A stretch of 64,000 bases of DNA from contig JAFQEM010000018.1 of assembly GCA_017399035.1 (NCBI GenBank), positions 18,389-82,388 on the forward strand, in the 5' to 3' direction. Positions 1 to 64,000 of this stretch are shown in pieces. This DNA comes from Clostridia bacterium (GTDB lineage: Bacteria > Bacillota > Clostridia > Christensenellales > Borkfalkiaceae). The first letter of the stretch is position 1. Each line of letters starts with the position of its first letter. The position numbers were made by a program, and so were the translations under genes. The notes below the pieces were generated by a model, which worked only from the letters and a program-made list of their open reading frames with translations, searched no databases and was not told the origin of the DNA.

Positions 1-189
1 TTGACCTAACAAAACCACCTTAACGTTTTCAAACGACGTATATTTCATACTGTTGAATATATCGTACATTGAGGGATAAACGGTATATTGAGAATATTCT
101 TTTTTCAAAAATTCCCTTAGTGCAAGATATTCTGCGCTAGAAAATTCTTCTTCTAAAATTGCATCCCACTCGCTTGAAATTTTTATCAT
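1..189 (-). CDS. ung: Uracil-DNA glycosylase, N-terminal 63 codons (gene runs off the window start)
   Basis: Minus-strand translation from ATG at 189: MIKISSEWDAILEEEFSSAEYLALREFLKKEYSQYTVYPSMYDIFNSMKYTSFENVKVVLLGQ. This matches the Ung N-terminus up to the VilGQDPY motif. Confidence 0.8.
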   Translation of the reverse strand, partial: MIKISSEWDAILEEEFSSAEYLALREFLKKEYSQYTVYPSMYDIFNSMKYTSFENVKVVLLGQ

Positions 190-265
190 TTGATAGTCCC
201 TTTTTACTTTAAGACTTTGCACAACAAAGTCAACTTCTAGTTTCTAATATAATAACATATTTTCT

Positions 266-294
266 TTGACAAAAGCAATATAATTTTATATAAT
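266..294 (+). promoter_or_regulatory. Sigma-A type promoter for mntP
   Basis: TTGACA (266-271), 17-nt spacer, TATAAT (289-294), about 50 nt upstream of the ATG at 347. Confidence 0.55.
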
Positions 295-346
295 ATTTTA
301 ATGTATATATACAATATTTTAATATATTTTCACTTAAAAGGTAAGT

Positions 347-934
347 ATGCAAATTTACGAAATAGTTTTAATAGGCTTGGTTTTAGCCATTGACGCGTGC
401 GCAGTTACCATTGCAAACTGTTCAACCCACAAAAACTGCTTGACTAAAGCGCAAGAGTGGTCTATGCCCATCACTTTTGCCATATTCCAAGGCGTTATGC
501 CACTAATAGGATATTTAGTCGGCTCGCTTTTTTCTTCGGTTTTAGCGTCTATAGCCAAATATTTAACCACAACTATTTTCTTTATATTAGCCATAAAAAT
601 CATAGTGGATATAATAAAAGAAAGTAAAGAAGAAATTATAACTAAAGACAGTTGCAAAAGAAAATCTGCTTTTACGTTATCTTTAGTTATTCTGCAAGCG
701 GTTGCAACAAGCATTGACGCGTTGGCGATAGGCGTAACGTTTATCGATTTAACTTTTTCAGTTTTTATTGCCGTTTCAATAATTGCCGGCGTTACCTTTT
801 TGTTAGTTACGCTTGCTCTATTTTTTGGAAAAACGCTTGGAAAAATTTTCGGAAAATATGCAGAGTGGGTTGGCGCAGGTATTTTATTATTGCTTGCAGT
901 AAAGGCCTTTTTAGAGGCATTAGGCGTTTTATAA
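347..934 (+). CDS. mntP: Manganese efflux pump MntP family (DUF204) membrane protein
   Basis: 195 aa with six hydrophobic segments. Duplicated LAIDAxAV / TSIDALAIG motifs are typical of MntP/YebN. Confidence 0.75.
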   Translation: MQIYEIVLIGLVLAIDACAVTIANCSTHKNCLTKAQEWSMPITFAIFQGVMPLIGYLVGSLFSSVLASIAKYLTTTIFFILAIKIIVDIIKESKEEIITKDSCKRKSAFTLSLVILQAVATSIDALAIGVTFIDLTFSVFIAVSIIAGVTFLLVTLALFFGKTLGKIFGKYAEWVGAGILLLLAVKAFLEALGVL

Positions 935-951
935 ATTAAATAACGGAACAA

Positions 952-1002
952 AAAATCCCTAACGGTTTAGTTTTTTATAAGCCATTAGGGATTTTGTTTT
1001 TT
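952..1002. terminator. Hairpin plus T-tract between convergent mntP and yihY
   Basis: aaaatccctaa (952-962) pairs with ttagggatttt (985-995), followed by tgtttttt. The right arm overlaps the last codons of the minus-strand gene. Confidence 0.55.
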
Positions 1003-1838
1003 AATTTTTTAGAAAATTTATATTTAATCGGCTTTTCCTTTTTTAATAAAATTTCGGTTTCTTTTAGTCTTGCGTTTATTATTACGCCAACCACCATGCC
1101 CAACATCAAAATATACACCCACAACAAAAACACTATTACCCCTGCAAGACTTCCGTAAAAAGCGTTATAAGAATTAAAAACTCTGATATATACGGCAAAG
1201 CCTATCGTTCCCAACACTATGGCAAAAAGCGAAACCAACGAACCTATTGCAACCTGACTAAAGTTGGTTTTTTGCGGACAAATAAACTTGTTGAGCAAAA
1301 CTATAATCACAAAAGATATTGCAATAACCATAAAACAGCCGATAACGGTTGTTATAAGTTTTTTAGCACCGCCAACTAAAAATGAAAAATTAAAAAGTTC
1401 ACTGCCAAAAGCAACCAAAAAAGCCCCGCCTAAAAAAAGCGCAAACAACGCGCCAAGCGATAACAGCGCAAACACCCTTCTCATTATACCTCGCTTATAT
1501 TGAGATTTTTGCCCGTAAATAAAATCACCGTCTTTTGACATTTGATTTAACAATCTTATGCAAGAATAAGTTGCGGTTAAAACAAACAATAAAGTTGCGC
1601 CGTTCGACGCGCGACTTGCCGTGCTAACAATCACTTCGCCTGCGCCACGAAACTCTTCGGGAAGTCTAGAAACCATATCGGTTGAAAACTCTACGCCAAA
1701 CACGCCAAAAGCAGTTATTATTAAAAAAACTAGCGGAATTATTGCAGTTAAAAAATAAAACACCCACGCGCCAGCAACGGTAGACAATCTTTTTTGTGCA
1801 AACAATTCGTAAAAGTTTTTTACAGATTTTTTGACCAT
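975..1838 (-). CDS. YihY/BrkB (virulence factor BrkB / RNase BN-like) family membrane protein
   Basis: N-terminus VKNFYELFAQKRLSTVAGAWVFYFLTAIIPLVFLI plus 5-6 TM helices is characteristic of the family. I prefer the ATG at 1838 because the track start (1865) lies inside the 1841-1875 hairpin. Confidence 0.7.
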   Translation of the reverse strand: MVKKSVKNFYELFAQKRLSTVAGAWVFYFLTAIIPLVFLIITAFGVFGVEFSTDMVSRLPEEFRGAGEVIVSTASRASNGATLLFVLTATYSCIRLLNQMSKDGDFIYGQKSQYKRGIMRRVFALLSLGALFALFLGGAFLVAFGSELFNFSFLVGGAKKLITTVIGCFMVIAISFVIIVLLNKFICPQKTNFSQVAIGSLVSLFAIVLGTIGFAVYIRVFNSYNAFYGSLAGVIVFLLWVYILMLGMVVGVIINARLKETEILLKKEKPIKYKFSKKLKNKIPNGL

Positions 1839-1840
1839 AA

Positions 1841-1875
1841 TATAAACAGTTTGCGAATTTCGCAAACTGTTTATA
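1841..1875. other. Perfect 15-bp inverted repeat (hairpin or operator) between the 1-PFK gene and yihY
   Basis: tataaacagtttgcg (1841-1855), loop aattt, cgcaaactgtttata (1861-1875). No T-tract on either side. Confidence 0.5.
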
Positions 1876-1892
1876 CTTTGTATTGATTTTAA

Positions 1893-2819
1893 TTACATTT
1901 TTTGTGAGAATATTTTAGAATAAATTTCGTTATATTTATCCTTATAGAAAAGGTTTGTTCCGCTAGTAGTAACCGACGCCGTGCCTGCAGCAACCGACAT
2001 TTTTAAGAGTTCGTGCATAGGTACGCCTTTAAGCAACCCTACGCACGCAGCGGCCACCATACTGTCGCCTGCGCCAACCGTAGAATTTACGGCAACCGAC
2101 GCAGATTTGCAAAAATAACTTTCCTTTCCGTCAGTCAAAATTGCGCCGTCTGCCCCTAAAGACACAAGTACGTTTTGAACGCCTTTGTCGATATACTTAT
2201 ACGCCGCTCTAACCATATCTTTAAGGTCAACCACCGTTTCCCCTGCAAAACTTTCAAGTTCACGAAGATTTGGTTTTGCCATAAAAATTTCACGGCTACC
2301 TATGGCAGAAAGCATATTGTTTTTTTCAGTATCTACTATAACTTTAACGTGCTTGGGAATTACCGACAAAACTTCGCCGTAAAACTCGTGCGAAACGCCC
2401 TTTGGTAAACTTCCGCTCATAACTGCAATTTCACTTTCGGGGGCTATTTTTTCAACGAATTTTATAAGGTCTAATTGTTTATCTCTATCAACAGTTTCGC
2501 CCCTGTCGTTTATTTCCGTAAGCATTGAGCGTTTGTCAATAATTTTATAGTTTACCCTTGCGCTACCTTTATTGTAAATAAAACCGTGTTTTACACCCTC
2601 TTTATCAAGAACGTGTTCAAACATCCTACCGTGGTCTTCAGACATAAACCCCGTTGCAAAACTTTGTTCACCAAGCCTTGCCACGCCAACGGCAACGTTT
2701 AACGCTTTGCCCGAATAAGTTTCTACCTTGCTGTCTATCTTGTTGAGTTTGCCTACATTTAAACTGTCTAATTCTATAGTACAGTCAATGCTAGGGTTCG
2801 GACATATCGTAAGTATCAT
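1893..2819 (-). CDS. 1-phosphofructokinase family hexose kinase (PfkB/ribokinase superfamily)
   Basis: 308 aa. N-terminus MILTICPNPSIDCTIELD and C-terminal NSTVGAGDSMVAA (GAGD anion hole) are typical of FruK/LacC-type kinases. Confidence 0.85.
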   Translation of the reverse strand: MILTICPNPSIDCTIELDSLNVGKLNKIDSKVETYSGKALNVAVGVARLGEQSFATGFMSEDHGRMFEHVLDKEGVKHGFIYNKGSARVNYKIIDKRSMLTEINDRGETVDRDKQLDLIKFVEKIAPESEIAVMSGSLPKGVSHEFYGEVLSVIPKHVKVIVDTEKNNMLSAIGSREIFMAKPNLRELESFAGETVVDLKDMVRAAYKYIDKGVQNVLVSLGADGAILTDGKESYFCKSASVAVNSTVGAGDSMVAAACVGLLKGVPMHELLKMSVAAGTASVTTSGTNLFYKDKYNEIYSKIFSQKM

Positions 2820-2855
2820 TATACCATCTCCTATGCGTTTTAATTTATAAACGCT

Positions 2856-4916
2856 TTATTTATTTGCCTCTGCAATAATTTTTTCTTGAGCAGAGAAAGG
2901 AACTTCTTCATAGCCTAGCAGTTCGCTTGAGAATTTTCCACGGCCCTGCGTCATACTTCTTAAATCGGTTGCATATTTAAGCATTTCAACCAAGGGGGCT
3001 TCTGCCGTAATTTCTTGCAAACCGTCTACAGTTTCCATACCCAAAATTCTACCGCGACGTTTGTTCATATCGCCCAAAATATCGCCGGTATAATTATCAG
3101 GTATTGTAATCTTATAAGTATAAATAGGCTCTAAAATTACGGGTTTTGCCTTGCGGATTGCCTCGTCATAAGCAAGTTTTGCAGCAGAGACGAACGCAAC
3201 TTCTTTACTATCAACAGGGTGATATTTACCGTCGAACAAGGTGCACTTTAAGTTGACCATAGGATAGCCTGCAAGCACGCCCTTTTGAATTGCCTCTCTC
3301 AAACCTTTTTCAACCGCAGGTATAAATTGTTTTGGAACAGAACCACCAACCGTTTCGTCAACGAATTCAAACATACCGTCAGACGCACCCGATTCAAACT
3401 TAATATTTACCACACCAAATTGACCTGCGCCACCAGTTTGTTTCTTATGCTTACCTTCAGCCTCTGCCTTGCCGGTTATAGTTTCTTTAAATGCAACCTT
3501 TGGTTCACTTAAAACTGCTTCACAACCAAATTTTGCTTTAAGTTTTTTGCAAAGAACTTCTAAATGTGTTTCGCCTTGACCACGAATAACCGTTTCTAAA
3601 GTATCTTTATCTTTTTCTACCTTAAACGTTAAATCTTCTTCAGCCAAACGGTTAAGACCTTGGAAAACTTTATCTTCTTCGCCAGATTTAGCGGCAGAAA
3701 TCTTCATAGTAAGCACGGGTTTTGGGAAAGCAATATCAAAGAACTTAACCTTTACTTTCTCGTCGCACAACGTGTCGCTAGTGTTAGTATTTACAAGTTT
3801 ATTAACCGCGCCTATGTCGCCTGCAACAAGTTCGTCAACGGGTTCTTGTTTTTTGCCTTTCATAACGTAAAGACCGTTAATGCGCTCTTTTTCGCCCGTG
3901 GTGGAATTAAGCACGGTCATACCACTCTTAAGCGAACCTGTAAACACCCTTATCATATTAAGTTTACCAACGAACGGGTCGGCAACGGTCTTGAAAACTT
4001 GCGCAGCAAAAGGCTTATCCGCATCACAAACGATAGATTGAACGTCGCCGTTAGCGTCGGTAGCAAGCACGGGTCTTCTTTCAAAAGGCGACGGCAACAA
4101 GTCAACTATTTCATACATAACGTTAAGAACGCCCATATTTTGAAGTGCCGAGCCACCCATAATAGGAATTGTTTCCCCCACGCAAAGACCTGCGCGAATA
4201 CCCGCAACAACTTCGTCGTTAGAGAGCGTGCCTTCTGCAAAGAATTTATCAAGAAGTTCTTCACTAGTTTCTGCGGCAGCCTCTATTAGCGCATCTTTCA
4301 AAATTTTAACGTCGTCAGCCATAGCGGGCGGAACTTCAACGGCAGTTCTGCCACCTGGTGAAAATTCAAAAGCCTTGCCTGAAATAACTGAAACGTAACC
4401 TTTCATCTTTCCGTCACGCATAATAGGCAAGTGCGTTGGTGAAATTTTTCTGCCGTATTTAGCGCGGAACGCCTCAACGGTTGCAACGTAATTGCTGTTT
4501 TCTTTATCAACGCCGTTTACAAAAATCATAAGCGGAATGTGGCGACGCAAGCAATAATCAATGGCTTTTTCTGAACCTACGCTCAAAGCCCCGTTAGCGT
4601 CTGCAACTAAAATTGCAGAACCTACCGCACGCATTGCCTCTTCAAATTCGCCCTCAAAATCATAAAAACCTGGAACGTCAATAATGTTAATTTTACAATC
4701 TTCCCAGTAAGTGTAGGCGCAAGCGAGAGAAATAGAAATTCCCCTTTGCATCTCTTGTTCGTCATAATCCATAACGGTATTTTTATCAGTAGTTTTGCCT
4801 AATCTGTCAATACTTTTGCCGTTAAACAAAATTGCTTCTGCAAGAGAAGTTTTGCCCGAACCACTGTGGCCTATAATCGCCACGTTTCTTATTTTATCAG
4901 AAGTTATTTTACCCAT
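2856..4916 (-). CDS. Elongation factor G paralog (EF-G2-like translational GTPase)
   Basis: 686 aa. G1 motif GHSGSGKTS, DVPG (G3), NGVD (G4), and EF-G domains II-V are visible. The P-loop is non-canonical (not AHxDxGKT), as in EF-G2 paralogs. RBS aagggggA precedes the start. Confidence 0.85.
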   Translation of the reverse strand: MGKITSDKIRNVAIIGHSGSGKTSLAEAILFNGKSIDRLGKTTDKNTVMDYDEQEMQRGISISLACAYTYWEDCKINIIDVPGFYDFEGEFEEAMRAVGSAILVADANGALSVGSEKAIDYCLRRHIPLMIFVNGVDKENSNYVATVEAFRAKYGRKISPTHLPIMRDGKMKGYVSVISGKAFEFSPGGRTAVEVPPAMADDVKILKDALIEAAAETSEELLDKFFAEGTLSNDEVVAGIRAGLCVGETIPIMGGSALQNMGVLNVMYEIVDLLPSPFERRPVLATDANGDVQSIVCDADKPFAAQVFKTVADPFVGKLNMIRVFTGSLKSGMTVLNSTTGEKERINGLYVMKGKKQEPVDELVAGDIGAVNKLVNTNTSDTLCDEKVKVKFFDIAFPKPVLTMKISAAKSGEEDKVFQGLNRLAEEDLTFKVEKDKDTLETVIRGQGETHLEVLCKKLKAKFGCEAVLSEPKVAFKETITGKAEAEGKHKKQTGGAGQFGVVNIKFESGASDGMFEFVDETVGGSVPKQFIPAVEKGLREAIQKGVLAGYPMVNLKCTLFDGKYHPVDSKEVAFVSAAKLAYDEAIRKAKPVILEPIYTYKITIPDNYTGDILGDMNKRRGRILGMETVDGLQEITAEAPLVEMLKYATDLRSMTQGRGKFSSELLGYEEVPFSAQEKIIAEANK

Positions 4917-5084
4917 AATGTTTGTCCCCCTTGATTAAAAAATCTAAAAAATATGGTAAAATTCAAACCGCCACTTGCGGTTAATCTTATTATAAACCAA
5001 AACTTAAGATTTTTCAAGGGGGTTTTTAAATTTAGCCAAATTTTTTTAACAACGGCAATGTAGGAAAAAAATAATTATTAAAGT

Positions 5085-5471
5085 TTAATAATCGCCGTCG
5101 TCTATTCTACCATCAAAAGAAGATGCAAAATCTTCTGCCGAAAAATTAGAAGAATGATTACCACAAGGTGGTGGGCAAGGCGGTTTTTTGGGCGGTTTAA
5201 TAGGTCTTGGCGGACGGTTATCCCCATCAAAGCACCTAACGTCAACCAAAATAACGTCGCCACCTATTTTTATAATTTTGCTCTCTTCAATGTAAACTTG
5301 CGTTTTATCAAAACACTTAAAAAGTCCCCTAACCTTTCGCCCAGGTACAATAATCCCCACCAACTTGCCTTCGGGAAATTTAAGTTTAATATCGGTAATA
5401 CGCCCCAAACATCTTCCGTCTGAAATATTTATAACGTCTCTTTTTGTAAGTTCGCTGTAAGAAAGTTCCAT
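5085..5471 (-). CDS. YlmC/YmxH family sporulation protein (PRC-barrel) with a Pro/Cys-rich C-terminal tail
   Basis: From M14 of the track ORF: MELSYSELTKRDVINISDGRCLGRITDIKL...GKLVGIIVPG matches the YlmC/YmxH pattern. The tail is NRPPRPIKPPKKPPCPPPCG. Confidence 0.8.
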   Translation of the reverse strand: MELSYSELTKRDVINISDGRCLGRITDIKLKFPEGKLVGIIVPGRKVRGLFKCFDKTQVYIEESKIIKIGGDVILVDVRCFDGDNRPPRPIKPPKKPPCPPPCGNHSSNFSAEDFASSFDGRIDDGDY

Positions 5472-5504
5472 ACTTTCATCATATGCAACAAACAATCTGA
5501 AATA

Positions 5505-5538
5505 TAACAAAAACCGCGCTTAAAACCATAAGCGCGGT
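5505..5538 (-). terminator. Rho-independent terminator ending the SipW operon
   Basis: Minus strand: accgcgctta-tggttt-taagcgcggt (10-bp stem, 5513-5538) followed by ttttgtt. Confidence 0.8.
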
Positions 5539-5562
5539 AAAATTTAATTTATAATCAATTCG

Positions 5563-6549
5563 TTAAGCCTGCGTTATTGAGAATACGGCGGACGAAGAAC
5601 CAACCACTTTTATATAATAAGTGTTAGTATTGTTGCCCGACCTAAACCTTAACGATTGCGACCCTTGACTTCCGGAATCTAAAGATAACAATTTCTCGTT
5701 ACTATCGTATGCGTAAATAGTGGTATTTTCCGTTTCGGTGGTAAGAGTTATATAAATTCTTGAAGTTGTGGTAATTTTATACCACATTTCGCCATAACTT
5801 CCAAAGTCTACGCTAACATCTTGCCCTACAAAAGCATTGATTGCTGTGCCTTTTTGACTGCCGATATATCCAGCAACCCAGTTATCAATGTTAAAACCAG
5901 GGTCAACCGCTACACCCAAGATAGGGTTTTGATAGTACGCCGACGGCGCACTGCCTATTTCGGTAAGAATTGCTTCCCAACGTCCGTTTTCATTAAGTTT
6001 AAGCGTTGTGCGATATATCGGATATATAGTTTGACCTATTGCTATGTTGGGGTTTCTTCTTGCGCCCAAAGGTACGCTTGTGGTAAATAAATAATAAAAA
6101 TCATCAGAACCGTCTGGGAAGTTAAGCACGAACGAAACTTCAGAAGTTGCCTCGTTCAAGTCAAAATAGTTATTTATGGTATCGTCTTCCCAAATATCCA
6201 TACTACCAAGCATATCAGCATCTCGCCACCAAATGCTTTTTCTTTCGGATATTTGCTCAACCAAATAAGAACCTTCCGTGTTAAGCCCAACGCCTACCGT
6301 TTGACCATTTTCCGTTGTAGTTCCGTTCAAGATATTATCAATAAGTTTATGGTGGTCTTGACCAGCCTGATTGTTAGGCAAGCCCTCTGAACCTTTCCAT
6401 TGAAACAAACTTATATCTATATTTAAGTTAAGTTGTTCTGGCGCAGCCCTATAATAAAGCCACGCACCGTGAACGCTAAAATTAGAAAGAAGGAATGCCA
6501 AAAAACACACTAACGCGACTATATAACTAGTTAGTTTTAATTTTTTCAT
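5563..6549 (-). CDS. Secreted protein of unknown function; candidate SipW substrate
   Basis: 328 aa. The N-terminal signal MKKLKLTSYIVALVCFLAFLLSNFSVHGAWLYY ends in a G-AW-Y motif shared with the 211-aa protein. The C-terminal ~75 aa (YKITTTSRIYITL...YYIKVVGSSSAVFSITQA) resemble a PPC-type beta-sandwich pattern; this last point is inference only. Confidence 0.6.
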   Translation of the reverse strand: MKKLKLTSYIVALVCFLAFLLSNFSVHGAWLYYRAAPEQLNLNIDISLFQWKGSEGLPNNQAGQDHHKLIDNILNGTTTENGQTVGVGLNTEGSYLVEQISERKSIWWRDADMLGSMDIWEDDTINNYFDLNEATSEVSFVLNFPDGSDDFYYLFTTSVPLGARRNPNIAIGQTIYPIYRTTLKLNENGRWEAILTEIGSAPSAYYQNPILGVAVDPGFNIDNWVAGYIGSQKGTAINAFVGQDVSVDFGSYGEMWYKITTTSRIYITLTTETENTTIYAYDSNEKLLSLDSGSQGSQSLRFRSGNNTNTYYIKVVGSSSAVFSITQA

Positions 6550-6580
6550 AGCGTACCTCCTTTTTAATTTTTTTAGTTTT

Positions 6581-9055
6581 TTACCAAATGCTTTCTATTA
6601 TCTTTTTAACGTTTTTAACTTTTCTGTTCGAAGTTATTTTAACTTGCAACGGATAATTTGCGTGCGTTTTTATCAAAGAAACGTCTTTTGCGCCAAGATG
6701 AGCAGACGTAAATTGTGCAGGGTTTGCGCCGATAAATGCGTAAAGCGACTTACCCTTAATTGCAAATTTAACCACAGGTTTAAGCCCTTTCTTGAACGAC
6801 ACGCCTTTTTTGCTATCGTATCTAGTCAACTTTTCATTTTGTTTCAAGAATGAAGTCAACTCTTTATACCACGCCTTGCGCTCGTCGGAAAGTAAAGACA
6901 ATTTTTTCTTGAAAGAATAATTTTTTCTTCCGTAATAAGTGTTGCCAAAGTCTTTTTGTCTTACGCCACCAAACTTATCGTAAACGATATCAGTTACGTA
7001 GCCTACTCTACGTTCGCTTGTAAGTTTAAACTGCGTAGGTACGGTTGCAAACGCTTTAACCAAAGACACGTCTTTTATGCCGTATTTAGGCTCTGAATAT
7101 TCGCTAGGTTCAACCGCCATACAAATTATTATAGTCTTTCCACGAATTGTTAGTTTTGCAAGAGTTTTATTGCCCTTGCGGAAAGTTATTCCACGTTTAC
7201 CTAATATCTCTTTAACGTCTTCAATCGTTTTGAAAGCGGATATAAGTTGGCTATACCAAGCCATACGCTCGCTATCAAGCAATGCAAGTTTTTGTTCAAA
7301 AGTCTTTCTTTCGCCACTAAAATTAAAACCGTTATTTTCAGAAGTTTGAGAAAGGTCTTCAATAAACTTTTCTTTATTTATTTTGAATTTATCTCTATTG
7401 CCACCCAACTTATCAAAAACGACGTCCATAGTATAGCCTAACCTACGTTCACTTGTAAGTTTAAACTGTGTAGGTACGGTTGTATACGCTTTAACCGAAG
7501 ATACGTCTTTTGCGCCGTATTTAGGTTCTAGATATTCGCTAGGTTCAACAGCCATACAAACTATTATCGTCTTTCCACGAATTGTTAATTTAGTAAGCGT
7601 TTTGTTGCCTTTGCGGAAAGTCATACCACGGTTGCCAAGCAATATTTTTACATTTTCAATAGTTTTGAACGCACCCACAAGTTTGTTAAACCAAACCATA
7701 CGTTCATTATCAAGCAAGGCAAGTTTTTGAACAAAGGTTTTTCTTTGACCACCAAAGTCAAAACCATTTTCAGGTTCAACGGCAGTTGTTGCAACTTCTT
7801 GAACGGTAAAGTGCTCTGTGTATAGATATTTATCTCTATTTCCGCCAAGTTTGTCAAAAATAACGTCTTTTACGTAACCAACCCTGCGCTCGCTTGTAAG
7901 TTTAAACTGCGTGGGTACGGTTGCATACGCTTTAACCGAAGACACGTCTTTTGCGCCGTATTTAGGTTCTAGATATTCGCTAGGTTCAACGGCAGTGCAA
8001 ACGACTATGGTTTTACCGCTGATTGAAAGTTTTGCAAGCGTTTTGCTACCCTTTCTAAAAGTCATACCACGCTTACTTTCACTAACCCTTAAGCCGTCTA
8101 TGGTATATAACGCGCTTAAAATTTGATTAAACCAAATTAAACGTTCTTTATTTAATTTTGCAAGTTTTTCTCTAAACGTAAGCCTATTTCCCGTACCAAA
8201 AGCAAGTGTAGCGTCGGTTGAGGTTGCGCCGTCGGGAACGTTTGCCGAACCTTCCGCAACAGGCGTTGCCAACGAAAGAATAAGTTGATAGCGTTCACTG
8301 CGCGCACCGTTTATTTTTTTCTCAATAATAGGCAATGCAATGGTTGCAAACACTATCAAAATAAAACACAATATTCCTGCGGGGCTTTGCATAAAATACA
8401 CAAAACTACCAATGCACGGAACTCTTTCCCCACGATAAATACTTCTCATTTGACTGTATCTAACGGGAAAACGGTCAGGATATTGCACCGCATCACCCTG
8501 CAACAAAAAATGCCTTTCATTAGGGTGCTTTTCGTTAGGTTCTTCTATACCTACGATACGGTGAACGAGCATATACCCCTCAACTTCGTAAACGACTATA
8601 TCGTAAAGTTTAAGGTCTTCTTCTTTAGGAAGTTGATGCAAAACTATTAGGTCGTAAGTGTCAATTTGATTATCTAATTTGTTATCAAACAAATATTTAT
8701 TCTTTTCGTATTTTGAAGACATTGACGGACTGGCAACAACCTTAACTGCGGGAATATTTTTAACCAAACCGTCGCCAAATAAAGAAGTATAGGCAGAAAA
8801 AATAAAAACAACCGATAAAAGGGTACACAAAACTATAGGCACAATCTTTTCAACTATCCCTAAAAAATTACCCTTTTTGCGATTGTTTTGTTCGCTATAT
8901 TCTTTTTTAATATCTTCGTCGTCAAGTCCGCCCCTAATTATGCGTAATTGCGTTTTTACCATAGAAACTATTATGCAAGTAAAAAGCGCCGTAAACGCAG
9001 AAAATACGAACAAGCACAACAAAAGTACGTAAGTTTTAAATTCCATATTAGACAA
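6581..9055 (-). CDS. SipW/archaeal-type (S26B) signal peptidase I fused to four tandem ~145-aa C-terminal repeats
   Basis: 824 aa. Motifs VASPSMS (Ser), LVHRIVG (His) and LQGDAVQYPD align with B. subtilis SipW SGSMEP / THRIV / KGDNNxxxD. TM helices at aa ~8-33, ~72-92 and ~227-245. Then come four repeats of the type F-x-KL-x-L...GMTFRKGxKTLAKLxIxGKT...EPKYGAKDVS. The track start is TTG at 9055; the alternative ATG is at 9046. Confidence 0.8.
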   Translation of the reverse strand: MSNMEFKTYVLLLCLFVFSAFTALFTCIIVSMVKTQLRIIRGGLDDEDIKKEYSEQNNRKKGNFLGIVEKIVPIVLCTLLSVVFIFSAYTSLFGDGLVKNIPAVKVVASPSMSSKYEKNKYLFDNKLDNQIDTYDLIVLHQLPKEEDLKLYDIVVYEVEGYMLVHRIVGIEEPNEKHPNERHFLLQGDAVQYPDRFPVRYSQMRSIYRGERVPCIGSFVYFMQSPAGILCFILIVFATIALPIIEKKINGARSERYQLILSLATPVAEGSANVPDGATSTDATLAFGTGNRLTFREKLAKLNKERLIWFNQILSALYTIDGLRVSESKRGMTFRKGSKTLAKLSISGKTIVVCTAVEPSEYLEPKYGAKDVSSVKAYATVPTQFKLTSERRVGYVKDVIFDKLGGNRDKYLYTEHFTVQEVATTAVEPENGFDFGGQRKTFVQKLALLDNERMVWFNKLVGAFKTIENVKILLGNRGMTFRKGNKTLTKLTIRGKTIIVCMAVEPSEYLEPKYGAKDVSSVKAYTTVPTQFKLTSERRLGYTMDVVFDKLGGNRDKFKINKEKFIEDLSQTSENNGFNFSGERKTFEQKLALLDSERMAWYSQLISAFKTIEDVKEILGKRGITFRKGNKTLAKLTIRGKTIIICMAVEPSEYSEPKYGIKDVSLVKAFATVPTQFKLTSERRVGYVTDIVYDKFGGVRQKDFGNTYYGRKNYSFKKKLSLLSDERKAWYKELTSFLKQNEKLTRYDSKKGVSFKKGLKPVVKFAIKGKSLYAFIGANPAQFTSAHLGAKDVSLIKTHANYPLQVKITSNRKVKNVKKIIESIW
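6584..8209 (-). repeat. In-frame tandem coding repeat, 4 units (period 435-441 nt for the three best-conserved units)
   Basis: The landmark gtaagtttaaactg recurs at 7020, 7455 and 7896, with long near-identical flanks. The 3'-most unit (about 6584-7000) is more diverged. Confidence 0.85.
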
Positions 9056-9125
9056 TCCGAGGCGACAAAAACACTTTTGCCGCCTCTAAAATTATTGATT
9101 TCTTCAGTATTTTACTATGTAAAGA

Positions 9126-9761
9126 TTATCCTTGTTGAGCAGGTGCTTCAGTGATAGTCAACGTGATAATGTACGTTGCAAGAGCAGCCTCAAAAGCTTT
9201 GTTCTTTTGGTAAGTATCTAAAACAATCGCGTTAGGATTTGATACACCAGTTGAATCGGGCAAGAACGTTAAGCATTCAAAAATTTGAGCACAACTGATT
9301 GACGCTCTAAACGTTCCGTCTGCTTGCTTTACAGTACTACCTTTAGGAATAGTGATGGTATTTTCATCCTCCTTAGCGGTGAAAATTGTAACACCTTCAT
9401 ACGCTTGTTTACCACCTTCAACGGTAACCTCAATAATCATATCGATACCATTATCAGCAATGTCTGCGCTTACACCGTCAGCAGGGTCAAAATAGAATTC
9501 TAAATTGCCAGAAGTTTCAACTTCAGGTACATATGCACCAGCGTCGTCAATATGGAAAGCCAAAGTGTCTTTTGCAGAGTCTACGTGAATAGCACCCTTG
9601 CTATCTGCCCACTCAACCGTGGTCATGTTACCGGTTAAGGTTTTGTCAGCAGTTGCAACACTTGCATCTGTTCCGGGATAAACCCACGCTGCGTAAACGC
9701 CACCGATTGTAACTATCAACGCAAGGCTGATAATTAAACTCATTTTCTTCATAAATTTCAT
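9126..9761 (-). CDS. Secreted protein with a SipW-cognate (TasA/camelysin-like) signal peptide; candidate fibre/matrix subunit
   Basis: 211 aa. N-terminus MKFMKKMSLIISLALIVTIGGVYAAWVYPG compares with TasA ...LALVGGGTWAAFND. RBS aggag lies 9 nt upstream. It is the first gene after the operon promoter. Confidence 0.6.
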   Translation of the reverse strand: MKFMKKMSLIISLALIVTIGGVYAAWVYPGTDASVATADKTLTGNMTTVEWADSKGAIHVDSAKDTLAFHIDDAGAYVPEVETSGNLEFYFDPADGVSADIADNGIDMIIEVTVEGGKQAYEGVTIFTAKEDENTITIPKGSTVKQADGTFRASISCAQIFECLTFLPDSTGVSNPNAIVLDTYQKNKAFEAALATYIITLTITEAPAQQG

Positions 9762-9814
9762 AGTCTTTATCTCCTATAATGTTTTTTGCGCGCACGCGCT
9801 TAATTTGTAATGCA

Positions 9815-9844
9815 ATTATACCCCCCCACCGCACCAAAAGTCAA
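9815..9844 (-). promoter_or_regulatory. Sigma-A type promoter of the SipW operon
   Basis: Minus strand: TTGACT (9844-9839), 18-nt G-rich spacer, TATAAT (9820-9815), about 55 nt upstream of the ATG at 9761. Confidence 0.6.
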
Positions 9845-9961
9845 GTGTTTTACATAAAAATTTTTACGCTTTATATAGCGTTATTATTTTTTTAACAAAA
9901 AACATAAAACGGTGTGGTTTTTTCATTACAAATTTGCTTTGACAAATTTTAATTTTTTAAA

Positions 9962-10008
9962 ATAGAACCGCCACGAGTGCGCTAAAAGGCGTGCCGTGGC
10001 GGTTCTAT
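9962..10008 (-). terminator. Terminator hairpin after sigG
   Basis: 14-bp stem atagaaccgccacg / cgtggcggttctat, 18 nt after the sigG stop. It is followed on the minus strand by ttt then an A/T-rich run. Confidence 0.6.
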
Positions 10009-10025
10009 GCTGTTTTGTTATGACA

Positions 10026-10799
10026 TTATACCCTTATTCTTTCTTTTATGTCTTTTAGGGCGTTTTTTTCAAGCCGTGAAACTTGCGCTTGCGATATACC
10101 CACTTCTTTAGATATTTCAGTTTGAGTTTTGCCCTCAAAATATCTTAAATAAATTATTTTCTTTTCTCTGCCCTCAAGCGTGCCAAGTGCAGTTGTTAGA
10201 GCAACTTTATCAGTCCAGTTTTCGTCGGTGTTTTTTTCGTCGCCTATTTGGTCAACCAACAGTAGTTCGTCGCCAGACTTGTTATAAACGGGGTCGTAAA
10301 GCGAAACGGTGTCTGATATAGCGTCTAGCGCGTAAACCACTTCGGACAGGGCAACGTTCATCTCTTTTGCAATTTTTTCAAGGCTTACCTCTTCATCTCG
10401 CTTTTCAAGTTCACCACGTGTTTTTAACGCTAAATAAGCCGTGTCGCGTATACTTCTTGCAACGCGCATACTGTTACCCTCACGCAGTAACCTTTTTACG
10501 TCGCCTATTATCATAGGCACGGCGTAGGTGGAAAATTTTACGCCAAAAGACAAATCAAAATTATCTATTGCCTTTATAAGTCCTATGCACCCTGCTTGAA
10601 AAACGTCGTCTGAACAAAAGTTTTTCAAATGAAAACGCTTTATAATAGATAACACTAAACGCATATTACCAACTATAAATTCTTCTCTTGCACGCTCGTC
10701 GCCTTGTTTTATGCGTTTTAACAAGGCGGTTGCCTCTTCATCACTTAAGTGTGGCAAAGTTGCGGTGTTTATTCCGCAAATAACAACTTTACTGTTCAT
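10026..10799 (-). CDS. sigG: Forespore RNA polymerase sigma factor SigG
   Basis: 257 aa. KVVICGINTATLPHLSDEE...GNMRLVLSIIKRF...QAGCIGLIKAIDNFDLSFGVKFSTYAVPMIIGDVKRLLRE is near-collinear with B. subtilis SigG (KVEICGVDTSKLPVL...FSTYAVPMIIGEIRRYLRD). Confidence 0.9.
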   Translation of the reverse strand: MNSKVVICGINTATLPHLSDEEATALLKRIKQGDERAREEFIVGNMRLVLSIIKRFHLKNFCSDDVFQAGCIGLIKAIDNFDLSFGVKFSTYAVPMIIGDVKRLLREGNSMRVARSIRDTAYLALKTRGELEKRDEEVSLEKIAKEMNVALSEVVYALDAISDTVSLYDPVYNKSGDELLLVDQIGDEKNTDENWTDKVALTTALGTLEGREKKIIYLRYFEGKTQTEISKEVGISQAQVSRLEKNALKDIKERIRV

Positions 10800-10837
10800 A
10801 TTTCCTCCTTTATGTAAAACGACTCAAGGGGGTTTTT

Positions 10838-10867
10838 TAAGTATGCTCGTTATTTTTGTTTTTATAC
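10838..10867 (-). promoter_or_regulatory. Candidate forespore (sigma-F/sigma-G type) promoter of sigG
   Basis: Minus strand: GTATA (10867-10863), 17 nt, CATACTTA (10845-10838). This resembles GnATA-N17/18-CATnnTA. It lies between the upstream terminator and the sigG RBS aaggagg. Confidence 0.35.
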
Positions 10868-10884
10868 CCTTGCGTTTAACTATA

Positions 10885-10920
10885 TAATAAAAATTTAAGG
10901 CGGTAGAAAATTCTACCGCC
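10885..10920 (-). terminator. Rho-independent terminator ending the AAA+/TGase/MBG operon
   Basis: Minus strand: ggcggtag-aatttt-ctaccgcc (10899-10920) followed by ttaaattttta. Confidence 0.75.
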
Positions 10921-10950
10921 CGTACGACTTTAATTTTTATTAAGTTAAAT

Positions 10951-13900
10951 TTAGTTATAAGTGAGCGTTCCGTTAAATACTTTGATGTTGTAATTTAATA
11001 AGTCTTCGTACAATACGTCTTCGTTTTGCGTATAAACTCTTTCGCCGTCAACTTCTACGTACCAAATGTTACTGGTTGAAGTGCCTTTTTCTAAACAACT
11101 TCCGCTAACGTAAACTTTAACTTCGTCCCCCGCCATAAATTTACCGTAAGTTATGGTATAGGCGTCTTGCAGTTGTTCACTATCTATAGGCTCGTCACTA
11201 GTTATGCTATTTGCAGTTAGATAAACTTCTTGCTTTCTTATTACGTATTGAGCAGAAGTTACTTCAAATACGTAATTTCCAGCCTCTTCATAACCAACTT
11301 CTTGACCGTTATAACGCATTCTCATTGAAGATAAATCTACACCAACTTCATATTCGCCTGCGTTTACAATTTGGTCAACGTATTGCATAGAGTTTTTATC
11401 GTATGCAGTATACGTGTCAAATCCTAAAATTTCATCACCCTCGGCAAGTTGACCGTAACCCTCTCTTATTTTTTCCACAACGAACTTTCTTCCGGTAAAT
11501 GCGTGCGACTGACCATTGTAATAAGCCTCGTAACCAAAAATTACTATTGATATTTTTGTCAAATCTATAGAAAGCGTACCATAATCGTAAGCAATTTCAT
11601 AATAGTTGCCAGTTTTATCATTGCCAAATGCGTCTATTATTTTATAAGATATTTTATTATCAACCCTGCCGTCTTCTCTTGTTAAAGCAAAGGGTAAATT
11701 GCTTGGGTCTTGTGGAACTATTTTGTGCCCATCTACAAGCGCATTACCATAATCTTCATTAACTAATATTTTATCGTTTGTCAACGGCGTGCCGTCATAC
11801 TCTTTATTCATATTGTCTGAATAAAGATATATGCTTAATTGATTTATAGTTAAATCGCCCAAAGCGGTGGTGTTTATTAAAAAGTTTCTACTTACGTTTT
11901 CGTTTTGTCCGTCGGTTATTTGAACACCACTACACTCTACAACGCCCAAATAAGTTCCCGCATCTATACATTGCTCTTTCAACGTGCAATCAACTTTCAT
12001 ATTATAAAGTGGCATAAGTTCAAAAAATTCGCCATCAGCAGTATAATAACTTAAAACTGCGTTTTCTAAACTTGTGGTATCATCATAATCTTTTTCAATA
12101 TCCACTTTAAGCGACATTTCGCAAGGGGTTATTGTAAGCGTTCCGTTATTTAGCGTTTTTATAACGTAATTTTGCGTTTGGTCTTTGCCGTCGGCACTTA
12201 AGTTGGCAACACGCCATCGATACTCGCCGTTTCTTATAGTTATTGCAGTATTTGTGTCATCAACGTTTATTGCGGAACTAAATAAATCCGCATAAAAAAC
12301 GTGTTCATCTAAAAGATTTTCTACGGTTATAGTTTGCGTTTGGTTAAGAGCGAACGGTTGTGAATAATTGTTTTCATATTCAACGGAATATGCCGAATAT
12401 TGCCCACCATCGTAAACCTTGGTAAAATCTGAAATAGTTACCGTAAGTTCTCTTTTGGTAATTTCAAGTTGCACGTTATCAGTTAAAACTATATAGTTGG
12501 AAGAACAGTCGTTTCCATCTTCGTCAAAGATATAGTATTTTATCTTTTCGCCTTTGTATTCACCCACATTTACGCCGTCCGTCCAAACTTTTATTGTATG
12601 ATTATCAACCACTTCAAGAGAACTTTCCGCATAATCGATAGAAGTTGCATAAAACTCTTGTCCGTTATACTGTTTATTTTCGTCAATAACTAAACTAATT
12701 TCTCTCAACCCAACGGTTATTTCACCATATTCGTAAATAATTTTGTAGTTATCTTTTACCGTTTGATTTACGCTATTTAACACGTCTTTCACGGTAACCT
12801 CATTAGGTCCAGAACCTTGCAAAAGTTCCGTCCAGTCGTCGTTAAGTTCTATCTTATGACCGTCAACAAGCCCTTCTTGGTCTATAACACCGTCTTTAAA
12901 CTTAAAGGTATGAACTTGCCCGTCGTAAATGATACTTGCTTTTGGCGTTTTTATCGTAAGCGGTCTTTTTTCAATAGTTAAATCGCCAGCATTGATAGTA
13001 ATGTTATAATTATCCTTGTTTCCACTTTCAATATCCCACTCAAGAATTTTTACGCTTTCTAAATATGTGCCTGCATTTATGCAACCTGTGGGCAGTTCGC
13101 ATTTTGCAACTCGGATTTTTTGATTTCCGTAAAGATTTTCGGTTAAAACGCCCTCGTCTTCTTCCTTTAATACGGATACAGAAACATCCTTAGCGTGGAT
13201 TTCCGCGCTATCATCATAAGTTTTAACTGCGTTTGCAAAAACAAAAACCTGCCTTGGTGTTACTGTAAGCGTGCCTGCCGTTACTGTGTAGTTAAAGTTT
13301 TCTAACGCGCTCTCATTATTTTGGTTTTTAATATCGTTTATGATTATGGTGTTTTCTGCACTGCCAACGTCGGTTATACTACCCGTAACGCTCACGTCTA
13401 AAGTATGGTCGCTAGGCATATTGTAGTAAACGTATTCGTTGAGAGTAAATGGTTCTGCATTATAGATTGCGCTACCGTCATAAGACTCTATAGTTATATC
13501 ACGCTTGTTTATGATTAAAGCAGAGTCCTCTTCAATGATAACTTGATAGTTTGTGGTAACTTCTTTTGTAGGCTCAAAAATATGTAAGTCAACACTTTCT
13601 TTACCGTAAGTTTTTGCCTTTACGTCATTTGAACAAACAGTCATATAATGGCTGTCAACTAATTCCCCACTAATAAATTCAAAATTATCTTCCATTAAAA
13701 GGGCATAGCCGTCATAATTTTTTTCATTATTAAACTTTAGTCTAATAGGGCGGGGCGTTACGGTCAACTTACAATCTTCAAAATTATCCGTTATCTTGTA
13801 ATTGTTTGTAACGACAAGGTCGCCACGAGAAGAACTTTTTATGCTATAACTTGGCACGTTATCAACCGAATTAACGTCGGTTATAGAACTAGAAAATTGA

Positions 13901-15492
13901 ATATCTAATCTATCGCCAAACCCAAGTTCGCTATAATAAACCTTGTTATCCGCCACAAGTTGCTCTAAAGTTTCGCCAACGAACGTGAGTTCAGTGCCGT
14001 CGTAAACCTTTTCGTCATCAAAAACGGTAATTGTGAGTGGTTTAGGCGTTATTTTTAAGTTGCCAAAATTTTCAGTTATAAGGTAGTTTGATATAACGCT
14101 ATTTCCGTATGCATTTGTAATATAGTAAATAGGCGTGTTTTGAATTTCGTCAACGTCTATTATTGACTCGTCAAACACAATTTCTATATTATCGTCGTCG
14201 GCAAGTTGCCCAAGTTCAATTTTTCCTTGCGATATAAGTTCTTCTTTCGATAAACCAACAAACGTGAGTTCAGTGCCGTCATAAACTTTTTCTTGGTCTT
14301 TGACGGTAATTGCGAACGGTTTAGGCGTTATTTTCAAGTTGCCAAAATCTTCGGTTAAAACGTAATTTGATATAACACTTTCGCCTTGAGAATTTAAAAT
14401 ATCGTAGTCAGGCGTGTTTTGCTCGGTAACCGCATTTATTATAGATTTTGTAAACTCAACGTCTATCCTGTCGCCCTCTGCAACGTTGCCAAGCATAAGT
14501 TTTCCGCTTTCAATTAGCGTGTCAATATTTTCGCCTACAAAAGTGAGCGGTGTTCCATCATACTCTTTACTTACTTCGTTTACCTTTATTATAAACGGGC
14601 GTGGCAATATTTCTAACGTACCAAACTGTTTGTTTATATTATAGTTCGCAGAAACGTCTTGTCCGTCTGCATTTTTAATAGCGAAAACAGGGGTATTTTC
14701 CACAAAACCAACGTTTGTTATTGACTTATTAAACTCAATTTCTATTTTATCGTCAAAAGCAAGTTCACCAAGCGCAATCTTGCCCTGTTCGATAAGTTGT
14801 TCTTTTGAAAGATTTGTAAAAGTTAATTCTTTTCCGTCGTAAGTTTTATTTTCGTCAGCGACCTTAAAAGTAAATCTTTTTTGCGCAACGTATACGTTTT
14901 TTTCTGACGCGTTAATATTATAACAATGCGTTACGTCGTTACCTAATTTGTCTTGTATAACAATGCTATCTTTTAGCGCAGATATTTTTTGAGTTCCAAC
15001 CGTCTTTTGTAAATTATAATCTATTTGACTAATTTTGTCGCCGTTTTTAAGGTCAGCAACGTAAGTGGGCATATCGCCGTAAGTAAGGTTATTTTCTTTA
15101 ATTTGAACGTCAAGACTTGCAGGTTCTATCACAAGCGGAACGGCACGACTATAATTTTTTATACCGAACGTACGCTTTGAATATGCGCGCACACTATAGT
15201 CCCCCGTCTGCGTAGGCAGACCGTCAATCCACTCGTTACCGTCTGCTAACTTATGTTCATAACCCACTTTGCTAAACAACGCCCCTGCGCTACACTCAAC
15301 GCGTTGACCATAAACTATTTGCGGTGTAGAAAGGTTTATATCGTCAGTAAAAATTCCACGCACGGATAAAAATGCAACGTACAACGCCAAAATAGCCCCG
15401 ACAACTGAAAGTATCAGAACTTTATGCTTTTTTATCTTATCGACTATTTTAGCGATTTTTTCAATTTTTGTTTGATAATTTTTGTATAACAT
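10951..15492 (-). CDS. Giant signal-anchored surface protein made of ~13 YDG/MBG-like beta repeats
   Basis: 1513 aa. One N-terminal TM (VLILSVVGAILALYVAFLSV). Repeated units have the form K-x-YDG-x-x-L-T ... G-D/H ... NY-x-I ... G-x-L-x-I-x-P-R/K-P. No LPXTG motif, no catalytic motif. Confidence 0.75.
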   Translation of the reverse strand: MLYKNYQTKIEKIAKIVDKIKKHKVLILSVVGAILALYVAFLSVRGIFTDDINLSTPQIVYGQRVECSAGALFSKVGYEHKLADGNEWIDGLPTQTGDYSVRAYSKRTFGIKNYSRAVPLVIEPASLDVQIKENNLTYGDMPTYVADLKNGDKISQIDYNLQKTVGTQKISALKDSIVIQDKLGNDVTHCYNINASEKNVYVAQKRFTFKVADENKTYDGKELTFTNLSKEQLIEQGKIALGELAFDDKIEIEFNKSITNVGFVENTPVFAIKNADGQDVSANYNINKQFGTLEILPRPFIIKVNEVSKEYDGTPLTFVGENIDTLIESGKLMLGNVAEGDRIDVEFTKSIINAVTEQNTPDYDILNSQGESVISNYVLTEDFGNLKITPKPFAITVKDQEKVYDGTELTFVGLSKEELISQGKIELGQLADDDNIEIVFDESIIDVDEIQNTPIYYITNAYGNSVISNYLITENFGNLKITPKPLTITVFDDEKVYDGTELTFVGETLEQLVADNKVYYSELGFGDRLDIQFSSSITDVNSVDNVPSYSIKSSSRGDLVVTNNYKITDNFEDCKLTVTPRPIRLKFNNEKNYDGYALLMEDNFEFISGELVDSHYMTVCSNDVKAKTYGKESVDLHIFEPTKEVTTNYQVIIEEDSALIINKRDITIESYDGSAIYNAEPFTLNEYVYYNMPSDHTLDVSVTGSITDVGSAENTIIINDIKNQNNESALENFNYTVTAGTLTVTPRQVFVFANAVKTYDDSAEIHAKDVSVSVLKEEDEGVLTENLYGNQKIRVAKCELPTGCINAGTYLESVKILEWDIESGNKDNYNITINAGDLTIEKRPLTIKTPKASIIYDGQVHTFKFKDGVIDQEGLVDGHKIELNDDWTELLQGSGPNEVTVKDVLNSVNQTVKDNYKIIYEYGEITVGLREISLVIDENKQYNGQEFYATSIDYAESSLEVVDNHTIKVWTDGVNVGEYKGEKIKYYIFDEDGNDCSSNYIVLTDNVQLEITKRELTVTISDFTKVYDGGQYSAYSVEYENNYSQPFALNQTQTITVENLLDEHVFYADLFSSAINVDDTNTAITIRNGEYRWRVANLSADGKDQTQNYVIKTLNNGTLTITPCEMSLKVDIEKDYDDTTSLENAVLSYYTADGEFFELMPLYNMKVDCTLKEQCIDAGTYLGVVECSGVQITDGQNENVSRNFLINTTALGDLTINQLSIYLYSDNMNKEYDGTPLTNDKILVNEDYGNALVDGHKIVPQDPSNLPFALTREDGRVDNKISYKIIDAFGNDKTGNYYEIAYDYGTLSIDLTKISIVIFGYEAYYNGQSHAFTGRKFVVEKIREGYGQLAEGDEILGFDTYTAYDKNSMQYVDQIVNAGEYEVGVDLSSMRMRYNGQEVGYEEAGNYVFEVTSAQYVIRKQEVYLTANSITSDEPIDSEQLQDAYTITYGKFMAGDEVKVYVSGSCLEKGTSTSNIWYVEVDGERVYTQNEDVLYEDLLNYNIKVFNGTLTYN
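13755..14880 (-). repeat. Four highly similar ~279-nt (93-aa) tandem coding repeats inside the 1513-aa gene
   Basis: For example, 13977-14100 and 14257-14380 are near-identical (caacRaacgtgagttcagtgccgtcRtaaac...ggtttaggcgttatttt). The protein units begin FTFKV / FIIKV / FAITV / LTITV. Confidence 0.8.
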
Positions 15493-15514
15493 TTTTTACC
15501 CGTTTATTTAACGT

Positions 15515-18500
15515 TTACACATCAACCGTGATTGTGCCAAATGCAATTTCTATGTGGTAGTTTTTAGTAACGTCTTTACCACTTGCGTCAAGTATCTTTA
15601 ACGTATTGCGCTCAAAACTATTTGGGCATTCACCGTAATAAGATATTTTACCAGTAAATACAAGTTCGTTTGATATTTTATGCCCAGCAACAAGCCCGCT
15701 AACGACTAAATCTTCCATTTCACCATTAAACGTTGTTATTCCATCGTAGGAATACTTTACGTCTTTAGTTTTAACAGTTATTTCCTTTTGAGTAATTTTC
15801 AAATTTCCTACAACGGTAACTTTATAATAATCTTTAGTAACGTCGTTACCACTTGTATCTACAACTTTTACGCTTACGCTCTTCTTTGTGCCTACGTCGG
15901 TTATACTATTGAATTGAACGTCAATGGTATGTCCGTAAAGCGTTGTTCCCACCGGTGTATATCCCTTATCATAAACTAACGGTGTTCCGTCGTAAACTTT
16001 AGACATATTTTCAGCCGTTACCTTTATAGATTTATAAAGGAACAATTCTCCATTATAACCTTTTTTCGTTTCGTACTTTATTTTATAATTTTGAGTTACC
16101 GTATCGCCGTTGCTATCTACAATGCCAAACTCGCACTCGTTTTTATGTCTTCCGCACGTTGAAACACTAAATGATTTTGCTAATTCTACCTTGTGTCCAT
16201 CTAACAAGTCGTTTTCATCTTGTAATTCAAAATCATAACTATATAATTTTGCAGATGCAACAAATTCCTTCTCTGCGTCTTTGCGATATATAACGATATC
16301 TCTAGGTTCTACTTTGACGGTACCATATTCGTATTTAATTTCGTAATACTTGTCAGTTACGTCTATTCCGTTTTCAAAAATTATAATCTTAAATTCATTT
16401 TCAGTAGTTTCACCAACGTTAGTAGGATTGAATTCGCCTTCAAATTCACCTTTTTGCACCTTATGTCCGTCAAGAACTTTTCCATAAGGCATATCGTCTT
16501 GGTCTAAACCGGTGTCAAACCAGTACACTTGCCAAGATTCTTTATTGTCTTGGCGGATTGCATAATTAGCGTCGTATTGATGATTATAGTTATCAGTATT
16601 AACGCATAACTTTATTCTAACTATTTCAAACGCGCCTTCTTTTGCGTCAATCTCATAGTTGTTAGTTACGTCTTCTCTATAATTAGTACAGTCAACTATT
16701 CTATACGTTTGAATATTTTTGTGTACACCGATATCTTTTGCCTCAGTCGTGGTCAACAACTCAACGCTGTGGTCGTTAAGTAAACCACGCGATTCTTCAT
16801 AATTTATACCTTCAAAGTCGTAATTTTCACTCTTTTGCAATTCACCAGTATAAGGCAACTTTATTTCTTTTTTGTAATACGGGCTGTCAACATTTCCGCT
16901 TGCCCAAATGGTTATGGGGCGCTTGCTTATTTGCAGAGTGCCATATTCAACTCGCTTTATTTCATATTCTTCTGTAATATCGTTTCCAAACTCGTCGCGT
17001 ATAACGTATTCAAATCCGTTATTTTGATAGGGCGCGCAAGCGTTGACGGGCATTTGAATATCTTGCCCACCAACTACTTCAATATAATGACCACTCTTAA
17101 GATAGCCGTCGTATTCCCATTTAATAGCCTCTGAATAATCAATAGGTATTCCGTCATAAACCTTAGACACGCTAGGCGTTTTAAGAACAAGTTCGTTCTT
17201 TCTAACTTCGTCAAACGCACCACCAGTAACTTCAACTTCTACCCAGCCCATACCGTCAACGTAAATTTCCACCCACGCGTGAGCGTATTTACCCGTAACA
17301 ACGGTAACGTTATAAGGTTCTGCCGTAACTTTATATCCACAAGTATATCTTGCAGGTATTCCGTAAGCGCGGAATATCATTGTTGCGGCGGCTGCAAAGT
17401 GTTGGCATATACCCTCTTTACCCTCTTTCAAGAAGTATAAAACCATATCTTCGCCCGCAGGGAACGTATCAAACTCAAGGTTATAACCTGCGCAATTTTG
17501 AACGTAATCACGAATTTGTCTAGCAATAGACAGTTTATCCCCCCAAAAATATCCAGTCAAATCTAACAACTCGTTTTTCAACCACTCGTCAATATTTAAA
17601 TAGTTATTATAAACGAAATTGCGGTATCTGCCCTCTTGCGAAGTTAAATCAGATGGCACTAAATAAGTTTGCCCTTCTGCCAAATAGTCGTAATTACTAG
17701 CCTTTGTCATATATATAGGCAAAGATTGAGAAAAACGAATGTCCCCCGTTTCTTTTATTCCGCCAGTTATTGAATAATAAGGCAAATAATATGCGTTTGA
17801 ACCGTCAAGATTTTCTATAACTATTTGGTCCATAACCCTGCCCGCGTTATTCAATGCCGTTCCAGTAAAATACAACGGACTAACTACCGACTGGTCATAC
17901 TCTTGAGCATAATCAAAACCACTGCCGTTATAATCACCAAAATTTTCGTAACGAAGATAATATTCGCTAGCAACGTTTGAATAAGAAATTAAACTTAAAA
18001 CTTCAACGTCTGCATTGTCGCCAAAACCGTTGCCCTGCTGTTGAAGATTATTATCAAACCGTTGATTACCTGCGCCACCTAAACCGCCTTGCCCAACACC
18101 TACGCTTGCGCCGTTGGGGTCGTCGTCGTTTTCATTGAGAATACCGTCGCCGTCTATATCGTTATCTATATCGTTAGGCATACCATCGCCGTCTACGTCG
18201 TCGTCTTGACCGTTGGGCAAACCGTCGCCGTCTACGTCTGCGTCTTGACCGTTAGGTGTGCCGTTTCCGTTTACGTCGTTATCTTGATAATTAGGTATGC
18301 CGTCGCCGTCGGTGTCTAAATTTTGATTTGCCATCATTGACGCCATAACTTTTGCGGCTATCGCTTGCATCAACTGCTCTCTTTGTTCCTCTGTCAGGTT
18401 TGAATTTTCTAACTGTTTGAGCAAATCTTCTATATTCATATTTTCAAGGTCGAGTGAAGAAAAATCGTAATTGCCAAATCTATCAATTAAATCTTCAATT

Positions 18501-18898
18501 TTTTCTTTGTCAAGTTTATCCCAGTCAATCCAACCCTCTTCGTGCACAATCAATAGCCCTGGCGTTTCAATTATTCTGTATTCGTTAGTAACCGAATTAC
18601 CTGCTTGGTCTACGATAGTGTAGTGGAAATAGTTAAAAGACGCGCCTTTTTCCGTCTGTGAACCATAAGTTTCAACTATAAGCGAATGTCCGTCTTTGAG
18701 TTTGCCGTGTCTAATACCAAAACTCTCGCTAGTTAGCGGTGTTCCATCGTAAGCCTTTTCAGCAATACCCGAATAAATTACTAGTCTTCTAGTGTCAACG
18801 TAACCGGTAGAAATAACGGCAAAACACGCGCAAATCGAAACGAAAAGCGCGACTAATACACCTATTAAAAAATAATATAAACGTATTTTATTTTTCAT
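15515..18898 (-). CDS. Signal-anchored transglutaminase-like protein with thrombospondin type-3 Ca-binding repeats and YDG/MBG-like repeats
   Basis: 1127 aa. N-terminal TM, then one MBG-like unit. D-x-D-x-DG repeats at aa ~195-262 (DTDGDGIPNYQDNDVNGNG...DIDGDGILNENDDD). TGase core: GICQHF (Cys498), YAHAWVE (His540), GWVEVEVTG. Then ~6 further MBG-like units. Confidence 0.8.
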   Translation of the reverse strand: MKNKIRLYYFLIGVLVALFVSICACFAVISTGYVDTRRLVIYSGIAEKAYDGTPLTSESFGIRHGKLKDGHSLIVETYGSQTEKGASFNYFHYTIVDQAGNSVTNEYRIIETPGLLIVHEEGWIDWDKLDKEKIEDLIDRFGNYDFSSLDLENMNIEDLLKQLENSNLTEEQREQLMQAIAAKVMASMMANQNLDTDGDGIPNYQDNDVNGNGTPNGQDADVDGDGLPNGQDDDVDGDGMPNDIDNDIDGDGILNENDDDPNGASVGVGQGGLGGAGNQRFDNNLQQQGNGFGDNADVEVLSLISYSNVASEYYLRYENFGDYNGSGFDYAQEYDQSVVSPLYFTGTALNNAGRVMDQIVIENLDGSNAYYLPYYSITGGIKETGDIRFSQSLPIYMTKASNYDYLAEGQTYLVPSDLTSQEGRYRNFVYNNYLNIDEWLKNELLDLTGYFWGDKLSIARQIRDYVQNCAGYNLEFDTFPAGEDMVLYFLKEGKEGICQHFAAAATMIFRAYGIPARYTCGYKVTAEPYNVTVVTGKYAHAWVEIYVDGMGWVEVEVTGGAFDEVRKNELVLKTPSVSKVYDGIPIDYSEAIKWEYDGYLKSGHYIEVVGGQDIQMPVNACAPYQNNGFEYVIRDEFGNDITEEYEIKRVEYGTLQISKRPITIWASGNVDSPYYKKEIKLPYTGELQKSENYDFEGINYEESRGLLNDHSVELLTTTEAKDIGVHKNIQTYRIVDCTNYREDVTNNYEIDAKEGAFEIVRIKLCVNTDNYNHQYDANYAIRQDNKESWQVYWFDTGLDQDDMPYGKVLDGHKVQKGEFEGEFNPTNVGETTENEFKIIIFENGIDVTDKYYEIKYEYGTVKVEPRDIVIYRKDAEKEFVASAKLYSYDFELQDENDLLDGHKVELAKSFSVSTCGRHKNECEFGIVDSNGDTVTQNYKIKYETKKGYNGELFLYKSIKVTAENMSKVYDGTPLVYDKGYTPVGTTLYGHTIDVQFNSITDVGTKKSVSVKVVDTSGNDVTKDYYKVTVVGNLKITQKEITVKTKDVKYSYDGITTFNGEMEDLVVSGLVAGHKISNELVFTGKISYYGECPNSFERNTLKILDASGKDVTKNYHIEIAFGTITVDV

Positions 18899-18917
18899 CT
18901 TTCTACCTTTTACATTG

Positions 18918-19286
18918 TTAATCGTAAACGACCAACTGCCCGTAAGTTTTGATAATTTGATAACTTGAAGTTACGTTTTTGCCTTCTGCATCAGTTATAA
19001 CTACTCTAAAAACGTTATCGGATGTTCCCTCTTGAGTTCTAGTGCCAACAAACATAACCTTTATGGTATGACCTTCTTTTAAGTTACCCTTGGTTACTTC
19101 ATAACTTTCACAAGTGAGAGGCGTTCCGTCGTAAAGTTTGCTTGCGCTTGCTGACTTTATTTCAATAATTTCTCTAGGCATAGATACAACGCCCGTCAAA
19201 ACAAGCGTAAAACAAATGATTATTGCTAGGACCATAGTGATTACGAATCCTGACATAACATAAAACCATTTTTCTTTTTTCTTCAT
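18918..19286 (-). CDS. Small signal-anchored protein with a single YDG/MBG-like domain
   Basis: 122 aa. TM (FVITMVLAIIICFTLVLTGVV) followed by ASKLYDGTPLTCESYEVTKGNLKEGHTIKV...SSYQIIKTYGQLVVYD. It is paralogous to aa 1-120 of the 1127-aa protein. Confidence 0.75.
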   Translation of the reverse strand: MKKKEKWFYVMSGFVITMVLAIIICFTLVLTGVVSMPREIIEIKSASASKLYDGTPLTCESYEVTKGNLKEGHTIKVMFVGTRTQEGTSDNVFRVVITDAEGKNVTSSYQIIKTYGQLVVYD

Positions 19287-19305
19287 ATCTTTTGCCTTCT
19301 TAACC

Positions 19306-20703
19306 TTAAATAGTTCTTTCTAAATGTCTTAAATAATCTTTGGTTAACGTCATCTTTTCTTGTCCGAAAGTCTCTTCTATGTGCGCACATAATCCGTCTA
19401 TCGCATTTCTTACGTATACGGGGTTTTGCATCTCTAACTTTCTCATTATCTTCTTTGCTATGATGTCGTCTACCGCCTCTTCTTCCGTTCCACCGCACGC
19501 TATGTACGCTGATACGTATTCTTTTAACTGTTTCATTATACGGTTACCAAACGTTATATGAAAGTTCTCTATCATATATCTGTCTAACTCTTTTATCTGC
19601 CTTAACTTCCTGCCCGTTATTCCGTATTCTCTCTTCGCTTTTGCTATTAGTTTCTTAAACCTATCGTACGTTATTCTTACGCCTTCCGTATCTTCTGCGT
19701 AAAATACGTGCGTCTTTTTATCTAGATTCATTATCATTGCTCTATCGTATACCTTATCCGATATCGCAAACGTTGAGTCGTCGTTATTTGCAGTCCCTAT
19801 AAACCACATATTTTCGGGTAGTTTTAGTTGTCCTTTCTTTAATAACTTCGGGTCGTTATCCCACTTGTCCGTTACTACGTCTATATATCTTCCCTCTGGG
19901 TTTGGTAACTCTAATAACGACAAGAATTCTGCAAAGTAATATTCTACCCTTGCTATATTCATTTCGTCTAGTACCGTTATGTATATCTCTTTACTATAGT
20001 TTGCCTCGTACATCTTTTGCAACAAGGTTGTTTCGTTAAACTTTTTTGTAAATTCGTTATAATACCCCACTAGGTCGGTTCTCTCTTTCCACATAGGTTG
20101 TATAGGTACTATTACTGAATGATTACTTAAAAATTCACCAAACGCATACGCTAACGAAGTTTTACCCGTACCACTCATACCTTGCATTATGATTATATGT
20201 GATACTGCTAAACTTGCTACGAATCTTCTTATCTCTCTTATATCGTAATATAACTTCAATCTGCTTGCGGCAAAGTTTCTAAACCTTTCGCAAAACTCTT
20301 TCATTGTTATTTCTTCATCAAATCCGCCCTGCGGTTTATTGCGCATTACTCTATCCGTTTCGGTTAACATATAGAAACGTGAGGGGTGCTCTTCACTATC
20401 TTTTTCTTTTTCCTCTGCGCTAGCACCCACCGCCGTCGTGCTTGCGATTGAAGAAGTGGCGGTTACAGGTTTACCGTTGTTTACCTTTTCAACGTAATCA
20501 CGAAGTTTATCTAACTCTTCGGTTTCTTCCGCACGCCTACCGTGGTCAAAAACCACCGCAACCACTAGGATAACTACGGCAAGAAGAAGAACTACAACGT
20601 AAATTAAAATTGCTATTTGGCTAGAGAGCGCAGTCCAAATTGTATCCGCAACGGGATTGTCGCTTACAGCCATTAAATTATTTAACGCATCAAACTTATA
20701 CAT
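19306..20703 (-). CDS. Membrane-anchored McrB-like (AAA_5 type) AAA+ NTPase
   Basis: 465 aa. TM at aa ~29-52. Walker A QGMSGTGKTS, Walker B ITVLDEMNIARVEYYFAEFLSLLE, then WFIGTANNDDSTFAISDKVYDRAMI. This is the McrB/dynein-related AAA pattern (DEINRAN...FGEL..LLE; IGTMNtaD...RRF). Confidence 0.75.
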   Translation of the reverse strand: MYKFDALNNLMAVSDNPVADTIWTALSSQIAILIYVVVLLLAVVILVVAVVFDHGRRAEETEELDKLRDYVEKVNNGKPVTATSSIASTTAVGASAEEKEKDSEEHPSRFYMLTETDRVMRNKPQGGFDEEITMKEFCERFRNFAASRLKLYYDIREIRRFVASLAVSHIIIMQGMSGTGKTSLAYAFGEFLSNHSVIVPIQPMWKERTDLVGYYNEFTKKFNETTLLQKMYEANYSKEIYITVLDEMNIARVEYYFAEFLSLLELPNPEGRYIDVVTDKWDNDPKLLKKGQLKLPENMWFIGTANNDDSTFAISDKVYDRAMIMNLDKKTHVFYAEDTEGVRITYDRFKKLIAKAKREYGITGRKLRQIKELDRYMIENFHITFGNRIMKQLKEYVSAYIACGGTEEEAVDDIIAKKIMRKLEMQNPVYVRNAIDGLCAHIEETFGQEKMTLTKDYLRHLERTI

Positions 20704-20722
20704 TTAATCTCTCCACCCGTAA

Positions 20723-23110
20723 TTATTTTTTCAATCCGTAAACGGAGATTGCTTGTTTTGTTAAAGGAATATTTTCAAACCCGAAAAGTTCGTCTAGTTT
20801 GAAAGAAAAATCTTGCTCGGGAACTGCCAAAATTTTATCTTTTTCGGTAGCAACAAGCGGAATTATTTTTTCACAAAGTATAGCGTCTAGAGCCTCTGCC
20901 TTGTTCATACCGCACGCGATAAACGCCGCAATATTTTCTTCCATTTGTCTTATAAATCTGTTGTCAAAACGGATATCGGTGTTCTCTTCAAGATATTCTT
21001 CTAAACGGTCTATCTTTCTCCAGTAATCTTCAGTTAGATAACAGGTTTCTTGAGCCTCTTCAAGCGATTCTTTAATCATACCGAAAGAAGTTCCGCTCTT
21101 TATAAACAACTGACTATCTGCGTCGTTTCTCATTGTGAGTGGCAAGTCTACGATAGAAGAATATTTAATCCACTCGGGTTCTAGCGCCGTAGCCTTATCT
21201 TCCCCTATAAATACTACCATTCTTAAGTTGTCTGAAATTTTAACGCTACCACGTCCGTAATATTCAGTTTCTGGTAAACCTTTTATCTTGCCTACGAACA
21301 CTTTTTCTTCGTTACCAGCGATTGCGGTAATTACGTCTGCATCAAAGTCGCCTATTGCATCAACGGCGGTGTTATCAACGAACACCAAACCGAAAGTGTT
21401 GTAAAGATAGTTTGCAACGAATAACCCACCCGCAACACCGTATTTAAGTTCTCTCTTCTTCTCTTCGTCCGTTTTGGGTTTATAAACGTAAACGGGTTTT
21501 TCAACGGGCTTAACCACAGGTTTAACTTCGGCAGGCGTTAATTCGTCTTGCGTAGACGCAACCTCTTCCGCATTTTCTTGTTCAGAACTGCTTTGCGAAT
21601 TTATACCTGCAAGAAGGTCTGCAATAGACGTTCCACCCGAACTTTGCTCTTCGGGTTTTTCTTCGGTTGAAAGGTCGCCAACAAGAGCGGATAGAGAATT
21701 GCTTTCGGGTTTTTGTTCTTGCGCGCTCTCAATAGACGCAGCAAGGTTAGTTACAACCGATTTATATTCTTCTTCAGGATTTTCTCTTCTCTCATAGAAC
21801 AAGTCTTCACCAAAGAAGGTAGATATGGTGTCTGCAAATTCCCTTAAAACGTCAGAATTTGCGCCACTTTTTATAAACGTAACTTTTGACGAAAGTATTG
21901 CCGCAAGAACTTTTTGCATTTCGCCTTCGTCAGTTATAATGCCACGGTCGTTAACTGCAATACACAAGTTTTTGCACATCTTGTCAATAGAAGTTTTATC
22001 TTTAAAGTCAAGATTTTCGTTACGAATTTCAAGTTCGGTTTCACTCCAAGCCCTAGGCTCTTCTTTAGCCGTTTCGGTCAACGGTTTTGAAACGTCATTA
22101 GTTGCAGGTTGTTCGTCTTTCTTGAAGAAACCCTTAAATTTAGGAACTTCTTCAACGTACATTTTACTGCTTACTAATTTGTTGTAAACTTTTGCGCCAA
22201 CTATATCTAAAACGCCTATCAAAACTAGCAAAATAATTGACCAAACTTCTTCATAACCGTTTGCGATAATCATATTGATTATGAGTGAAGAGCAAGCGAT
22301 TAAATATATAACGTGTTGCCAAATAGGTAAGGGACTATATTTTGAATGTTTGCGACCTCTTGTGGTCATATAAGAAAAAGCGTTGTTCAAGGGCATACAA
22401 ATTTTAACGGTTGATAGCACCAAAATGAACAAGTAAATTACGCTTGCTGTGTTATAAACACCCGCAACCCAGTCTTGCCTAGCAGTGTCGAAAATAATAT
22501 GATGTTGAGAACCATCAAACCAACTTTCCATCATATAACGAGTGCCAACGGTATCTCTTCTATGCAAAACGAAAAAGAGCATAAATATTTTTGAACCCCA
22601 AGACAAAAGGTAATATAAAACTTTACCTTTACTTGGGCGCAAGTCGTAATTACATAGTTGAGCGATAAGCGCAAATATAAGACCTATCGCATAAAGAATA
22701 AGCACTATAAACCAGTATTCAATGCCGTAACTGGTGCTGAGCGCTTCCATATTGTTGGTAAGGAAAAACCCTACAAATACGCCAAGCGTCAAATTTATAG
22801 TGTTTGCAAACAATTTATAAAAACTATATCCCACACCAGCGCGGTATTTTTTTAGGTTATTAACCATAACCACAGCGACTACCAACAAAATAATTGAGTG
22901 GCATAGCATAGATATAGTTGCAATTAGGTTACCATATTCGCCCCTACCAAACCTTTTTAAGCCCGATTCAAAAAGCGAACCGTCTTTACCAGTCGGTAAA
23001 AACGGAATAACCATAATTATGAATAATGCGATAAACCCGTAAATGGCGGTAGCGTATAAACTTCTAGATTTTTTGATTGAACTTACGCCACCTTTTGTAG
23101 TCGTTGACAT
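20723..23110 (-). CDS. Polytopic membrane protein (~8 TM) fused to a degenerate McrB-like AAA+ domain
   Basis: 795 aa. aa 1-320 are hydrophobic helices, followed by an acidic S/E/P-rich linker. The C-terminal ~330 aa are collinear with the 465-aa ATPase but have lost the P-loop (IKSGANSDV vs QGMSGTGKTS) and Walker B (VFVDN vs VLDEMN). The shared tail is FxNRxxxQxxExxxAxIACG. RBS aaaaggag. Confidence 0.75.
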   Translation of the reverse strand: MSTTTKGGVSSIKKSRSLYATAIYGFIALFIIMVIPFLPTGKDGSLFESGLKRFGRGEYGNLIATISMLCHSIILLVVAVVMVNNLKKYRAGVGYSFYKLFANTINLTLGVFVGFFLTNNMEALSTSYGIEYWFIVLILYAIGLIFALIAQLCNYDLRPSKGKVLYYLLSWGSKIFMLFFVLHRRDTVGTRYMMESWFDGSQHHIIFDTARQDWVAGVYNTASVIYLFILVLSTVKICMPLNNAFSYMTTRGRKHSKYSPLPIWQHVIYLIACSSLIINMIIANGYEEVWSIILLVLIGVLDIVGAKVYNKLVSSKMYVEEVPKFKGFFKKDEQPATNDVSKPLTETAKEEPRAWSETELEIRNENLDFKDKTSIDKMCKNLCIAVNDRGIITDEGEMQKVLAAILSSKVTFIKSGANSDVLREFADTISTFFGEDLFYERRENPEEEYKSVVTNLAASIESAQEQKPESNSLSALVGDLSTEEKPEEQSSGGTSIADLLAGINSQSSSEQENAEEVASTQDELTPAEVKPVVKPVEKPVYVYKPKTDEEKKRELKYGVAGGLFVANYLYNTFGLVFVDNTAVDAIGDFDADVITAIAGNEEKVFVGKIKGLPETEYYGRGSVKISDNLRMVVFIGEDKATALEPEWIKYSSIVDLPLTMRNDADSQLFIKSGTSFGMIKESLEEAQETCYLTEDYWRKIDRLEEYLEENTDIRFDNRFIRQMEENIAAFIACGMNKAEALDAILCEKIIPLVATEKDKILAVPEQDFSFKLDELFGFENIPLTKQAISVYGLKK

Positions 23111-23175
23111 TTGAGTTTCTCCTTTTCCGCTATGAAAGCAGATACCTTTGCGTATTTATTTGCTGAAAAACCGTT

Positions 23176-23246
23176 ATAAAAAAACAGAAACGCCGTTTGC
23201 AACGGGCATAACGGCGAATGGAAAATATCCGAATAAAAATCGGATA
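23176..23246 (-). promoter_or_regulatory. Two tandem terminator-like hairpins in the 5' leader of the five-gene operon
   Basis: Minus strand: tatccga-tttttat-tcggata + ttttcc (23226-23246), then cgccgtt-atgcccgttgca-aacggcg + tttctgttttttt (23176-23216). Both lie between the promoter and the ATG at 23110. Confidence 0.55.
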
Positions 23247-23323
23247 AAAATTAAACTTTTTCCTTTGCGCACACTCACGATTCTTCAAGTGTATTAGTTA
23301 TTATAAATAACTATCCGTGTGCT

Positions 23324-23352
23324 ATTATATATCTGTAAAGTAAAAATGTCAA
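23324..23352 (-). promoter_or_regulatory. Consensus sigma-A promoter of the AAA+/TGase/MBG operon
   Basis: Minus strand: TTGACA (23352-23347), exactly 17 nt, TATAAT (23329-23324). Predicted TSS near 23317, giving a leader of about 205 nt. Confidence 0.7.
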
Positions 23353-23403
23353 GTGTTTTAACACGCTAACGCCATATAGCCTTATTAGAGTTTCAAAAAC
23401 CTT

Positions 23404-23442
23404 AAAAATTGACAAAACCGCAACCTTTTTAAGATTGCGGTT
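23404..23442 (-). terminator. Terminator hairpin after sigE
   Basis: Minus strand: aaccgcaa-tcttaaaaagg-ttgcggtt (23416-23442), starting 12 nt after the sigE stop and followed by ttgtcaattttt. Confidence 0.6.
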
Positions 23443-23453
23443 GAAAATATATT

Positions 23454-24161
23454 TTAAATCATTTTTGCAAACTCTTTTTTCAATCTTACTATAATTTTCT
23501 TTTCCAAACGAGATATGTAACTTTGTGAAATTCCTAGCATATCGGCAACTTCTCTTTGCGTTTTTTCTTCTGAACCTTTAAGCCCGTATCTCAATTCCAT
23601 AATCTCACGCTCTCTATCGTTAAGTTTAGTGAGCGCAACCCCCAAAAGTTCACTCTCTACGCCGTTTTCTATTTTTTTATAAACCACGTCGCCGTCAGTA
23701 CCCATAACGTCTGAAAGCATAAGTTCGTTGCCTTCCCAATCGGTGTTGAGCGGTTCGTCAAAAGACACTTCACTTTTAATTTTAACCGTGCGCCGTAAAT
23801 GCATCAAAATTTCGTTCTCTATACAGCGCGACGCATAGGTTGCAAGTTTTATATTTTTATCTGCATTGAAAGAATTTACCGCCTTAATTAGCCCTATAGT
23901 ACCCACCGAAACCAAGTCGTCTAAGTCTACGCCAGTGTTTTCAAAACGCCTTGCGATATAAACTACCAAACGCAAATTATGTTCTATAAGTTGGTCGCGT
24001 ATTTGCTTTTCGCCCTCACCCAACTTTTTTAGCATATCCGCCTCTTCTTCCCCACTATAAGGCAAGGGCAAAATTTCACCGCCACCTATAAATCTTAAAA
24101 GATTTTGACTTAAAGAAAATTTTTCAAGAAACTTTTTCAACTTGCTTAATACGTTCATCAC
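23454..24161 (-). CDS. sigE: Mother-cell RNA polymerase sigma factor SigE (pro-sigma-E)
   Basis: 235 aa. Pro-sequence, then [16 protein letters not shown]...[64 protein letters not shown], near-collinear with B. subtilis SigE. It sits immediately downstream of spoIIGA. Confidence 0.92.
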
Positions 24162-24948
24162 TGTTCTCCTTATAAAACGCTGGGTGTAAAATTAAATCGT
24201 AGCCGTCGCCTACGGTATCGGCAACGCACAGCGTTACTTTATTAAATATATTCGCTTGTTCTTCAATATATATCTTTATTTGGTCAAGTTCTACTGCTAT
24301 ATTTTCAACACTTCCCGACACGGTTTTTACCATAATTTTTTTAAGTTTTATTTTATGCAAGTTTTCACCCACAAAATCAACAAAAAACTTTTTTTCGCAC
24401 AAAACCACAGGGTTTTCGCCGTCGTAAAGCCCGTTTCCCGTATCCAAAAAACCGCGAACGGTTGCAGTTTTTTTGCGCAAGGTTATATCCACCTTAAAAA
24501 TAAACGCCTCTATATCTTTACGCCTATAGATATACTTAATTGTAGAATTTACACACGCTATTAAAACCCAAACAGGCAACACCATAATTGCAACTGAAAA
24601 TTGCGCCGAATAATCAAGACCAAATATATTATAAATGCCAACTATTGCTCCACCCACGGCAAAGGTTAAAAGGAAAAATATTAAGGTGTTTAGTAGGTAC
24701 GCGCGTTTTGACGGATAAACGTTAGCAACAAGCGTCAACAAAAAGCCCGACAATATTCTAACCATAAGCGAAATAAACTTAACGTGAGCAATAAGCGGAT
24801 AAACAAGCGCAATGACCGCACCTAAAAAAGAGCAAAATAAAAGCCTACCCTTACTATATCCGTTTCCGGTAAGCGCAAAGGTGGCTTTAAGTAATAAATA
24901 ATCGATTATAACGTTGTCAATTAAAACGTATTCAATATAAACGGTCAT
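24124..24948 (-). CDS. spoIIGA: Sigma-E processing peptidase SpoIIGA
   Basis: From M11 of the track ORF: [21 protein letters not shown], five TM helices, then [11 protein letters not shown] (aspartic protease DTGN motif). Adjacent to sigE. Confidence 0.88.
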
Positions 24949-25089
24949 CTTTGCCCCCGCGCCTTTAGATTGTAGCATAAGGGTAAAAGCCGTTTAAGTA
25001 AGTTTTTTATGTATTTTAATTTATTTTGTAGAAAAGATAAACCGCCCGAAAAATTTCAAGCGGTTTGTTCTTAAATTTGTATTTTTAAT

Positions 25090-27012
25090 TTATTTAATGT
25101 TTTTTAACAGTTTATAATACTCTTCAAAATTACCCCTTGTATCTATAGGTTCTGTAGAAAAACTTTCTGGTCCAAAAGTATCTAAATCAAGTTGTTCTTC
25201 TACGTTCAAATACCCTACCCCGTCAATATATAAAGTTCCGCCTCTGTGTGGAATAACGTGTTCGGTATGACCATTAAACGACGTTTCTTGCCCCGTTCTA
25301 ACGTCTCTTAAAATAATGCGACTACTTCCTTCAAAATACAGCATTTGGGTCTTACCCACCAAAATAACGCCGTAATCGCGGTCTTGGGGAAGACCTTTAT
25401 ATGCAAATTCTTCAATAAAATCTCTTATAGTGGTATCGCCTTCACTAAATCCGTCAACAGGCATTTTTACAACGCCTATATAATTATCCGTAACATTGTT
25501 AAAAAATGCTTGTTGCCAAATGATTCCGCCGTCAGACTGCGCTGCGGTTGAAAAAAATGCGTTGCCGTCAATTATGCAAGTTAATCTTAAACAGTCAAAT
25601 CGGGTTGCAACTGCGCCAACCTGCCAAACTACGTATGCGTAAGAAAAATCTACGCTTATATTCTTTTCTACGGCTTGCCACTCACAGTTTTCGTTAAGAA
25701 CGGACATAGAAATGTTATTTAAATCGCCAGAGAAATTTACACGATAAAGTCTTCCGTCGCTACCGTTGTGATAAAGGTTTGCTTTTCTATAATTATTTGC
25801 GCCAAACCTATCGTTGGTATTGTTAAGTTTATCGAATACTGCTTGATTCTTTTGCGCAAGTATAATTTTTTGACTTACTTTTCTTTCTGCATTACTATCC
25901 AGATTATCAGAATTCTTTAAATTGTTGTTCGCAAACAACATATTGCCATAAATATCGGTATACGCCCTACAAGAACCCACCGCCAAAAGAAATTCGCTAT
26001 CGTTAGGAAATTCCACCTTGTTAAAAGTTATTCCGTTTTCAGTCGCTAAAGGTCTATAATAAATAAACCCACCGGGCGCAGTTTTATCGTAAAGTTTGAT
26101 AATTCCACCACTTACCGAATAAATATATCCGAATTGACTTAAAGAACAAGTAAGCCCAGTTGAATTGTCTATGATGTAACTTTGATTAAAGTCGTCTGAC
26201 CAGTAGTTTATTTTGTGATAGTTTTCTTCGTCTTGATAAACTTTTATAGGTATCATACCCTTTTTACCATTTGAAGACTGAACGGTTATCCAGTTAAAAC
26301 CATATCCCCTTTCGCCATTGTTATCAATAATGTTTACGTAAGTGGGAAAACCACGTTCAGGGCCACAGTCGTCAGGAATCCTTGAATAATGTTGTATAAT
26401 CTTAATTTTACCTTCAACTGCGCTACTAATTGAAACGAAGGTAAAATTACCAACGGTATAAAGTTTATTTACCCTTGCGCCAAGAGATAAAACCGTGCCT
26501 ACAGCACCGCTCTCTTCTTCTTGAGTTATTTCATCTGAAATTTTGTCACAATCAACTTCTGCACACTCAACGCTTTTATGGTGATGTTTTTGATATTTTT
26601 TATTCAAATGTTTATAACTCTTCTTTACGCCACCGCCAAGATTATGAAAGTGTATATCCGAAACACCTTCTTCTGTCTTTTTTGCAAATTCGTTTTTTTT
26701 CTGTTTAGTATTATCACTATCATAAGTTTGTGCAGAAAAAGAACTTGTGTCTGCAGAAAAAGTACCTGCACTTGCAGACATAGGGTTTGCACTTGCAGTC
26801 GCTGGTGTTGTTTCTTTTTCTAAAATACCAAAACCTTCTGCTTCCATAAAATTTGCTACTTTGCCGTCAAGCATACTCGCTGAAATTTTGTTAACGGTTG
26901 ATGATTGCGGAGTAATATCGTTATTATTATTGTTGTTGGTTATACACCCTGCACTAGTAACCATTAAACACGTTGCCATTGCTAAAGAACAAAACTTTTT
27001 AACTATTTTCAT
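25090..27012 (-). CDS. Lipoprotein of unknown function
   Basis: 640 aa. Lipobox LMVTSAGC followed by a poly-Asn linker (ITNNNNNND) and an S/A/T-rich low-complexity segment. I recognise no catalytic motif. Confidence 0.6.
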   Translation of the reverse strand: MKIVKKFCSLAMATCLMVTSAGCITNNNNNNDITPQSSTVNKISASMLDGKVANFMEAEGFGILEKETTPATASANPMSASAGTFSADTSSFSAQTYDSDNTKQKKNEFAKKTEEGVSDIHFHNLGGGVKKSYKHLNKKYQKHHHKSVECAEVDCDKISDEITQEEESGAVGTVLSLGARVNKLYTVGNFTFVSISSAVEGKIKIIQHYSRIPDDCGPERGFPTYVNIIDNNGERGYGFNWITVQSSNGKKGMIPIKVYQDEENYHKINYWSDDFNQSYIIDNSTGLTCSLSQFGYIYSVSGGIIKLYDKTAPGGFIYYRPLATENGITFNKVEFPNDSEFLLAVGSCRAYTDIYGNMLFANNNLKNSDNLDSNAERKVSQKIILAQKNQAVFDKLNNTNDRFGANNYRKANLYHNGSDGRLYRVNFSGDLNNISMSVLNENCEWQAVEKNISVDFSYAYVVWQVGAVATRFDCLRLTCIIDGNAFFSTAAQSDGGIIWQQAFFNNVTDNYIGVVKMPVDGFSEGDTTIRDFIEEFAYKGLPQDRDYGVILVGKTQMLYFEGSSRIILRDVRTGQETSFNGHTEHVIPHRGGTLYIDGVGYLNVEEQLDLDTFGPESFSTEPIDTRGNFEEYYKLLKNIK

Positions 27013-27066
27013 TTTTATCCTTCCTAACTTTTATTTTATATATAAAATTTTTTTTAATATTAAAAT

Positions 27067-28176
27067 TTACTTCATAAATTCTAAAATTATATCGTTCTGC
27101 ACGTATAAATATTCGTCTTTTATAGTTAGAATATCGCCCTTTCTTTCCATAAAGCGCATTTTCTTTGCCAAAACTTCTTTATATTCATTATCAAAATCAA
27201 CCGAAAAATTTTGGTTAAACTCTTTTATATTAAGCCCGTCTGAAGTGCGAAGCGCAAGCATAATTTGTTCAAACTGCGCGTCTGAACCCTCTATAACGTC
27301 GCTAGAAATTTCGGGTGATTTATTATAAATTACCGCATTTATATATTCGTCAATCTTGAAAGTGTTTGTAAATCTTCTGCCGTCTACGAAAGAACTTGCA
27401 GAAACGCCCACCCCGATATATTCGCCACGTTTCCAGTAATTCATATTATGGCGCGACCTAAAGCCTGCCTTTGCAAAATTAGAAACTTCGTATCTCTCAA
27501 ACCCTTTTTCTTTTAAATAAGCGCGAACACCGTCGTAAACGTCGGCAGTTTCGTCATCAGATAGAAGTTCACCGTTAAGATAGTCAGTGTAAATAGGCGT
27601 CCCCACTTCGGGGGTAAGCGCATAAACGGAAATATGGCTTACGCCACCTGCCAACGCTAAATCAACCGTCTTTTTAACCTGCTCTAAAGTTTGGTCGTGC
27701 AAACCTATTAGCACGTCTGCGCTAATATTTTCACCTTTTAAAAGATTGCAACACTGCAAAAAATCTTTTGCAGTATGTATTCTGTTCAACTTTTTTAACT
27801 GCTCGTCAAAACCAGTTTGCAAACCTATTGAAAAACGATTTATGCCAACCTGTTTATAAAGTTTAATCTTTTGTTCGTCAACCGTGCCTGGATTAAGTTC
27901 AATGGTGATTTCCGCATCTTTTTTGACGGTAAAACACTTTTTAACCTGCCTTATTGCGCCCGCAATTAAATTAGCGTCAACAACCGACGGCGTGCCACCG
28001 CCGATATAAACCGTGTCAATAATTTTATTAGGATATTGTTTTGCCCTGCCCTGAATTTCACGATATAAACAAGCAAAATAACTTTCAGCCTTTGAGAGTT
28101 CACGAGGATAAGATGCAAAGTCGCAATAAGTGCATTTTTGTTTACAAAAGGGAACGTGAATATAAATTCCTGCCAT
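27067..28176 (-). CDS. hemW: Radical SAM family heme chaperone HemW (oxygen-independent coproporphyrinogen III oxidase-like)
   Basis: 369 aa. MAGIYIHVPFCKQKCTYCDF (CxxxCxxC). The position immediately downstream of lepA is conserved in Firmicutes. Confidence 0.88.
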   Translation of the reverse strand: MAGIYIHVPFCKQKCTYCDFASYPRELSKAESYFACLYREIQGRAKQYPNKIIDTVYIGGGTPSVVDANLIAGAIRQVKKCFTVKKDAEITIELNPGTVDEQKIKLYKQVGINRFSIGLQTGFDEQLKKLNRIHTAKDFLQCCNLLKGENISADVLIGLHDQTLEQVKKTVDLALAGGVSHISVYALTPEVGTPIYTDYLNGELLSDDETADVYDGVRAYLKEKGFERYEVSNFAKAGFRSRHNMNYWKRGEYIGVGVSASSFVDGRRFTNTFKIDEYINAVIYNKSPEISSDVIEGSDAQFEQIMLALRTSDGLNIKEFNQNFSVDFDNEYKEVLAKKMRFMERKGDILTIKDEYLYVQNDIILEFMK

Positions 28177-28179
28177 AAT

Positions 28180-29991
28180 TTACCTGTCGTTATCTGTTTT
28201 AAGTATAGATATAAACGCCTCGGACGGAATTTCAACCGTACCGATAGAACGCATTTTCTTTTTACCTTCTTTTTGCTTTTCAAGAAGTTTTTTCTTTCTG
28301 GTAACGTCGCCACCGTAACATTTAGCAAGAACGTCTTTTCTAAACGCCTTAACCGTTTCACGCGCAATAATCTTTCCGCCTATTGCCGCTTGAATAGGGA
28401 TTTCAAACATTTGACGTGGGATAACGTCTTTAAGTTTTTCGGCTATCTGTCTACCACGCTCATACGCTTTGTCTTTATGAACGATAATTGAAAGCGCGTC
28501 GCAAATATCGCCGTTTAAGAGCATATCCATCTTTACTAAATCACTTCTTTGATAGCCCGCAATTTCATAATCGAAAGATGCGTAGCCTTTGGTGCGCGAT
28601 TTTAAACTGTCGAAAAAGTCGTAAATAATTTCGTTAAGCGGTAAAGTATATTTAAGTTCAACCCTAGTTTTATCTAAATACACCATATCCTTATAAACGC
28701 CACGCTTAAATTGACAAAGTTCCATAATAGGTCCAACGTAATCAGGTGGGGTAAATATGCTTGCGTTTATAACTGGTTCTTCCATATAGTCAATTTCGGT
28801 TACGGGTGGTAAGTGCGTGGGATTTTCTATAACCAACTGCGTGCCGTCGGTTTTATAAACCTTATACGAAACGGACGGAGCGGTGGTTATTATATCAAGG
28901 TCGAACTCTCGCTCTATTCTCTCTTGAATAACGTCCATATGCAGTAACCCCAAAAATCCGCAACGGAAACCAAAACCAAGAGCGGCAGAGTTATCTGGTT
29001 CAATAGACAACGCAGCGTCGTTTAGTTTTAATTTCAAAAGCGCGTCTTTAAGGTCGTTAAATTTGCTACCATCTAACGGAAACACGCCCGAGAAAACCAT
29101 AGGCAAAGCCTTTTTGTAACCTGCAAGCGGTTCTAACGCAGGGTTTTCCACTTGAGTTATAGTGTCGCCAACCGCAGTATCTTCAATACTTTTAATACTT
29201 GCGGCAATATAACCAACTTCGCCTGCGCAAAGTTCGTCTTTGGGTTGCATTTTTGGCGAAAATACGCCAACTTCAGTAACGTCGAACTGCTTATCCGACA
29301 TAAAGGTTTTAATCTTCGTGCCTATTTTAACCTTTCCGTCCATAATGCGCACGAAACAAATAACGCCCTTAAAATTATCGTAATAACTATCGAAAATAAG
29401 CGCTTTAAGAGGTGCGTTTTCATCACCCTTTGGGGCAGGTACTTTTTCTATAATCTGCTCTAAAACTTCTTCAATATTATAACCGGTTTTTGCAGATATA
29501 CGAGGCGCGTCAGTAGCCTCTATCCCTAAAATTTCTTCCACTTCCATAGCCACGTCGTCAGGGCGCGCGCTTGCAAGGTCTACCTTATTTATAACCGGCA
29601 TAATCTCTAAATCGTTATCAATGGCAAGGTATGCGTTAGCAAGCGTTTGAGCCTGAACACCTTGAGTTGCGTCTACAATTAAAATTGCCCCCTCGCACGC
29701 TTTAAGCGAACGTGAAACTTCATACGTAAAGTCCACGTGCCCAGGGGTATCTATAAGGTTAAAAACATACTCTTTGCCGTTCTTTGCCTTGTAAAACATT
29801 CTAACGGGCGTAAGTTTTATGGTTATTCCGCGTTCTCTCTCTAAATCCATTGAGTCAAGAAGTTGTTCTTCCATATCACGCTCGCTAACCTGCCCAGTCT
29901 TTTCCATAAGACGGTCTGCAAGCGTACTTTTACCGTGGTCGATATGCGCCACTATACAGAAATTTCTAACGTTTTCTTTGTTGATTGACAT
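28180..29991 (-). CDS. lepA: Translation elongation factor 4 (LepA)
   Basis: 603 aa. [31 protein letters not shown] and the LepA-specific C-terminal domain (IPQEAF-like IPSEAF). Confidence 0.95.
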
Positions 29992-30075
29992 ATATTACCT
30001 TTTAATGTATAATAATCTCATATAGTATATATCATTGACAAAAATTTTGCAAGTAAATTAAAAACGGTGTTAAAA

Positions 30076-30798
30076 ATGAGAATAAATAATGATTGTTGGC
30101 TGTTAAATAAACCTATTGCCCACAGGGGGCTTTGGGGAAACGGTATAATTGAAAATTCTTTACCCGCATACGAAAACGCAATAAAACACGGCTACCCTAT
30201 TGAAATTGACGTTTATCAGTCTAAAGACGGCGTGCTTTTATCTTTTCACGACCAAACCTTAAAGCGTATGACTGGCGCAGACGGTTATATTTTTGAAAAT
30301 ACTTACGAAGAGATAAAAAAACTAAACCTTAATGGTAGCGAGCATAAAATACCCACGCTAAAACAGGTGTTAGATTTAGTTGACGGCAAAGTTCCGCTAC
30401 TTATAGAGTTTAAAGATATGCCAGATAAAAGTTACGTAAATAGCGCAGTTAAAATGCTCAAAGAATATAAAGGGGAATTTGCAGTGCAGTCGTTTAATCC
30501 CCTAATACTAAAGAAGATTAAAAAACTTGCGCCCGAATTTTTAAGAGGAATTTTGGCAACCGCAAGCCACGGCAAAAACTTACCCTTTTTAAAGCGTCAA
30601 ATTATAAAAAATATGTCGCTCAACTTTTTAATTAACCCCGACTTTATAAGTTATTCTTTTCAAGACTTACCGCTAAAAAAGAGTAAAACAAAAAATCTGC
30701 CCGTTATAACTTGGACGGTAACCGACCAACAAACCGCAGATAAAATTAAACCTTTTGCAAAAAACATTATTTTTGAAAAATTTATTCCCAACCCTTAA
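30076..30798 (+). CDS. Glycerophosphodiester phosphodiesterase family protein
   Basis: IAHRGLWGNGIIENSLPAYENAIKHGYPIEIDV (HRG ... E-x-D signature). The ATG at 30076 is preferred; the track uses GTG at 30067. Confidence 0.8.
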   Translation: MRINNDCWLLNKPIAHRGLWGNGIIENSLPAYENAIKHGYPIEIDVYQSKDGVLLSFHDQTLKRMTGADGYIFENTYEEIKKLNLNGSEHKIPTLKQVLDLVDGKVPLLIEFKDMPDKSYVNSAVKMLKEYKGEFAVQSFNPLILKKIKKLAPEFLRGILATASHGKNLPFLKRQIIKNMSLNFLINPDFISYSFQDLPLKKSKTKNLPVITWTVTDQQTADKIKPFAKNIIFEKFIPNP

Positions 30799-30924
30799 AA
30801 CTTAATATTTTTATAAAAATCAACAAAATACTTACAAAAACAACGCTTGCGACTTTATAAAGGCGTATTTTTGACGGCGCAAGTTGATAAACTTAATACG
30901 ATAACTTTTGGGGGTGATTGTATT

Positions 30925-31167
30925 ATGACTATTAACGACGCCGTTGCAAAGAGAATAAAAAAACTTTTAAAACAACAAAATAAAACTCAATATCGGCTTG
31001 AAAAGAGTTCTTTTATTGCACACGGTGCAATGAACAATATTTTAGCAGGCAAAAACAAAACGGTAACTCTTACCACCGTTTATAGACTTGCGCAAGGTTT
31101 TAATATGAGCATAAACGAATTTTTAGACGATAAAGTTTTTCGTTCTGAAGAACTTGAACTAGAATAG
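30925..31167 (+). CDS. XRE-family helix-turn-helix transcriptional regulator
   Basis: From M27 of the track ORF (RBS ggggtga): MTINDAVAKRIKKLLKQQNKTQYRLEKSS...LTTVYRLAQGFNMSINEFL, a Cro/C1-type HTH. Confidence 0.75.
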   Translation: MTINDAVAKRIKKLLKQQNKTQYRLEKSSFIAHGAMNNILAGKNKTVTLTTVYRLAQGFNMSINEFLDDKVFRSEELELE

Positions 31168-31249
31168 TTTAAAAAATTAAAAGGACTAAACCAAAATTTA
31201 GCGTTTTTTGTAGTTCCTATAAGGGAATTAAATTTAATACAAAAGTAAA

Positions 31250-31287
31250 GCCCACTATACTTCGCAAAAAAGCGAAATATGGTGGGC
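31250..31287. terminator. Bidirectional terminator between the XRE gene (+) and spoIIID (-)
   Basis: 16-bp stem (one mismatch): gcccactatacttcgc / gcgaaatatggtgggc around an a6 loop. T-rich on both flanks. Confidence 0.75.
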
Positions 31288-31315
31288 TTAATCTTTGCCA
31301 CAAAAGATAAAAAAT

Positions 31316-31564
31316 TTATTTTTTTAAGTATTTTAATCTTGTAGCCTCACCGCCACGGATATGGCGTTCTGAAAGATTTTTTTCTAGCACAGACTTTACC
31401 TTTTTATGTAAATCACGGTTGATAAAATAAAGCCGTTCGGTTACGTCTTTATGCACGGTAGACTTTGAAAAATGAAAAACTTTAGCCGTTGCCCTGACCG
31501 TTGCACCCGTCGTTGCAATATATTCTGCCTCGTCTAAAATTCTATCGGTAATATCTTCACGCAA
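31316..31564 (-). CDS. spoIIID: Sporulation transcriptional regulator SpoIIID
   Basis: 82 aa. ...TVRATAKVFHFSKSTVHKDVTERL...SERHIRGGEATRLKYLKK matches B. subtilis SpoIIID (TVRVIAKEFGVSKSTVHKDLTERL...IRHLRGGEATKLKY). TTG start with RBS aaggggg. Confidence 0.9.
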   Translation of the reverse strand: MREDITDRILDEAEYIATTGATVRATAKVFHFSKSTVHKDVTERLYFINRDLHKKVKSVLEKNLSERHIRGGEATRLKYLKK

Positions 31565-31595
31565 AACTGCTATTCCCCCTTTTATAGAATAGTTT

Positions 31596-31624
31596 AAGTT
31601 ATGCGTTTTTTCGACAAAATATAA
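31596..31624 (-). promoter_or_regulatory. Candidate sigma-E type promoter of spoIIID
   Basis: Minus strand: TTATATT (31624-31618), 14 nt, CATAACTT (31603-31596), compared with consensus kmATATT-N14-CATACAnT. The spacer contains TGTCGAA. It lies about 30 nt upstream of the start codon. Confidence 0.4.
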
Positions 31625-31692
31625 CCAAAGGCGCGCTCAAGTTTTGAGTGCGCCTTATTTTTTAGTTAAACTAACGCCGATATGCTGTAATA

Positions 31693-32337
31693 CTATTTTT
31701 TAGTTATAACTTTTATAATATCAAAGTCCGTAAAGAACTTGCAAAACTTTTTATCTTGATTTTTGTCAATAAGATTATATAGCCACTTCACAATAAAGTA
31801 TGAACATACACCGCATATTCCACCTATGATTGCCCCCGCAATAACGTCGGTTGTATAATGCACGGTAAAATAAACTCTAGTTAAGCACATCACGGCAACT
31901 AAAATAAACCCTAACCAACTCCATTTTTTGTTAGCAGTTAAAAACAGGGCGGTCATTGCCGTAGCCGTTGCTGTTGCATGCCCTGACGGAAAAGAAGATT
32001 CCCCCACCTTAAGTGCTCCTGCGAATTGCCAAAACTCTCTGTACTTTTCATCAGCAAGAAAAGGTCTAGTTCTATCCACCAAGTTTTTAAGGATAACGTT
32101 AGTTAAAATTCCGCCAAGCATAAGCGAAACGCCTATGGCAAGCCCAACTTTTCTACTCTTTTTAAAGAGTAAACATATAACGGCAAGCACGATAAACGCC
32201 CAACCGCCGTTACCTAAAAATGTAATAAACTTAAATAAAGGCGTAAACACGCCCCCTGCGTTTTTGCAGAGCGCGTGCATAGAAAAAAATATTTTTCTGT
32301 CAAAAGAATAGAAAGCCGAATCTAGCCAACTTGCCAT
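31693..32337 (-). CDS. PAP2-family membrane phosphatase (undecaprenyl-diphosphatase/lipid phosphatase type)
   Basis: 214 aa. Motifs KNLVDRTRP, PSGHA and TRVYFTVHYTTD (KX6RP / PSGH / SRX5HX3D). Confidence 0.8.
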   Translation of the reverse strand: MASWLDSAFYSFDRKIFFSMHALCKNAGGVFTPLFKFITFLGNGGWAFIVLAVICLLFKKSRKVGLAIGVSLMLGGILTNVILKNLVDRTRPFLADEKYREFWQFAGALKVGESSFPSGHATATATAMTALFLTANKKWSWLGFILVAVMCLTRVYFTVHYTTDVIAGAIIGGICGVCSYFIVKWLYNLIDKNQDKKFCKFFTDFDIIKVITKK

Positions 32338-32349
32338 AATTTGCCCCTT

Positions 32350-33111
32350 TTAGATTATATCCGATAAGGCGTTAAACCATTCACGGTATTGAAAAGCAAT
32401 ATTTTCTTTGCTATGAGAATCGCTTGACATTATAAACTTTGCGCCACGGGCTTTAAGGTATTTTATTACGTCTAAAGATGGATAAGGCGTAGTTTTATAC
32501 CCGCGTGATATTGCGCCCGTGTTTATTTCAAACGGCTTGCCACTTTTTAAAATTCTATCCGCCGCCGTTTGCCACGCCTTGACGTATCTAGGATTATTTT
32601 GGTCAAAATAACGGTTACCCTCGTTAAACTTTATAATAAGGTCAAAATGCCCAACTATATCTGCTTTGGTTTTTTCCATAACGGTTGCAAGCGTTGAATA
32701 ATAATTTTCTACCGCACAATAATAATCCCCGTTAAAAACCTTTTTAACCACGTTTTCAAAATATTCCCTACTATGGTCCACGTGATAAAACTTTCCGTCC
32801 ACAAAAAAATAGTGCAACGAACCTATTGCATAATCAAACTCTTCAATAGGGTAATTTGAAAAATAATCTTGTTCTACACCGCATAAAACTTCAATCTTAT
32901 CAGCGTATTTGTCTTTAAGCCTTGCCATTTCTGCTATAAACGGCTTAATATTTTCAAATTTTATGCAATAAGTTCCGTCCATATCCGTATACGAATGCAC
33001 GCACACGCCCACACGCTTAAGTCCTTTTTCTATTGCACAAACCACCATATCTTCCGGACTATCTTTTCCGTCGCAAAAACTAGTGTGCATATGCAAATCA
33101 GAATAAATCAT
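32350..33111 (-). CDS. hisJ: Histidinol-phosphatase, PHP (HisJ) family
   Basis: 253 aa. [16 protein letters not shown] ... SDSH. It is the last his-operon gene and overlaps the hisIE stop by 4 nt. Confidence 0.85.
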
Positions 33112-33758
33112 TTGGTCATTTTCTCCTGCTTAACTTTGTGGTCGATAATATGCCTTGACGCAAGTTCTTTATGCACTTCTTCAAGCGATATACCCATCTC
33201 GGTCATAAGCACCATAACGTGATAAGTTAGGTCGGCAATTTCGTAAACCGTTTCTTTTTTATCGTTTGCTTTTGCCGCTATAATTACTTCAGTATTTTCT
33301 TCGCCAACCTTCTTTAAAATTTTATCTATACCCTTTTGGAAAAGATAAGTGGTATAAGAACCCTCTGGCAATGTTTCTTTTCTTCCCTTTAAAAGGTCCA
33401 TAAGCCCTTCAAGTGAAAAACTTTTAAGTTCTGGATTTTGATGCACAGGGTTATGAAAACAACTATCTTGACCAAGGTGGCAAGCAGGCCCGTCTTTTTC
33501 TACTTCTACAACCAAAGCGTCGTAATCACAATCAGCGGTTATCGAAACCACGTGTTGATAGTTTCCACTTGTTTCGCCCTTTAGCCACAACTCTTTTCTT
33601 GACCTACTCCAAAAACAAGTAAGGTTTTTTTCTAAAGTGATTTTAAGGCTCTCTTCGTTCATATAAGCAAGCGTCAAAACCTTTTTGGTTACGGTGTCAA
33701 CGACAACCGCGGGGATAAGTCCGTTTTCATCAAATTTGAGTTTTTTAATATCTAACAT
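33108..33758 (-). CDS. hisIE: Bifunctional phosphoribosyl-AMP cyclohydrolase / phosphoribosyl-ATP pyrophosphatase HisIE
   Basis: From M20 (RBS aaaggtga): LIPAVVVD...LAYMNEESL...FWSRSR..LW.KGETSGN...DCD (HisI), then the EE..E..YH HisE half. Confidence 0.9.
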
Positions 33759-33772
33759 AATTTCACCTTTAA

Positions 33773-34327
33773 TTATTTTTCTATAGTTAATAGTTCGCAA
33801 TATTTTAAGTGGCACAACGTTTCTATAGTAAATTCGTTTAGTTTAACCTTTTTTTCGCTTTCAACCTTTAGCCACTCGCCGTCTTGCCAGTAACAGATTA
33901 TTTTCATTTGCGGAACTTCGTTAAGTATGCCTTCTACAAACGAACGAATATCCGCATACTCTTTAAGCCCGTCTTTCTCGCCCGTGGTTTTTGATAAGTT
34001 GTCAATTAAATCGTAAATGCACAGTGAGGGAAAATCTAATTCAACACTCTCTTCACCATCAACGGATAACGCCTTAACTTTCTTTTTCTTTGCGCGTTTT
34101 TTTGTTAGCGCATAAGTTTCCCACATAACGCGATTTTCTTCTAAAAAAGCGTAATACCTTTTAACCCTTTCGTCCTTTTCAACCTCTTGCATCAATTCGT
34201 TTACTTTAGGATAAACTTCTTCGCTCATAAGTTTGCTTTTTTCTTGGTCGGAAAGGTTTTTATTTTCCATAATTTCACACGACTTTTCTTGTTCAAACTT
34301 ACGAACGGAATCAAACGCAGAGTTCAT
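33773..34327 (-). CDS. Hypothetical protein embedded in the his operon
   Basis: 184 aa, charged and helical. No recognisable motif. Its start overlaps the upstream ORF's stop (ATGA). Confidence 0.55.
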
Positions 34328-34680
34328 TTCTTTTGAATACTTTTGTAAAGTTTATCAAACGCCTTTTTTTCACTTTCGTATTCTTTTCTTTCCATAAACT
34401 CTTTTAGAGTGTTAAACTTTTCAAACTGGTCGTCTATAATCTTTTTCCAACACTCACTATAAGTCAACTGCGGTTGGTCTTGAAATTTACACGGCAGAGA
34501 ATCACAATTACAGCGCATACCACCGCTAATGTAAAAAGAATATTGCTCTTTAAGGTCGTCTAAAATTTGTTCGTCGTCAATACATTCGGCAACTTCAAAC
34601 CCCATAAGTTCTTTCATAAGGTTTAAAACCTTTTGCTTTTCAAGGGTTTTTGGCACGCAATATACGTTAAGTTGGCACAT
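34324..34680 (-). CDS. Hypothetical Cys-containing protein embedded in the his operon
   Basis: 118 aa. It contains GGMRCNCDSLPCKF and starts 2 nt after the hisF stop. Confidence 0.55.
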   Translation of the reverse strand: MCQLNVYCVPKTLEKQKVLNLMKELMGFEVAECIDDEQILDDLKEQYSFYISGGMRCNCDSLPCKFQDQPQLTYSECWKKIIDDQFEKFNTLKEFMERKEYESEKKAFDKLYKSIQKK

Positions 34681-34682
34681 AA

Positions 34683-35441
34683 CTATCTCCTTACGGCAAT
34701 ACCGCTTTCATAAAGCCTATCTTTCAAATCTTTAATTTTAACTTCGCCAAAATGGAAAATCGAGGCGGCAAGCCCTGCGTCTACCTTTGGTAAAGTTTTA
34801 AACAATTTTATAAAATGGTCAATATTACCCGCACCGCCTGATGCAATTACCGGTACGGACACGGCGTTGCAAACTGCCGATAGCATCTCTAAATCAAACC
34901 CGCCTTTAACGCCGTCAGTGTCAATAGAGTTAAGCACAATTTCGCCTGCACCGTTATCTACGCCACGCTTAATCCACTCTACTGCTTCCATACCCGTGTT
35001 TTCTCTACCACCTTTTGCGAATACACGGAATACGCCGTCTACGCGTTTAACGTCTGCCGACAATACTACGCATTGATTTCCGTAACGCTTTGCCGCTTGA
35101 TAAATTAGGTCGGGATTTCTTATTGCCCCCGAATTTACGCTTACCTTATCTGCGCCACACTTAAGCACCCTATCAAAATCATCAAGAGTATTGATTCCAC
35201 CGCCAACGGTTAAGGGGATAAAAATAGTGCTTGCAACTTCTTTTAAAATATCCGTAAATAACGCGCGCCCTTCTGCAGATGCGGTTATATCGTAAAAAAC
35301 CAACTCGTCTGCGCCACAGTCGCTGTAATATTTGCCAAGTTCAACGGGCGAAGACACGTCGGATAATCCTTCAAAATTTACACCTTTAACGACCCTGCCG
35401 TTCTTTACGTCAAGACAGGGGATAATTCTTTTAGTTATCAT
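34683..35441 (-). CDS. hisF: Imidazole glycerol phosphate synthase cyclase subunit HisF
   Basis: MITKRIIPCLDVKNGRVVKGVNF...ADELVFYDITAS...GGGI...ASGGAG. Confidence 0.95.
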   Translation of the reverse strand: MITKRIIPCLDVKNGRVVKGVNFEGLSDVSSPVELGKYYSDCGADELVFYDITASAEGRALFTDILKEVASTIFIPLTVGGGINTLDDFDRVLKCGADKVSVNSGAIRNPDLIYQAAKRYGNQCVVLSADVKRVDGVFRVFAKGGRENTGMEAVEWIKRGVDNGAGEIVLNSIDTDGVKGGFDLEMLSAVCNAVSVPVIASGGAGNIDHFIKLFKTLPKVDAGLAASIFHFGEVKIKDLKDRLYESGIAVRR

Positions 35442-36150
35442 TTGATACCTTTATTGCCTTTTCTAAATCTATTGCTTTGGTATAATAAGCCTTGCCTATT
35501 ATTGCGCCGTAAATATTTAGCGCAGTTAGTTTTTCTACGTCTTCCATTGACGAAACACCGCCAGACGCAATTACGTTTATATTGAGTTTTTGGGCAAGTT
35601 GGCGATAGAGCAAGTGGTTTGCGCCCTGCATTGCGCCGTCTTTACTGATATCCGTGCAGATTATAGTTTTAACACCTAAATCTTGCATCTTCTTGCAAAA
35701 TTCAAAGCCCTCTGCGTTAGATTTTTCCGTCCACCCTTTTATTGCAACGTAGCCGTCTTTAATGTCTACGCCAACGGCAATTTTATCGCCAAACTTTTTG
35801 AGTGCGATAACTAAAAATTCAGGGTCAGTTACCGCCGACGTACCTAAAATTACCCTTTTAACACCTGCGTTAATATACCTTTCGATAACTTCTATACTGC
35901 GTATTCCACCGCCCACTTCTACGAACAAATCTGGAATAGACGCAAGTTTTTTAATAGTTTCAATATTAGGCGTTTGACCGTTTTTTGCGCCCTCTAAATC
36001 TACAACGTGCATATATTTTGCACCGCATTTTTTAAAATCAAGCGCAATTTCAACGGGGTTGTCGCTATAAACCGTCATATTTGCATAATCGCCTTTATAT
36101 AATCTAACGGCTTTTCCGCCAAACAAATCTATTGCTGGAAAAATTTTCAT
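35431..36150 (-). CDS. hisA: ProFAR isomerase HisA
   Basis: MKIFPAIDLFGGKAVRLYKGDY...HVVDLEGA...VGGGIRS...TDISKDG...ASGGVSS. Confidence 0.93.
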   Translation of the reverse strand: MKIFPAIDLFGGKAVRLYKGDYANMTVYSDNPVEIALDFKKCGAKYMHVVDLEGAKNGQTPNIETIKKLASIPDLFVEVGGGIRSIEVIERYINAGVKRVILGTSAVTDPEFLVIALKKFGDKIAVGVDIKDGYVAIKGWTEKSNAEGFEFCKKMQDLGVKTIICTDISKDGAMQGANHLLYRQLAQKLNINVIASGGVSSMEDVEKLTALNIYGAIIGKAYYTKAIDLEKAIKVSNDN

Positions 36151-36180
36151 AATTAGTTCCTCTATTTATACTTAACTGCG

Positions 36181-36822
36181 TTAAACATCGCCAGGAAGCG
36201 CAGTGCTAATACTACCCAAATAGTCGTCTTTACCGTAATTGATAAGTTCAAAATTTCCGTTTACGTAATCAACTTCAGTCAACGAACAGTTGTTTGCCCA
36301 AGGTATTTCGGAAACACCGTGTTTACCCTTGCCCGTACAGTAACCGGCAAAACATCTAATTGACGTTGCGTGTGAAAAAATGAGTATGGTTTTTCCGCTA
36401 TTACTATCTGCAATTTTTCTTATGGTTTCAACCATTCGGTTTTGAACTTCTTCAACGCTTTCACCACCATCACAACGCGCCTCGGCAACGTTGTTTACCC
36501 AAACGTCAAAACTGTCTTTGAACTTTACGCGTAAGTCGTCAAATTTCATAAAGTCCCACTCACCGCAATCAATTTCCCTTAAGCCTTTTTCTTTTATTAC
36601 GGGTAAATTTTTTAACTTTGCAGTGGCTTGCGCAGTGTGATAAGCCCTAAGCAAATCACTCGAATAAATAGCGTCTACGCTGATAGTGGATAAGTGGTTT
36701 GCAAGCAGTTGCGCTTGGTCAAACCCTTTTTGAGTTAAATCCATATCGCCGTGTCCCAAAAACAAATCTAGTTCGTTTGCTTTTGACTGACCGTGTCGCG
36801 CCAAGTAAATTTTAGTAACCAT
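36181..36822 (-). CDS. Histidine phosphatase (phosphoglycerate mutase-like) family protein inside the his operon
   Basis: From M6 (RBS gaggtg): MVTKIYLARHGQSKAN (RHG motif) ... SHATSIR (second catalytic His). Confidence 0.8.
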   Translation of the reverse strand: MVTKIYLARHGQSKANELDLFLGHGDMDLTQKGFDQAQLLANHLSTISVDAIYSSDLLRAYHTAQATAKLKNLPVIKEKGLREIDCGEWDFMKFDDLRVKFKDSFDVWVNNVAEARCDGGESVEEVQNRMVETIRKIADSNSGKTILIFSHATSIRCFAGYCTGKGKHGVSEIPWANNCSLTEVDYVNGNFELINYGKDDYLGSISTALPGDV

Positions 36823-36824
36823 AT

Positions 36825-37433
36825 TTACACCTCGCAAAACGCTTTTAATATTTTAAGCCCCACTTGTCCGCTCTTTTCAGGGTGGAACTGACAGCCATAA
36901 ACGTTATCTTTTGCAACGGCGGCTGTCAAATGCGCGCCGTATTCTGCCGTTGCTATAACGCTTTCACTGCAGTTTGCGCCGTAATATGAGTGAACGAAAT
37001 AAACGTGGTCGCCCTCTTTCAAATATTTAAACAGAGAATTTTTTTGAGTAAACTTTAATGCGTTCCAACCTATATGCGGAATTTTATAATCTTTAGGGAT
37101 TACTTCGGATATGGCGCGTATTTCACCCTTTATTAAACCAAGACCTTGGTGAACGCCGTATTCATAACTTCTTTCAAACAAAAGTTGCATACCTAAACAT
37201 ATGCCTAAAAGTGGTTTGCCTTTTTTAGTCTGTTCAATAACCACCTCTTTAAGCCCCGACGAAACAAGTTTTTCGGCTGCGTCGCCAAACGCGCCAACGC
37301 CGGGCAGAACTATTCTGTCCGCACTCTCGATAACGCTTTTATCTTTGGTTGCAACAGCGTCAACCCCGATTGCCTTAAATGAACTTACAAGCGAAAACAA
37401 ATTGCCCACGCCGTAATCAACGATAGCGACCAT
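36825..37433 (-). CDS. hisH: Imidazole glycerol phosphate synthase glutaminase subunit HisH
   Basis: MVAIVDYGVGNLFS...LPGVGAFG...GICLGMQLL...FVHSY...QFHPEKS. Confidence 0.95.
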   Translation of the reverse strand: MVAIVDYGVGNLFSLVSSFKAIGVDAVATKDKSVIESADRIVLPGVGAFGDAAEKLVSSGLKEVVIEQTKKGKPLLGICLGMQLLFERSYEYGVHQGLGLIKGEIRAISEVIPKDYKIPHIGWNALKFTQKNSLFKYLKEGDHVYFVHSYYGANCSESVIATAEYGAHLTAAVAKDNVYGCQFHPEKSGQVGLKILKAFCEV

Positions 37434-38020
37434 TAAAGCACCCCTTTGGTTGACGGAATTTCGTTGCTAAAATCTTTATCGATAGAAACGGCGGTTTTAA
37501 GTGAACGCGCAAGCGACTTGAACGTGCCTTCTATTATGTGGTGAGCGTTTGAACCCGACAACTGGCGAACGTGCAATGTGCAGTTTGCAGTTCTTGTGAA
37601 CGCAAGCAAAAATTCTTCAAGTAACTCGGTATCAAAATCGCCAACCTTGTTAGCCTTTATGTCTAATTCTTTAACGAGCATACTTCTGCCTGATAGGTCA
37701 ACCGCAGTTAAAATTAAAGCCTCGTCCATAGGTAAAATAAAACTGCCGTAACGCACTATACCTTTTTTGTCGGCAAGCGCTTTTTCAAAGGCTTGACCAA
37801 GACATATGCCAACGTCTTCGGTGGTGTGGTGATAATCAACGTCAACGTCGCCCACACAGTTTATATCTAAATCAAATCTGCCGTGTTTTGCAAACAAGGT
37901 AAGCATATGATTTAAAAATCCGCAACCCGTTTCAATTTTACTTTCGCCCTTACCGTCAAGGTTAAGTTTTAGCGAGATATCCGTTTCCGCCGTTTTTCTT
38001 AAAATTTCAGCACTTCTCAT
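37433..38020 (-). CDS. hisB: Imidazoleglycerol-phosphate dehydratase HisB
   Basis: RKTAETDISLKLNLDG...GFLNHML...HHTTEDVGI...NAHHIIEG.FK. Confidence 0.95.
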   Translation of the reverse strand: MRSAEILRKTAETDISLKLNLDGKGESKIETGCGFLNHMLTLFAKHGRFDLDINCVGDVDVDYHHTTEDVGICLGQAFEKALADKKGIVRYGSFILPMDEALILTAVDLSGRSMLVKELDIKANKVGDFDTELLEEFLLAFTRTANCTLHVRQLSGSNAHHIIEGTFKSLARSLKTAVSIDKDFSNEIPSTKGVL

Positions 38021-39081
38021 TTTAATTCCTCCAAAATTTCTTTAACTGCCCCTATTAGCATTTGCATTTGTTCAAAACTACCTATGGTAATTCTGTTATA
38101 ATCTTTTATTCGCTCTTTGCTAAAATGTCTTACTAGCACGCCCTTTTCTTTTAATTTCAAATATAATTCTTCGCCACCTATCTTATCGTTTTTAACGAAA
38201 ACGAAGTTTGTTTTAGACGGCGTCGATATAAAGCCCAACTCTTTAAGTTTTTCTATCGTCCACTCTCTATTTTTAATAATTTTATTGCAATTCTCTTCAA
38301 AATATCCTTTATCCAAAAGCGCGCCTATGCCTGCGCACGCCGTCATTGAATTTACGTTATACGGATTTGTTGAATATTTGATAGAAACAAGGTCGCTAAT
38401 TATCTTACTATCGGCAACGCCAAACCCAAGCCTTGCTCCAGCCATTGAACGTGATTTTGAAAAGGTTTGCGTAACCAACAAATTATCGTATTTTTTTACG
38501 AGCGTGGTCGCGCTTTCGCCACCAAAATCTATATACGCCTCGTCTATAACCACAACTCTTTCTCTATCCGCCTTAACTAGCCTTTCTATTTCAGATAGTG
38601 GTAACAATATACCCGTGGGCGCGTTGGGGTTTGCAATAAACACCGTTCCCTTTTTGCCTATGTAATCGTCTACGCACACCGAAAAATCTTCTCTTAACGG
38701 AATTTCTTCATAGGGGATATTGTTTATTTGAGCGAACACTTTATAAAATCCGTAAGATATGTCAGGGAAAAGCGCAGGCGAATTGTTATCACAAAATGCC
38801 ATAAAAGCAAAGTTCAAAATTTCGTCAGAGCCGTTAGTCATCAAAACGTTATCTCTATCAACACCGCAAGTATCTGCAACCTTTTGGGTGAGTTCTTTGC
38901 AGTCAGGGTCAGGATAAAGATAAAGTTTTTTTGCCACTTCACTTGCTAACCTTACCGCGCTTTCTGACGGCGGGAAAGGGGATTCGTTTGTGTTAAGTTT
39001 AACGTATTCACGCTCTTTTGGTTGCTCACCCGGAACGTAAGGTGTTAAATTTTTATATTTTTCGCTAAAAAATTTACTCAT
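38017..39081 (-). CDS. hisC: Histidinol-phosphate aminotransferase HisC
   Basis: 354 aa. KLNTNESPFPPS...NGSDE...NPNAPTG...TFSKSRSMAGARLG (PLP lysine). Confidence 0.92.
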   Translation of the reverse strand: MSKFFSEKYKNLTPYVPGEQPKEREYVKLNTNESPFPPSESAVRLASEVAKKLYLYPDPDCKELTQKVADTCGVDRDNVLMTNGSDEILNFAFMAFCDNNSPALFPDISYGFYKVFAQINNIPYEEIPLREDFSVCVDDYIGKKGTVFIANPNAPTGILLPLSEIERLVKADRERVVVIDEAYIDFGGESATTLVKKYDNLLVTQTFSKSRSMAGARLGFGVADSKIISDLVSIKYSTNPYNVNSMTACAGIGALLDKGYFEENCNKIIKNREWTIEKLKELGFISTPSKTNFVFVKNDKIGGEELYLKLKEKGVLVRHFSKERIKDYNRITIGSFEQMQMLIGAVKEILEELK

Positions 39082-39082
39082 A

Positions 39083-40354
39083 TTATTTTTTCACCCTTAC
39101 GACTGCAGATTTTGCGTGAGCCGTAAGTCCTTCTTGTTTTGCAAAATACTCAACGTCGAACGCTGATTTATTGAGCGCATCTTCAGAATAATAAATATAT
39201 TGCGTTTTCTTAATAAAATCGTCAACGGAAAGCGCAGAAGAAAACCTTGCCGTTCCACTAGTAGGTAAAGTATGGTTTGCGCCTGCCATATAATCACCCA
39301 TAGCCTCTGGGCAATTTCTACCTAAAAACACAGACCCTGCGTGTTTAATCTTTTCTAAATATATGAAAGGATTATCAATGCACAATTCTAAATGTTCTGG
39401 GGCTATTTCGTTGGCGATATCTATGGCGTCTTCAATATTTTCCGCAATAATAATTTTTCCGTTATCATCAATAGATGTTCTAGCAATTTCACTTCTCTCA
39501 AGTAAGGGAATTTGCTTTTCAAGACTGTTTGAAACTTCGTTTGCAAATTCAAAATTGTCAGTTATTAAAACCGCGCTTGCCATTTTATCGTGTTCGGCTT
39601 GAGAAAGAAGGTCGGCTGCAATATGGTCGGGGTTGTTTTTTGCGTCTGCCACGATTAAAATTTCACTAGGTCCTGCAATCATATCTATAGAAACCACGCC
39701 GAAAACTTGCTTTTTTGCCTCTGCAACGAAAGCGTTACCCGGCCCGACAATTTTATCTACCTTTGGTATACTTTCCGTACCGTAAGCAAGCGCGGCAATG
39801 GCTTGCGCGCCACCCACCTTAAAAATTTTATCTACGCCTGCAACGTAAGCCGCCGCCAAAATTACGGGGTTTATTTTACCTTCTTTGTTTGGTGGGGTAA
39901 CCATAACGACCTGTTCACACCCCGCTATTTTTGCAGGTATTGCGTCCATAAGCACGGTTGAAGGATACACAGCAGTTCCCCCCGGAACGTAAAGCCCTGC
40001 ACGCTCTATAGGTATAATTTTTTGACCGACTGTTGCGCCGTCAAGATTTTTTATTTCAAATCCTTTGCGAACTTGCGCAGAGTGAAAAAGCCTTATGTTT
40101 TCCGCAGCCTTTTTCAAAACTTGCAAAAACTTTTCGTCAACGCTCTCTAAAGCCTGTTCAATTTCTTCTTTACTAACTACAAGGCTATTTAGTTGTGCTT
40201 TATCGAATTTTTTTGCGTAATCAAACAACGCTTTGTCGCCGTTTTTACGCACCGTATCAATAATTTCAGTAACGATTGCGCTAACGTCAAACTTGCTTTC
40301 TGCCCTAGCAAATATTTGACTTGGGTTTTCTTTTCCGTTAATAATTCTTATCAT
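39083..40354 (-). CDS. hisD: Histidinol dehydrogenase HisD
   Basis: 423 aa. VYPSTVLM..IPAKIAG...GPGN.FV..AK...GPSE...SQAEHD...HLEL. Confidence 0.95.
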   Translation of the reverse strand: MIRIINGKENPSQIFARAESKFDVSAIVTEIIDTVRKNGDKALFDYAKKFDKAQLNSLVVSKEEIEQALESVDEKFLQVLKKAAENIRLFHSAQVRKGFEIKNLDGATVGQKIIPIERAGLYVPGGTAVYPSTVLMDAIPAKIAGCEQVVMVTPPNKEGKINPVILAAAYVAGVDKIFKVGGAQAIAALAYGTESIPKVDKIVGPGNAFVAEAKKQVFGVVSIDMIAGPSEILIVADAKNNPDHIAADLLSQAEHDKMASAVLITDNFEFANEVSNSLEKQIPLLERSEIARTSIDDNGKIIIAENIEDAIDIANEIAPEHLELCIDNPFIYLEKIKHAGSVFLGRNCPEAMGDYMAGANHTLPTSGTARFSSALSVDDFIKKTQYIYYSEDALNKSAFDVEYFAKQEGLTAHAKSAVVRVKK

Positions 40355-40983
40355 TTTTGCTCCGTTTGTATTGCAAGCGAACTCATAAGTTTTTCTATGC
40401 GCTCGCTTTTGAATTTAAAGTTTGCTTTGTTGGCTATAAGCCTTGCCGATATAGGCATAAACCTTTCAACCACTACCAAGTTGTTTTCTTTTAGGGTAGT
40501 TCCCGTTTCAACGATATCCACTATAACGTCTGAAAGCCCTAAAATAGGCGCAATTTCTATTGAACCGTTTAGGTGGATAATATCAATATCTCTACCAAGC
40601 GACGCATAATGCGCCTTTGCTATGTTTGTGAACTTTGTTGCAACCGTTAGCGTGCGCGACCTATCGTCTTTAAAATCCGCTTTTGCCGCAACGCACATAT
40701 CGCATTTGCCCATTTTCATATCTAAAAGTTCATAAACGTCAGGCTTATATTCGTCTAAAATATCTTTACCTGCAACGCCAACGTCTGCAGAGCCACGTTC
40801 AACGTAAATTGCAACGTCTGACGGCTTAACCCAAAAATATCTTACGCCAACTTGCTCGTTTTCAAAAATTAGTTTTCTGTTATTTTCTTTAATAGACGGA
40901 CAAGCAAACCCCGCCTTTTCAAACATATCGTAAACCTTTTCGCCCAGCCTGCCTTTGGGCAATGCAACGTTAAGCATTTTCAT
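40351..40983 (-). CDS. hisG: ATP phosphoribosyltransferase, short (HisZ-dependent) form
   Basis: 210 aa. LNVALPKGRL...D.GV.G.D...VETGTTLKEN. The short length is consistent with the adjacent hisZ. Confidence 0.93.
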   Translation of the reverse strand: MKMLNVALPKGRLGEKVYDMFEKAGFACPSIKENNRKLIFENEQVGVRYFWVKPSDVAIYVERGSADVGVAGKDILDEYKPDVYELLDMKMGKCDMCVAAKADFKDDRSRTLTVATKFTNIAKAHYASLGRDIDIIHLNGSIEIAPILGLSDVIVDIVETGTTLKENNLVVVERFMPISARLIANKANFKFKSERIEKLMSSLAIQTEQK

Positions 40984-42082
40984 TATCTTTACCCCCTAAA
41001 ACTATAAGTCTTTTATACTTTATTTTTTCGGGAATTTTTTTAGACGCAAACACGCTTTCGCCCCCGTCGGTAATTTCCTTTACCTTTCTATTTATAAGCG
41101 CAACGTCGCTTAAACTGCCGTATTCCACAGCCACGTCCACGTCAAATTCGTTTGCGCCACTAGAGAGTTTTTCAAGTTCGTCAAGATAAACGGCAAACCC
41201 TATTGCTCTATCTTTTCTGCCAAACTTTGCCATAAGGTTATCGTATTGCCCACCCGAAATAATGCTAGTGGGAATACCCGAAACAAAACCGTTGAAAACT
41301 ATTCCGTTATAATAATTCATATCGTTTACAACTGAAAAATCTATGCGGATTTTATCACTAACGCCAAGCGCAGAAAGGGCAACCATAATTCTTTCTAACT
41401 GAATTATTGCGTTGTTTGCGCATTTGCCTAAATCTAAAGCCTTAAATTCGTTTATAACTTTATCGGGCGCGCCGTAAACGGTAACCAACTTTTTAACTAG
41501 TTCCGCATCATTATCGCTTAAACCTTCTTCTTTGCAAGCGCTAAACACACCTTGCGCATTTTTTTCGGCTAAATAAGCGGTAACCTTTTTAACACCATCT
41601 GTAGAAAGATTAAAGTTTTCCATTACCCCTTTAACCACAGCAAGATGCGAAAGGTCTAATATATAATCTTTAGAAACCGTTTCAAGGCTCTTAACTGCAA
41701 GAAAAACCACTTCGGAAATTTCATATTCGTCAATATCCCCAAAGCACTCTAAACCAACTTGCATAAACTCTTTGAACGAACGAGTTCCCTTTGAAACACG
41801 ATAAACGTTTTCGTTATAATAAACTTTTTCAACGCCTGCACCGTCTTTGCCGTTTTTAATTATAGACAAAGTAACGTCAGGTTTTAACGCCATAAGCACG
41901 CCGTCAGTGTCGGTAAAAGTTATAACGTTATCCGACACTAAAAAATCTTTATTTTTAGCGTAAAGGTCATACTTTTCAAACTTACTCATTCTATATTGCT
42001 TAAAGCCGTAGTCCCCGTAAAGAGCGCGCAACTGATAGACCGCCCTATCCGTGCCGTTAAACACACGATTAAACTCTTTCAT
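40970..42082 (-). CDS. hisZ: ATP phosphoribosyltransferase regulatory subunit HisZ
   Basis: HisRS-paralog pattern (YGFKQYRMSKFEKYDLY...LKPDVT...). The ATG at 42082 is preceded by RBS aaggaga; the track start (42103) is an upstream TTG. Confidence 0.88.
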   Translation of the reverse strand: MKEFNRVFNGTDRAVYQLRALYGDYGFKQYRMSKFEKYDLYAKNKDFLVSDNVITFTDTDGVLMALKPDVTLSIIKNGKDGAGVEKVYYNENVYRVSKGTRSFKEFMQVGLECFGDIDEYEISEVVFLAVKSLETVSKDYILDLSHLAVVKGVMENFNLSTDGVKKVTAYLAEKNAQGVFSACKEEGLSDNDAELVKKLVTVYGAPDKVINEFKALDLGKCANNAIIQLERIMVALSALGVSDKIRIDFSVVNDMNYYNGIVFNGFVSGIPTSIISGGQYDNLMAKFGRKDRAIGFAVYLDELEKLSSGANEFDVDVAVEYGSLSDVALINRKVKEITDGGESVFASKKIPEKIKYKRLIVLGGKDNENA

Positions 42083-42368
42083 ATTTTTTCTCCTTGTCGT
42101 CAATGACTAAAGAATAACCGCCACTACCATAATTTAAGCATTTGTTTACTCTGCTAATGGTTGCCGTGCTTGCCCCAGTCTCTTTAGAAACGCTTTGATA
42201 ATTAAGCCCTTCTTTGAGCAAACGAGCCACTTCTAAACGCTGTGAAATATCTTGCATCTCTTTAATAGTGCAAACGTCTTCAAAAAACTTTCTGCAATCT
42301 TCTATATTTTTAAGTTTTAAAACCGCCTTAAACAAATCGTCAAAAGCGTCCATACGGAAATTTTCCAT
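42069..42368 (-). CDS. yerC: YerC/YecD family TrpR-like DNA-binding protein, first gene of the his operon
   Basis: 99 aa. FFEDVCTIKEMQDISQRLEVARLL..G.NYQSVSKETGASTATISRVNKCLNYGSGGY is the YerC/YecD signature. Confidence 0.85.
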   Translation of the reverse strand: MENFRMDAFDDLFKAVLKLKNIEDCRKFFEDVCTIKEMQDISQRLEVARLLKEGLNYQSVSKETGASTATISRVNKCLNYGSGGYSLVIDDKEKKYERV

Positions 42369-42401
42369 TATTCCCTCACTTTTTCGTTTTAATCTTTTAA
42401 C

Positions 42402-42430
42402 ATTTTAGCACGGTAAAGTGATAAAGTCAA
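42402..42430 (-). promoter_or_regulatory. Sigma-A promoter of yerC-his operon
   Basis: Minus strand: TTGACT (42430-42425), 17 nt ending in TGc, TAAAAT (42407-42402). Confidence 0.6.
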
Positions 42431-42552
42431 CTGTTTTAATACCGTACAACAAAAGTTTTAAAAAAAGTTACCTATACATTATAAAAATAAAGCGCCCGAA
42501 AATCAAGCGCTTTAATGTATAAACCGAGCAAATACCCTTTTCTTTTATTTTG

Positions 42553-42581
42553 TTGCATTTAAAATATAAAAGTGCTATAAT
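42553..42581 (+). promoter_or_regulatory. Sigma-A promoter (extended -10) upstream of the LRR lipoprotein leader
   Basis: TTGCAT (42553-42558), 17 nt ending in TGc, TATAAT (42576-42581). Confidence 0.6.
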
Positions 42582-42587
42582 AAAACT

Positions 42588-42697
42588 GCGACTCAGTTTA
42601 ATATTTTCAAGAACAAGTATACTTATAGGGCATAAGTGTACCGTTTTCGCAACGCATAAATCTTGTTCTTGGGATTTTTTGTTAAACTGAGTGTCGC
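42588..42697 (+). promoter_or_regulatory. Structured ~110-nt RNA element starting at the predicted TSS (nested stems); candidate riboswitch, attenuator or sRNA
   Basis: Outer 14-bp stem, 42588-42601 with 42682-42697 (2-nt bulge). Inner 10-bp stem caagaacaag (42608-17) / cttgttcttg (42662-71). Internal hairpin acttat-agggc-ataagt (42621-37). Confidence 0.45.
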
Positions 42698-42724
42698 AAC
42701 TTGAGCGAAATGTGCATTTTTGCT

Positions 42725-42759
42725 AGTGTCGTTTCGTTTGAGACGGCACTTTTTATTTT
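42725..42759 (+). terminator. Intrinsic terminator in the leader, 29 nt before the LRR gene start
   Basis: agtgtcgt (42725-32) pairs with acggcact (42743-50), including one G-U pair, followed by ttttatttt. RBS aaggag is at 42775-80. Confidence 0.65.
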
Positions 42760-42787
42760 AAAAAATTTATTTAAAAGGAGAACTTTT

Positions 42788-44392
42788 ATGAAAAAAACTT
42801 TACTCTTAAAACTTTTAACTTTAGTTTTTACTTTGTGTAGCGTGCTTTTTATTGCAACTGGTTGCAATTTTGAATGTACAGAGCATAAAGAAAAATGGAT
42901 TATTGACAAAAAGGCTACTTGCACGTCGCAAGGGATAATGCACGCAGAGTGTGAATTGTGTGGGCGTTATATGGGCGCAGAAATAATAGAGCAAAGTGAG
43001 CATAATTACGTTAATCACGTTTGCAAGGATTGTGGGCAAAGTGAAGGCACTGAAGGGTTATCGTATATGAAAAACGCCGATGGCACAGGCTATATTTTAA
43101 CAGGTATCGGCATGGCAACGGAAAGTGAGATAATTGTCCATAGCGTTTATAAAGATTTACCAGTTGTTGGCATAGCGAAAGAATCGTTTCTTGACAATGA
43201 TTTAATAACTAAAATAACGATACCAAATAGCGTAACTAGTATAGGTGAACAGGCGTTCTCGAATTGCAGTAGTTTAACGAGTATAGAAATACCAAATAGT
43301 GTAACTAGTATAGCTGAATGGGCGTTCTTTTGTTGCTCTAGTTTAACGAGTGTAACGATAGGTAACGGCGATATAGGTTCTAGTGCGTTCGGGTATTGCC
43401 GTAGTTTAACGAGTGTAACGATAGGTAATGGCGATATAGGTTCTAGTGCGTTCGAGGATTGCAGTAGTTTAACGAGTGTAACGATAGATAATGGCGATAT
43501 AGGTTCTGGTGCGTTCTATAATTGCAGTAGTTTAACGAGTGTAACGATAGATAATGGCGATATAGGTTCTAGTGCGTTCTATAATTGCAGTAGTTTAACG
43601 AGTGTAACGATAGGTAACGGCGTAACTAGTATAGGTAATTTTGCGTTCTATAATTGCAGTAGTTTAACAAAAATAAATTATTTGGGAACTATAGATGAGT
43701 GGGTACAAATTAGTTTTAGTGGCTCAATACTACCATCTTCTACAGCAAAACTATATATAAACGATGAATTAATAACGAATGCAAATATAACTACAGCAAC
43801 AAGAATATCTAGTTATGCGTTCTGTAATTGCGATAGTTTAACAAGTATAACAATACCTAATAGCGTAACTAGTATAGGTGATTATGCGTTCAGGAATTGC
43901 AGTAGTTTAACGAGTATAACAATACCTAATAGCGTAACTAGTATAGGTGATTATGCGTTCAGAAATTGCAGTAGTTTACAATATAATATAGAAAATAATT
44001 TAAAATATTTAGGAAACAGTGTTAATCCATATTTATATTTGGCAGATACAACTTCTACTTCAATAACTACAGCAACAATTAACGAAAATTGTAAGTTTAT
44101 AGGTGATTCTGCGTTCAGCGATTGCAGTAGTTTAACGAGTATAAAAATACCAAATAGCGTAACTAGTATAGGTGAACAGGCGTTCGAGGATTGCAGTAGT
44201 TTAACGAGAGTATATTATAATGGAACGGCTCAAGAGTGGAATAACATCTCTATCAGTGGAAACAACTCACATTTAAAAAGTGCAACGCGTTATTATTATA
44301 TTGAAAATCAAGAAGATTTGCCAAATGATGGTGGCAATTACTGGCATTATGTAGACGGTGTTCCAACAGTTTGGACAAAAACTGAAAACTAA
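42788..44392 (+). CDS. BspA-type leucine-rich repeat (LRR_5) surface lipoprotein
   Basis: From M30 of the track ORF (RBS aaggag): lipobox LFIATGC, then a Cys-rich CxxC region. After that come ~14 units of the type IPNSVTSIGexAFxxCSSLTS. Confidence 0.85.
   Translation: MKKTLLLKLLTLVFTLCSVLFIATGCNFECTEHKEKWIIDKKATCTSQGIMHAECELCGRYMGAEIIEQSEHNYVNHVCKDCGQSEGTEGLSYMKNADGTGYILTGIGMATESEIIVHSVYKDLPVVGIAKESFLDNDLITKITIPNSVTSIGEQAFSNCSSLTSIEIPNSVTSIAEWAFFCCSSLTSVTIGNGDIGSSAFGYCRSLTSVTIGNGDIGSSAFEDCSSLTSVTIDNGDIGSGAFYNCSSLTSVTIDNGDIGSSAFYNCSSLTSVTIGNGVTSIGNFAFYNCSSLTKINYLGTIDEWVQISFSGSILPSSTAKLYINDELITNANITTATRISSYAFCNCDSLTSITIPNSVTSIGDYAFRNCSSLTSITIPNSVTSIGDYAFRNCSSLQYNIENNLKYLGNSVNPYLYLADTTSTSITTATINENCKFIGDSAFSDCSSLTSIKIPNSVTSIGEQAFEDCSSLTRVYYNGTAQEWNNISISGNNSHLKSATRYYYIENQEDLPNDGGNYWHYVDGVPTVWTKTEN
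43341..43592 (+). repeat. Four near-identical 63-nt (21-aa) tandem units inside the LRR gene
   Basis: gtttaacgagtgtaacgata recurs at 43341, 43404, 43467 and 43530 (next at 43593). It encodes SLTSVTI(G/D)NGDIGS(S/G)AFxxC(S/R), two residues shorter than the flanking 23-aa LRR units. Confidence 0.9.
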
Positions 44393-44409
44393 TTACTTTT
44401 ATAAACACT

Positions 44410-44452
44410 ACACGCCCGACGGAATTTTTTCCGTCGGGCGTGTTTGTTTTTT
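44410..44452. terminator. Bidirectional terminator between the LRR gene (+) and rsmI (-)
   Basis: 13-bp stem acacgcccgacgg / ccgtcgggcgtgt followed by ttgtttttt. Confidence 0.88.
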
Positions 44453-44460
44453 AACAATTT

Positions 44461-45255
44461 TTATATGGTGTATTTATAAAGTGAAGATTTTGAAACACCA
44501 CGCTCTTTTGCAACTTTCTTTAGGGCATCTTTTTTATCAAGCCCTTGAGCAATATACAGTTCTATATGCTCTTTTTCTGAAAGTTTAAGGTTTTCGTTCT
44601 CTATTTTTGCGCCTTCAACAAGCAAAACGTATTCCCCTTTAGGCTCGCTTTTAATTCCGTCTTCAAGGTTAAACTGTTCTGCCCTTTCGTAAAGTTTGGT
44701 TATTTCTTTAACGGCAACCGCGCGCCTTTGACCAAACACGGAATAAACGCTTTCAATATCTCTTTTTATATCGTGGGGCGCACAATAAAAAATGAGCGTT
44801 AAATCAAGGTCTTTATATCTTTGTAAAAACTCTTTTCTTTCGCTCTGTTTTTCTGGCATAAACCCTAAAAAGCAAAACTTTGAACTATCAAGCCCACCAA
44901 GCACCAAAGCGGAAACGAATGCGCACGCCCCAGGTATAACGGTAAATTCTAACCCGTTTTCTATTAGCATTTGGGCAAGCACGTTGCCAGGGTCAGAAAT
45001 AACGGGCATACCAGCGTCTGATATAACGGCAATGTTTTTGCCATCTTTAAGTTTTTCAATAATTTTTTCGCTACACTCTTTTTCGTTAAACTTGTGATAA
45101 GAAAACAAGGGTTTTTTAATCTCGTAAGCATTTAAAAGCCCCAAAGAGTGGCGTGTATCTTCACAAGCAATTTCGTCAACGCTTTTTAATACTTCTAATG
45201 CGCGTAACGATATATCTTTTAAGTTGCCGATAGGCGTTCCAACAAAATACAGCAT
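44461..45255 (-). CDS. rsmI: 16S rRNA (cytidine1402-2'-O)-methyltransferase RsmI
   Basis: MLYFVGTPIGNLKDISLRALEVLKSVDEIACEDTRHS... with a C-terminal HTH-like tail. Confidence 0.9.
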   Translation of the reverse strand: MLYFVGTPIGNLKDISLRALEVLKSVDEIACEDTRHSLGLLNAYEIKKPLFSYHKFNEKECSEKIIEKLKDGKNIAVISDAGMPVISDPGNVLAQMLIENGLEFTVIPGACAFVSALVLGGLDSSKFCFLGFMPEKQSERKEFLQRYKDLDLTLIFYCAPHDIKRDIESVYSVFGQRRAVAVKEITKLYERAEQFNLEDGIKSEPKGEYVLLVEGAKIENENLKLSEKEHIELYIAQGLDKKDALKKVAKERGVSKSSLYKYTI

Positions 45256-45267
45256 AACTGATAACCC

Positions 45268-45933
45268 TTAATTTTTGATTGAATTATGCACGGTCAAACC
45301 GCTTTTTCCACCTTTAACACCTTCTAAAAGAAAAAGGTAAGGTTCTTTTTTTCCGCCGTTGACAAACTGCAAACGTTTTGGCTCTATGCCGTGCGATTTT
45401 AATTCATAAATTACTTCTGCAAGCCTATCCGCGCGGTGAACTAAATTGACCCTTCCGCCAAACTTAAGCGCGGTAGATATTGCGCAAACCAACTCTGAAA
45501 GACTTAATTCTACCTCTGCCCTGCAAATTGCAATATGGTCCTTTTCGTCTTTAAACCCTCTGCCTATTGCCATATAAGGGGGGTTGCAAGTTATAAGTGA
45601 AAATTTACCTGCGTATTGAGTGCCAAGGTCTTGCAGTTTAGCGTTTACCGCAACGAACTTTTTGCCCAAATTATTATATTCTATGCTTTTTTGAGAGAGT
45701 TCATATAGCGGTTTTTGCATTTCAAACAGCGTAACCGATTCAATTAAATTAGCGTTTAACGAATAAAGATTAAAGCCAACGATACCGCAACCTGCGCAAA
45801 AATCCGCAACCGTATCGCCTTTTTTTACACGCGTAAACTCGGATAGCAAAATTGCATCCGAAGTAAAACAATAAAGACCGTCGTCTTGATATACTTTTAT
45901 ATTTTCACGCTGTAAATCTTCTAATCTTAACAT
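45268..45933 (-). CDS. Class I SAM-dependent N6-adenine methyltransferase (YabB / tRNA1(Val) m6A37 type)
   Basis: DFCAGCGIVG (SAM motif I) and CNPPYM (NPPY motif IV). It sits upstream of rsmI, as in B. subtilis yabB-yabC. Confidence 0.75.
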   Translation of the reverse strand: MLRLEDLQRENIKVYQDDGLYCFTSDAILLSEFTRVKKGDTVADFCAGCGIVGFNLYSLNANLIESVTLFEMQKPLYELSQKSIEYNNLGKKFVAVNAKLQDLGTQYAGKFSLITCNPPYMAIGRGFKDEKDHIAICRAEVELSLSELVCAISTALKFGGRVNLVHRADRLAEVIYELKSHGIEPKRLQFVNGGKKEPYLFLLEGVKGGKSGLTVHNSIKN

Positions 45934-46041
45934 AATTTTTAGTTTTATATATCGTTAGTATAAACGAATTAAAATTTTAAAACTGCCGATAAACTTAAAA
46001 TGACGGTGCGAAAATCGCACCGCCATTTCTTTTGCTATTCT

Positions 46042-46212
46042 TATTCTTCTGAAATAGCCTCTACGGGGCAACCTGCTGCGCACGCTCCGCAACTCATGCA
46101 AGCTTCTGCATCAATAACGTATTGACCTTCGCCTTCGCTGATTGCGCCACAAGGACAGGTGTCTGCACACGCACCACAAGAGATGCATTGGTCACTAATC
46201 TTATAAGCCATG
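46042..46212 (-). CDS. Clostridial-type 2x[4Fe-4S] ferredoxin (56 aa; absent from the ORF track)
   Basis: Minus-strand translation: MAYKISDQCISCGACADTCPCGAISEGEGQYVIDAEACMSCGACAAGCPVEAISEE. It has two CxxCxxCxxxCP motifs and RBS aaaggaggt. A hairpin at 46004-46022 follows. Confidence 0.9.
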
Positions 46213-46272
46213 AGAAATTACCTCCTTTTGTTATACTTATATTGTATCACAAACTTTTCCATTTGTAAACAA

Positions 46273-47169
46273 CTAATCTAAAATTTTTTTCATATCTTCA
46301 GAAACCTTTTCGTCGTCATCATCTTCGCCGTTTTTAGAGTTTCCATTTTTTGCTCTGTTAAATTGCAATCTATCAACGGGAAAATCTTTATAAACTTCAC
46401 TTCCGTCGCCTTTGGCAATTTTCACCTTGGAAATTAGTTTCAACATATCGTTAGAAACCACCACGCCTTGCCCCTCGGGTGTTCCAACCGTTCCGCCAAC
46501 CTTGGGCATTTTTTTATAAACTTCAGCGTAATAGTCGTTTTCATATTCTAAACAACACATTAATCTTCCGCAAAGTCCGCTAATTTTGCCAGGGTTAAGG
46601 TGCAAACCTTGTGTTTTTGCCATTTTTATTGAAACTTTGCCAAAATCACTCATACAACTTGCGCAACAACAAGTTCTTCCGCACGGCGCAATTCCACCTA
46701 AAATTTTTGTTTCGTCTCTAATACCAACTTGGCGAAGTTCTATGCGAAGATGAAATCTGCCCGCTAGAACTTTAACAAGTTCTCTAAAATCTACTCTTCC
46801 GTCAGAAGTAAAGTAAAACACGAGTTTTTTTCCGTCAAACGCATATTCACACCCGATAAGTTTCATATCGAGTTTCATTTCACGAATTTTTTCGTTTGCA
46901 AATTCCATTGCCTCTGGAATTTTTTTCTCGTTATCTCTGATAATTTTTTCGTCTTTTTCGTCAGCCTTGCGCAATATGGTTTTTAAAGGATGAACTATTT
47001 CACTATCTGGCACTTCTTTTATACCAAAAGCAACCGTTCCGTATTCTAAACCCTTTGCAGTTTCTACCACAACACCCGAATCTTTTTCATAAATTTCGTT
47101 TTCAGATGCGGGTGCAAAATAATATACTTTGGCAGTGTTTTTAAACTTTACGCCTATAATTTTTGCCAT
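46273..47169 (-). CDS. ricT: PSP1-domain protein YaaT/RicT (stage 0 sporulation protein)
   Basis: 298 aa. VKFKNTAKVYYF...GLEYG.V and a Cys cluster (CGRTCCC...CGRLMCCL). It lies downstream of holB, as in Firmicutes. Confidence 0.85.
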   Translation of the reverse strand: MAKIIGVKFKNTAKVYYFAPASENEIYEKDSGVVVETAKGLEYGTVAFGIKEVPDSEIVHPLKTILRKADEKDEKIIRDNEKKIPEAMEFANEKIREMKLDMKLIGCEYAFDGKKLVFYFTSDGRVDFRELVKVLAGRFHLRIELRQVGIRDETKILGGIAPCGRTCCCASCMSDFGKVSIKMAKTQGLHLNPGKISGLCGRLMCCLEYENDYYAEVYKKMPKVGGTVGTPEGQGVVVSNDMLKLISKVKIAKGDGSEVYKDFPVDRLQFNRAKNGNSKNGEDDDDEKVSEDMKKILD

Positions 47170-48137
47170 TTATATTTTCCCTCCAAAATTTGGAACAACA
47201 GCCACTCAATCAGCATAGTTGAGTTTGCATTGAATTTTTTTCGCTTTTGCGCTTGAGTTATTTTCTCTAACGCGCCAACTAGCGCGCCCACGCAATAGCC
47301 CTTTGCATCTTTTATTCTTATATAAGTTTGTTTATCTAACACTAAATCTTCTCTGCCCTGCTTTGCCGTAAGCAAATCTCTAAACATAAGTTCCGTTACA
47401 GACAAAAAGTCAGACACTTCGCACTTTAATGCTGTAAGTTTTGCAGAATATTTTAAAACGTCTTTACTAGATTGCATATTGCAAATCATATCGCAACAAA
47501 AATCAGTTAAGTCTTTTAAACCCTCGTCTGCGTAGAGCGCAGATGCCCTACCCACAGTTCCGTCACCACACGCAATAGCCGAAGAAAGTTTAGCCGTGTC
47601 TGGATAATCTTGTTGCATTGCCGAAAACAATTTGTCTGCCGAATAAGGGGGAATTTCTAACTTTTTGACCCTTGATTTTACCGTTGCCAGTAAAGGAAAT
47701 TCACTTGTTGCGCCTATTATAATATGCACGCCTTCAGGGGGTTCTTCAAGAGTTTTTAGCAACTTGTTTTGCGCAGACGCATTCATATTTTGCGCTTGCG
47801 AAAGCACGAAAAACTTTTTATCCCCTTCAATAGGCTTTAAATAACTTTCTTCAATGAGTGAATTTATATCTTCACTGTTTATAGATTGACCGTTTTTAGG
47901 ATAAAACACCACGTCTGAAAAAGCGTTTTCCCCTATTAGTCTACAAGCGCGACAATTAAAACACGGGTGCTCTTTTCCACAAACCATAAGGCGCGCAAAA
48001 ATTTTAAGATATTCGTCAAGATTTTCGCCGTCTGCCGTCAAAATTAGATAGGCGTGAGATAACCTTCCGCTTAAAAGTTCGCCTCTAACTGTTTTATACG
48101 CACCCGTTTGTTTAACGAGCGAAAAAAGGTCTATCAT
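47154..48137 (-). CDS. holB: DNA polymerase III subunit delta'
   Basis: 327 aa. SHAYLI... with no intact P-loop, a CxxCxxC Zn module (CFNCRACRLI), LLKTLEEPP and SRV. It follows tmk with a 4-nt overlap. Confidence 0.78.
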   Translation of the reverse strand: MIDLFSLVKQTGAYKTVRGELLSGRLSHAYLILTADGENLDEYLKIFARLMVCGKEHPCFNCRACRLIGENAFSDVVFYPKNGQSINSEDINSLIEESYLKPIEGDKKFFVLSQAQNMNASAQNKLLKTLEEPPEGVHIIIGATSEFPLLATVKSRVKKLEIPPYSADKLFSAMQQDYPDTAKLSSAIACGDGTVGRASALYADEGLKDLTDFCCDMICNMQSSKDVLKYSAKLTALKCEVSDFLSVTELMFRDLLTAKQGREDLVLDKQTYIRIKDAKGYCVGALVGALEKITQAQKRKKFNANSTMLIEWLLFQILEGKYKWQKL

Positions 48138-48757
48138 AAAACTCCCTTTTCTTTGAGCGCAGATATAACTTTAGCGTGAGTTTGTTCTTTTTCACCGCTA
48201 GCGTCTATGACTATAAAGCGTTCGGGGTATTTTTTTGCCAAATCTAAATAGCCACCGTATACTTTGTTGTGAAATTCTGCGCCAGACAATTCAACTCTAT
48301 CAGTTTTATCTACGCCACCTTTTCTCTTAAAAGCCTCTTCGGGGGTAAGATTAAGAAAAATAGTGTAATCGGGCATAAAGTTCTTTATGGCAAAATCGTT
48401 AATTTTTTCAATGAACTCTACGCCTAGACCTCTAGCGTAACCTTGATATGCAAGCGAAGAATCTACGTATCTATCGCAAAGCACCAACTCACCGTTAGCA
48501 AGTTTTGGCGCAACTACTTCTTTTAAGAGTTGCACACGCGCCGCCGCGTAAAGAAGAGCCTCGCATTCGTCAGTCATAGAAACGTTTTTACCGTCTAGAA
48601 TAACGTTTCTAATTTGTTCTGAAACGGGCGTGCCACCCGGCTCACGGGTGAGGTAATATTTTATGTTGTTATTTTTAAGATAATCTTCTAAAAGTTTTAT
48701 TTGGCGAGATTTACCCACCCCTTCACAACCTTCAAAAGTAACGAAAGTACCTTTCAT
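48134..48757 (-). CDS. tmk: dTMP (thymidylate) kinase
   Basis: FVTFEGCEGVGKS...TREPGGT...DRY.DSSLAYQG. Confidence 0.93.
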   Translation of the reverse strand: MKGTFVTFEGCEGVGKSRQIKLLEDYLKNNNIKYYLTREPGGTPVSEQIRNVILDGKNVSMTDECEALLYAAARVQLLKEVVAPKLANGELVLCDRYVDSSLAYQGYARGLGVEFIEKINDFAIKNFMPDYTIFLNLTPEEAFKRKGGVDKTDRVELSGAEFHNKVYGGYLDLAKKYPERFIVIDASGEKEQTHAKVISALKEKGVL

Positions 48758-48775
48758 AATTTTATCCTGATTTTA

Positions 48776-49822
48776 TTAAATATTAACGTTATCGTAAATG
48801 TTACTGCACTCTCTTACGATAGTATTTATAAACGAAATACACTCGTATTGCAAATGCGGTTGATAAGAACGGAAATTAAAAGCCATTATGCAAACGTCTT
48901 TTGCAGTAGCCTCTTCTGCGCCCCTAACTGTAAAATATTTAGAGGGGTTTGAGTGTTCAGTTGTTGCGTGTTTAGTAAGCCCCTCAACCTTGAGTGCGTA
49001 AACCAAATTTTCTCTGCCGTTATCTTTTTCTTCTTGAACAGCCTTTTCCCAGTACTCTTTATCTTCAGAATTTTCATCAAGCCTATTAAAAGTTTGTTCG
49101 TATTTAGTATACTTTAAAAACAAACCGTCGTACGCTGAATCGTTTTTATGAGAAAGCAATTCTTCAAAATAAATAAGTTCTTTATAAAGTTGTTTAACAC
49201 GCTCGGTTTCAAGTTTTATTCCGTCTTTAATTTGTGATTCTTTTCTAAAACGGTTGTCCTTTTTCATACGTGCACGGAACACCGATTCTATCTTTGCTTG
49301 GTCAAGGTTACTTTCATTGTAAGTGTCAAACACACTTTGAGTGCTATTATCTTTCATAAAAGTATCTAGAAGATATTTTTGCCCGTCTGCAAGCATTTGT
49401 TCAAAAGAATATCCGTAATAGTTGTCAATCATTGTTTTTGCCCTGATTTCTTTTGGTTTATCTTCAGGGTTTTCAGGAACGTCGTCAATACCTTTGCAAT
49501 CGGTAATCAAAATATCGCCCTCTTGTACGGTAAGTCGGGTTGCTAAAACGTTATATTCGGAAGTAAGCGATTCACTGCTTACAGACAAAACGTCGTAACT
49601 AAAAGTATTTTTATCTTCAAACAAATCGTGCAAAACACTTGAATCGCCCATTATAGTTTGGTCGTAATAAAACTTAAATTCTTGACCTACGGTAAGTCTT
49701 ACTGCGCCTATGGTATAAGCAAGTTCCCACACCACGATGGCAACTATTGATATTACAATCATCAAAATCCACTCGTAAGCAAGAAAGTCAGACAACCTTC
49801 TTTTGGTAATTTTATTATCCAT
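48776..49822 (-). CDS. Membrane-anchored hypothetical protein
   Basis: 348 aa with one N-terminal TM (WILMIVISIVAIVVWELAY). The remainder is charged and has no recognised motif. Confidence 0.55.
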   Translation of the reverse strand: MDNKITKRRLSDFLAYEWILMIVISIVAIVVWELAYTIGAVRLTVGQEFKFYYDQTIMGDSSVLHDLFEDKNTFSYDVLSVSSESLTSEYNVLATRLTVQEGDILITDCKGIDDVPENPEDKPKEIRAKTMIDNYYGYSFEQMLADGQKYLLDTFMKDNSTQSVFDTYNESNLDQAKIESVFRARMKKDNRFRKESQIKDGIKLETERVKQLYKELIYFEELLSHKNDSAYDGLFLKYTKYEQTFNRLDENSEDKEYWEKAVQEEKDNGRENLVYALKVEGLTKHATTEHSNPSKYFTVRGAEEATAKDVCIMAFNFRSYQPHLQYECISFINTIVRECSNIYDNVNI

Positions 49823-49897
49823 TTTACTCCTTTAAATTAGGGGATTAAAAAGTTTTTTTAAGGCGGATAAGCGTTACAACTTAACCGCCTATTTAAA

Positions 49898-51400
49898 TTA
49901 TTTTTTCAAAGGACGCATTGTGGGGAAAAGTATAACGTCTCTAATAGACGCGCTGTCGGTTAAAAGCATAACCAACCTGTCCACACCAAAACCAAGTCCA
50001 CCCGTTGGGGGCAAGCCGTATTCTAGTGCCGTAACAAAATCTTCGTCTACCTTTGCGTCGTTACCACCGCGCGCACGCTTTGCCTCAACCTGTTTAACAA
50101 ACCTTTCTTTTTGGTCAATCGGGTCGTTAAGTTCAGAGAACGCGTTACCCATTTCTCTTGCGTAAATAAAGTATTCAAATCTTTCCGTAAACGCAGGATT
50201 TGACGGCTTACGTTTTGCAAGCGGTGAGTTCTCTACTGGGTAATCGTAAATAATAGTAGGTTGAACGAGTTTTTCTTCAACGAAAGCATCAAAGAAAGCA
50301 ATGAGAACGTGCCCTTTAGTAGCCTCGTCGCCCTCTTCAACAACAACGCCTTTTTCTTTTGCAACCGCTCTTGCATCTTCGTCGGTTGCCCAGTCGTTAT
50401 AATCTACGCCAGCGTATTTTTTAACAGCGTCAACCATAGTAAGTCTTTCCCACTTTTTGCCCATATCAATGTCAACGCCTTGATATGTGATTTTATCAGT
50501 TCCGCAAACCTGAACGGTTATGGTGCGATACATATCTTCAATCAAATTCATCATATCAAAGTAATCGCTATACGCTTGATACATTTCAACCGTGGTAAAC
50601 TCTGGGTTGTGCGAACGGTCCATACCTTCGTTACGGAAAATTCTACCAACTTCGTAAACCTTATCAAAACCGCCTACTATAAGACGTTTTAAATAAAGTT
50701 CGGTTTCTATACGCAAATACATATCAATGTCAAGAGCGTTGTGATGAGTTTTGAAAGGTCTTGCAGCCGCGCCTATTTCAAGGGGTTGCAAAACAGGCGT
50801 ATCAACTTCTAAATAGCCAACCCCGTCAAGATAACTTCTGATAGCAGAAAGTATTTTTGAACGCATAACGAAAGTCTTTTTAACTTCTGGGTTAGCGATA
50901 AGGTCAATTTCTCTTTGACGATATCTCGTGTCTTCATCTTTTAAGCCGTGATATTTTTCAGGCAACGGCAAAAGTGATTTAGCAAGCAATTCGATACTTC
51001 TTGCGTGGATAGAAACTTCACCCGTGCGAGTTGTAAACACTTCGCCAGTTATACCCACGATATCGCCGATATCGTATTCTTTAAACGCAAGATAGTCGTC
51101 GCCTAAATCGTTAATTGAAAGGTAAGATTGAATAGTTCCCTTTCCGTCAAGTATAACGGCAAAAGACGCTTTGCCCATTATACGTTTTGATATAAGTCTA
51201 CCAGCAATACCAACCGACTTTCCCTCGTAAGACGCATAGTCGTCTTTTACGTCTTGAGAGTACGCCGTTCTGTCGTATCTAACTTTTTCAAACGGATTTT
51301 TGCCTGCGCTAACAAGAGCGTCAAGTTTATCACGTCTGATTTTTAATATTTCATTTAAATCTTGTTCTTCCGTTACCGGAACGTTTCTCTTTTCTTCCAT
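49898..51400 (-). CDS. lysS: Lysine--tRNA ligase (class II)
   Basis: 500 aa. OB-fold N-domain, then FLEVDTP, RIFRNEG, and GLGFGVDRLVMLLT (class II motifs 1-3). Confidence 0.95.
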   Translation of the reverse strand: MEEKRNVPVTEEQDLNEILKIRRDKLDALVSAGKNPFEKVRYDRTAYSQDVKDDYASYEGKSVGIAGRLISKRIMGKASFAVILDGKGTIQSYLSINDLGDDYLAFKEYDIGDIVGITGEVFTTRTGEVSIHARSIELLAKSLLPLPEKYHGLKDEDTRYRQREIDLIANPEVKKTFVMRSKILSAIRSYLDGVGYLEVDTPVLQPLEIGAAARPFKTHHNALDIDMYLRIETELYLKRLIVGGFDKVYEVGRIFRNEGMDRSHNPEFTTVEMYQAYSDYFDMMNLIEDMYRTITVQVCGTDKITYQGVDIDMGKKWERLTMVDAVKKYAGVDYNDWATDEDARAVAKEKGVVVEEGDEATKGHVLIAFFDAFVEEKLVQPTIIYDYPVENSPLAKRKPSNPAFTERFEYFIYAREMGNAFSELNDPIDQKERFVKQVEAKRARGGNDAKVDEDFVTALEYGLPPTGGLGFGVDRLVMLLTDSASIRDVILFPTMRPLKK

Positions 51401-51415
51401 AATGTAACCCTTAAA

Positions 51416-51886
51416 TTAGTAAACTTTTTTGATTGTAAGACTTGTGATGCCTGCAGGAACAACAACTTTAACCGTTTCACCTGCTTTTCTACCCAAAAGA
51501 GCGTTGCCGATAGGCGATTCGTTAGAAATTCTTCCAAGTTCAACGTCTGCCTCGGTAGTACCAACTATTTCGTAAGTGAATAATTCATTCAAATCGTCGT
51601 CAATAAAATCAACCTTGCTACCAAGCGATACCGTTCCCTTTTTAGTGGCTGAATCTTTGATGATAACCGCATATTTGAGTTTGTGTTCAATCTCAAGTAT
51701 TTCGCCTTCAATCATAGCCTGTTCGTTTTTAGCCGCATCATATTCTGCGTTTTCTGACAAGTCGCCAAATTCTCTTGCGGTTTTAATTCTTTCAGTGATT
51801 TCAGGACGTTTTACAAGTTTTAAAAACTCTAAACGTTTTTCAAGTTCCTCTTTGCCTTCTTTAGTAAGCATTACTTCTTCTGCCAT
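51416..51886 (-). CDS. greA: Transcription elongation factor GreA
   Basis: 156 aa. LTKEG...L..EL..L...RPEI...I..ARE.GDLSENAEYDAAK; C-terminal VSL.SP.G.ALLG. Confidence 0.93.
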   Translation of the reverse strand: MAEEVMLTKEGKEELEKRLEFLKLVKRPEITERIKTAREFGDLSENAEYDAAKNEQAMIEGEILEIEHKLKYAVIIKDSATKKGTVSLGSKVDFIDDDLNELFTYEIVGTTEADVELGRISNESPIGNALLGRKAGETVKVVVPAGITSLTIKKVY

Positions 51887-51963
51887 AAATGACCTCCGTG
51901 TTAAATCGGTTTTTTTTAATATAAAATTTTAGGCGGTTTTCCGCCCCTTAATTCGACTTAAAT

Positions 51964-51992
51964 ATTATATCGTTTAAGTGCCATTTTGTCAA
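51964..51992 (-). promoter_or_regulatory. Consensus sigma-A promoter of greA-lysS
   Basis: Minus strand: TTGACA (51992-51987), 17 nt, TATAAT (51969-51964). Confidence 0.65.
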
Positions 51993-52104
51993 CCTTATGA
52001 TAAAGTTTGCACCCCGTCGGTAACTTTTAGGGGTACAAAAATGCATTTTTTAAAAAATATTTTGAAAAAAATGATAAAAAAGTGAAAAAAATTTTCAAAA
52101 CCCC

Positions 52105-52132
52105 TTGACAAACGCATTTTTTGTGATATAAT
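52105..52132 (+). promoter_or_regulatory. Near-consensus sigma-A promoter with no downstream plus-strand ORF (orphan)
   Basis: TTGACA (52105-52110), 16 nt ending in TGa, TATAAT (52127-52132). Confidence 0.55.
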
Positions 52133-52220
52133 TACCTATGTAATAAGGGATTTATGATTTTTTATGTCAGTCGGTTTTTACCGACACGTTAAAGGCTTTT
52201 CCGAATAATATATGAAAAAA

Positions 52221-52252
52221 GAAGGTTGCTTTGAGCGACCTTCTTTACTTTT
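52221..52252. terminator. Bidirectional terminator (DUF1540 gene on the minus strand; orphan transcript on the plus strand)
   Basis: gaaggttgc-tttga-gcgaccttc (52221-52243). T-tracts on both strands (tttactttt / ttttttc). Confidence 0.7.
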
Positions 52253-52278
52253 AAATTTCTTTTGTTAAAATTAGATAA

Positions 52279-52425
52279 CTATTCTTTTTCAGAATAATCA
52301 CCGCAACAAGTGCAAGATTCACCGCAACCGCAAGTTACTTTAATGCTGTCTAGTTGACAATTACAACCGTCTGCGTTATGTTTGCACTTTTCTACGTCGC
52401 ATTTGATACAATAATTTTTCTTCAT
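52279..52425 (-). CDS. DUF1540-type small Cys-rich protein (48 aa; absent from the ORF track)
   Basis: Minus-strand translation: MKKNYCIKCDVEKCKHNADGCNCQLDSIKVTCGCGESCTCCGDYSEKE with RBS aaggagc. The C.V..C.H......C....I.V pattern is typical of DUF1540 in spore formers. Confidence 0.75.
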   Translation of the reverse strand: MKKNYCIKCDVEKCKHNADGCNCQLDSIKVTCGCGESCTCCGDYSEKE

Positions 52426-52483
52426 AATACGCTCCTTGTAAAAATATTATGCACGCAAAATTTGAAAAGTATACCTCATATTA

Positions 52484-52512
52484 TTGACTTTACACCCTTA
52501 AAGCGTTAAAAT
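52484..52512 (+). promoter_or_regulatory. Sigma-A promoter of rplI
   Basis: TTGACT (52484-89), 17 nt, TAAAAT (52507-12). Confidence 0.55.
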
Positions 52513-52588
52513 ATAAGCGTAAAAATATTCTTTTGAAAGCACAAAAATTTAGTTTTTAACTACAAAATATTTAAAAGGGAGACAAGTT

Positions 52589-53029
52589 ATGAAAGTCGTT
52601 TTATTAAAAGACGTTAAAGGCTCGGGCAAAGCGGGCGACATTATAGAGGCTAAAGATGGATTTGCGCAAAACTTCCTTATAAAAAAGGGCTTGGCCAAAC
52701 CTGCCGACGCACAGGCTTTAAGCGAAAATAAATCACAAAAAGCAGCGCAAGAGTTTCACAGACAAGAAACCTTGAAAGCAAACAAAGAACTTCGCCTAAA
52801 ACTTGACGGAACAGAAATTACCGTTCAAGTTAAGAGCGGTGCTAACGGCAAATTTTTTGGTAGCGTAACCAACAAAGAAATAGCGGACAAACTTTTTGAA
52901 CTAGGTTTTGATATCGACAAAAAGAAAATCAATATTCAAGCAGGCGTTAAAACCGCTGGCATTTACCCCGTAACCATTAGAATTTCAGCAGAAGAAACTG
53001 CAAAAATTTCCGTAAACGTTATAAATTAA
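52589..53029 (+). CDS. rplI: 50S ribosomal protein L9
   Basis: [36 protein letters not shown]... Confidence 0.95.
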
Positions 53030-53043
53030 GTTGCAAAAAACAT

Positions 53044-53080
53044 AAAACGGTGCGTAAAATTACGCACCGTTTTTTATTTT
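53044..53080. terminator. Bidirectional terminator between rplI (+) and the GT4 gene (-)
   Basis: aacggtgcgta (53046-56) pairs with tacgcaccgtt (53061-71), followed by ttttatttt. Confidence 0.88.
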
Positions 53081-53089
53081 TGTAAAAAA

Positions 53090-54214
53090 CTATTCGCCTT
53101 TTTTCTTTGCAATTTCTTCTTTATATATATCAACGTATTGCCGTGCAATTTCATCCCAACCAACGAACACGCTGTCTGCCCTACTGCCAACTTCGGCAAC
53201 CAGTTCACGCTTATCCATAAGTTCTAAAATTCTTTGGGCAACCTTGACTTTATCGTTTTCGGCAAAGAACCCAGTAACGTTATCTTCATATCTTTCAGAC
53301 GCACCCGTGTCTTTGATAACTAAAGAGGGCGTGCCTGCCTCGGCAGCCTCTAAAAGAACCAAACCGTCGGTATCAAATATACTAGTGAAGAACATTGAAT
53401 CTGCTTGAGAATAAATTTCGTAAAGTTTTTTTCTATCGGCAATTCTACCTGTAAAAATTACGTTATCACCTAGTCCTATCTTTTTAGCGTATTTTTCATA
53501 ACTTTTTTTATGCGGACCGTCGCCAACGACGTAAAATAAAAAGTCCGAACGTGTTTTTTTAACTTCTTCAAGTACTTTTAGCGAAAATTTTATGTTTTTA
53601 AAGTCAACGATTAAGCCAACGTATAAAAGAGTAAAGGGTTTTTCAAAAGTTTTCACAGCCTTTTTCAACCCTAAATAATCGTGGCCGTTTCTCACAACGG
53701 TCATCTCTTTTTTTAGACCGTAACTTCTCATTTCGTCAATCATTGATTGAGAAACTGCGCAAACTCTATCTGAATTTTTAGCACGCCTAACCACTCTTTT
53801 TACCATAATATTTACGATAAAAGGCACCCAAATTGCCGAAACAAAGCAATATTTATACTTTGTGTGAGCCGTGGATATTGAGGGTATACCGTGTTTTTTA
53901 GCGTATTTGTTAGCAAATTCCGCCATCATACCTTGCGTATGAGAATGAACAACGTCGGGCTTAAATTCTTCTAACGCCCTTTTACACTCTTTAGTAAGCG
54001 ATGGCAACGCCCAAAAATCGTTATCGGTAAAACCTATACTTTTTGCCCGCACAACCTTAAACGGAAACTGATTATCGTCAAAAGGTCTATGATAATTAGG
54101 CGCAAAAACCATAACTTCGTGTTCTTTTGAAAGTTCTCTGCCCAACCTTAAAACCACGTTTTCAGTTCCGCCCGTGCCCGGCAAAAAACTGTCTGCAAAA
54201 ATCGCTATCTTCAA
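53090..54214 (-). CDS. Family 4 glycosyltransferase (GT-B)
   Basis: 374 aa. KIAIFADSFLPGTGGTENVV ... EAAEAGTPSLV (E-x7-E region). TTG start. Confidence 0.8.
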   Translation of the reverse strand: MKIAIFADSFLPGTGGTENVVLRLGRELSKEHEVMVFAPNYHRPFDDNQFPFKVVRAKSIGFTDNDFWALPSLTKECKRALEEFKPDVVHSHTQGMMAEFANKYAKKHGIPSISTAHTKYKYCFVSAIWVPFIVNIMVKRVVRRAKNSDRVCAVSQSMIDEMRSYGLKKEMTVVRNGHDYLGLKKAVKTFEKPFTLLYVGLIVDFKNIKFSLKVLEEVKKTRSDFLFYVVGDGPHKKSYEKYAKKIGLGDNVIFTGRIADRKKLYEIYSQADSMFFTSIFDTDGLVLLEAAEAGTPSLVIKDTGASERYEDNVTGFFAENDKVKVAQRILELMDKRELVAEVGSRADSVFVGWDEIARQYVDIYKEEIAKKKGE

Positions 54215-54355
54215 AAACTTTATTCTCCTGTATTACAGAGTAAAACTTAAGAAAAGTATTTACTTGTATTTAATTGTACCTTTTAATTTTGCACTTGTCA
54301 AGCCTTTTAGAGAAAAGGTGTTTTTTCGTTGACTTTTAAATATGTTTAGAATATA

Positions 54356-55867
54356 ATGTATCGTATGAGTATTGAGAAAAATAAAGTTCCCAACGAAAAC
54401 ATAGAGCAAGCAAGTTCTAAAAAGCGCAAAAAAAAGCTTGAACTTGCAAGCGAAATTATTGACAGGGCAAAACCTTATGAAACCCCGAAAATTGAAGAGG
54501 CGGACTTTATTGAACAAAAATCGAATAAAGATATAAGGCGCAAAGACGTTCAAGACAAATTTTTTGGCTTAAATAGAGATAAAGATAAAAAAATTGATAA
54601 ACGCCAAAAAACTTACAAAACGATATTATCTATTATTTTTATCGTCTTTGTAGTAGGCGTTTTAATTTACACGGCCTATAGAGATTTCTTTGCACCAAAC
54701 AAAGATTTCCCCTCTTGGGAAAGTTTGTTTGATATACTTAAAGAAAGTTGGAAATATCTTGCGTTTGCATTAGGTGCGCTTTTGCTTTACTATTTAAGCA
54801 AGGCGGTAAAATGTTCGCTTATGTGTAGGGCTCTAACTAAAAAGTTTCACTTTTGGACTTGTGTAGAAACTAGCATTATCGGTAGTTACTATAACAACGT
54901 TACGCCACTTGCTGTTGGCGGTCAGCCCTTTGAAATTTATCACCTTTCAAAACACGGCGTTCACGGTGGCGCAGCGGCGGCAATACCTATCGGTTCGTTT
55001 ATTTTGAGCCAAATTGCATTTGTAATTTTGGGTTTTGTTGCGTTATTTTTATTCAAAGATAACAAATTAGAAATTGCAGCAAACGTTTACGGTATATTTC
55101 CAAATACAATTAGGTTGTTTGCAATTATAGGGCTTTCAATGTGTACGCTTATGCCCTTGTTAGTTATAGTGTTTTGCCTAACGCCACGAATAGGCGCAAT
55201 GGGCGTAAATTTTGTAATGTGGCTAGGCGGTAAATTGCGCATTGTAAAAAAACCGCGCGAAACCACAATGAAAACGATTAAAAACGTTATTCACAATGCA
55301 GAGTGCTTAAAAAAGATTTGCCGTAAACCTATAACGTTTATTTTAAGTTTTATTTTAAGTTTTATTGAACACTTGGCAAACGCATCTTTGGCGTTCTTTA
55401 TTCTTAAAGCCTTTGGCTACGACGTTGTTTCAACGATAAACGGCGTGGAAGTTGACGTAACGGTTATGAAAGAGTGGCTACAAACCGTGCAAATTTCACT
55501 CATATTGCTCGCATCTATTTCGTTTATTCCTACCCCAGGTAACTCGGGTGCAGCCGACCTTTCTTTCTATAACTTCTTTGAAGTGGGTCTTAAAGCAGGT
55601 CTTGCTTTCCCCGCAACGCTTATTTGGAGATGTTTCTGCTTTTATAGCCATATAGTCGTAGGTTTTGTTTTTGCAACTATGAAGAAACGTTCTGACTATA
55701 AAAAAGACTTGAAAGCAAAAAAGTTGAGAAAAGAAAATCCCACGCAAGAGAACACAGAAGAGATTTTAACGGATGAGAACGGACCCCCGCCAGACGTAAC
55801 GAGTAACACAGACGCTAATTTAGAAACTGTCGTTTCTCAAACGCCGGAAAATACAGAAAATAATTAA
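54356..55867 (+). CDS. Flippase-like / lysylphosphatidylglycerol-synthase TM-region (UPF0104) family membrane protein
   Basis: 503 aa, multi-TM. YYNNVTPLAVGGQPFEIYHLSKHGV is the family signature. It is divergent from a GT4 gene, which is a common pairing. Confidence 0.7.
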   Translation: MYRMSIEKNKVPNENIEQASSKKRKKKLELASEIIDRAKPYETPKIEEADFIEQKSNKDIRRKDVQDKFFGLNRDKDKKIDKRQKTYKTILSIIFIVFVVGVLIYTAYRDFFAPNKDFPSWESLFDILKESWKYLAFALGALLLYYLSKAVKCSLMCRALTKKFHFWTCVETSIIGSYYNNVTPLAVGGQPFEIYHLSKHGVHGGAAAAIPIGSFILSQIAFVILGFVALFLFKDNKLEIAANVYGIFPNTIRLFAIIGLSMCTLMPLLVIVFCLTPRIGAMGVNFVMWLGGKLRIVKKPRETTMKTIKNVIHNAECLKKICRKPITFILSFILSFIEHLANASLAFFILKAFGYDVVSTINGVEVDVTVMKEWLQTVQISLILLASISFIPTPGNSGAADLSFYNFFEVGLKAGLAFPATLIWRCFCFYSHIVVGFVFATMKKRSDYKKDLKAKKLRKENPTQENTEEILTDENGPPPDVTSNTDANLETVVSQTPENTENN

Positions 55868-55880
55868 AGAGTAAATTTAA

Positions 55881-55918
55881 AACCTCGCGGTAATTTTAGC
55901 CGTGAGGTTTTTTGTTTT
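55881..55918. terminator. Terminator between convergent genes
   Basis: aacctcgcgg (55881-90) pairs with ccgtgaggtt (55900-09), followed by ttttgttttt. Confidence 0.8.
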
Positions 55919-55935
55919 TAATATAGCGTTGATTA

Positions 55936-57090
55936 TTATTTCAAAATTTCAGTTGCAAGAGCATCTATCTGCGACACGTTTTCTTCGTTCATAGCAGATA
56001 AAATTTTAACACCACTTTCAGTAAAGGTAAGGTTTTTGCACTTTTCTAGCATACCTTTCATTATTTTTGTTGCAACGGGCGCCCACGTTCCGTTTTCTAT
56101 AAAACCTATTTTTCTATTTGCAAAATTGCGTTCGGTAAGGTGTTCTATAAACGTTTTCATAAACGGGAATATATCGCCGTTATAAGTTGTGGTGGCAAGA
56201 ATTATTTTTCCATAACGGAAAGCGTCTTCAACAGCCTCTGCCATATCGCAACGCGCAAGGTCGTTTATAACTACCTTTTCACAACCTTTTTCTTTAAGGT
56301 TTTTTTCTAATTCATAAACGGCTTTTTTGGTGTTTCCGTAAACTGAAGTATACGCAATTAAAACGCCTTCACTCTCTACGCCGTAACTAGACCAAATATT
56401 ATATAAATTTAAATAATATCCTAAATTTTCAGTTAACACGGGTCCGTGCAAGGGGCAAATTGTTTTTATATCAAGCGCAGAGGCTTTTTTGAGAAGTGAT
56501 TGAACTTGCGCGCCGTATTTTCCAACTATACCTATATAATATCTTCTTGCCTCACAAGCCCAGTCTTCATCAGCGTCTAACGCACCAAACTTACCAAACC
56601 CGTCAGCAGAGAACAATATTTTTTGTGTACTTTCATAAGTAACTATAACTTCTGGCCAGTGAACCATAGGCGCAGTTACGAAAGTTAGTTTATGCTCGCC
56701 TAAATCAAGTTGGTCGCCCTCGCCCACAGAAAGGTTACGACCTGCAAAATCCGTGCCGAAAAAGTTTTTCATCATAACGAACGCTTTAGACGACGCAACT
56801 ATTTTTGCCTCGGGATATTTTTCAGCAAAAGTTTTAACGTTTGCAGAATGGTCTGGCTCCATATGCTGTACGATTAAATAGTCGGGCGCTCTATCACCGA
56901 TTGCGTTTTCAAGATTATTTAGCCACTCTTGTCCAAACCCTTCGCTAACCGTATCAAAAACCGCTATTTTTTGGTCAATAATAACGTAAGAATTATAAGC
57001 CATTCCGTTTGGAACTACGTATTGCCCTTCAAATAGGTCAACCGTTTTATCATTGACACCTACATATTTGATGTTTTTAGAAATTTCCAT
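55936..57090 (-). CDS. FprA-family flavodiiron protein (metallo-beta-lactamase fold plus flavodoxin)
   Basis: 384 aa. YNSYVI.D.K.A.FDTV, HMEPDHSA (di-iron H-x-E-x-D-H), and the C-terminal flavodoxin segment IAYTSVYGNTK. Confidence 0.85.
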   Translation of the reverse strand: MEISKNIKYVGVNDKTVDLFEGQYVVPNGMAYNSYVIIDQKIAVFDTVSEGFGQEWLNNLENAIGDRAPDYLIVQHMEPDHSANVKTFAEKYPEAKIVASSKAFVMMKNFFGTDFAGRNLSVGEGDQLDLGEHKLTFVTAPMVHWPEVIVTYESTQKILFSADGFGKFGALDADEDWACEARRYYIGIVGKYGAQVQSLLKKASALDIKTICPLHGPVLTENLGYYLNLYNIWSSYGVESEGVLIAYTSVYGNTKKAVYELEKNLKEKGCEKVVINDLARCDMAEAVEDAFRYGKIILATTTYNGDIFPFMKTFIEHLTERNFANRKIGFIENGTWAPVATKIMKGMLEKCKNLTFTESGVKILSAMNEENVSQIDALATEILK

Positions 57091-57099
57091 AACAACTCC

Positions 57100-57846
57100 C
57101 TAGTTAGTAACTTTTATATTTTGTTTCTTTTGATATTGTTTTAAAATCCAGTGTGATGCAAGCACCATATCCATTTCGTGGCAACCGTCAAAAATATCTA
57201 AATAAACCCTTGATTGTGGATATTTTTCAACGATTGCACGATAGAGTTTTTCGCTTTGCTCTAGTGGTACGAACGGGTCGTGTTTGCCGTGAAAAATTTT
57301 AGTGTTTGACGTTGCAATTCCATCTATATAATTCATAGGGGAACGCCTAAACATCTCTTCTTCAGTACCGCAACAAGCCTTAATATGTTCGCCATAACCG
57401 TGTTTTTGCCACTCAACAAGATTACACACGGGAACGAACGCGCCCACCGCCTTAAACGATTTGGGGTGTTTACCTGCAAGAAGAAGTGCCATCATTCCAC
57501 CACCGCTTGCGCCAAGCAAAAATACGTTTTCGCTATCCACGTTATAATTTTCTATCACGTATTCTATAGCGTCCATAACGTCTTGACACGCAAACTCTGA
57601 ACCGCACGCCTTTTGCCCCTCTGGGTTGCCTTTTACGTTTGCCCCACGAAAATCAGGCAACAACAAATTAAAATCGTTTTTTTCAGCAAACGGCAACATA
57701 TTATCTATTTGATTATACCTATTAAAACTCCAAGTATGTAGCCCCACCAAAAGCGGACGCTTTTTCTCGCTTTTACTTTCGTAAAATAGCGAAGGTTGCA
57801 AAGTGTTATCCAGCGTGGACTTAACATTGATTTCAATCTGTTCCAT
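57100..57846 (-). CDS. Alpha/beta hydrolase (prolyl oligopeptidase/esterase-like)
   Basis: 248 aa. Nucleophile elbow LGASGGG, with a distal Asp and His (HGKHDPFVP, GCHEM). Confidence 0.7.
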   Translation of the reverse strand: MEQIEINVKSTLDNTLQPSLFYESKSEKKRPLLVGLHTWSFNRYNQIDNMLPFAEKNDFNLLLPDFRGANVKGNPEGQKACGSEFACQDVMDAIEYVIENYNVDSENVFLLGASGGGMMALLLAGKHPKSFKAVGAFVPVCNLVEWQKHGYGEHIKACCGTEEEMFRRSPMNYIDGIATSNTKIFHGKHDPFVPLEQSEKLYRAIVEKYPQSRVYLDIFDGCHEMDMVLASHWILKQYQKKQNIKVTN

Positions 57847-58050
57847 ATTTCACCTCTAAAAATGCAAAAAAATACAAACGGTAAACTTTTTTATTCGCAA
57901 AACGTTTACTATAGTTATTATAATTTGCTTAAGTTTACGTATATATTTTATCACATTTTTTTGCGTTTGTACATAGTGATTTCTATCATAAACATTATAA
58001 TTTATGAACCAGCATTAAGCAATCGACTAAATAACGATATTTATTAAAAC

Positions 58051-59151
<1,101 letters not shown>

Positions 59152-59343
59152 TTATAATATCACAAAAAGCCTAAAATATCAATAAATTAAAGGGCAATCA
59201 AACAACTTTATACGCCAAGCAAGTACATTTTTTGCAAAAATAGTTACTTTTTCTTGCTATTAGACATATTTTATGATAGAATAATATGCAAGTATGTTTT
59301 TGTGCATACTATTAAAAATAACATTTTTTTATAGGAGGATTTT

Positions 59344-60621
59344 ATGCCAGACGGCTCTGTTCCGTTACTAATCGCGATTATCGCATTAGTAATAATGTCA
59401 GGTTTCTTCTCATCAACGGAAACCGCGTTCTCGTGCGCTAATCGCATCAAACTTCGTTCGCTAGCAGCGAACGGCAACAAGAGGGCACAAAAAGTGCTTG
59501 ACCTTGCGGAATCAAATTACGACAAGTTTATTTCTACCGTACTAATAGGTAACAATATCGTAAACATTTCCGCATCAACCATTGCAACTATATTTTTTGC
59601 AATGTTAATAACTTCGGGTTCGTCAGAAGTGGTTTCAACCGCTGTTATGACGGTTGCGGTGCTTATTTTTGGTGAAATTACACCAAAGTTTATCGCAAAA
59701 ACTTACCCCGAAAAGTTAGCAATGGCATTTTATCCAATTATTAAACTATTTTATTATATATTCTATCCGCTCAATATGATTTTTGGCGGTTGGAAGTGGA
59801 TTTTATCTAAAGTGTTCCGCTTTAAAAATACGGATATCGTTACTGAAGATGAAATTATGACCATCGTTGAAGAGGCTGAAGAAGACGGAACGTTAAAAGC
59901 AGAAGAAACTGAACTTATCCGCTCAGTTATTGAATTTGACGATTTGGAAGTTGGCGATATTTTAGTTCCACGCGTCAATATCGTTGCAGTAGATATTACA
60001 GATTCTATGGACGATATTAGAAAGGTTTTTGATAACGAAGGTTATTCACGTATCCCCGTTTATAAAGATAGTATTGACACGGTTATCGGAACAATTCACC
60101 AAAAGGATTTTTATTCTGCTTATCTTAAAGGTAAAAAAGGTATTGACGGAATTATGCAAAACGCGCTGTACACCACAGAACACGTTAAAATTTCCGACCT
60201 TTTGAAACTGTTGCAGAAAAAGAAAGTTCATCTTGCAATCGTTTTAGACGAATATGGTGGAACGCTTGGTCTAGTTACGATGGAAGATATCATTGAAGAA
60301 CTTGTGGGCGAAATTTTTGACGAACACGACGAAGACGTCAACTATTTCAAACAGATAGGCGAAAACGTTTGTTTGGTAGATGGCAACGCTAACATATCCG
60401 ACACTTTTGAATATTTTTCACTTGGAGAAGATGAGGCGGTTGAATCAAACACGGTTAGTGGTTGGGTTATTGAAACGCTTGGCGAAATACCCCACGCAGG
60501 TAAAAAGTTTGAATATAAAAACCTTGATATAGAAATAACTAAGTCTACCGTAAAAAAAGTTCTTCAAGTTAAGATTACCTTAACCGAACGTGAAGAACAA
60601 CAAGAAACTGAAGAAGAATAA
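59344..60621 (+). CDS. CNNM/CorC-HlyC family (DUF21 + CBS pair + CorC_HlyC) putative divalent cation efflux protein
   Basis: 425 aa. N-terminal 4-TM DUF21 (GFFSSTETAF), CBS region (VPR..I...D), and C-terminal TVSGWVIE.LG.IP. Confidence 0.85.
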   Translation: MPDGSVPLLIAIIALVIMSGFFSSTETAFSCANRIKLRSLAANGNKRAQKVLDLAESNYDKFISTVLIGNNIVNISASTIATIFFAMLITSGSSEVVSTAVMTVAVLIFGEITPKFIAKTYPEKLAMAFYPIIKLFYYIFYPLNMIFGGWKWILSKVFRFKNTDIVTEDEIMTIVEEAEEDGTLKAEETELIRSVIEFDDLEVGDILVPRVNIVAVDITDSMDDIRKVFDNEGYSRIPVYKDSIDTVIGTIHQKDFYSAYLKGKKGIDGIMQNALYTTEHVKISDLLKLLQKKKVHLAIVLDEYGGTLGLVTMEDIIEELVGEIFDEHDEDVNYFKQIGENVCLVDGNANISDTFEYFSLGEDEAVESNTVSGWVIETLGEIPHAGKKFEYKNLDIEITKSTVKKVLQVKITLTEREEQQETEEE

Positions 60622-60666
60622 TTAAAATTTTTACTGCCGCTTTTCATTTTTGAGAGCGGCAGTTAT

Positions 60667-60743
60667 GCACCCGTAGCGCAACTGGATAGAGCATCAGATT
60701 CCGATTCTGAAGGTTGTAGGTTCAAATCCTGTCGGGTGCGCCA
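60667..60743 (+). tRNA. tRNA-Arg (anticodon CCG), CCA encoded
   Basis: Hand-folded cloverleaf. 7-bp acceptor gcacccg/cgggtgc. Anticodon stem tcaga/tctga with loop ttCCGat. T-arm gtagg-ttcaaat-cctgt. The D-stem has one G-A mismatch. Confidence 0.88.
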
Positions 60744-60747
60744 TTTT

Positions 60748-60798
60748 AAGGTCAAAATAGTCTATACTAAATTAGACAACTTGACCTTTTTTATTTTT
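60748..60798 (+). terminator. Terminator after tRNA-Arg
   Basis: aaggtcaa (60748-55) pairs with ttgacctt (60781-88), followed by ttttattttt. Confidence 0.65.
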
Positions 60799-60892
60799 AA
60801 AGATAACTAAAAATGCTAATAAAATATAAACTCTTTATTTACGCCAAATAATAATTTAAGTTATACACATTATTACAAGTTAAAAAAAGGTA

Positions 60893-60921
60893 TTGAATTT
60901 TTTATAAATGTGTGTTATAAT
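60893..60921 (+). promoter_or_regulatory. Sigma-A promoter (extended -10) of the metalloprotease lipoprotein gene
   Basis: TTGAAT (60893-98), 17 nt ending in TGt, TATAAT (60916-21). Confidence 0.55.
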
Positions 60922-61003
60922 TAAAATATAAGTTGATAATTTTAATTTAACACAAAACTACTATGGTTAGGCATATTTATTTTTTCAAAGAGAGGAAATA
61001 GTT

Positions 61004-63775
61004 ATGAAAAACATTAAGTTTTCACTAAAGAATAAGTTTTTGGTTGTAACGATGGCAATTTGCTTTTTAATTTCAACGTTATTTTCGGGCTGTAGTTTTT
61101 TAGAATATTTAGCAAACGAAGACGCTCTGCCCGAAACGTCAACCCCAACGTTAAATATTATTACCGACGACCTGCTTGTTTATAGTGAAGAAAATAGTCG
61201 CTACGAAATTACCCTTTACGCAGGCGCAACTTATACTCTTAACCTTAATCTTGGTGATTATACAGGCAACGAATATAGCGTTGTTTATTCTTGGAATTCT
61301 AGTGGAAATAATTATGCAAGTATAGAAAATAAAGTTATTACCATAAACTCTAACGCGCCAACCTATCTTCACCCGCAACTTACAATTAAACTACAAAAAA
61401 ACGGCTCTTCGAGTGCGATAGAAACAAAGAAAATTTATATCACTATTACCGAAAGGGCTTTAGTATCATTACTTACTAACAGTAATGACGTAAAAATTAA
61501 AAAATCTAATCAATACGGCGTTGATTATGAAATAAAAGTTCCACTTGCCTACAGATTCTATCAAATGCCGACTGTTATTGTAGACGGATATGATAAATAT
61601 GAAGTATTCTATCAAAGGAGTGAAGACGAGTTTTCAAGTGATATGATAGAATTTAAACTAGACGACGACAAAACTTATTTTAGACTTTTAGATGAGTTTG
61701 ATTTTTTGTATCCTATTAAGTTTTATATTTTAGTTAAAGACGAAAACGGCGTGTTAATTAAACAACTTACTTGCGAAGCCGTTGAAACTTTAGAGAGTGA
61801 TGAAGTTATAGAAGTTTATTATGGCAACGAAATGACGAAAATTGCCAACAATGAAACTATTTACATCGAAAAAAATGATACAAACGTTGTTCCGCTTAAG
61901 TTCTTTTTCAATGGAACGGAAGTGTTGACGTACCAATCGTGCTACGAACTAGAAAACTCTAATAGTGATATAGAAGTTAAAACGGGTTCTACCATTTTTG
62001 GTTATGACTGGAGAATTAAATCTCTTGGAAAGGTTGCCGACACAGTTATAACCTATACGTATAAATGGGATACGCCGTCTGCAGAAGAAAATATAACTGA
62101 ATACGTGTTCAAATTAAACGTTTCGGTTATAGACACAAAAACACTTGAAGATTTGGTTGTTCCTTTAGGGGCCGACGCATTTAGCATTGTTGATAACAAC
62201 GTGTTCGTAAACGGAAAAATTTATGCAATTTATAGTGTAGGGAATCCCGAGGCAATAAACGGAAAAGACAACCTGTCAATACAAGTTGCTAACACTGCAA
62301 ACGCCAACGTTAAAAGGGTTACTTTATCTTATAAATATAAAGACGTAACGAAAGAGGTATATTTTGACGTTGAAATAAACAAAACGGCAGGTTTTACAAA
62401 AACACAAATTACACAAAACTATCAAAAATACTGGCAAAAAAATGGATACGTTACAACGGCTTACAAAGGAGAAGTAAAAGTTTTAGCAATACCTATTTGG
62501 TTTACAGATTCTAACGAGTTCATAAGCACGGACGATACAATTAAAGACAGTAATAACAAAACTCAAAGAGAACAAATAATTGAAGATTTAAACACTGCCC
62601 TTTTTGGGGAAAATGAGGACCTTACTTTCCGCAGTTTAAGAACTTATTATTTAGAAGAATCTTTAGGTAGACTAAAAATAAGCGGTAAAGTTACGCCTTG
62701 GTATGAGTCAAACACAAAATCAACCGATTATAGCGATAAAGACCCTGCGATTACAACACTTACCGTAGATGCTGTAAAGTGGTATTTTGACCAAAGTGGC
62801 ACAAATGAAACCAGAGCAGACTATGATGCAAATAATGATGGAAAAATAGACCATATTATGGTTTTCTATGGCTCTAATTATCACTGTTTTAGAAATGGGC
62901 TTTCAGTGGCTTCTGGCTGGTGTAGAAAAGTTGGTGATACAACTGATAGTTATATCTCTCGCTCAAGTTTTAGTTGGATTTCGGCTTTAGACCCATATGG
63001 AATAAACGGGGTGTCGCCAAACGTATATAGCCAACTTACCAAAAACGACCTATCTACAATTCACGGAATAAAAGCAAAAACAATTATTCACGAATTTGCT
63101 CACGCTATTGGCATTTTAGATATATACGACACGTCAATGAAAAACGAACCAGCAGGTGGATTTAGCATGCAATCGGGTAAAACTGGTGGACACGACCCCT
63201 ATAATATGATGGCTATGGGCTGGGCAAATCCTTACGTGTTTGATAGTAGTGATACAACACTTTCAAATGAAATAAGTATAACAATAAACGATTTTCAATC
63301 AAGTGGCGACGTTATACTCTTAACACCTCACTGGAATAGTGAAAATCAAATATTTGACGAGTATATCTTGCTTGAATTGTTTACCGCTACAGGCTTAAAT
63401 CAATATGACGCTAATGCTGGAAATATACACAACTTGATAGGTATAAGACTTTGGCACGTAAACGCAACAATAGATAGTTCTACAAATAGGCATTACAATT
63501 CAAACAATTCGTTAGAGAGCAACTACAACCTTGTTCACTTTATAAGAAACGACGTTGAGTGTGAATATAGGTCTCTTACCGCTCTAGACAAGCAAGAATA
63601 TTTGTTTGGCGAAGGCGATATATTTGATATGCAAACCTATAAATCGCAATTTTATAATGCAGACGGCAAACTTGATAACGGCAATTCTCTTGGTTGGAGT
63701 TTTGAAGTTATTAACATTACGCCAAATTCTTACGGCAAGGCAACGGCAACGATAAAACTTATTAAAACTGCGTAG
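61004..63775 (+). CDS. Large lipoprotein with a C-terminal M6/immune-inhibitor-A-like zinc metalloprotease domain
   Basis: 923 aa. Lipobox LFSGCS. aa ~480-800 contain VLAIPIWFTD and TIIHEFAHAIGILDIYD (HExxH followed by an acidic D-x-Y-D, as in M6 HEYGHxLGLPDEYD). The N-terminal ~450 aa are unassigned. Confidence 0.65.
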   Translation: MKNIKFSLKNKFLVVTMAICFLISTLFSGCSFLEYLANEDALPETSTPTLNIITDDLLVYSEENSRYEITLYAGATYTLNLNLGDYTGNEYSVVYSWNSSGNNYASIENKVITINSNAPTYLHPQLTIKLQKNGSSSAIETKKIYITITERALVSLLTNSNDVKIKKSNQYGVDYEIKVPLAYRFYQMPTVIVDGYDKYEVFYQRSEDEFSSDMIEFKLDDDKTYFRLLDEFDFLYPIKFYILVKDENGVLIKQLTCEAVETLESDEVIEVYYGNEMTKIANNETIYIEKNDTNVVPLKFFFNGTEVLTYQSCYELENSNSDIEVKTGSTIFGYDWRIKSLGKVADTVITYTYKWDTPSAEENITEYVFKLNVSVIDTKTLEDLVVPLGADAFSIVDNNVFVNGKIYAIYSVGNPEAINGKDNLSIQVANTANANVKRVTLSYKYKDVTKEVYFDVEINKTAGFTKTQITQNYQKYWQKNGYVTTAYKGEVKVLAIPIWFTDSNEFISTDDTIKDSNNKTQREQIIEDLNTALFGENEDLTFRSLRTYYLEESLGRLKISGKVTPWYESNTKSTDYSDKDPAITTLTVDAVKWYFDQSGTNETRADYDANNDGKIDHIMVFYGSNYHCFRNGLSVASGWCRKVGDTTDSYISRSSFSWISALDPYGINGVSPNVYSQLTKNDLSTIHGIKAKTIIHEFAHAIGILDIYDTSMKNEPAGGFSMQSGKTGGHDPYNMMAMGWANPYVFDSSDTTLSNEISITINDFQSSGDVILLTPHWNSENQIFDEYILLELFTATGLNQYDANAGNIHNLIGIRLWHVNATIDSSTNRHYNSNNSLESNYNLVHFIRNDVECEYRSLTALDKQEYLFGEGDIFDMQTYKSQFYNADGKLDNGNSLGWSFEVINITPNSYGKATATIKLIKTA

Positions 63776-63853
63776 TAACTTTGCAAATAGAATTAAGCGT
63801 TAAAATCTGCAAATATATTGCAAAATATATTTAATAATTTAACAACAAAAAAC

Positions 63854-63886
63854 AATACGGTGGCAAGTTTTTCTTGCCACCGTATT
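63854..63886. terminator. Bidirectional terminator between the metalloprotease gene (+) and maf (-)
   Basis: 14-bp stem aatacggtggcaag / cttgccaccgtatt with loop ttttt. A/T tracts on both flanks. Confidence 0.85.
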
Positions 63887-63894
63887 TTATTTAA

Positions 63895-64000
63895 TCATTT
63901 CATCAACTCGTCAATTATAGGTTTAAGCGTTTCTATCGGTAACCCTATAACGTTGTTTAAGCTACCCTTATAGCACTTAACAAGCGGAAAGCCGTCTTGT
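63895..64000 (-). CDS. maf: Maf-like nucleoside triphosphate pyrophosphatase, C-terminal 34 codons (gene runs off the window end)
   Basis: Minus-strand translation: ...QDGFPLVKCYKGSLNNVIGLPIETLKPIIDELMK*. The I.G...NV.GLP motif matches the Maf C-terminus. Confidence 0.6.
   Translation of the reverse strand, partial: QDGFPLVKCYKGSLNNVIGLPIETLKPIIDELMK

What the first reader, a model, noticed from the sequence alone, without database searches (positions are those of the whole stretch)
6584..8209. Signal peptidase fused to four tandem, lysine/arginine-rich ~145-aa repeats predicted to face the cytoplasm
After the third TM helix (aa ~227-245), the SipW-like enzyme continues for ~560 aa as four repeats. 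Each repeat has a helix (FxxKLAxLxxERxxWFNxL), a basic hairpin (RGMTFRKGxKTLAKLxIxGKTIxVC) and EPxYGAKDVSxVKAYxTVPTQFKLTSERR. SipW as I recall it is about 190 aa with only a short C-terminal tail. With the catalytic domain outside the cell, the topology places all four repeats in the cytoplasm, which is unusual for a signal peptidase. Three repeats are still near-identical at the DNA level (period 435-441 nt), so they were amplified or homogenised recently. The basic composition suggests binding to nucleic acid, to an anionic polymer, or to pre-protein substrates. I do not recognise the repeat as a named domain. The KGxKxFAxL...L pattern is loosely reminiscent of YjbR/DUF1801-type folds, but that is speculation.
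Basis: partly seen in the sequence, partly recalled or inferred. Interest (0 to 1): 0.7.

Follow-up and report, generated by a model that had tools for sequence, protein, structure and literature searches.

The report
Signal peptidase with cytoplasmic basic repeats
A real, conserved gene in an uncultured gut Clostridia bacterium joins a SipW/SEC11-type signal peptidase to four cytoplasmic copies of an uncatalogued, strongly basic domain that also sits on the inner ends of other envelope proteins, so it probably tethers them to a negatively charged partner such as DNA.

Summary
The gene is real: 6581..9055 on the minus strand, 824 aa (821 aa from the ATG at 9046, MBQ3493103.1, "hypothetical protein"). 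The same 821-aa length is seen on 15 independently assembled contigs.

The N-terminal 250 aa are a divergent S26B (SipW/SEC11-type) signal peptidase with three membrane helices and invariant Ser111, His165 and Asp188. The enzyme lies between two secreted proteins that share a signal peptide ending GGVYA(A/T)W.Y. This three-gene cassette recurs in most of 80 related genomes.

The tail holds four copies of a roughly 115-aa domain that no searched library contains (Pfam, NCBIfam, PHROGs, PDB sequences). An exhaustive profile search still finds at least 2,555 protein clusters with it.

The domain always lies after the last membrane helix. It carries a mean net charge of +11 and is separated by acidic linkers. 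It is fused to at least two further kinds of SipW-type peptidase, to a DUF5305 protein, to the tails of giant surface proteins, to bare membrane anchors and to McrC-N proteins. It is optional: 61 of the 80 closest peptidase relatives lack it, and copy number runs from 0 to 4.

The claim of near-identical DNA repeats is wrong (71-81% identity). The best reading is a multivalent cytoplasmic binder of a polyanion, probably nucleic acid. That step is inferred, not shown.

The parts
6581..9055 (-). Whole gene: SipW/SEC11-type signal peptidase plus four C-terminal repeats. It is 824 aa from the TTG at 9055, while the database protein MBQ3493103.1 starts at the ATG at 9046 (821 aa). The stop codon is 6581-6583.
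8951..9040 (-). Membrane helix 1 (aa 6-35). Canonical two-helix SipW lacks this extra N-terminal helix.
   Evidence: hydropathy; AlphaFold helix 2-41
8873..8950 (-). Cytoplasmic loop (aa 36-61) with the conserved motif G43..D46.(I49)..E52-Y; G43, D46 and E52 are invariant in 26 relatives
8774..8872 (-). Membrane helix 2 (aa 62-94)
8414..8773 (-). Extracytoplasmic S26B catalytic domain (aa 95-214). Ser111 is at 8723-8725, His165 at 8561-8563, Asp188 at 8492-8494 and Asp194 at 8474-8476.
   Evidence: These residues are invariant in alignment A4. They align with the SEC11A/C Ser, His-Arg and Gly-Asp motifs. The top Foldseek match is 7p2q SEC11C, E 1.8e-4.
8309..8413 (-). Membrane helix 3 (aa 215-249), returning the chain to the cytoplasm; it starts with the conserved FMQSPAG.LC motif
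8192..8308 (-). Linker with no conserved sequence between helix 3 and the first repeat (aa 250-288)
   Evidence: no conservation; pLDDT falls to 60 (mean of residues 261-270) at the C-terminal end of the 270-residue model
7841..8191 (-). Repeat 1 (aa 289-405)
7400..7750 (-). Repeat 2 (aa 436-552). This copy was modelled: pLDDT 92.1, helices plus a six-stranded sheet.
6965..7315 (-). Repeat 3 (aa 581-697)
6584..6928 (-). Repeat 4 (aa 710-824). It is the divergent terminal copy and is orthologous to the last repeat of relatives.
9126..9761 (-). Upstream gene of 211 aa, a secreted protein with signal peptide ...TIGGVYA-AWVY. It is a probable cognate substrate and lies immediately upstream of the peptidase in 66 of 80 related loci.
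5563..6549 (-). Downstream gene of 328 aa, a secreted protein with signal peptide ...SVHG-AWLY. It is a probable second substrate and lies immediately downstream in 43 of 80 related loci.
9815..9844 (-). Sigma-70-like promoter match (TTGACT, 18 nt, TATAAT; 11 of 12) upstream of the three-gene cassette
   Evidence: consensus match only
5513..5538 (-). Terminator-like hairpin (10-bp stem, 6 G-C pairs, T tract) just after the 328-aa gene
   Evidence: consensus match only

Best explanation
The gene encodes a dedicated ER/archaeal-type (S26B, SipW/SEC11-like) signal peptidase. It forms a three-gene operon with two secreted proteins. The enzyme has three membrane helices, with its N-terminus outside and its C-terminus inside. 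Its Ser111/His165/Asp188 catalytic domain sits on the outer face of the membrane. There it most likely removes the signal peptides of the two flanking proteins after the conserved ...GGVYA motif, as SipW does for TapA and TasA.

Behind the third helix, the cytoplasmic tail carries four copies of a roughly 115-aa, strongly basic domain of the YdhG/YjbR/DUF5655 'double-wing' fold. This domain is an optional, copy-number-variable module. Gut Clostridia have attached it to the cytoplasmic ends of several envelope proteins.

I propose that each copy binds a cytoplasmic polyanion, most likely nucleic acid. An array of copies on flexible linkers would then act as a multivalent tether. It would hold or cluster the peptidase, and the other proteins carrying the module, at particular places on the inner face of the membrane.

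- Shown computationally: the gene, its conservation, the peptidase fold and catalytic residues, the operon, and the fold, charge and architectures of the domain.
- Inferred: the topology, the substrates, the ligand and the tethering role.
For: **Gene and fusion are real**
- The ORF is uninterrupted.
- Three variants of the same 821-aa length (at least 90% identical) occur on 15 contigs from three sources.
- 33 of the top 150 representative clusters have the same three-helix peptidase plus 1-3 repeats.
- 18 of 80 species-level genomes have 1-4 repeats.

**Peptidase**
- NCBIfam gives weak SipW and archaeal signal peptidase I hits.
- The family profile hits SEC11A at E 5e-4, aligned through the Ser, His-Arg and Gly-Asp motifs.
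- Ser111, His165 and Asp188 are invariant in 26 relatives.
- The AlphaFold model (pLDDT 84) best matches SEC11C, then SipA, SpsB and LexA.

**Operon and substrates**
- The flanking genes are conserved in 66 and 43 of 80 loci.
- Both flanking proteins carry signal peptides ending GGVYA(A/T)W.Y.
- A promoter-like site and a strong terminator-like hairpin bracket the three genes.

**Domain**
- 2,555 representative proteins match at E<=1e-3 and 879 at E<=1e-10.
- The model has pLDDT 92.1.
- The top PDB fold matches are YdhG-like 9t2w, YjbR 2fki and YdhG 2oc6, with probability 0.93-0.99 and TM-score 0.51-0.55.
- The BFVD matches are D9ZNF6 at E 2e-5 and a DUF5655 protein at E 9e-4, with T4-type MotA further down the list.

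**Cytoplasmic location**
- No clear membrane helix follows the first repeat in any of the 150 proteins; two (P0046, P0055) have one marginal hydrophobic window there.
- Lys/Arg clusters follow the preceding helix in the giant surface proteins and N-out anchors I inspected.
- The domain also occurs in proteins without membrane helices that carry the cytoplasmic McrC-N domain.
- The C-terminal tail of B. subtilis SipW is known to be cytoplasmic (PMC8767453).

**Polyanion ligand**
- Net charge averages +11.1 (SD 4.0) over 330 copies, and 99% are positive.
- 15 alignment columns are conserved as Lys or Arg. In the strands they alternate with hydrophobic columns, which suggests they line the exposed face of the sheet.
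- Linkers average -11 in charge.
- YjbR and MotA C-terminal domains of this fold are described as double-wing DNA binders (PMC7641849).
Against: - No binding has been measured. The ligand rests only on charge, fold precedent and fusion partners.
- Sequence profiles do not link the domain to YjbR (hhalign probability 0.3%) or to any Pfam family. The superfamily assignment is therefore structural only, and the PDB Foldseek E-values are weak (0.016-0.05).
- Some members of this fold bind iron (frataxin, YdhG/Fra), not DNA.
- The McrC-N proteins that carry the domain sit in SipW-type clusters, and the one I read in full (a repeat-free relative) has no obvious nuclease. They give little independent support for DNA binding.
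- One relative (P0140) interleaves the repeats with Big_3-like Ig domains, which are usually extracellular.
- The module is missing from 61 of 80 close relatives, including the three closest. It is therefore not needed for the core function of the peptidase.
- Topology was inferred from hydropathy, AlphaFold and the positive-inside rule. No dedicated topology predictor or experiment was used.
Confidence: 0.5

Rival explanations
1. The repeats are a protein-protein docking module. They would bring components of a SipW/TasA-like envelope assembly system onto a common cytoplasmic platform, either by binding each other or by binding a partner such as the membrane-anchored McrB-like AAA_5 NTPase.
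For: - The same domain is attached to at least three kinds of SipW-type peptidase.
- It is attached to DUF5305, which has been proposed as an accessory subunit of signal peptidase I (bioRxiv 10.64898/2026.01.04.697558).
- It is attached to McrC-N/DUF2357 proteins. In metagenome loci these sit between two SipW-like genes, next to an AAA_5 NTPase that is 41-46% identical to window gene 19306..20703.
Against: - The module is sporadic: 0-4 copies among close relatives of this peptidase, and only 2 of the 17 retrieved loci encode a DUF2357 protein that has it.
- Copy number varies from 1 to 7.
- A conserved charge of +11 over 15 Lys/Arg columns looks more like a polyanion surface than a specific protein interface.
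Confidence: 0.2
2. The basic domains bind anionic phospholipids on the inner leaflet of the membrane. This would cluster or localise the peptidase in particular lipid regions such as poles, septa or the forespore membrane.
For: The domain is strongly basic. In 101 of the 144 full-length proteins among the top 150 it is tethered to a membrane helix.
Against: - 43 of the 150 proteins have no membrane helix.
- The long, strongly acidic linkers (median 67 aa, mean charge -11) would be repelled by an anionic membrane.
- No amphipathic helix or lipid-binding precedent is known to me for this fold.
Confidence: 0.12
3. The tail is a signalling or regulatory output. It would work as a membrane-tethered transcription regulator or a second-messenger receptor that couples secretion of the flanking proteins to gene expression. 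This would be an enlarged version of the 20-residue cytoplasmic tail of B. subtilis SipW, which activates matrix genes.
For: - The C-terminal 20 residues of B. subtilis SipW are cytoplasmic and activate biofilm matrix genes on surfaces, independently of peptidase activity (Terra et al. 2012, as summarised in PMC8767453).
- The double-wing fold is used by the transcription factor MotA.
- EAL-domain genes sit in related SipW clusters.
Against: - The same module sits on giant surface proteins and on bare membrane anchors. That fits a generic tether better than a specific regulator.
- There is no similarity to the B. subtilis tail.
- Tandem arrays of 2-7 copies are unusual for sequence-specific regulators.
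Confidence: 0.13
4. The repeats are extracellular cell-wall-binding modules, or the fusion is an assembly or frameshift artefact.
For: Basic repeat modules that bind teichoic acids are common on Gram-positive surface proteins. P0140 mixes the repeats with Big_3-like Ig domains.
Against: - An odd number of helices places the tail opposite the catalytic domain.
- The domain is fused to cytoplasmic McrC-N proteins that have no signal peptide.
- Lys/Arg stop-transfer clusters precede it in the surface proteins and anchors I inspected.
- The same 821-aa length is seen on 15 contigs, and there are many independent fusions.
Confidence: 0.03

Closest known systems
Bacillus subtilis SipW (ER-type signal peptidase I, MEROPS S26B) in the tapA-sipW-tasA operon
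   Same: - It has the Ser/His/Asp catalytic motifs and the S26 fold.
- The catalytic domain sits between membrane helices, and the C-terminal end is cytoplasmic.
- The gene lies between two secreted proteins that share a special signal peptide.
- The cytoplasmic tail of B. subtilis SipW has a second, non-proteolytic role (PMC8767453).
   Different: - The window protein scores far below the curated cut-offs (36 against 190 bits, and 31 against 52 bits).
- It has an extra N-terminal helix and a conserved cytoplasmic loop.
- Its tail is about 575 aa with four folded domains, instead of about 20 residues.
- The flanking proteins have no detectable TasA or camelysin sequence signature.
Eukaryotic SEC11A/SEC11C, the catalytic subunits of the signal peptidase complex (PDB 7p2p, 7p2q)
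   Same: It is the best sequence-profile match (E 5e-4) and the best structural match (E 1.8e-4). The catalytic Ser, His and Asp motifs align.
   Different: SEC11 has one membrane helix and works with accessory subunits (SPC12, SPC22/23, SPC25). It has no cytoplasmic repeat array.
YdhG/DUF1801, MmcQ/YjbR (PF04237) and DUF5655 domains; the 'double-wing' C-terminal domain of phage T4 MotA
   Same: The repeat model has the same two-layer alpha+beta fold over its full length (TM-score 0.5-0.63). YjbR and MotA are regarded as DNA binders (PMC7641849).
   Different: - No sequence-profile similarity was found.
- The repeat is far more basic.
- It occurs in tandem arrays with acidic linkers, and mostly on membrane proteins.
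- YdhG/Fra and frataxin are acidic iron-handling proteins.
DUF5305/TafG-type accessory proteins and variant dedicated signal peptidases of TasA-superfamily filament loci (Tafi, AbpX)
   Same: - Those loci also pair an archaeal-type signal peptidase I with secreted subunits.
- Their peptidases show unusual architectures, with four or ten helices or fusions to DUF5305 (PMC11821415; bioRxiv 10.64898/2026.01.04.697558).
- A DUF5305 protein (P0079) carries the same basic repeats.
   Different: The passages of those papers that I read do not mention this repeat domain. The window cassette has no DUF5305 gene. Its flanking proteins could not be placed in the TasA superfamily with the tools I had left.

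Membership tests
Signal peptidase I, ER/archaeal type (S26B; NCBIfam TIGR02228 sigpep_I_arch, NF046067 SipW) | Score above the curated HMM cut-off | tested here: not met
   TIGR02228 scores 30.8 bits against a cut-off of 51.85, and NF046067 scores 36.3 against 190. Pfam Peptidase_S26 reaches only E 5.3. Two other repeat-bearing peptidases, P0021 and P0032, do pass TIGR02228 with 73.5 and 58.3 bits.
Signal peptidase I, ER/archaeal type (S26B) | Catalytic Ser (S-x-S-M box), His (H-R box) and Asp (G-D box) in order | tested here: met
   Ser111, His165 and Asp188 are invariant in 26 relatives. They align with the corresponding SEC11A/C motifs.
Signal peptidase I, ER/archaeal type (S26B) | S26 beta-barrel-like catalytic fold | tested here: met
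   The AlphaFold model has pLDDT 84. The top Foldseek match is SEC11C 7p2q (E 1.8e-4, probability 1.00), followed by SipA, SpsB and LexA.
Signal peptidase I, ER/archaeal type (S26B) | Catalytic domain outside the membrane, flanked by membrane helices, with the C-terminus in the cytoplasm | tested here: inconclusive
   Hydropathy and AlphaFold give three helices that flank the domain. The orientation follows from the need for an external active site and from charge distribution. No dedicated topology predictor or experiment was available.
Signal peptidase I, ER/archaeal type (S26B) | Cleaves signal peptides | not testable with these tools
   This needs an enzyme assay with the two flanking pre-proteins.
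SipW-TasA-type cassette (dedicated peptidase plus cognate secreted subunits) | Peptidase gene flanked by secreted proteins that share a distinctive signal peptide | tested here: met
   Homologues of the 211-aa and 328-aa proteins flank the peptidase in 66 and 43 of 80 loci. Both families end their signal peptide in GGVYA(A/T)W.Y or a near variant.
SipW-TasA-type cassette | Flanking proteins belong to the TasA superfamily (jelly-roll fold, donor-strand polymerisation) | tested here: inconclusive
   There was no Pfam hit for any of 19 members. The profile against PDB sequences gives only a weak cohesin-like match at E 0.015.
YdhG/DUF1801 - YjbR - DUF5655 (CyaY-like, double-wing) superfamily | Two-layer alpha+beta fold with an N-terminal helix, an antiparallel sheet and a C-terminal helix | tested here: met
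   The repeat model has pLDDT 92.1. PDB matches are 9t2w, 2fki and 2oc6 (probability 0.93-0.99, TM-score 0.51-0.55), with 2a1v and 2i8d weaker (probability 0.75 and 0.30). BFVD matches are D9ZNF6 at E 2e-5 (TM-score 0.63) and a DUF5655 protein at E 9e-4.
YdhG/DUF1801 - YjbR - DUF5655 superfamily | Sequence-profile match to one of the member families | tested here: not met
   No Pfam family matched at E<=10 for two repeats. The profile of 62 copies finds nothing in PDB sequences. hhalign against E. coli YjbR gives probability 0.3%. DUF1801 and DUF5655 profiles could not be compared directly.
YdhG/DUF1801 - YjbR - DUF5655 superfamily | Binds DNA (as proposed for YjbR and shown for the MotA C-terminal domain) | not testable with these tools
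   Only indirect evidence exists: mean charge +11 and 15 conserved Lys/Arg columns.

The most novel reading that the evidence does not exclude
The repeat defines a large, uncatalogued family of cytoplasmic nucleic-acid-binding modules. Gut Clostridia would use it to tie envelope machinery physically to the chromosome or to mRNA. The machinery includes dedicated signal peptidases, their DUF5305 partners, giant adhesin-like proteins and a McrBC-derived NTPase module. Secretion and fibre-assembly sites would then be positioned by, or report back to, the nucleoid. This would also give a mechanistic model for the unexplained gene-regulatory role of the SipW tail in Bacillus.
Probability: 0.2. Interest if true: 0.8.

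Novelty: new variant of a known kind. Interest (0 to 1): 0.6.

Why it matters
**Link to an open question.** Dedicated SipW-type peptidases drive assembly of TasA-like matrix and pilus fibres in bacteria and archaea. B. subtilis SipW also has an unexplained second, regulatory function that resides in its short cytoplasmic tail. Here the same position carries a large folded array. The same module recurs on the peptidase's proposed accessory subunit and on other envelope proteins. That points to a general, unrecognised cytoplasmic function coupled to surface-protein processing in abundant but uncultured gut Clostridia.

**An uncatalogued domain.** The domain has at least 2,555 clusters at 50% identity and no Pfam or NCBIfam entry in the copies searched. 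It deserves a family definition.

**Testable.** The hypothesis can be tested directly with one purified repeat.

Tried and rejected
**Searches that found nothing useful**
- The word-indexed protein search found nothing with repeat 2. With the 62-copy profile it found only two short fragments. It therefore gave no names or precomputed domains. The exhaustive profile search was what revealed the family.
- Pfam, NCBIfam and PHROGs found nothing for the repeat. PDB sequence searches with a single copy or with the profile also found nothing.
- tblastn of a consensus-like copy found nothing in plasmids or phages.
- hhalign against E. coli YjbR gave no signal.
- The flanking 211-aa family has no Pfam match and only a weak cohesin-like PDB match. 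I could not show that it is TasA-like.

**Readings I rejected**
- I first read the DUF2357 (McrC-N) fusions as evidence for DNA targeting by a restriction system. I dropped this reading. Their relatives sit between SipW-like genes, next to a membrane-anchored NTPase, and the one I read in full (a repeat-free relative) shows a long charged stretch that looks like coiled coil but no nuclease.
- Recent repeat amplification or homogenisation.
- Assembly artefact.
- Extracellular location.


Full report
**1. The observation**

The finding's span (6584-8209) is the C-terminal two thirds of a single ORF on the minus strand, 6581..9055, 824 aa.
- Hydropathy gives three membrane-helix-sized segments at aa 6-35, 62-94 and 215-249. 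The region after the third has a net charge of +46.
- Four repeats begin at aa 289, 436, 581 and 710.
- A profile of the family scores each copy at E 1e-35 to 1e-38. It finds no further copy anywhere in the window in six frames.
- The DNA periods of 435 and 441 nt are right.

The claim that three copies are near-identical at the DNA level is not right.
- Tandem Repeats Finder gives 78% matches and the repeat finder gives 73-80%.
- Codon-aligned comparison gives 71-81% identity, with only 50-68% identity at third positions.
- R1-R3 are each other's closest relatives (67-77% protein identity, against 49-55% to the non-terminal repeats of the nearest homologue). They arose within this lineage, but not recently.
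- R4 (30-37% to the others) is the orthologue of the terminal repeat of relatives: 61% to P0001 and 51% to P0014.

**2. The gene is real and the fusion is conserved**

From the ATG at 9046 the product is exactly MBQ3493103.1, annotated "hypothetical protein [Clostridia bacterium]". Its 90%-identity cluster holds three 821-aa variants, seen on 4, 8 and 3 contigs from NCBI, JGI/IMG and ENA. An assembly collapse or a frameshift fusion is therefore excluded, and the count of four repeats is reproducible.

**3. The N-terminal part**

NCBIfam gives weak hits to SipW (4e-9) and to archaeal-type signal peptidase I (2e-7). Both are below the curated cut-offs.
- An alignment of 26 relatives has invariant Ser111 (in S-P-S-M), His165-Arg166, and Gly187-Asp188 and Asp194.
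- The profile of that alignment matches human SEC11A at E 5e-4, aligned through the same motifs.
- An AlphaFold model built on that alignment (pLDDT 84) shows three long helices and a beta domain.
- The best structural match of that model is SEC11C (7p2q, E 1.8e-4). Streptococcus SipA, SpsB and LexA follow.

I conclude that this is a divergent S26B peptidase. Compared with the two-helix SipW it has an extra N-terminal helix. It also has a conserved cytoplasmic loop motif, G43..D46..I49..E52-Y. I cannot explain that motif.

**4. Context**

A scan of one genome per species found 273 genomes with a relative of the N-terminal part. All of the 80 best loci returned are gut metagenome-assembled genomes of Clostridia (Faecousia, Candidatus Scatosoma, Christensenellaceae, Acutalibacteraceae, Oscillospiraceae and others).
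- In the 80 best loci, homologues of the window's 211-aa gene lie directly upstream in 66. Homologues of the 328-aa gene lie directly downstream in 43.
- Both families have a signal peptide ending ...TIGGVYA(A/T)W.Y or a near variant. That fits cleavage after V-Y-A by a dedicated enzyme.
- This layout recalls the tapA-sipW-tasA arrangement, in which SipW is highly substrate-specific (PMC8767453).
- In the window, a promoter-like site (11 of 12 matches, 9844-9815) and a strong terminator-like hairpin (5538-5513) bracket the three genes.
- I could not show that the flanking proteins are TasA-like.

**5. The repeat is a large, uncatalogued domain family**

Pfam, NCBIfam, PHROGs and PDB sequences have nothing for it. 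An exhaustive profile search of 1.84 billion representative proteins found 2,555 at E<=1e-3, 879 at E<=1e-10 and 110 at E<=1e-30.

In the top 150, copies per protein range from 1 to 7, most often 2 or 3. The architectures are:

| Architecture | Proteins | Notes |
|---|---|---|
| Signal-peptidase fusions | 37 | 33 of the window's three-helix type; P0021 and P0032 are two-helix SipW-type enzymes that pass TIGR02228 |
| No membrane helix | 43 | 23 share a central region holding DUF2357, the N-terminal domain of McrC (PMC11090510) |
| Single-pass anchor | 36 | Short neutral outside stub, then Lys/Arg cluster, acidic linker and repeats (17 inspected) |
| Giant proteins, about 1,100-5,400 aa | 13 | Most have an N-terminal hydrophobic segment resembling a signal peptide, a late membrane segment, a Lys-rich stop-transfer, an acidic linker and repeats |
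| Other multi-helix proteins | 15 | One (P0079) passes the DUF5305 threshold; four others share its N-terminal layout |
| Fragments | 6 | |

DUF5305 has been proposed as an accessory subunit of signal peptidase I in TasA-superfamily loci (PMC11821415; bioRxiv 10.64898/2026.01.04.697558).

Apart from one marginal hydrophobic window each in P0046 and P0055, no protein has a membrane helix after its first repeat. Some giant proteins have two late hydrophobic stretches. In those, the second is about 45 residues long and has Lys clusters on both sides, so it reads as a hairpin that returns to the cytoplasm.

**6. Topology**

Four independent lines put the domain in the cytoplasm.
- In the peptidase fusions, the chain after the helix that follows the external catalytic domain must be inside. 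This is established for the B. subtilis SipW tail (PMC8767453).
- The region after the second helix of DUF5305 is described as cytoplasmic.
- McrC-N proteins are cytoplasmic and have no signal peptide.
- The positive-inside rule holds in the single-pass anchors and giant proteins I inspected.

One caveat remains. P0140 interleaves the repeats with Big_3-like Ig domains, which are usually extracellular. Its flanking charges still favour an N-out, C-in orientation.

**7. Fold**

AlphaFold2 on repeat 2 with 62 diverse copies gave pLDDT 92.1 and pTM 0.81. The order of elements is two helices, four strands, a short helix, two strands and a C-terminal helix.
- Against the PDB, the four best matches are all of one structural kind: Listeria YdhG-like protein 9t2w (chains A and B), E. 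coli YjbR 2fki and B. subtilis YdhG 2oc6. Their probabilities are 0.93-0.99, TM-scores 0.51-0.55 and E-values 0.016-0.055. DR2400/DUF419 (2a1v) and 2i8d follow further down.
- Against predicted viral structures, the matches are stronger: D9ZNF6 at E 2e-5 (TM-score 0.63) and a DUF5655 protein at E 9e-4. T4-type Alc and MotA appear lower in the list.
- Sequence profiles do not detect the relationship.

Homology remains unproven.

**8. Clues to function**

Over 330 copies the domain's net charge averages +11.1 (SD 4.0). 99% of copies are positive and 96% are at least +5.
- Fifteen alignment columns are conserved as Lys or Arg: 4, 9, 18, 35, 37, 46, 49, 54, 58, 60, 77, 87, 97, 102 and 105.
- In the strands these columns alternate with conserved hydrophobic columns (34, 53, 57, 62, 66, 68). 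I infer that they line the exposed face of the sheet, which is the surface used by double-wing DNA binders.
- Linkers between copies have a median length of 67 aa and a mean charge of -11.3. The window's own linkers are short and only mildly acidic.

The module is optional.
- Of the 80 closest relatives of the peptidase, 61 end shortly after the third helix. This includes the three closest (60-71% identity).
- Three have one copy, seven have two, seven have three and one has four (L038). No separate repeat gene lies nearby.
- Likewise, in the 17 loci retrieved with a DUF2357 query, only two encode a protein that carries the repeats.

**9. Interpretation**

The catalytic half most likely processes the two flanking pre-proteins. 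The tail is best explained as a multivalent cytoplasmic binder of a polyanion. I favour nucleic acid on three grounds: the fold precedent, the size of the conserved basic surface, and the presence of the domain in soluble proteins. The array would hold or cluster the enzyme, and other carriers of the module, at the inner face of the membrane.

The alternatives are:
- a protein-docking module shared by parts of a SipW-type assembly system;
- binding of anionic lipid;
- a regulatory output comparable to the B. subtilis SipW tail.

None of these is excluded. The ligand and the tethering role are inference only.

**10. Side observation**

Relatives of the DUF2357 region lie in a conserved cluster. 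Its gene order is:
1. an EAL-domain protein;
2. a small membrane protein;
3. a SipW-like peptidase;
4. a membrane-anchored AAA_5 (McrB-like) NTPase;
5. a DUF2357 protein with a long charged stretch that looks like coiled coil and no visible nuclease;
6. a second SipW-like peptidase.

The NTPase is 41-46% identical to window gene 19306..20703. That gene sits about 10 kb upstream of the cassette, in a same-strand run between a spoIIGA/sigE-like pair and a sigG-like gene. A McrBC-derived motor thus seems to have been recruited to SipW-type loci. This weakens the use of the McrC fusions as evidence for DNA targeting.

**11. Novelty and score**

The peptidase is a new variant of a known kind. The repeat is a new sequence family within a known fold, and it is absent from the libraries I could search. 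The papers on SipW and on TasA-superfamily loci that I consulted do not mention it in the passages I read.

I score interest at 0.6. The architecture is recurrent, and it is unexpected for a signal peptidase. It also bears on the open question of the second function of SipW. The mechanism, however, is still conjecture.

Noticed in passing
window 5563-6549 and 9126-9761 (minus strand); loci L001-L080: The two genes flanking the peptidase encode secreted proteins with no Pfam family. Their signal peptides end in a shared motif, GGVYA(A/T)W.Y. The three-gene cassette is conserved in most of 80 related gut Clostridia genomes. The proteins may be subunits of a TasA-like fibre, but I could not show this.
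   Followed up: partly
window 8873-8950 (aa 36-61 of the peptidase): The cytoplasmic loop between helices 1 and 2 carries a motif that is invariant in 26 relatives (G43, D46, E52, with I49 nearly invariant). AlphaFold predicts it as a short helix (aa 46-58). Canonical SipW lacks both the first helix and this loop. Its role is unknown.
   Followed up: no
window 19306-20703 (minus strand); loci L081-L095: A membrane-anchored AAA_5 (McrB-like) NTPase in the window is 41-46% identical to NTPases in metagenome loci. There the NTPase lies next to a DUF2357 (McrC-N) protein and between two SipW-like peptidase genes, with an EAL-domain gene upstream; the one DUF2357 protein read in full (L085) has a long charged stretch and no visible nuclease. 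This looks like a McrBC-derived module recruited to SipW-type surface-protein loci, not a restriction system.
   Followed up: partly
window 10026-24978 (minus strand): A spoIIGA-like gene (24124..24978) and a sigE-like gene (23454..24161) are separated from a sigG-like gene (10026..10799) by about 12.6 kb. This stretch encodes envelope proteins: a 795-aa polytopic membrane protein, the AAA_5 NTPase, an 1127-aa transglutaminase-domain protein and a 1513-aa YDG-domain protein. The peptidase cassette follows directly, and a YlmC/YmxH-type PRC-barrel gene (5085..5510) comes after it. Expression linked to sporulation is possible.
   Followed up: no
protein P0140: One relative has a membrane helix followed by Big_3-like Ig domains interleaved with the basic repeats, with no further membrane helix. 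Big_3 domains are usually extracellular. Either these Ig domains are cytoplasmic here, or this protein is an exception to the cytoplasmic rule.
   Followed up: partly
loci L001, L002, L003: The three closest relatives of the peptidase part (60-71% identity; L001 and L002 are Faecousia sp. genomes, L003 an unclassified Clostridia bacterium) end right after the third helix and have no repeats. The tail has therefore been gained or lost between closely related lineages.
   Followed up: yes

Follow-up and report, generated by a model that had tools for sequence, protein, structure and literature searches.

The spoIIGA-sigE-sigG sporulation locus is split in the 64,000-nt stretch of DNA analysed here (the window), and we consider it likely that this uncultured, Christensenellales-like spore-former from the ruminant gut acquired an accessory cassette in its short sigE-sigG spacer, at a permissive and recurrently used site and with little or no regulatory consequence. 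The inserted block would begin right behind the sigE stop and end shortly before the sigG -35 box. All three sporulation genes lie on the minus strand, with 12,654 nt separating the sigE stop from the start of sigG, and the gene order is lepA, hemW, a 640-aa lipoprotein gene, spoIIGA, sigE, cassette, sigG, SipW-like operon, ylmC, EF-G-like gene, pfkB and brkB (Table 1). The gap consists of a terminator, a perfect sigma-A promoter, a leader of ~210 nt, five genes for membrane-anchored proteins and a second terminator; promoters, terminators and the ribosome-binding-site hairpin are predicted from sequence throughout. The initial annotation had described a 12.6-kb split occupied by five large envelope genes. 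The split and its five same-strand open reading frames (795, 465, 122, 1127 and 1513 aa) are confirmed, but the 122-aa product is not large and an envelope role fits only three of the five; the 795- and 465-aa products are membrane-tethered cytoplasmic NTPase-like proteins of an McrB-like NTPase module, not surface proteins.

Table 1 Features of the split sigma-factor locus, in window coordinates.
Feature	Position	Strand	Basis
Third lineage-specific insertion: 640-aa predicted lipoprotein, between hemW-like gene and spoIIGA	25090..27012	-	lipobox-like N-terminus
spoIIGA (pro-sigma-E processing protease), 284 aa	24124..24978	-	Pfam Peptidase_U4 116.9 bits
sigE, 234 aa from ATG	23454..24158	-	NCBIfam SigE equivalog 377 bits (cut-off 339)
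Predicted intrinsic terminator just 3' of sigE stop	23416..23442	-	12-bp stem then UUUUGUCAAUUUUU; -15.3 kcal/mol, z -4.29
Cassette sigma-A-type promoter, TTGACA-17-TATAAT	23324..23352	-	12/12 consensus positions
Cassette leader, ~210 nt, two weaker U-tailed hairpins	23111..23317	-	folding
795-aa polytopic membrane protein, ~8 TM segments, acidic linker	20723..23110	-	hydropathy
465-aa McrB-like AAA_5 NTPase, N-terminal TM anchor	19306..20703	-	Pfam AAA_5 29.5 bits; PADLOC PDC-M26A 3.6e-48
122-aa type-II membrane protein, N-terminal TM and one MBG/YDG-like domain	18918..19286	-	hydropathy
1127-aa membrane-anchored transglutaminase-like protein	15515..18898	-	Pfam Transglut_core 76.4 bits
1513-aa membrane-anchored protein of MBG/YDG-type repeats	10951..15492	-	Pfam YDG 41 bits; N-terminal TM
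Predicted cassette-end terminator, A-rich and U-rich flanks	10898..10921	-	10-bp stem, 6 GC pairs; -17.5 kcal/mol, z -4.12
sigG forespore-type (sigma-F/sigma-G-like) promoter, GTATA-N17-CATACTTA	10838..10867	-	direct reading: GTATA 10867-10863, spacer 17 nt, CATACTTA 10845-10838
sigG leader	10804..10832	-	tract CCCCCTT (10832-10826) able to pair with Shine-Dalgarno AAGGAGG (10810-10804)
sigG, 257 aa	10026..10799	-	best NCBIfam match SigG equivalog 353.9 bits
Predicted strong terminator 3' of sigG	9962..10008	-	-29.1 kcal/mol, z -6.84
Second lineage-specific insertion, between sigG and ylmC	5563..9844	-	relatives' synteny
ylmC/ymxH-like PRC-barrel gene, ancestral downstream neighbour of sigG	5085..5510	-	Pfam PRC 35.9 bits

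The 3' end of spoIIGA overlaps sigE (24124-24158); its product also matches the NCBIfam spore_II_GA model at 94 bits, under the cut-off, and a second in-frame ATG at 24948 is an alternative start. An identical 234-aa SigE product is encoded in 8 public contigs; a GTG at 24161 would give 235 aa, but the ATG at 24158 is likelier and is used by public gene calls. The sigG product scores below the curated cut-offs of both SigG models (PRK08215, 353.9 versus 372 bits; TIGR02850, 333 versus 457), with the NCBIfam SigF models far lower still at 255.9-270 bits. Its position identifies the gene as sigG: in many loci, L011 and L104-L106 among them, an orthologue (64-86% identity) immediately follows sigE and precedes the PRC-barrel gene.

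We compared the locus with that of relatives, as the initial annotation had proposed. The nearest ones found (L104, L105 and L106; SigG ~86%, LepA 94-95% and EF-G 85-87% identical) have the order lepA, hemW, spoIIGA, sigE, sigG, (...), ylmC, EF-G, pfkB, brkB, with a sigE-sigG spacer of only 62-65 nt; the TAA stop of sigE forms part of the sigG -35 sequence GTATAA in L104 and L106. Because the flanks of the split are collinear with these contiguous loci, the split is a derived, lineage-specific insertion into an ancestrally contiguous locus. These closest informative relatives are at about genus or family level (SigG 86%) and SigG variants of 95-98% identity lie on contigs too short to inform on synteny, so the insertion is not finely datable.

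Adjacency of the three genes, which had been taken as firmly conserved, is not. Among Christensenellales-like loci, sigE and sigG are adjacent in 22 of the 33 that are informative and non-adjacent in 11; four of the latter have 1.3-4.1 kb of unrelated genes between them (a TasA/SipW-like operon, an opposite-strand dehydrogenase or an alpha-galactosidase-like gene), and seven have no sigE upstream of sigG (absent from the available flank in six, downstream on the opposite strand in one). More distant Clostridia loci are adjacent in 17 and non-adjacent in 25 of 42 cases. Interruption by unrelated genes in relatives, which had been named as grounds for dismissing the insertion, thus does occur in part of them; the contiguity of L104-L106 marks the insertion in the window as derived. 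The contents of the gap differ in every lineage; even in L015 and L107, both close relatives, other genes precede sigG, and ylmC directly follows sigG in both, as well as in L011, L012 and L106. We infer that the sigE/sigG spacer is a permissive, recurrently used insertion site. The split is therefore real but fairly ordinary, as the junction is broken in many relatives.

The gene order in B. subtilis is spoIIGA-sigE-sigG(-ylmA-ylmB-ylmC), and the window retains the same three genes in the same order and orientation, with a ylmC-type PRC-barrel gene downstream. It differs in the 12,654 nt that separate sigE from sigG, with predicted terminators and a vegetative promoter between them, in its upstream neighbours (lepA and hemW, as opposed to ftsZ) and in the start codon of sigG (ATG, GTG in B. 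subtilis). In both, a sigma-F/sigma-G-type promoter dedicated to sigG (-35 GTATA-like, -10 CATA-like; the spacer in the window is 17 nt) is accompanied by a leader hairpin predicted to occlude the Shine-Dalgarno sequence (PMC5942855). Other Clostridia, of the Lachnospiraceae type and including several Christensenellales-like metagenome-assembled genomes, have a lone sigG with its own promoter and sigE elsewhere (for example L013, L028, L038, L043, L047, L073, L081 and L085); sigE lies downstream of sigG on the opposite strand in L034, L063, L079 and L088. Linkage is wholly lost or rearranged in unlinked genomes, whereas in the window the flanks are collinear and a single block is interposed.

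An assembly chimera had been raised as a way in which the split could be spurious. The cassette is rich in repeats, and the ~1.1-kb near-identical tandem repeat of its full form (described below) breaks some assemblies, with contigs L096-L098 beginning inside it. However, the right junction (1513-aa gene/sigG) recurs in 8 contigs from 8 samples (L001-L007 and L010), three contigs (L091-L093; 3 samples, two or more assembly pipelines) reproduce the left junction (sigE/795-aa gene), a single 176,683-bp scaffold holds both outer junctions and the flanks are collinear with relatives. A chimeric order is thus extremely improbable; doubt is confined to the internal McrC-like segment and leaves the split itself unaffected. 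We also rejected a mobile element or genomic island. No integrase, transposase or recombinase Pfam domains were detected in the insert, no terminal or boundary repeats of the insert were found, and the sole tRNA in the window is at 60667. The suggested composition check gave host-like values: neither GC (0.36-0.38 in the insert) nor codon usage departs from the range seen in the flanks. At 0.935-0.957, versus 0.97-0.99 elsewhere, the tetranucleotide correlation of the insert is slightly low, plausibly owing to the amino-acid bias of the repeat domains.

The description of sigE as ending at 23454 with its own terminator (predicted hairpin 23442-23416), and of sigG as starting at 10799 behind a terminator (predicted at 10921-10898) and a directly readable forespore-like promoter, held up. 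The promoter pattern GTATA-N17/18-CATNNTW has two matches in the 64-kb window against 0.78 expected, and the second stands before a gene of the sporulation-associated Pfam family DUF1540. A homologous G[TA]ATAAAA...(C/A)ATACT motif is found 5' of sigG in relatives, whether sigE is adjacent or not; as relatives that keep adjacency share it, the promoter is an ancestral feature and did not arise to make up for the split. The loop of the sigG leader bears a TACATA box (10816-10811), at least 90% conserved in 30 leaders. The minimum-free-energy fold of the window leader pairs the tract with the Shine-Dalgarno sequence, weakly and no better than in shuffles (-5.2 kcal/mol, z +0.56). This hairpin architecture is present in five leaders (the window, L104 with z -4.25, L106, L011 and L013), and consensus folding of the 30 leaders gave no structure. 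The analogous hairpin of B. subtilis sigG has -6.2 kcal/mol, and there the spoIIG-sigG read-through transcripts are translationally silent and dispensable for sigG expression (PMC5942855).

In the window, sigG would be transcribed from its own forespore promoter only, as it primarily is in B. subtilis; the hairpin would damp its translation, and the flanking terminators would insulate it from the strong vegetative promoter now upstream. A regulatory consequence of the split is therefore unlikely. The proposed block of read-through therefore stands in so far as predicted terminators bracket sigG, but it is not expected to matter, given that read-through is dispensable in B. subtilis. The U-tract of the cassette-end terminator, which is flanked by an inverted repeat (I8), is interrupted, so some sigma-A-driven read-through into sigG may occur during growth.

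Alternatively, the insertion and its terminators were selected to abolish read-through from spoIIG to sigG and so to tighten the sigma-G delay. The 62-65-nt spacer of adjacent-type relatives leaves no space for an equivalent of the sigE terminator, three to four predicted terminators stand between the two genes in the window, and sigG of B. subtilis is under many layers of negative control (PMC5942855). We nevertheless find such selection decidedly improbable, as a 30-nt terminator would suffice and 12.6 kb of unrelated genes would be superfluous. Moreover, a Spo0A-dependent upstream promoter has been replaced by a consensus vegetative one aimed at sigG, which adds to the risk of untimely transcription; read-through is already silent in B. 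subtilis, and the gaps of relatives are filled by assorted unrelated genes in either orientation.

The control region of the cassette begins with the sigE terminator, which none of 200 shuffles equalled in stability. The cassette promoter is the top-scoring match in the scanned 16.7-kb region (8800-25500). Its leader folds with z -2.67 overall and contains hairpins at 23246-23226 and 23215-23192 (-8.4 and -13.8 kcal/mol), a layout compatible with a possible attenuator; it matched no Rfam family at gathering score and is not conserved 5' of homologous cassettes.

All five cassette products have an N-terminal hydrophobic segment by hydropathy, with ~8 such segments in the 795-aa protein. The latter matched no Pfam or PADLOC family, and its C-terminal domain is homologous to that of the AAA_5 protein (BLASTP against the 465-aa product, 28% over 138 aa, E 7e-15); its orthologues open the cassette in L099, L100, L103 and probably also L108. 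In the 465-aa NTPase, a short charged helix comes after a strong transmembrane segment (aa 30-48); the protein has at least 8000 homologues in a metagenome protein collection. Its best PDB matches are to the AAA+ domain of E. coli McrB (E 5e-4), ungapped across the N-x-x-D motif, where its signature motif NNDD aligns with E. coli NTAD. The 122-aa protein and the N-terminal part of the 1127-aa protein are paralogues (40% identity), and orthologues of the former occupy the same cassette position in L099, L100 and L103.

The 1127-aa protein combines Asp-rich calcium-binding-like repeats, a transglutaminase-like core (aa 455-556) and MBG/YDG-like repeats, and its gene contains 39-nt DNA repeats at 18111-18310. 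It matches PDB 6g49, a protein-glutamine gamma-glutamyltransferase (8.6e-9), and shares with this TgpA-type transglutaminase of Pseudomonas aeruginosa a membrane anchor and an extracytoplasmic Transglut_core. Similarity is limited to ~80 catalytic-core residues; unlike TgpA, the window protein adds the Asp-rich and many MBG/YDG repeats, and its gene neighbours McrB-like NTPases. The 1513-aa gene diverges fastest in the block, with 93% identity where the same strains agree at 99-100% in the genes beside it, and its product is ~29% identical to orthologues elsewhere. An extracellular transglutaminase, fast-evolving adhesin-like repeat proteins and membrane-tethered McrB-like NTPases together suggest, at low confidence, that the cassette builds or remodels a cell-surface structure.

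The window cassette is a reduced form of an uncharacterised module that is widespread in gut Clostridia. In full, this module encodes, in order, a polytopic membrane protein, an McrB-like GTPase, a nuclease-less coiled-coil McrC-like protein, a second McrB-like GTPase, a small MBG protein, a transglutaminase/MBG giant and an MBG giant; of these, the McrC-like protein and the second GTPase are missing from the window copy. Elsewhere, cassettes lie at the aro operon (L099/L100), degV (L101), GH3/nth (L102) and typA (L108), and also in L103. These six other contexts adjoin housekeeping genes, and in none is sigG visible beside the cassette. Sister strains and all six contexts encode an McrC-like (DUF2357) protein of 554-722 aa, always with a long heptad-rich C-terminus. 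DUF2357 scores are 25-27 bits in L096 and L099 (cut-off 23.3); the proteins of L102 (722 aa) and L103 (583 aa) have no recorded DUF2357 match and are 52% and 65% identical to that of L096. The paralogous GTPase genes of full cassettes share 1079-1112 nt at 99.9-100% identity in their 3' halves, and recombination between these ~1.1-kb stretches most likely removed the McrC-like gene and the second GTPase from the window. The sister-strain contigs L096-L098, which start within this repeat, bear the DUF2357 gene. The missing gene could instead reflect assembly collapse over the repeat and not a true deletion, yet a Logan contig (L093) crosses the junction unbroken.

The full module resembles CoCoPALM, an McrBC-linked system, with which we compared the cassette by means of the published one-paragraph description (2024, PMC11090510). 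The GTPase motif described there is NxD, usually followed by D/E; NNDD can be read in this way, but it aligns just as well, without gaps, with the NxxD motif of E. coli (NTAD). The CoCoPALM GTPase is fused to an FtsB-like N-terminus of transmembrane segment and coiled coil; the window GTPase has an N-terminal transmembrane segment and gave no Pfam match to an FtsB/DivIC domain, even at E up to 1. Full cassettes add an McrC (DUF2357) partner with a long coiled coil and no detectable nuclease, whereas the window has no such gene. For the reported association of CoCoPALM with signal-peptidase genes, the window offers a SipW-like fusion one gene away, beyond sigG, and the flanks covered in L099-L103 and L108 show no signal peptidase beside the cassette. 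The published description (PMC11090510) includes neither transglutaminase/MBG-repeat genes nor a GTPase duplicated in tandem. Canonical McrBC type IV restriction, which calls for a PD-(D/E)xK nuclease in McrC and an N-terminal DNA-binding domain in McrB, was rejected: the window has no McrC gene, its McrB-like protein has a transmembrane anchor in place of a DNA reader, and the McrC-like proteins of relatives show DUF2357 and coiled coil only.

A broader reading joins these elements into an uncharacterised, very abundant gut-Clostridia system related to CoCoPALM, in which membrane-tethered McrB-like GTPases and a nuclease-less McrC-like partner would drive assembly or turnover of a transglutaminase-processed MBG-repeat surface structure, perhaps with the SipW/TasA-like operon taking part. 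Recombination between the identical GTPase 3' halves would act as a switch, with the McrC-like gene deleted in one state and restored in the other, which, if true, would explain the two strain variants in this species. We rate this combination as speculative and rather unlikely as a whole.

The SipW-like operon forms the second insertion and is absent between sigG and ylmC in L106, L107 and L011. Behind a sigma-A-like promoter (9844-9815, 11/12 consensus) it encodes secreted proteins of 211 aa (9126-9761) and 328 aa (5563-6549) and, between them, an 824-aa SipW-like signal-peptidase fusion (6581-9055), with signal-peptide-like N-termini. A SipW operon had been reported here; a SipW-like domain is indeed present, but the match is weak (NF046067, 36.3 bits versus a cut-off of 190; archaeal-type signal peptidase I model, 30.8 versus 51.85) and the likeness is at domain level only. 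As in tapA-sipW-tasA of B. subtilis, this type I signal peptidase domain is flanked by genes whose small secreted products have signal peptides that resemble one another; unlike there, it is fused to ~570 aa with four C-terminal repeats that match PADLOC PDC-S18 (2.8e-22), and the genes beside it gave no TasA/camelysin family match.

Position beside sigG might itself have been selected, with the cassette and the SipW/TasA-like operon recruited as surface genes that serve sporulation, for instance in spore appendages or in cross-linked outer layers. B. subtilis spore coats are cross-linked by the transglutaminase Tgl, of a different family, and its TasA was first found associated with spores, both of which we count in favour. 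SipW/TasA-like operons lie next to sigG in three lineages (on its downstream side in the window, in the sigE-sigG gap in L012 and L025), all three window-specific insertions near the sigma genes encode secreted or membrane proteins, and the reported signal-peptidase link of CoCoPALM points the same way (PMC11090510). Recruitment is unlikely, however: the cassette promoter matches the sigma-A consensus perfectly and is no sporulation-sigma motif, the other cassettes sit by housekeeping genes with neither sigG nor a signal peptidase in view, the operons of L012 and L025 are only 29-41% identical to that of the window and occur without the cassette, and other relatives hold metabolic genes in the gap. 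The third insertion, the lipoprotein gene, is absent at that position in L104-L106, L011 and L012, and has its own predicted terminator at 25066-25039.

Every gene of the region lies on the minus strand, and we recovered the layout described in the initial annotation, including its ORFs, the terminators, the GTATA-N17-CATACTTA motif and a gap of 12,654 nt from the sigE stop to the sigG start (see table). SigG scored just below the curated cut-off of 372 bits and ~100 bits over the SigF models. Public gene calls start sigE at the ATG at 24158; the protein from a GTG start had no exact match in our look-up, and that from the ATG one codon later matched. The presence of spoIIID ~7 kb upstream of spoIIGA supports retention of the sporulation programme in this organism.

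Features of the sigE–sigG region and of compared public contigs
Contig	Feature	Coordinates	Strand	Details
Window	spoIIID, 82 aa	31316-31564	minus	Pfam SpoIIID, 110 bits
Window	predicted lipoprotein gene, 640 aa	25090-27012	minus	own predicted terminator
Window	spoIIGA	24124-24978	minus	Peptidase_U4, 116.9 bits; overlaps sigE
Window	sigE	23454-24158	minus	NCBIfam SigE equivalog, 377 bits (cut-off 339)
Window	predicted hairpin terminator	23442-23416	minus	-15.3 kcal/mol, z -4.3
Window	predicted sigma-A promoter	23352-23324	minus	TTGACA-17-TATAAT, 12/12 consensus
Window	cassette leader, ~210 nt		minus	two U-tailed hairpins
Window	five cassette ORFs		minus	795, 465, 122, 1127, 1513 aa, in that order
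Window	465-aa NTPase gene, site of the strain polymorphism	19306-20703		
Window	1513-aa MBG-repeat protein	10951-15492	minus	
Window	predicted GC-rich terminator	10921-10898	minus	-17.5 kcal/mol, z -4.1
Window	predicted sigG promoter	10867-10838	minus	sequence motif GTATA-N17-CATACTTA
Window	TACATA box	10811-10816		
Window	sigG	10026-10799	minus	best NCBIfam model SigG, 353.9 bits
Window	strong predicted terminator 3' of sigG	10008-9962	minus	-29.1 kcal/mol
Window	SipW-like protein, 824 aa	6581-9055	minus	four ~130-aa C-terminal repeats
Window	second forespore-type promoter match	52474-52445	minus	GTATA-N18-CATAATA
Window	Cys-rich ORF, 48 aa	52279-52425	minus	Pfam DUF1540, 33 bits
L012	secreted-protein/SipW-like operon	6009-9897		between sigE and sigG
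L025	secreted-protein/SipW-like operon	1032-3282		between sigE and sigG
L099	full cassette after aro operon	1-7000		
L106	sigG–aro operon region	10250-15270		~5 kb downstream of sigG
L096-L098	sister-strain variant	1-3318		
L100	NTPase gene pair	2360-3718, 5397-6809		around McrC-like gene
L102	NTPase gene pair	10001-11398, 13620-15056		around McrC-like gene
L103	NTPase gene pair	2735-4087, 5850-7232		around McrC-like gene

The exact SigG protein was found on at least 24 public contigs, and in 8 of these, from 8 samples, the 1513-aa gene lies directly upstream of sigG. The exact SigE protein was found on 8 contigs, and sigE is followed by the 795-aa gene in contigs L091–L093 (3 samples; ENA and Logan pipelines). 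Both junctions thus recur across samples, and they share a single 176,683-bp scaffold; the arrangement is not an assembly chimera, a possibility raised in the initial annotation.

Scanning species-representative genomes for SigG yielded 80 loci, the nearest from Christensenellales-like metagenome-assembled genomes (MAGs) of animal guts, and closer relatives (SigG 86%) came from a protein collection (contigs L104–L106). These share the order lepA, hemW-like, spoIIGA, sigE, sigG, a variable segment, ylmC-like PRC barrel, EF-G-like, pfkB and brkB, with LepA 94–95% and EF-G 85–87% identical to the window. Their sigE–sigG spacer is 62–65 nt, and the -35 element of sigG contains the sigE stop codon (…ATG GTA TAA AAA…). 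The window follows the same order, with three additional blocks: the gene for the 640-aa lipoprotein between hemW and spoIIGA, the 12.65-kb cassette between sigE and sigG, and a SipW-like operon of three genes in the sigG–ylmC interval. This collinearity bears out the proposed insertion and indicates that the split arose within a contiguous locus.

We then scored adjacency as a sigE–sigG spacer of <500 nt, taking loci with SigG at least 63% identical as Christensenellales-like. Adjacency was kept in 22 of 33 informative Christensenellales-like loci; in 4 the pair was interrupted with sigE still upstream (1.3–4.1 kb), in 6 sigE was absent from the upstream flank and in 1 it lay downstream on the opposite strand. 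Among more distant Clostridia (42 informative loci, many Lachnospiraceae included), the corresponding counts were 17, 1, 21 and 3. The four Christensenellales-like gaps hold unrelated genes, namely a TasA/SipW-like operon with a GDSL-like gene (L012), a dehydrogenase on the opposite strand (L015, LepA 94%), a TasA/SipW-like set (L025) and an alpha-galactosidase-like gene (L042). In L107 (SigG 85%), a coiled-coil tail-anchored protein is encoded upstream of sigG; together with L015, this shows that the junction varies even at shallow depth. Adjacency is therefore less conserved than was assumed at the outset, and the refuting case named in the initial annotation, interruption by unrelated genes in relatives, applies in part, but the contiguous spoIIGA–sigE–sigG arrangement is still the ancestral state and the majority. 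Insertions and rearrangements recur in this spacer among Christensenellales-like gut bacteria, and adjacency should not be treated as a rule when annotating MAGs.

Upstream of sigG, the motif G[T/A]ATAAAA-N15-17-(C/A)ATACT was present in relatives of the adjacent type (L011, L104–L106) and likewise in non-adjacent loci (L012, L013, L015, L017, L034 and L038), and is therefore ancestral. GTATA-N17/18-CATNNTW occurs twice in the window against 0.78 expected. The second match lies ~20 nt upstream of a Cys-rich ORF of DUF1540, a sporulation-associated family, and serves as an informal positive control. In single-sequence folds, a pyrimidine tract in the sigG leader can pair with the Shine–Dalgarno sequence, weakly so in the window, and the same layout with different sequences is seen in L104, L106, L011 and L013. 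Across 30 sigG leaders, RNAalifold recovered no consensus structure, as the distance from the tract to the Shine–Dalgarno sequence varies. A TACATA box 0–12 nt upstream of the Shine–Dalgarno sequence, also present in the leaders of L011–L044 and L104–L107, shows at least 90% conservation over 30 leaders from Christensenellales-like loci and falls in the loop of the putative sequestering hairpin. This putative fold parallels the 'RBS hairpin' of Bacillus subtilis sigG. At gathering thresholds, Rfam models matched one tRNA only in the whole window; neither the cassette leader nor the sigG leader matched a riboswitch or leader family.

Given an ancestral promoter of its own and the hairpin parallel, regulation of sigG would be essentially unchanged by the split. 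One real change is that a consensus vegetative promoter now lies upstream of sigG, so that the predicted GC-rich terminator would be what insulates sigG during growth. The linkage of spoIIG and sigG is shown to be dispensable, because sigG has its own conserved promoter and leader, and the split carries little weight for sporulation biology. A search upstream of spoIIGA did not find the spoIIG promoter; Spo0A boxes (TGTCGAA) numbered 3 in the window against 7.7 expected, with none upstream of spoIIGA. The 640-aa lipoprotein gene, whose product had no family match, leaves only ~60–90 nt for this promoter, a stretch in which no Spo0A box was found.

We found no mobility genes in the insert and no direct or inverted repeats at its boundaries, and it is not recognisable as a mobile element. 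The comparison proposed in the initial annotation revealed no atypical composition: GC (0.36–0.38) and codon usage resemble the flanks, so a recent foreign origin is not indicated and we rejected it on these grounds. As the aro operon lies near sigG in L106 and precedes a full cassette in L099, the cassette may have moved locally rather than arriving from outside. At the left junction we looked for a decayed duplicate of the sigG promoter, as a target duplication would leave; the best ungapped match was 21/36 in the expected register, equalled by 5 of 500 shuffles, but 1 of 4 control intergenic regions reached 25/36. The split is of modest significance and adds another case in which accessory genes settled in a spacer that tolerates them, here beside sigG, which has had its own promoter all along.

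Of more interest is the cassette itself, a widespread and unstudied operon in which McrB/McrC-like proteins are coupled to surface proteins that evolve fast. By hydropathy, each of the five products has a hydrophobic segment at its N terminus. The 465-aa protein belongs to the AAA_5 NTPases, carries an NNDD signature motif, has Escherichia coli McrB as its best PDB relatives and matches the PADLOC candidate-defence model PDC-M26A (3.6e-48); we found no literature on PDC-M26. The 795-aa protein has ~8 transmembrane segments and a C-terminal domain that shares homology with the NTPase C-terminal domain (E 7e-15). The 122-, 1127- and 1513-aa proteins are type-II-anchored with MBG/YDG-type repeats, to which the 1127-aa protein adds Asp-rich repeats and a transglutaminase core (76 bits; PDB 6g49). 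In contigs L002, L003 and L005–L007 the 1513-aa protein is 93% identical and flanking genes 99–100%; in other genomes its orthologues are ~29% identical and those of the NTPase 75–85%. Such divergence is typical of diversifying surface proteins.

The NTPase family has at least 8000 homologues in metagenomes, and we compared the contexts of six. The full cassette encodes a polytopic membrane protein, NTPase-1, a DUF2357 (McrC N-terminal domain) protein that has a long coiled coil but lacks a nuclease, NTPase-2, in some cases a small MBG protein, a transglutaminase/MBG giant and an MBG giant. Its housekeeping neighbours differ from genome to genome (aro operon, degV, GH3/nth, typA), and in none of the six does it adjoin sigG; the cassette leader showed no conservation when aligned with upstream regions in L099, L100 and L103. 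PADLOC gave no match for the McrC-like or polytopic proteins.

In L100, L102 and L103 alike, the paired NTPase genes barely differ over their 3' halves (1079–1112 nt at 99.9–100% in L100 and L103; 99.5% amino-acid identity over 387 residues in L102), and orthologues between genomes differ by 20–40%. The pattern points to concerted evolution or a recombination switch, though assembler consensus could exaggerate it. The window cassette has the 795-aa protein, a single NTPase and the 122-aa gene, without the McrC-like gene and second NTPase gene. Sister-strain contigs L096–L098 carry a 554-aa DUF2357/coiled-coil gene and a 474-aa NTPase, and begin inside the repeat. Recombination between the repeats would yield exactly the window form. 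Alternatively, assembly collapse would hide the two genes in the window; Logan contig L093, however, crosses the junction unbroken, which favours a true variant, given the way Logan contigs are built.

Among published systems the nearest is the CoCoPALM class, treated in one paragraph: NxD-motif McrB GTPases with a transmembrane/coiled-coil N terminus, coiled-coil McrC partners and an associated signal-peptidase gene (PMC11090510). The supplements of that CoCoNuT paper hold no CoCoPALM details. The window fits in part, with a membrane anchor, a compatible NNDD motif and a nearby SipW-like gene, but lacks an McrC partner and a match to an FtsB-like domain, and the six other contexts show no signal peptidase; the cassette is therefore a possible member rather than a firm one. 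We rejected a canonical McrBC restriction system as there is no nuclease and no DNA-reader domain. The cassette could be a non-defence use of McrBC machinery.

The C-terminal repeats of the 824-aa SipW-like protein (…TFRKGNKTL.KL.I.GKT…EPKYGAKDVS…) match PADLOC model PDC-S18 (2.8e-22), a candidate single-gene defence system, and are unexpected in fusion with a signal peptidase. Distantly homologous operons lie between sigE and sigG in L012 and L025, and a SipW-type operon is thus recurrent beside sigG, in the sigG–ylmC gap in the window.

Follow-up and report, generated by a model that had tools for sequence, protein, structure and literature searches.

What is a relative of a restriction motor doing in an operon for giant surface proteins? 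McrBC-type GTPases are the motors of DNA restriction and, by prediction, of RNA restriction. In a 64,000-nucleotide stretch of DNA from a Clostridia bacterium (the window), five minus-strand open reading frames at 10951-23110, with spacers of 19, 19, 19 and 22 nt, place a McrB-like NTPase (g2, here called B) beside its catalytically dead membrane paralog (g1, D), a short surface protein (g3) and two giant ones (g4 and g5, T and M) (Table 1). The initial annotation had described five frames with this spacing, one sigma-A promoter and one terminator, and we found all of these elements again in the sequence.

Table 1. Features of the operon and their positions in the window
Feature	Position	Strand	Description
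g1 (D)	20723-23110	-	795 aa; 7-8 TM (aa ~20-310), acidic insert of low complexity at aa ~440-560, AAA+ paralog of g2, catalytically dead (aa ~366-795)
g2 (B)	19306-20703	-	465 aa; N-out single-TM anchor (aa ~28-52) and cytoplasmic McrB-like AAA+ NTPase
g2 segment duplicated in B'	19306..20457	-	~1.1-kb repeat where the window is without X and B'
g3	18918-19286	-	122 aa; N-in signal-anchor TM and one MBG-like repeat
g4 (T)	15515-18898	-	1127 aa; TM anchor, one MBG-like repeat, acidic linker, four DxDGDGxPN, transglutaminase-like core, six MBG-like repeats
Asp-rich Ca-binding-like DxDGDGxPN repeats of g4, aa 195-256	18131..18316	-	four motifs; sequence motif only
Transglut_core of g4, aa 455-556	17231..17536	-	Pfam 2.5e-21; Cys498, His540, Glu556
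g5 (M)	10951-15492	-	1513 aa; basic cytoplasmic N-tail (aa 1-24), TM helix (aa 25-45), 15 MBG/YDG-like repeats
Sigma-A (sigma-70) type promoter, TTGACA-17-TATAAT	23324..23352	-	12/12 matches
5' leader, ~207 nt	23111..23317	-	two terminator-like hairpins (23246..23226, ~23207..23180); RBS GGAGA before the g1 ATG
Intrinsic terminator-like hairpin and T-run, operon end	10898..10921	-	10 bp, 6 GC pairs

The promoter, read from 23352 to 23324 on the minus strand, is the only 12/12 match to TTGACA-17-TATAAT in the region, and it is preceded by a terminator-like hairpin that follows sigE (~23410-23442). An Rfam search of the 207-nt leader returned no riboswitch or known RNA at gathering scores or at E<=1; the leader is conserved within its own species, and a search for conservation of its sequence across species found none. 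The neighbours of the operon in the window are SpoIIGA and SigE upstream and SigG downstream. Two genes downstream of the operon, at 6581-9055, lies a weak SipW-like gene (NF046067, 4.1e-9, under the cut-off). No SipW-like ORF was found near the cluster at any of 75 loci, and the gene was rejected as a conserved neighbour because it is specific to this window.

The protein encoded by g2 has an intact Walker A motif (GMSGTGKTS), Walker B motif (VLDEMN) and signature (GTANNDDS), and these NTPase motifs are invariant among 20 homologs. Pfam assigns AAA_5 (8.7e-7) and no other family, and hydropathy gives g2, as it does g3, g4 and g5, one N-terminal TM segment, in agreement with its annotation as a single-TM, active-type McrB-like AAA+ protein. 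When a B profile was searched against PDB sequences the top match was E. coli McrB (6hz4, E=0.004), and hhalign aligned B with E. coli McrB at 94% probability (E=1.2e-7) with no gap through the signature motif PENxxxIGxxNxxD, the signature of B falling ungapped on the E. coli NTAD. Foldseek on the B model ranks McrB second and also matches RavA and NorQ. In the same model aa 29-75 form a single continuous helix made up of the TM segment and a charged helix. The initial annotation had proposed an ATP-driven machine that would work on a layer of repeat proteins; because of the homology to McrB, GTP is predicted to be a more likely substrate than ATP.

The closest kin of B lie elsewhere in the McrB family. 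The B profile scores coiled-coil McrB-like (CnuB-like) proteins at ~1e-103, and one such relative is found in a CoCoNuT-type operon with VWA, PP2C, Ser/Thr kinase, UPF1-like helicase, CnuB and DUF2357 genes. The signature ANNDDS can be read as NxD followed by D or as NxxD, and the closest outgroup is CnuB-like with ANRDES. By these profile comparisons B is probably a member of the CnuB clade.

The C-terminal part of D is paralogous to g2, and Walker A, Walker B and NxxD are absent from it and from all ~45 aligned orthologs. Hydropathy finds 7-8 TM segments in D, and no Pfam or NCBIfam family matches it. Its N-terminal domain varies: polytopic TM in the window, and in other loci either a zinc ribbon or a GH3 domain on the cytoplasmic side. 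The earlier description of g1 as an ~8-TM protein with a dead AAA+ domain, and of the operon as pairing an active McrB-like AAA+ protein with a dead membrane paralog, is thus borne out by the missing motifs of D and by the alignment of B to E. coli McrB.

As a five-gene operon the locus is genuine in its ORFs but incomplete as a set. Contigs of the same species (98% nucleotide identity) hold two further genes between the 3' end of g2 and g3: X, a DUF2357 gene of 554 aa, and B', a second McrB-like gene of 474 aa. The 3' parts of B and B' share a segment (median length 1143 nt, median identity 98.5%) in which the differences are almost all synonymous, with near-zero non-synonymous change between the copies. 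The anchor of B' is a two-TM hairpin, unlike the single TM of B. Because contigs of its own species have X and B', we take the window to be a repeat-collapsed or deleted form, in which the 1.1-kb repeat has probably either collapsed in assembly or really been recombined out; the SNP pattern at the 3' end of the window's g2 is a mixture of copy-1-like and copy-2-like and is uninformative. A direct N1-R-X junction in this species was considered and rejected: the ~3.2-kb orphan contigs proved to be graph cycles, unrolled as N2-R-X-N2. For this species we therefore draw the order D-B-X-B' from other species together with the R-X and X-B'-g3 junctions. If the window form is real and functional, X would be dispensable.

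X scores 25.2 bits against Pfam DUF2357 (gathering threshold 23.3), 14 of 34 members of its family match DUF2357 individually (best 4.5e-9), and hhalign pairs it with the CnuC-like DUF2357 neighbour of P0283 at 97.1% probability (E=7.6e-11). In the model of X the C-terminal half is a single long helix (349-536); this half matches no nuclease family and contains no nuclease domain in the predicted structure, and the X profile retrieves from PDB sequences only coiled-coil proteins, in the region of this helix. Its hhalign comparison with E. coli McrC gave no match, and Foldseek on the model gave no significant McrC-like fold, the key region having pLDDT <50. Sequence and model together describe X as a McrC-type (DUF2357) protein that has no nuclease and includes a predicted coiled coil of ~190 residues.

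On the other side of the membrane, as predicted from topology, are the repeat proteins. Counted with an iterated repeat HMM, MBG/YDG-like repeats number one in g3, seven in g4 and 15 in g5, rather than the ~13 given earlier for g5; Pfam finds YDG in g5 (2.4e-10). The g3 protein is, as first described, a TM segment with one MBG-like domain. Its sequence duplicates the N-terminus of g4 (40% identity) and is seen only in contigs of its own species. The architecture proposed for g4 (TM-MBG-TSP3-transglutaminase-MBG) stands for its Transglut_core and MBG repeats, but its 'TSP3' part consists of the four DxDGDGxPN motifs, and Pfam TSP_3 is not reported in g4 at E<=0.01. Among solved structures the g4 core comes closest to P. 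aeruginosa TgpA (6g49, 2.5e-9); Cys and His of the two align, and Glu556 takes the place of Asp. Among ~34 orthologs Cys and His are conserved and the third residue is Glu or Asp. The N-in TM anchor predicts that the T core lies outside the cell.

Neither sortase nor S-layer attachment is indicated for these proteins. No SLH domain is matched by Pfam and there is no C-terminal LPXTG sorting signal, as had been noted; an LPYTG at aa 681 of g4 is internal and is no sorting signal. In M, a tail of the form MxYxxYxxKIxKxAK precedes the TM helix in 42/42 orthologs. The conservation of this cytoplasmic tail (0.48 vs 0.37-0.41 for the rest of the protein) is only modestly higher, which rules out strong conservation. 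T and M are fast-evolving, at ~25% identity between species.

The cluster is present in at least 60 species-level genomes, all of them MAGs, from Christensenellaceae, other Clostridia and Anaeroplasma/Acholeplasma-like Bacilli. Most often the genes are arranged as D-B-X-B'-(T/M)-M, and six to seven genes are the norm across other species. Of 59 loci that could be assessed, 47 have D upstream of B; of 49, 44 have an MBG protein downstream and 26 have a transglutaminase core encoded in the next two genes (its presence assessed within a 10-kb flank). The full D-B-X-B' core is found at ~29 loci, with T/M genes next wherever the contig goes on. In dozens of species with differing flanking genes the order and strand are the same and the gaps are ~20 nt or less, and orthologous clusters lie in unrelated neighbourhoods, for example adjoining BipA or recG-plsX-rnc. 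This recurrence in dozens of species-level genomes marks the genes as one conserved unit. The family is large: it has >8,000 clusters at 90% identity and 1,107 clusters at 50% identity (E<=1e-30), and the GTDB species representatives contain at least 528 gene copies. The only recurrent extra neighbours are LRR_5 proteins and a ~230-aa membrane protein without a Pfam match.

Full-text literature searches returned no description of this gene composition, and nothing relevant was found in print on McrB together with transglutaminase, on the MBG domain, on PDC-M26 or on giant adhesins of Christensenellales. The claim that no system of this composition has been described thus holds for full-text searches, with one qualification: a one-paragraph mention of CoCoPALM, a McrBC-derived system associated with signal-peptidase-family (pilus assembly) genes (2024, eLife 13:RP94800; PMC11090510), is the only published hint of something similar. 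The paper's supplements and preprint contain no CoCoPALM details or accessions, and we found no follow-up paper. Compared by CoCoPALM's description only, both systems are McrBC-derived, with a GTPase fused to an N-terminal TM and helix and a McrC homolog with a coiled coil, and both have no obvious nuclease role and are tied to surface-fibre proteins instead of DNA. NNDD in the B signature is compatible with 'NxD followed by D', though also with NxxD, and the nearest outgroup of B is an NxD-clade CnuB. However, CoCoPALM is defined by signal-peptidase-family genes, none of which is among the conserved neighbours here; Pfam finds in B no FtsB/DivIC match to the FtsB-like TM and coiled coil of the CoCoPALM GTPase, the model showing there the continuous helix at aa 29-75; and D, the B/B' duplication, MBG giants and the transglutaminase are unmentioned for it. 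The cluster is apparently an undescribed one, widely conserved in uncultured gut Firmicutes.

CoCoNuT is a predicted defence system, several types of which have a McrC homolog without an active nuclease and with a coiled coil (Bell et al. 2024, PMC11090510). X has both of these properties, and the profile matches of B to CnuB-like coiled-coil GTPases and of X to the adjacent CnuC-like DUF2357 protein (97%) make the CnuB/CnuC pair, at the sequence level, the nearest relatives of B and X. The cluster differs from CoCoNuT in having no HEPN or other nuclease, helicase or RNA-binding domain, in the TM anchor and short helix that B has in place of a long coiled coil, and in its partner genes, which encode extracellular repeat proteins. 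What it has in common with E. coli McrBC is an AAA+ GTPase bearing both Walker motifs and an N..D signature, and a separate partner with a McrC-type N-domain. The DNA-binding N-domain and PD-(D/E)xK nuclease of E. coli McrBC are missing here; B has a TM anchor at its N-terminus, the cluster is membrane-tethered, and X has no detectable similarity to E. coli McrC.

Our preferred explanation, to which we give roughly even credence, is that the operon is a copy of a conserved membrane system in which a CoCoNuT-related McrBC-type GTPase pair, having lost its nuclease and nucleic-acid-binding parts, controls how giant surface proteins are displayed, assembled or processed. We infer from conserved gene order that the cytoplasmic proteins and the surface proteins are coupled. 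B and B' carry one and the same McrB-like AAA+ domain on distinct membrane anchors and may form a hexameric ring at the inner face of the membrane. GTP hydrolysis would be stimulated by the highly conserved hairpin region of X (aa ~71-102), as McrC does for McrB; the coiled coil of X may bridge or space rings, and D would tune the ring according to its variable input domain. The ring could then work on the membrane-embedded N-termini of the giants, above all on the basic cytoplasmic tail that M orthologs share, and so control their assembly, display or release. T and M are predicted to be N-in TM-anchored surface proteins of MBG/YDG-like repeats, and about half of T proteins have a TgpA-like Cys-His-Glu/Asp core of a putative transglutaminase or protease, which may cleave or cross-link the repeat proteins outside the cell. 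Several observations count against this explanation: within the 10-kb flank the transglutaminase core is unseen in about half of the loci, X matches McrC neither by Foldseek on its model nor by hhalign to the E. coli protein, the tail of M is only modestly more conserved than the rest, the window form is without X and B', and the nearest relatives of B sit in predicted defence systems.

The latter observation leads to the alternative of a conflict system in the CoCoNuT/McrBC lineage, directed against phages or other bacteria, with the giants as sensors or decoys for contact with them and the membrane McrBC-like module transducing the signal or executing the response. The kinship of B and X with CnuB and CnuC of a predicted defence system (PMC11090510), the match of g2 to the PADLOC defence-candidate model PDC-M26A (3.6e-48), the variability of the D N-terminal domain, as is often seen in sensor domains, and the rapid divergence of T and M would all fit. 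However, Pfam and PADLOC scans find no nuclease, HEPN, toxin or other effector among the conserved genes; B is very conserved (median identity 61% across orders, with the near-silent divergence of its two copies), unlike typical defence genes; the neighbours are housekeeping genes, with no defence islands or mobile elements; and gene order is stable in many lineages. We consider a conflict role unlikely.

Another comparison is with MoxR-DUF58/VWA-TgpA (Bat-like) modules, an analogy drawn in the initial annotation and upheld by the TgpA match of the g4 core. TgpA-type proteins usually have MoxR and DUF58 genes as neighbours, and in both cases a cytoplasmic AAA+ gene adjoins a membrane protein with an extracytoplasmic Cys-His-acid transglutaminase-like core. 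The AAA+ proteins might then act only as chaperones or insertion factors in the maturation of the transglutaminase-like protein and the giants, with no regulatory motor; the assignment of g2 to AAA_5 and its Foldseek matches to RavA and NorQ are compatible with this. Against it, the ATPase is of McrB type with a McrC-type partner, not MoxR (AAA_3) with VWA/DUF58, and neither the operon nor its conserved surroundings contain a VWA or DUF58 gene, as had been annotated for the operon. The transglutaminase lies inside an MBG-repeat protein and is optional, whereas B, X and D are constant, and regulation more than plain chaperoning is suggested by the dead paralog with its varied inputs and by one AAA domain being mounted, unchanged, on two anchors. 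A pure maturation role is, in our view, rather doubtful.

That the operon builds or remodels a layer on the spore or forespore surface, as its position between spoIIGA-sigE and sigG had suggested, is only remotely probable. This position is seen in the window's own species and in no other species examined, where the neighbourhoods are unrelated; the operon has its own promoter of perfect vegetative sigma-A consensus, with a terminator between it and sigE; and carrier MAGs include some labelled Anaeroplasma, Acholeplasmatales and Haloplasmataceae. These lineages are not known to sporulate. Mere adjacency without a common function, least probable of all, might be argued from a link that is known from the genes alone and from T/M content that varies between species, but it is very unlikely given the synteny described above and the relationship of B, X and D, as homologs or paralogs, to a known interacting pair.

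Returning to control of surface proteins by a membrane GTPase module, a functional parallel exists in Gram-negative bacteria. In the LapD-LapG-LapA system a transglutaminase-fold cysteine protease targets a giant repeat adhesin at the cell surface and is controlled by a TM protein with a degenerate cytoplasmic nucleotide-binding domain, so that here too a surface transglutaminase-fold enzyme, a giant repeat protein and a TM regulator with a degenerate nucleotide-binding domain come together. The parallel is one of function: Lap proteins are BTLCP/DUF920 and GGDEF-EAL as opposed to Transglut_core and AAA+, there is no sequence relationship, and the Lap giant is exported by a T1SS. A bolder version of our preferred explanation, which we hold to be possible but tentative, is a transmembrane mechanochemical machine of a new class. 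In it, a GTPase ring of McrBC type, with two kinds of membrane anchor and under the control of a pseudo-ATPase with interchangeable sensors, would grip the cytoplasmic tails of the giants and drive assembly, tension, retraction or release of a membrane-anchored surface fibre with GTP.

A nuclease-free, membrane-anchored version of McrBC in conserved synteny with giant surface proteins suggests that a restriction motor has been re-used for envelope biology. The carriers so far are poorly understood uncultured gut lineages such as Christensenellaceae. As a practical warning, short-read assemblies may drop two genes of the operon at the 1.1-kb B/B' repeat. The system is a candidate for mounting or regulating giant adhesins without sortase or LPXTG, including in apparently wall-less bacteria, and if the mechanochemical reading is true, it would offer small-genome gut Clostridia and Mollicutes-like Bacilli a substitute for sortase pili that does not depend on a cell wall.

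Five minus-strand ORFs, g1 to g5, with spacers of 19, 19, 19 and 22 nt are all found where the initial annotation placed them, as are the one sigma-A promoter and one terminator assigned to them: a perfect TTGACA-17-TATAAT, present once in the 16.5 kb searched and lying ~207 nt 5' of g1, and a strong intrinsic terminator 3' of g5. The leader is conserved within this species only and matches no Rfam family; with its two hairpins it could act as an attenuator.

Features of the operon and its surroundings (window coordinates)
Feature	Position	Strand	Remarks
640-aa ORF	25090-27012	-	directly 5' of spoIIGA
spoIIGA-sigE to sigG	10026-24978		parted by the operon
Promoter	23352..23324		
5' leader	23111-23317	-	~207 nt; two terminator-like hairpins with T-runs, 23246..23226 and ~23207..23180, before the RBS
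g1 (D)	20723-23110	-	
g2 (B)	19306-20703	-	
Repeated part of g2	19306-20457	-	counterpart of the B/B' repeat; both AAA genes of doubled loci L001-L074 compared
g3	18918-19286	-	
g4 (T)	15515-18898	-	
g5 (M)	10951-15492	-	
Terminator	10921..10898		
SipW-like gene group	5563-9761		
Secreted proteins	9126-9761; 5563-6549	-	
824-aa protein	6581-9055	-	two genes 3' of the operon
LRR_5 protein	42701-44392	+	~20 kb off

The proposed single-TM, McrB-like AAA+ nature of g2 (B, 465 aa) was confirmed: an N-terminal TM helix precedes an AAA+ domain (Pfam AAA_5, 8.7e-7; the NCBIfam McrB match is weak), and a 20-sequence profile search returned E. coli McrB as closest solved relative (hhalign probability 94%, E=1.2e-7, no gap across the sensor-1/NxxD region). 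Its AlphaFold model (pLDDT 71) matches MCM, McrB, RavA, NorQ and dynein-type AAA+ folds, and Walker A (GMSGTGKTS), Walker B (VLDEMN) and the signature GTANNDDS are invariant in the 20-homolog set. One variant, P0245 (682 aa), has a signal peptide, a ~280-aa extracellular domain and a Pro/Thr-rich linker ahead of the TM helix and McrB-like domain, so that some B-family members bring their own extracellular module.

The cytoplasmic part of g1 (D, 795 aa, 7-8 TM segments) is a paralog of g2. Just as a polytopic protein with a dead AAA+ domain had been described, the N..D signature, Walker A and the acidic pair of Walker B are missing from g1 and from all ~45 orthologs aligned, and g1 is a genuine pseudo-AAA+. 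The dead domain is constant across loci while the N-terminal part varies: polytopic in the window, elsewhere GH3+Fn3 followed by a TM hairpin, or a zinc ribbon with two TM segments. D is a dead paralog with swappable input domains. In most species it carries the GH3 (+ Fn3-like) glycosidase-type domain (e.g. L017:6599-9940, L002:6811-9966, L021:6755-9982), a predicted sugar-enzyme-like domain joined to a pseudo-ATPase and placed in the cytoplasm because it has no signal peptide and is followed by the TM hairpin.

The remaining genes encode predicted extracytoplasmic repeat proteins, giants in the case of T and M, each with an N-in signal anchor; no C-terminal LPXTG was found in g3, g4 or g5, in line with the anchoring originally described. 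MBG/YDG-like repeats number one in g3, seven in g4 and 15 in g5 by an iterated repeat model; the g5 array stands, its size revised from ~13. g3 duplicates the g4 N-terminus (40% identity), and all 42 of 42 M orthologs start with a basic tail, MxYxxYxxKIxKxAK, ahead of the TM helix. The transglutaminase core reported in g4 (Transglut_core, 2.5e-21) is closest to the periplasmic domain of P. aeruginosa TgpA (6g49, 2.5e-9): Cys498 and His540 align, with Glu556 where TgpA has Asp, and orthologs retain Cys and His with Glu or Asp third. The core is present on T in 26 of 49 assessable loci; about half of the systems thus have the Cys-His-acid enzyme intact.

The g2 family comprises more than 8,000 clusters at 90% identity, 1,107 at 50% identity (E<=1e-30) and at least 528 copies among GTDB species representatives. 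All 72 loci retrieved from species-representative genomes are from MAGs, labelled Christensenellaceae/Christensenella, Clostridia, Eubacteriales or Oscillospiraceae, with nine Anaeroplasma(taceae), Acholeplasmatales, Haloplasmataceae or Bacilli. Of 75 loci fetched, 70 were left once duplicates had been dropped, and each of their ORFs was classified. Genes typically follow the order D-B-X-B'-(T or M)-M, where X is a McrC-type gene and B' a second McrB-like gene; the whole D-B-X-B' core occurs in ~29 loci, with T/M genes next wherever the contig goes on, and most of the others are cut off by contig ends. The operon structure is tight and conserved, and its usual form is larger than the five genes first described, with X and B' added. 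In 22 loci (e.g. L022:784-4764, L028:3767-6787), large BspA-type LRR_5 proteins are encoded immediately 5' of D in the same orientation, and a ~230-aa membrane protein family without Pfam match lies directly 5' of D in 16; both may be optional additional members. The window has its own, distant LRR_5 protein.

X (500-720 aa) has an N-terminal Pfam DUF2357 domain over the gathering threshold, matched individually in 14 of 34 family members (best 4.5e-9), and a C-terminal half predicted as one helix of ~190 residues. In McrC, DUF2357 forms the N-terminal domain and stimulates McrB (PMC11090510). Scans of the X family found no nuclease domain; B and X are a nuclease-free McrB/McrC-type pair with NTPase motifs intact.

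The first ~60-150 residues of B and B' are entirely unlike in 33 doubled loci: an N-out single TM with a W..L(S/T)....A...Y motif in B and an N-in two-TM hairpin in B', both anchoring AAA domains predicted to be cytoplasmic. Their common 3' segment (median 1143 nt) has a median DNA identity of 98.5%; across species, protein identity over this domain falls to ~61%. Drifted pairs differ at up to 7% of nucleotides, almost all synonymously (62 codons with two amino-acid changes at one locus, 39 with none at L068), which points to concerted evolution and very strong purifying selection of one AAA domain on two different anchors. The repeat breaks or collapses short-read assemblies. On same-species contigs (98% nucleotide identity) the order is [B 3' end]-X(554 aa)-B'(474 aa)-g3-g4-g5-sigG, and X is also found on eight orphan contigs of ~2-3 kb, typical of an unresolved assembly-graph loop; further contigs share the window's form, D-B-g3-g4-g5. 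With 3 differences over 207 sites, the two B copies of L076 are truly separate. The window's copy, truncated at the repeat, lacks X and B': either the assembler jumped over the repeat, or some strains have lost the loop by homologous recombination.

Next best against the B profile (~1e-103) come proteins of 700-870 aa that combine a coiled coil of ~430 residues with the signature TANRDES. The operon of the Evansella vedderi relative encodes VWA, PP2C, a Ser/Thr kinase, a UPF1-like helicase, a 521-aa protein, a GTPase and a DUF2357 gene, fitting the composition of CoCoNuT (Bell et al. 2024). X aligns with that DUF2357 neighbour (hhalign probability 97.1%) and g2 matches the PADLOC candidate PDC-M26A (3.6e-48); together these place B and X, as a pair, in the CoCoNuT-related McrBC lineage. 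CoCoPALM, named in one paragraph with its full description deferred, combines a GTPase with an FtsB-like TM/coiled coil, a McrC homolog with a coiled coil, and associated signal-peptidase-family genes (PMC11090510); our literature search found no later description. Compared by description only, its TM-fused GTPase and coiled coil on the McrC homolog are matched here in spirit, whereas its signal-peptidase neighbour is not conserved beside the present system and its account does not mention D, B/B', MBG giants or a transglutaminase. The window's 824-aa protein (two N-terminal TM segments, four ~140-aa C-terminal repeats) has a weak, below-cut-off match to SipW/archaeal-type signal peptidase I (NF046067, 4.1e-9). 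It is flanked by secreted proteins with 'AW(V/L)Y' just past the signal anchor, and the group resembles a TasA/SipW-style fibre cluster. Nothing similar was found beside the system in other species, and we treat this gene as a lead towards CoCoPALM, not a match. The suggested likeness to MoxR-DUF58-TgpA modules holds for the TgpA-like core; the system as a whole is not a MoxR-VWA-TgpA module, since it has another type of ATPase and, as first described, no VWA/DUF58 gene.

If the system resembles the McrBC structures that PMC11090510 summarises, B and B' would form a hexamer, the most conserved segment of X (E71-H102, a predicted hairpin) would switch on GTP hydrolysis, and the coiled coil of X would dimerize. 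D would tune the ring, which would act on M and T at their membrane-proximal ends, and T would cut or cross-link repeat proteins outside the cell. We give this general reading an even chance. A conflict system is unlikely, and a pure biogenesis chaperone a little more doubtful still.

A sporulation role, raised by the sigE/sigG location, is very improbable. SigE (2.8e-113), SigG (5.3e-106) and SpoIIGA were all matched in NCBIfam. In spore-formers spoIIGA-sigE and sigG are normally neighbours; here they are parted by the 12.4-kb operon, in this species' contigs only. A hairpin and T-run 3' of sigE, ahead of the operon's own promoter, together with its own terminator, indicate an independent unit inserted between them, and the spore connection is incidental. 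The 640-aa ORF, without Pfam or NCBIfam match, is kept in same-species contigs L082-L084. Chance adjacency is hardly credible.

The proposal of an undescribed, conserved system is upheld, with the correction that its origin is McrBC/CoCoNuT and that a McrC-like gene belongs to it. We rate the system as McrBC-derived and CoCoPALM-like.
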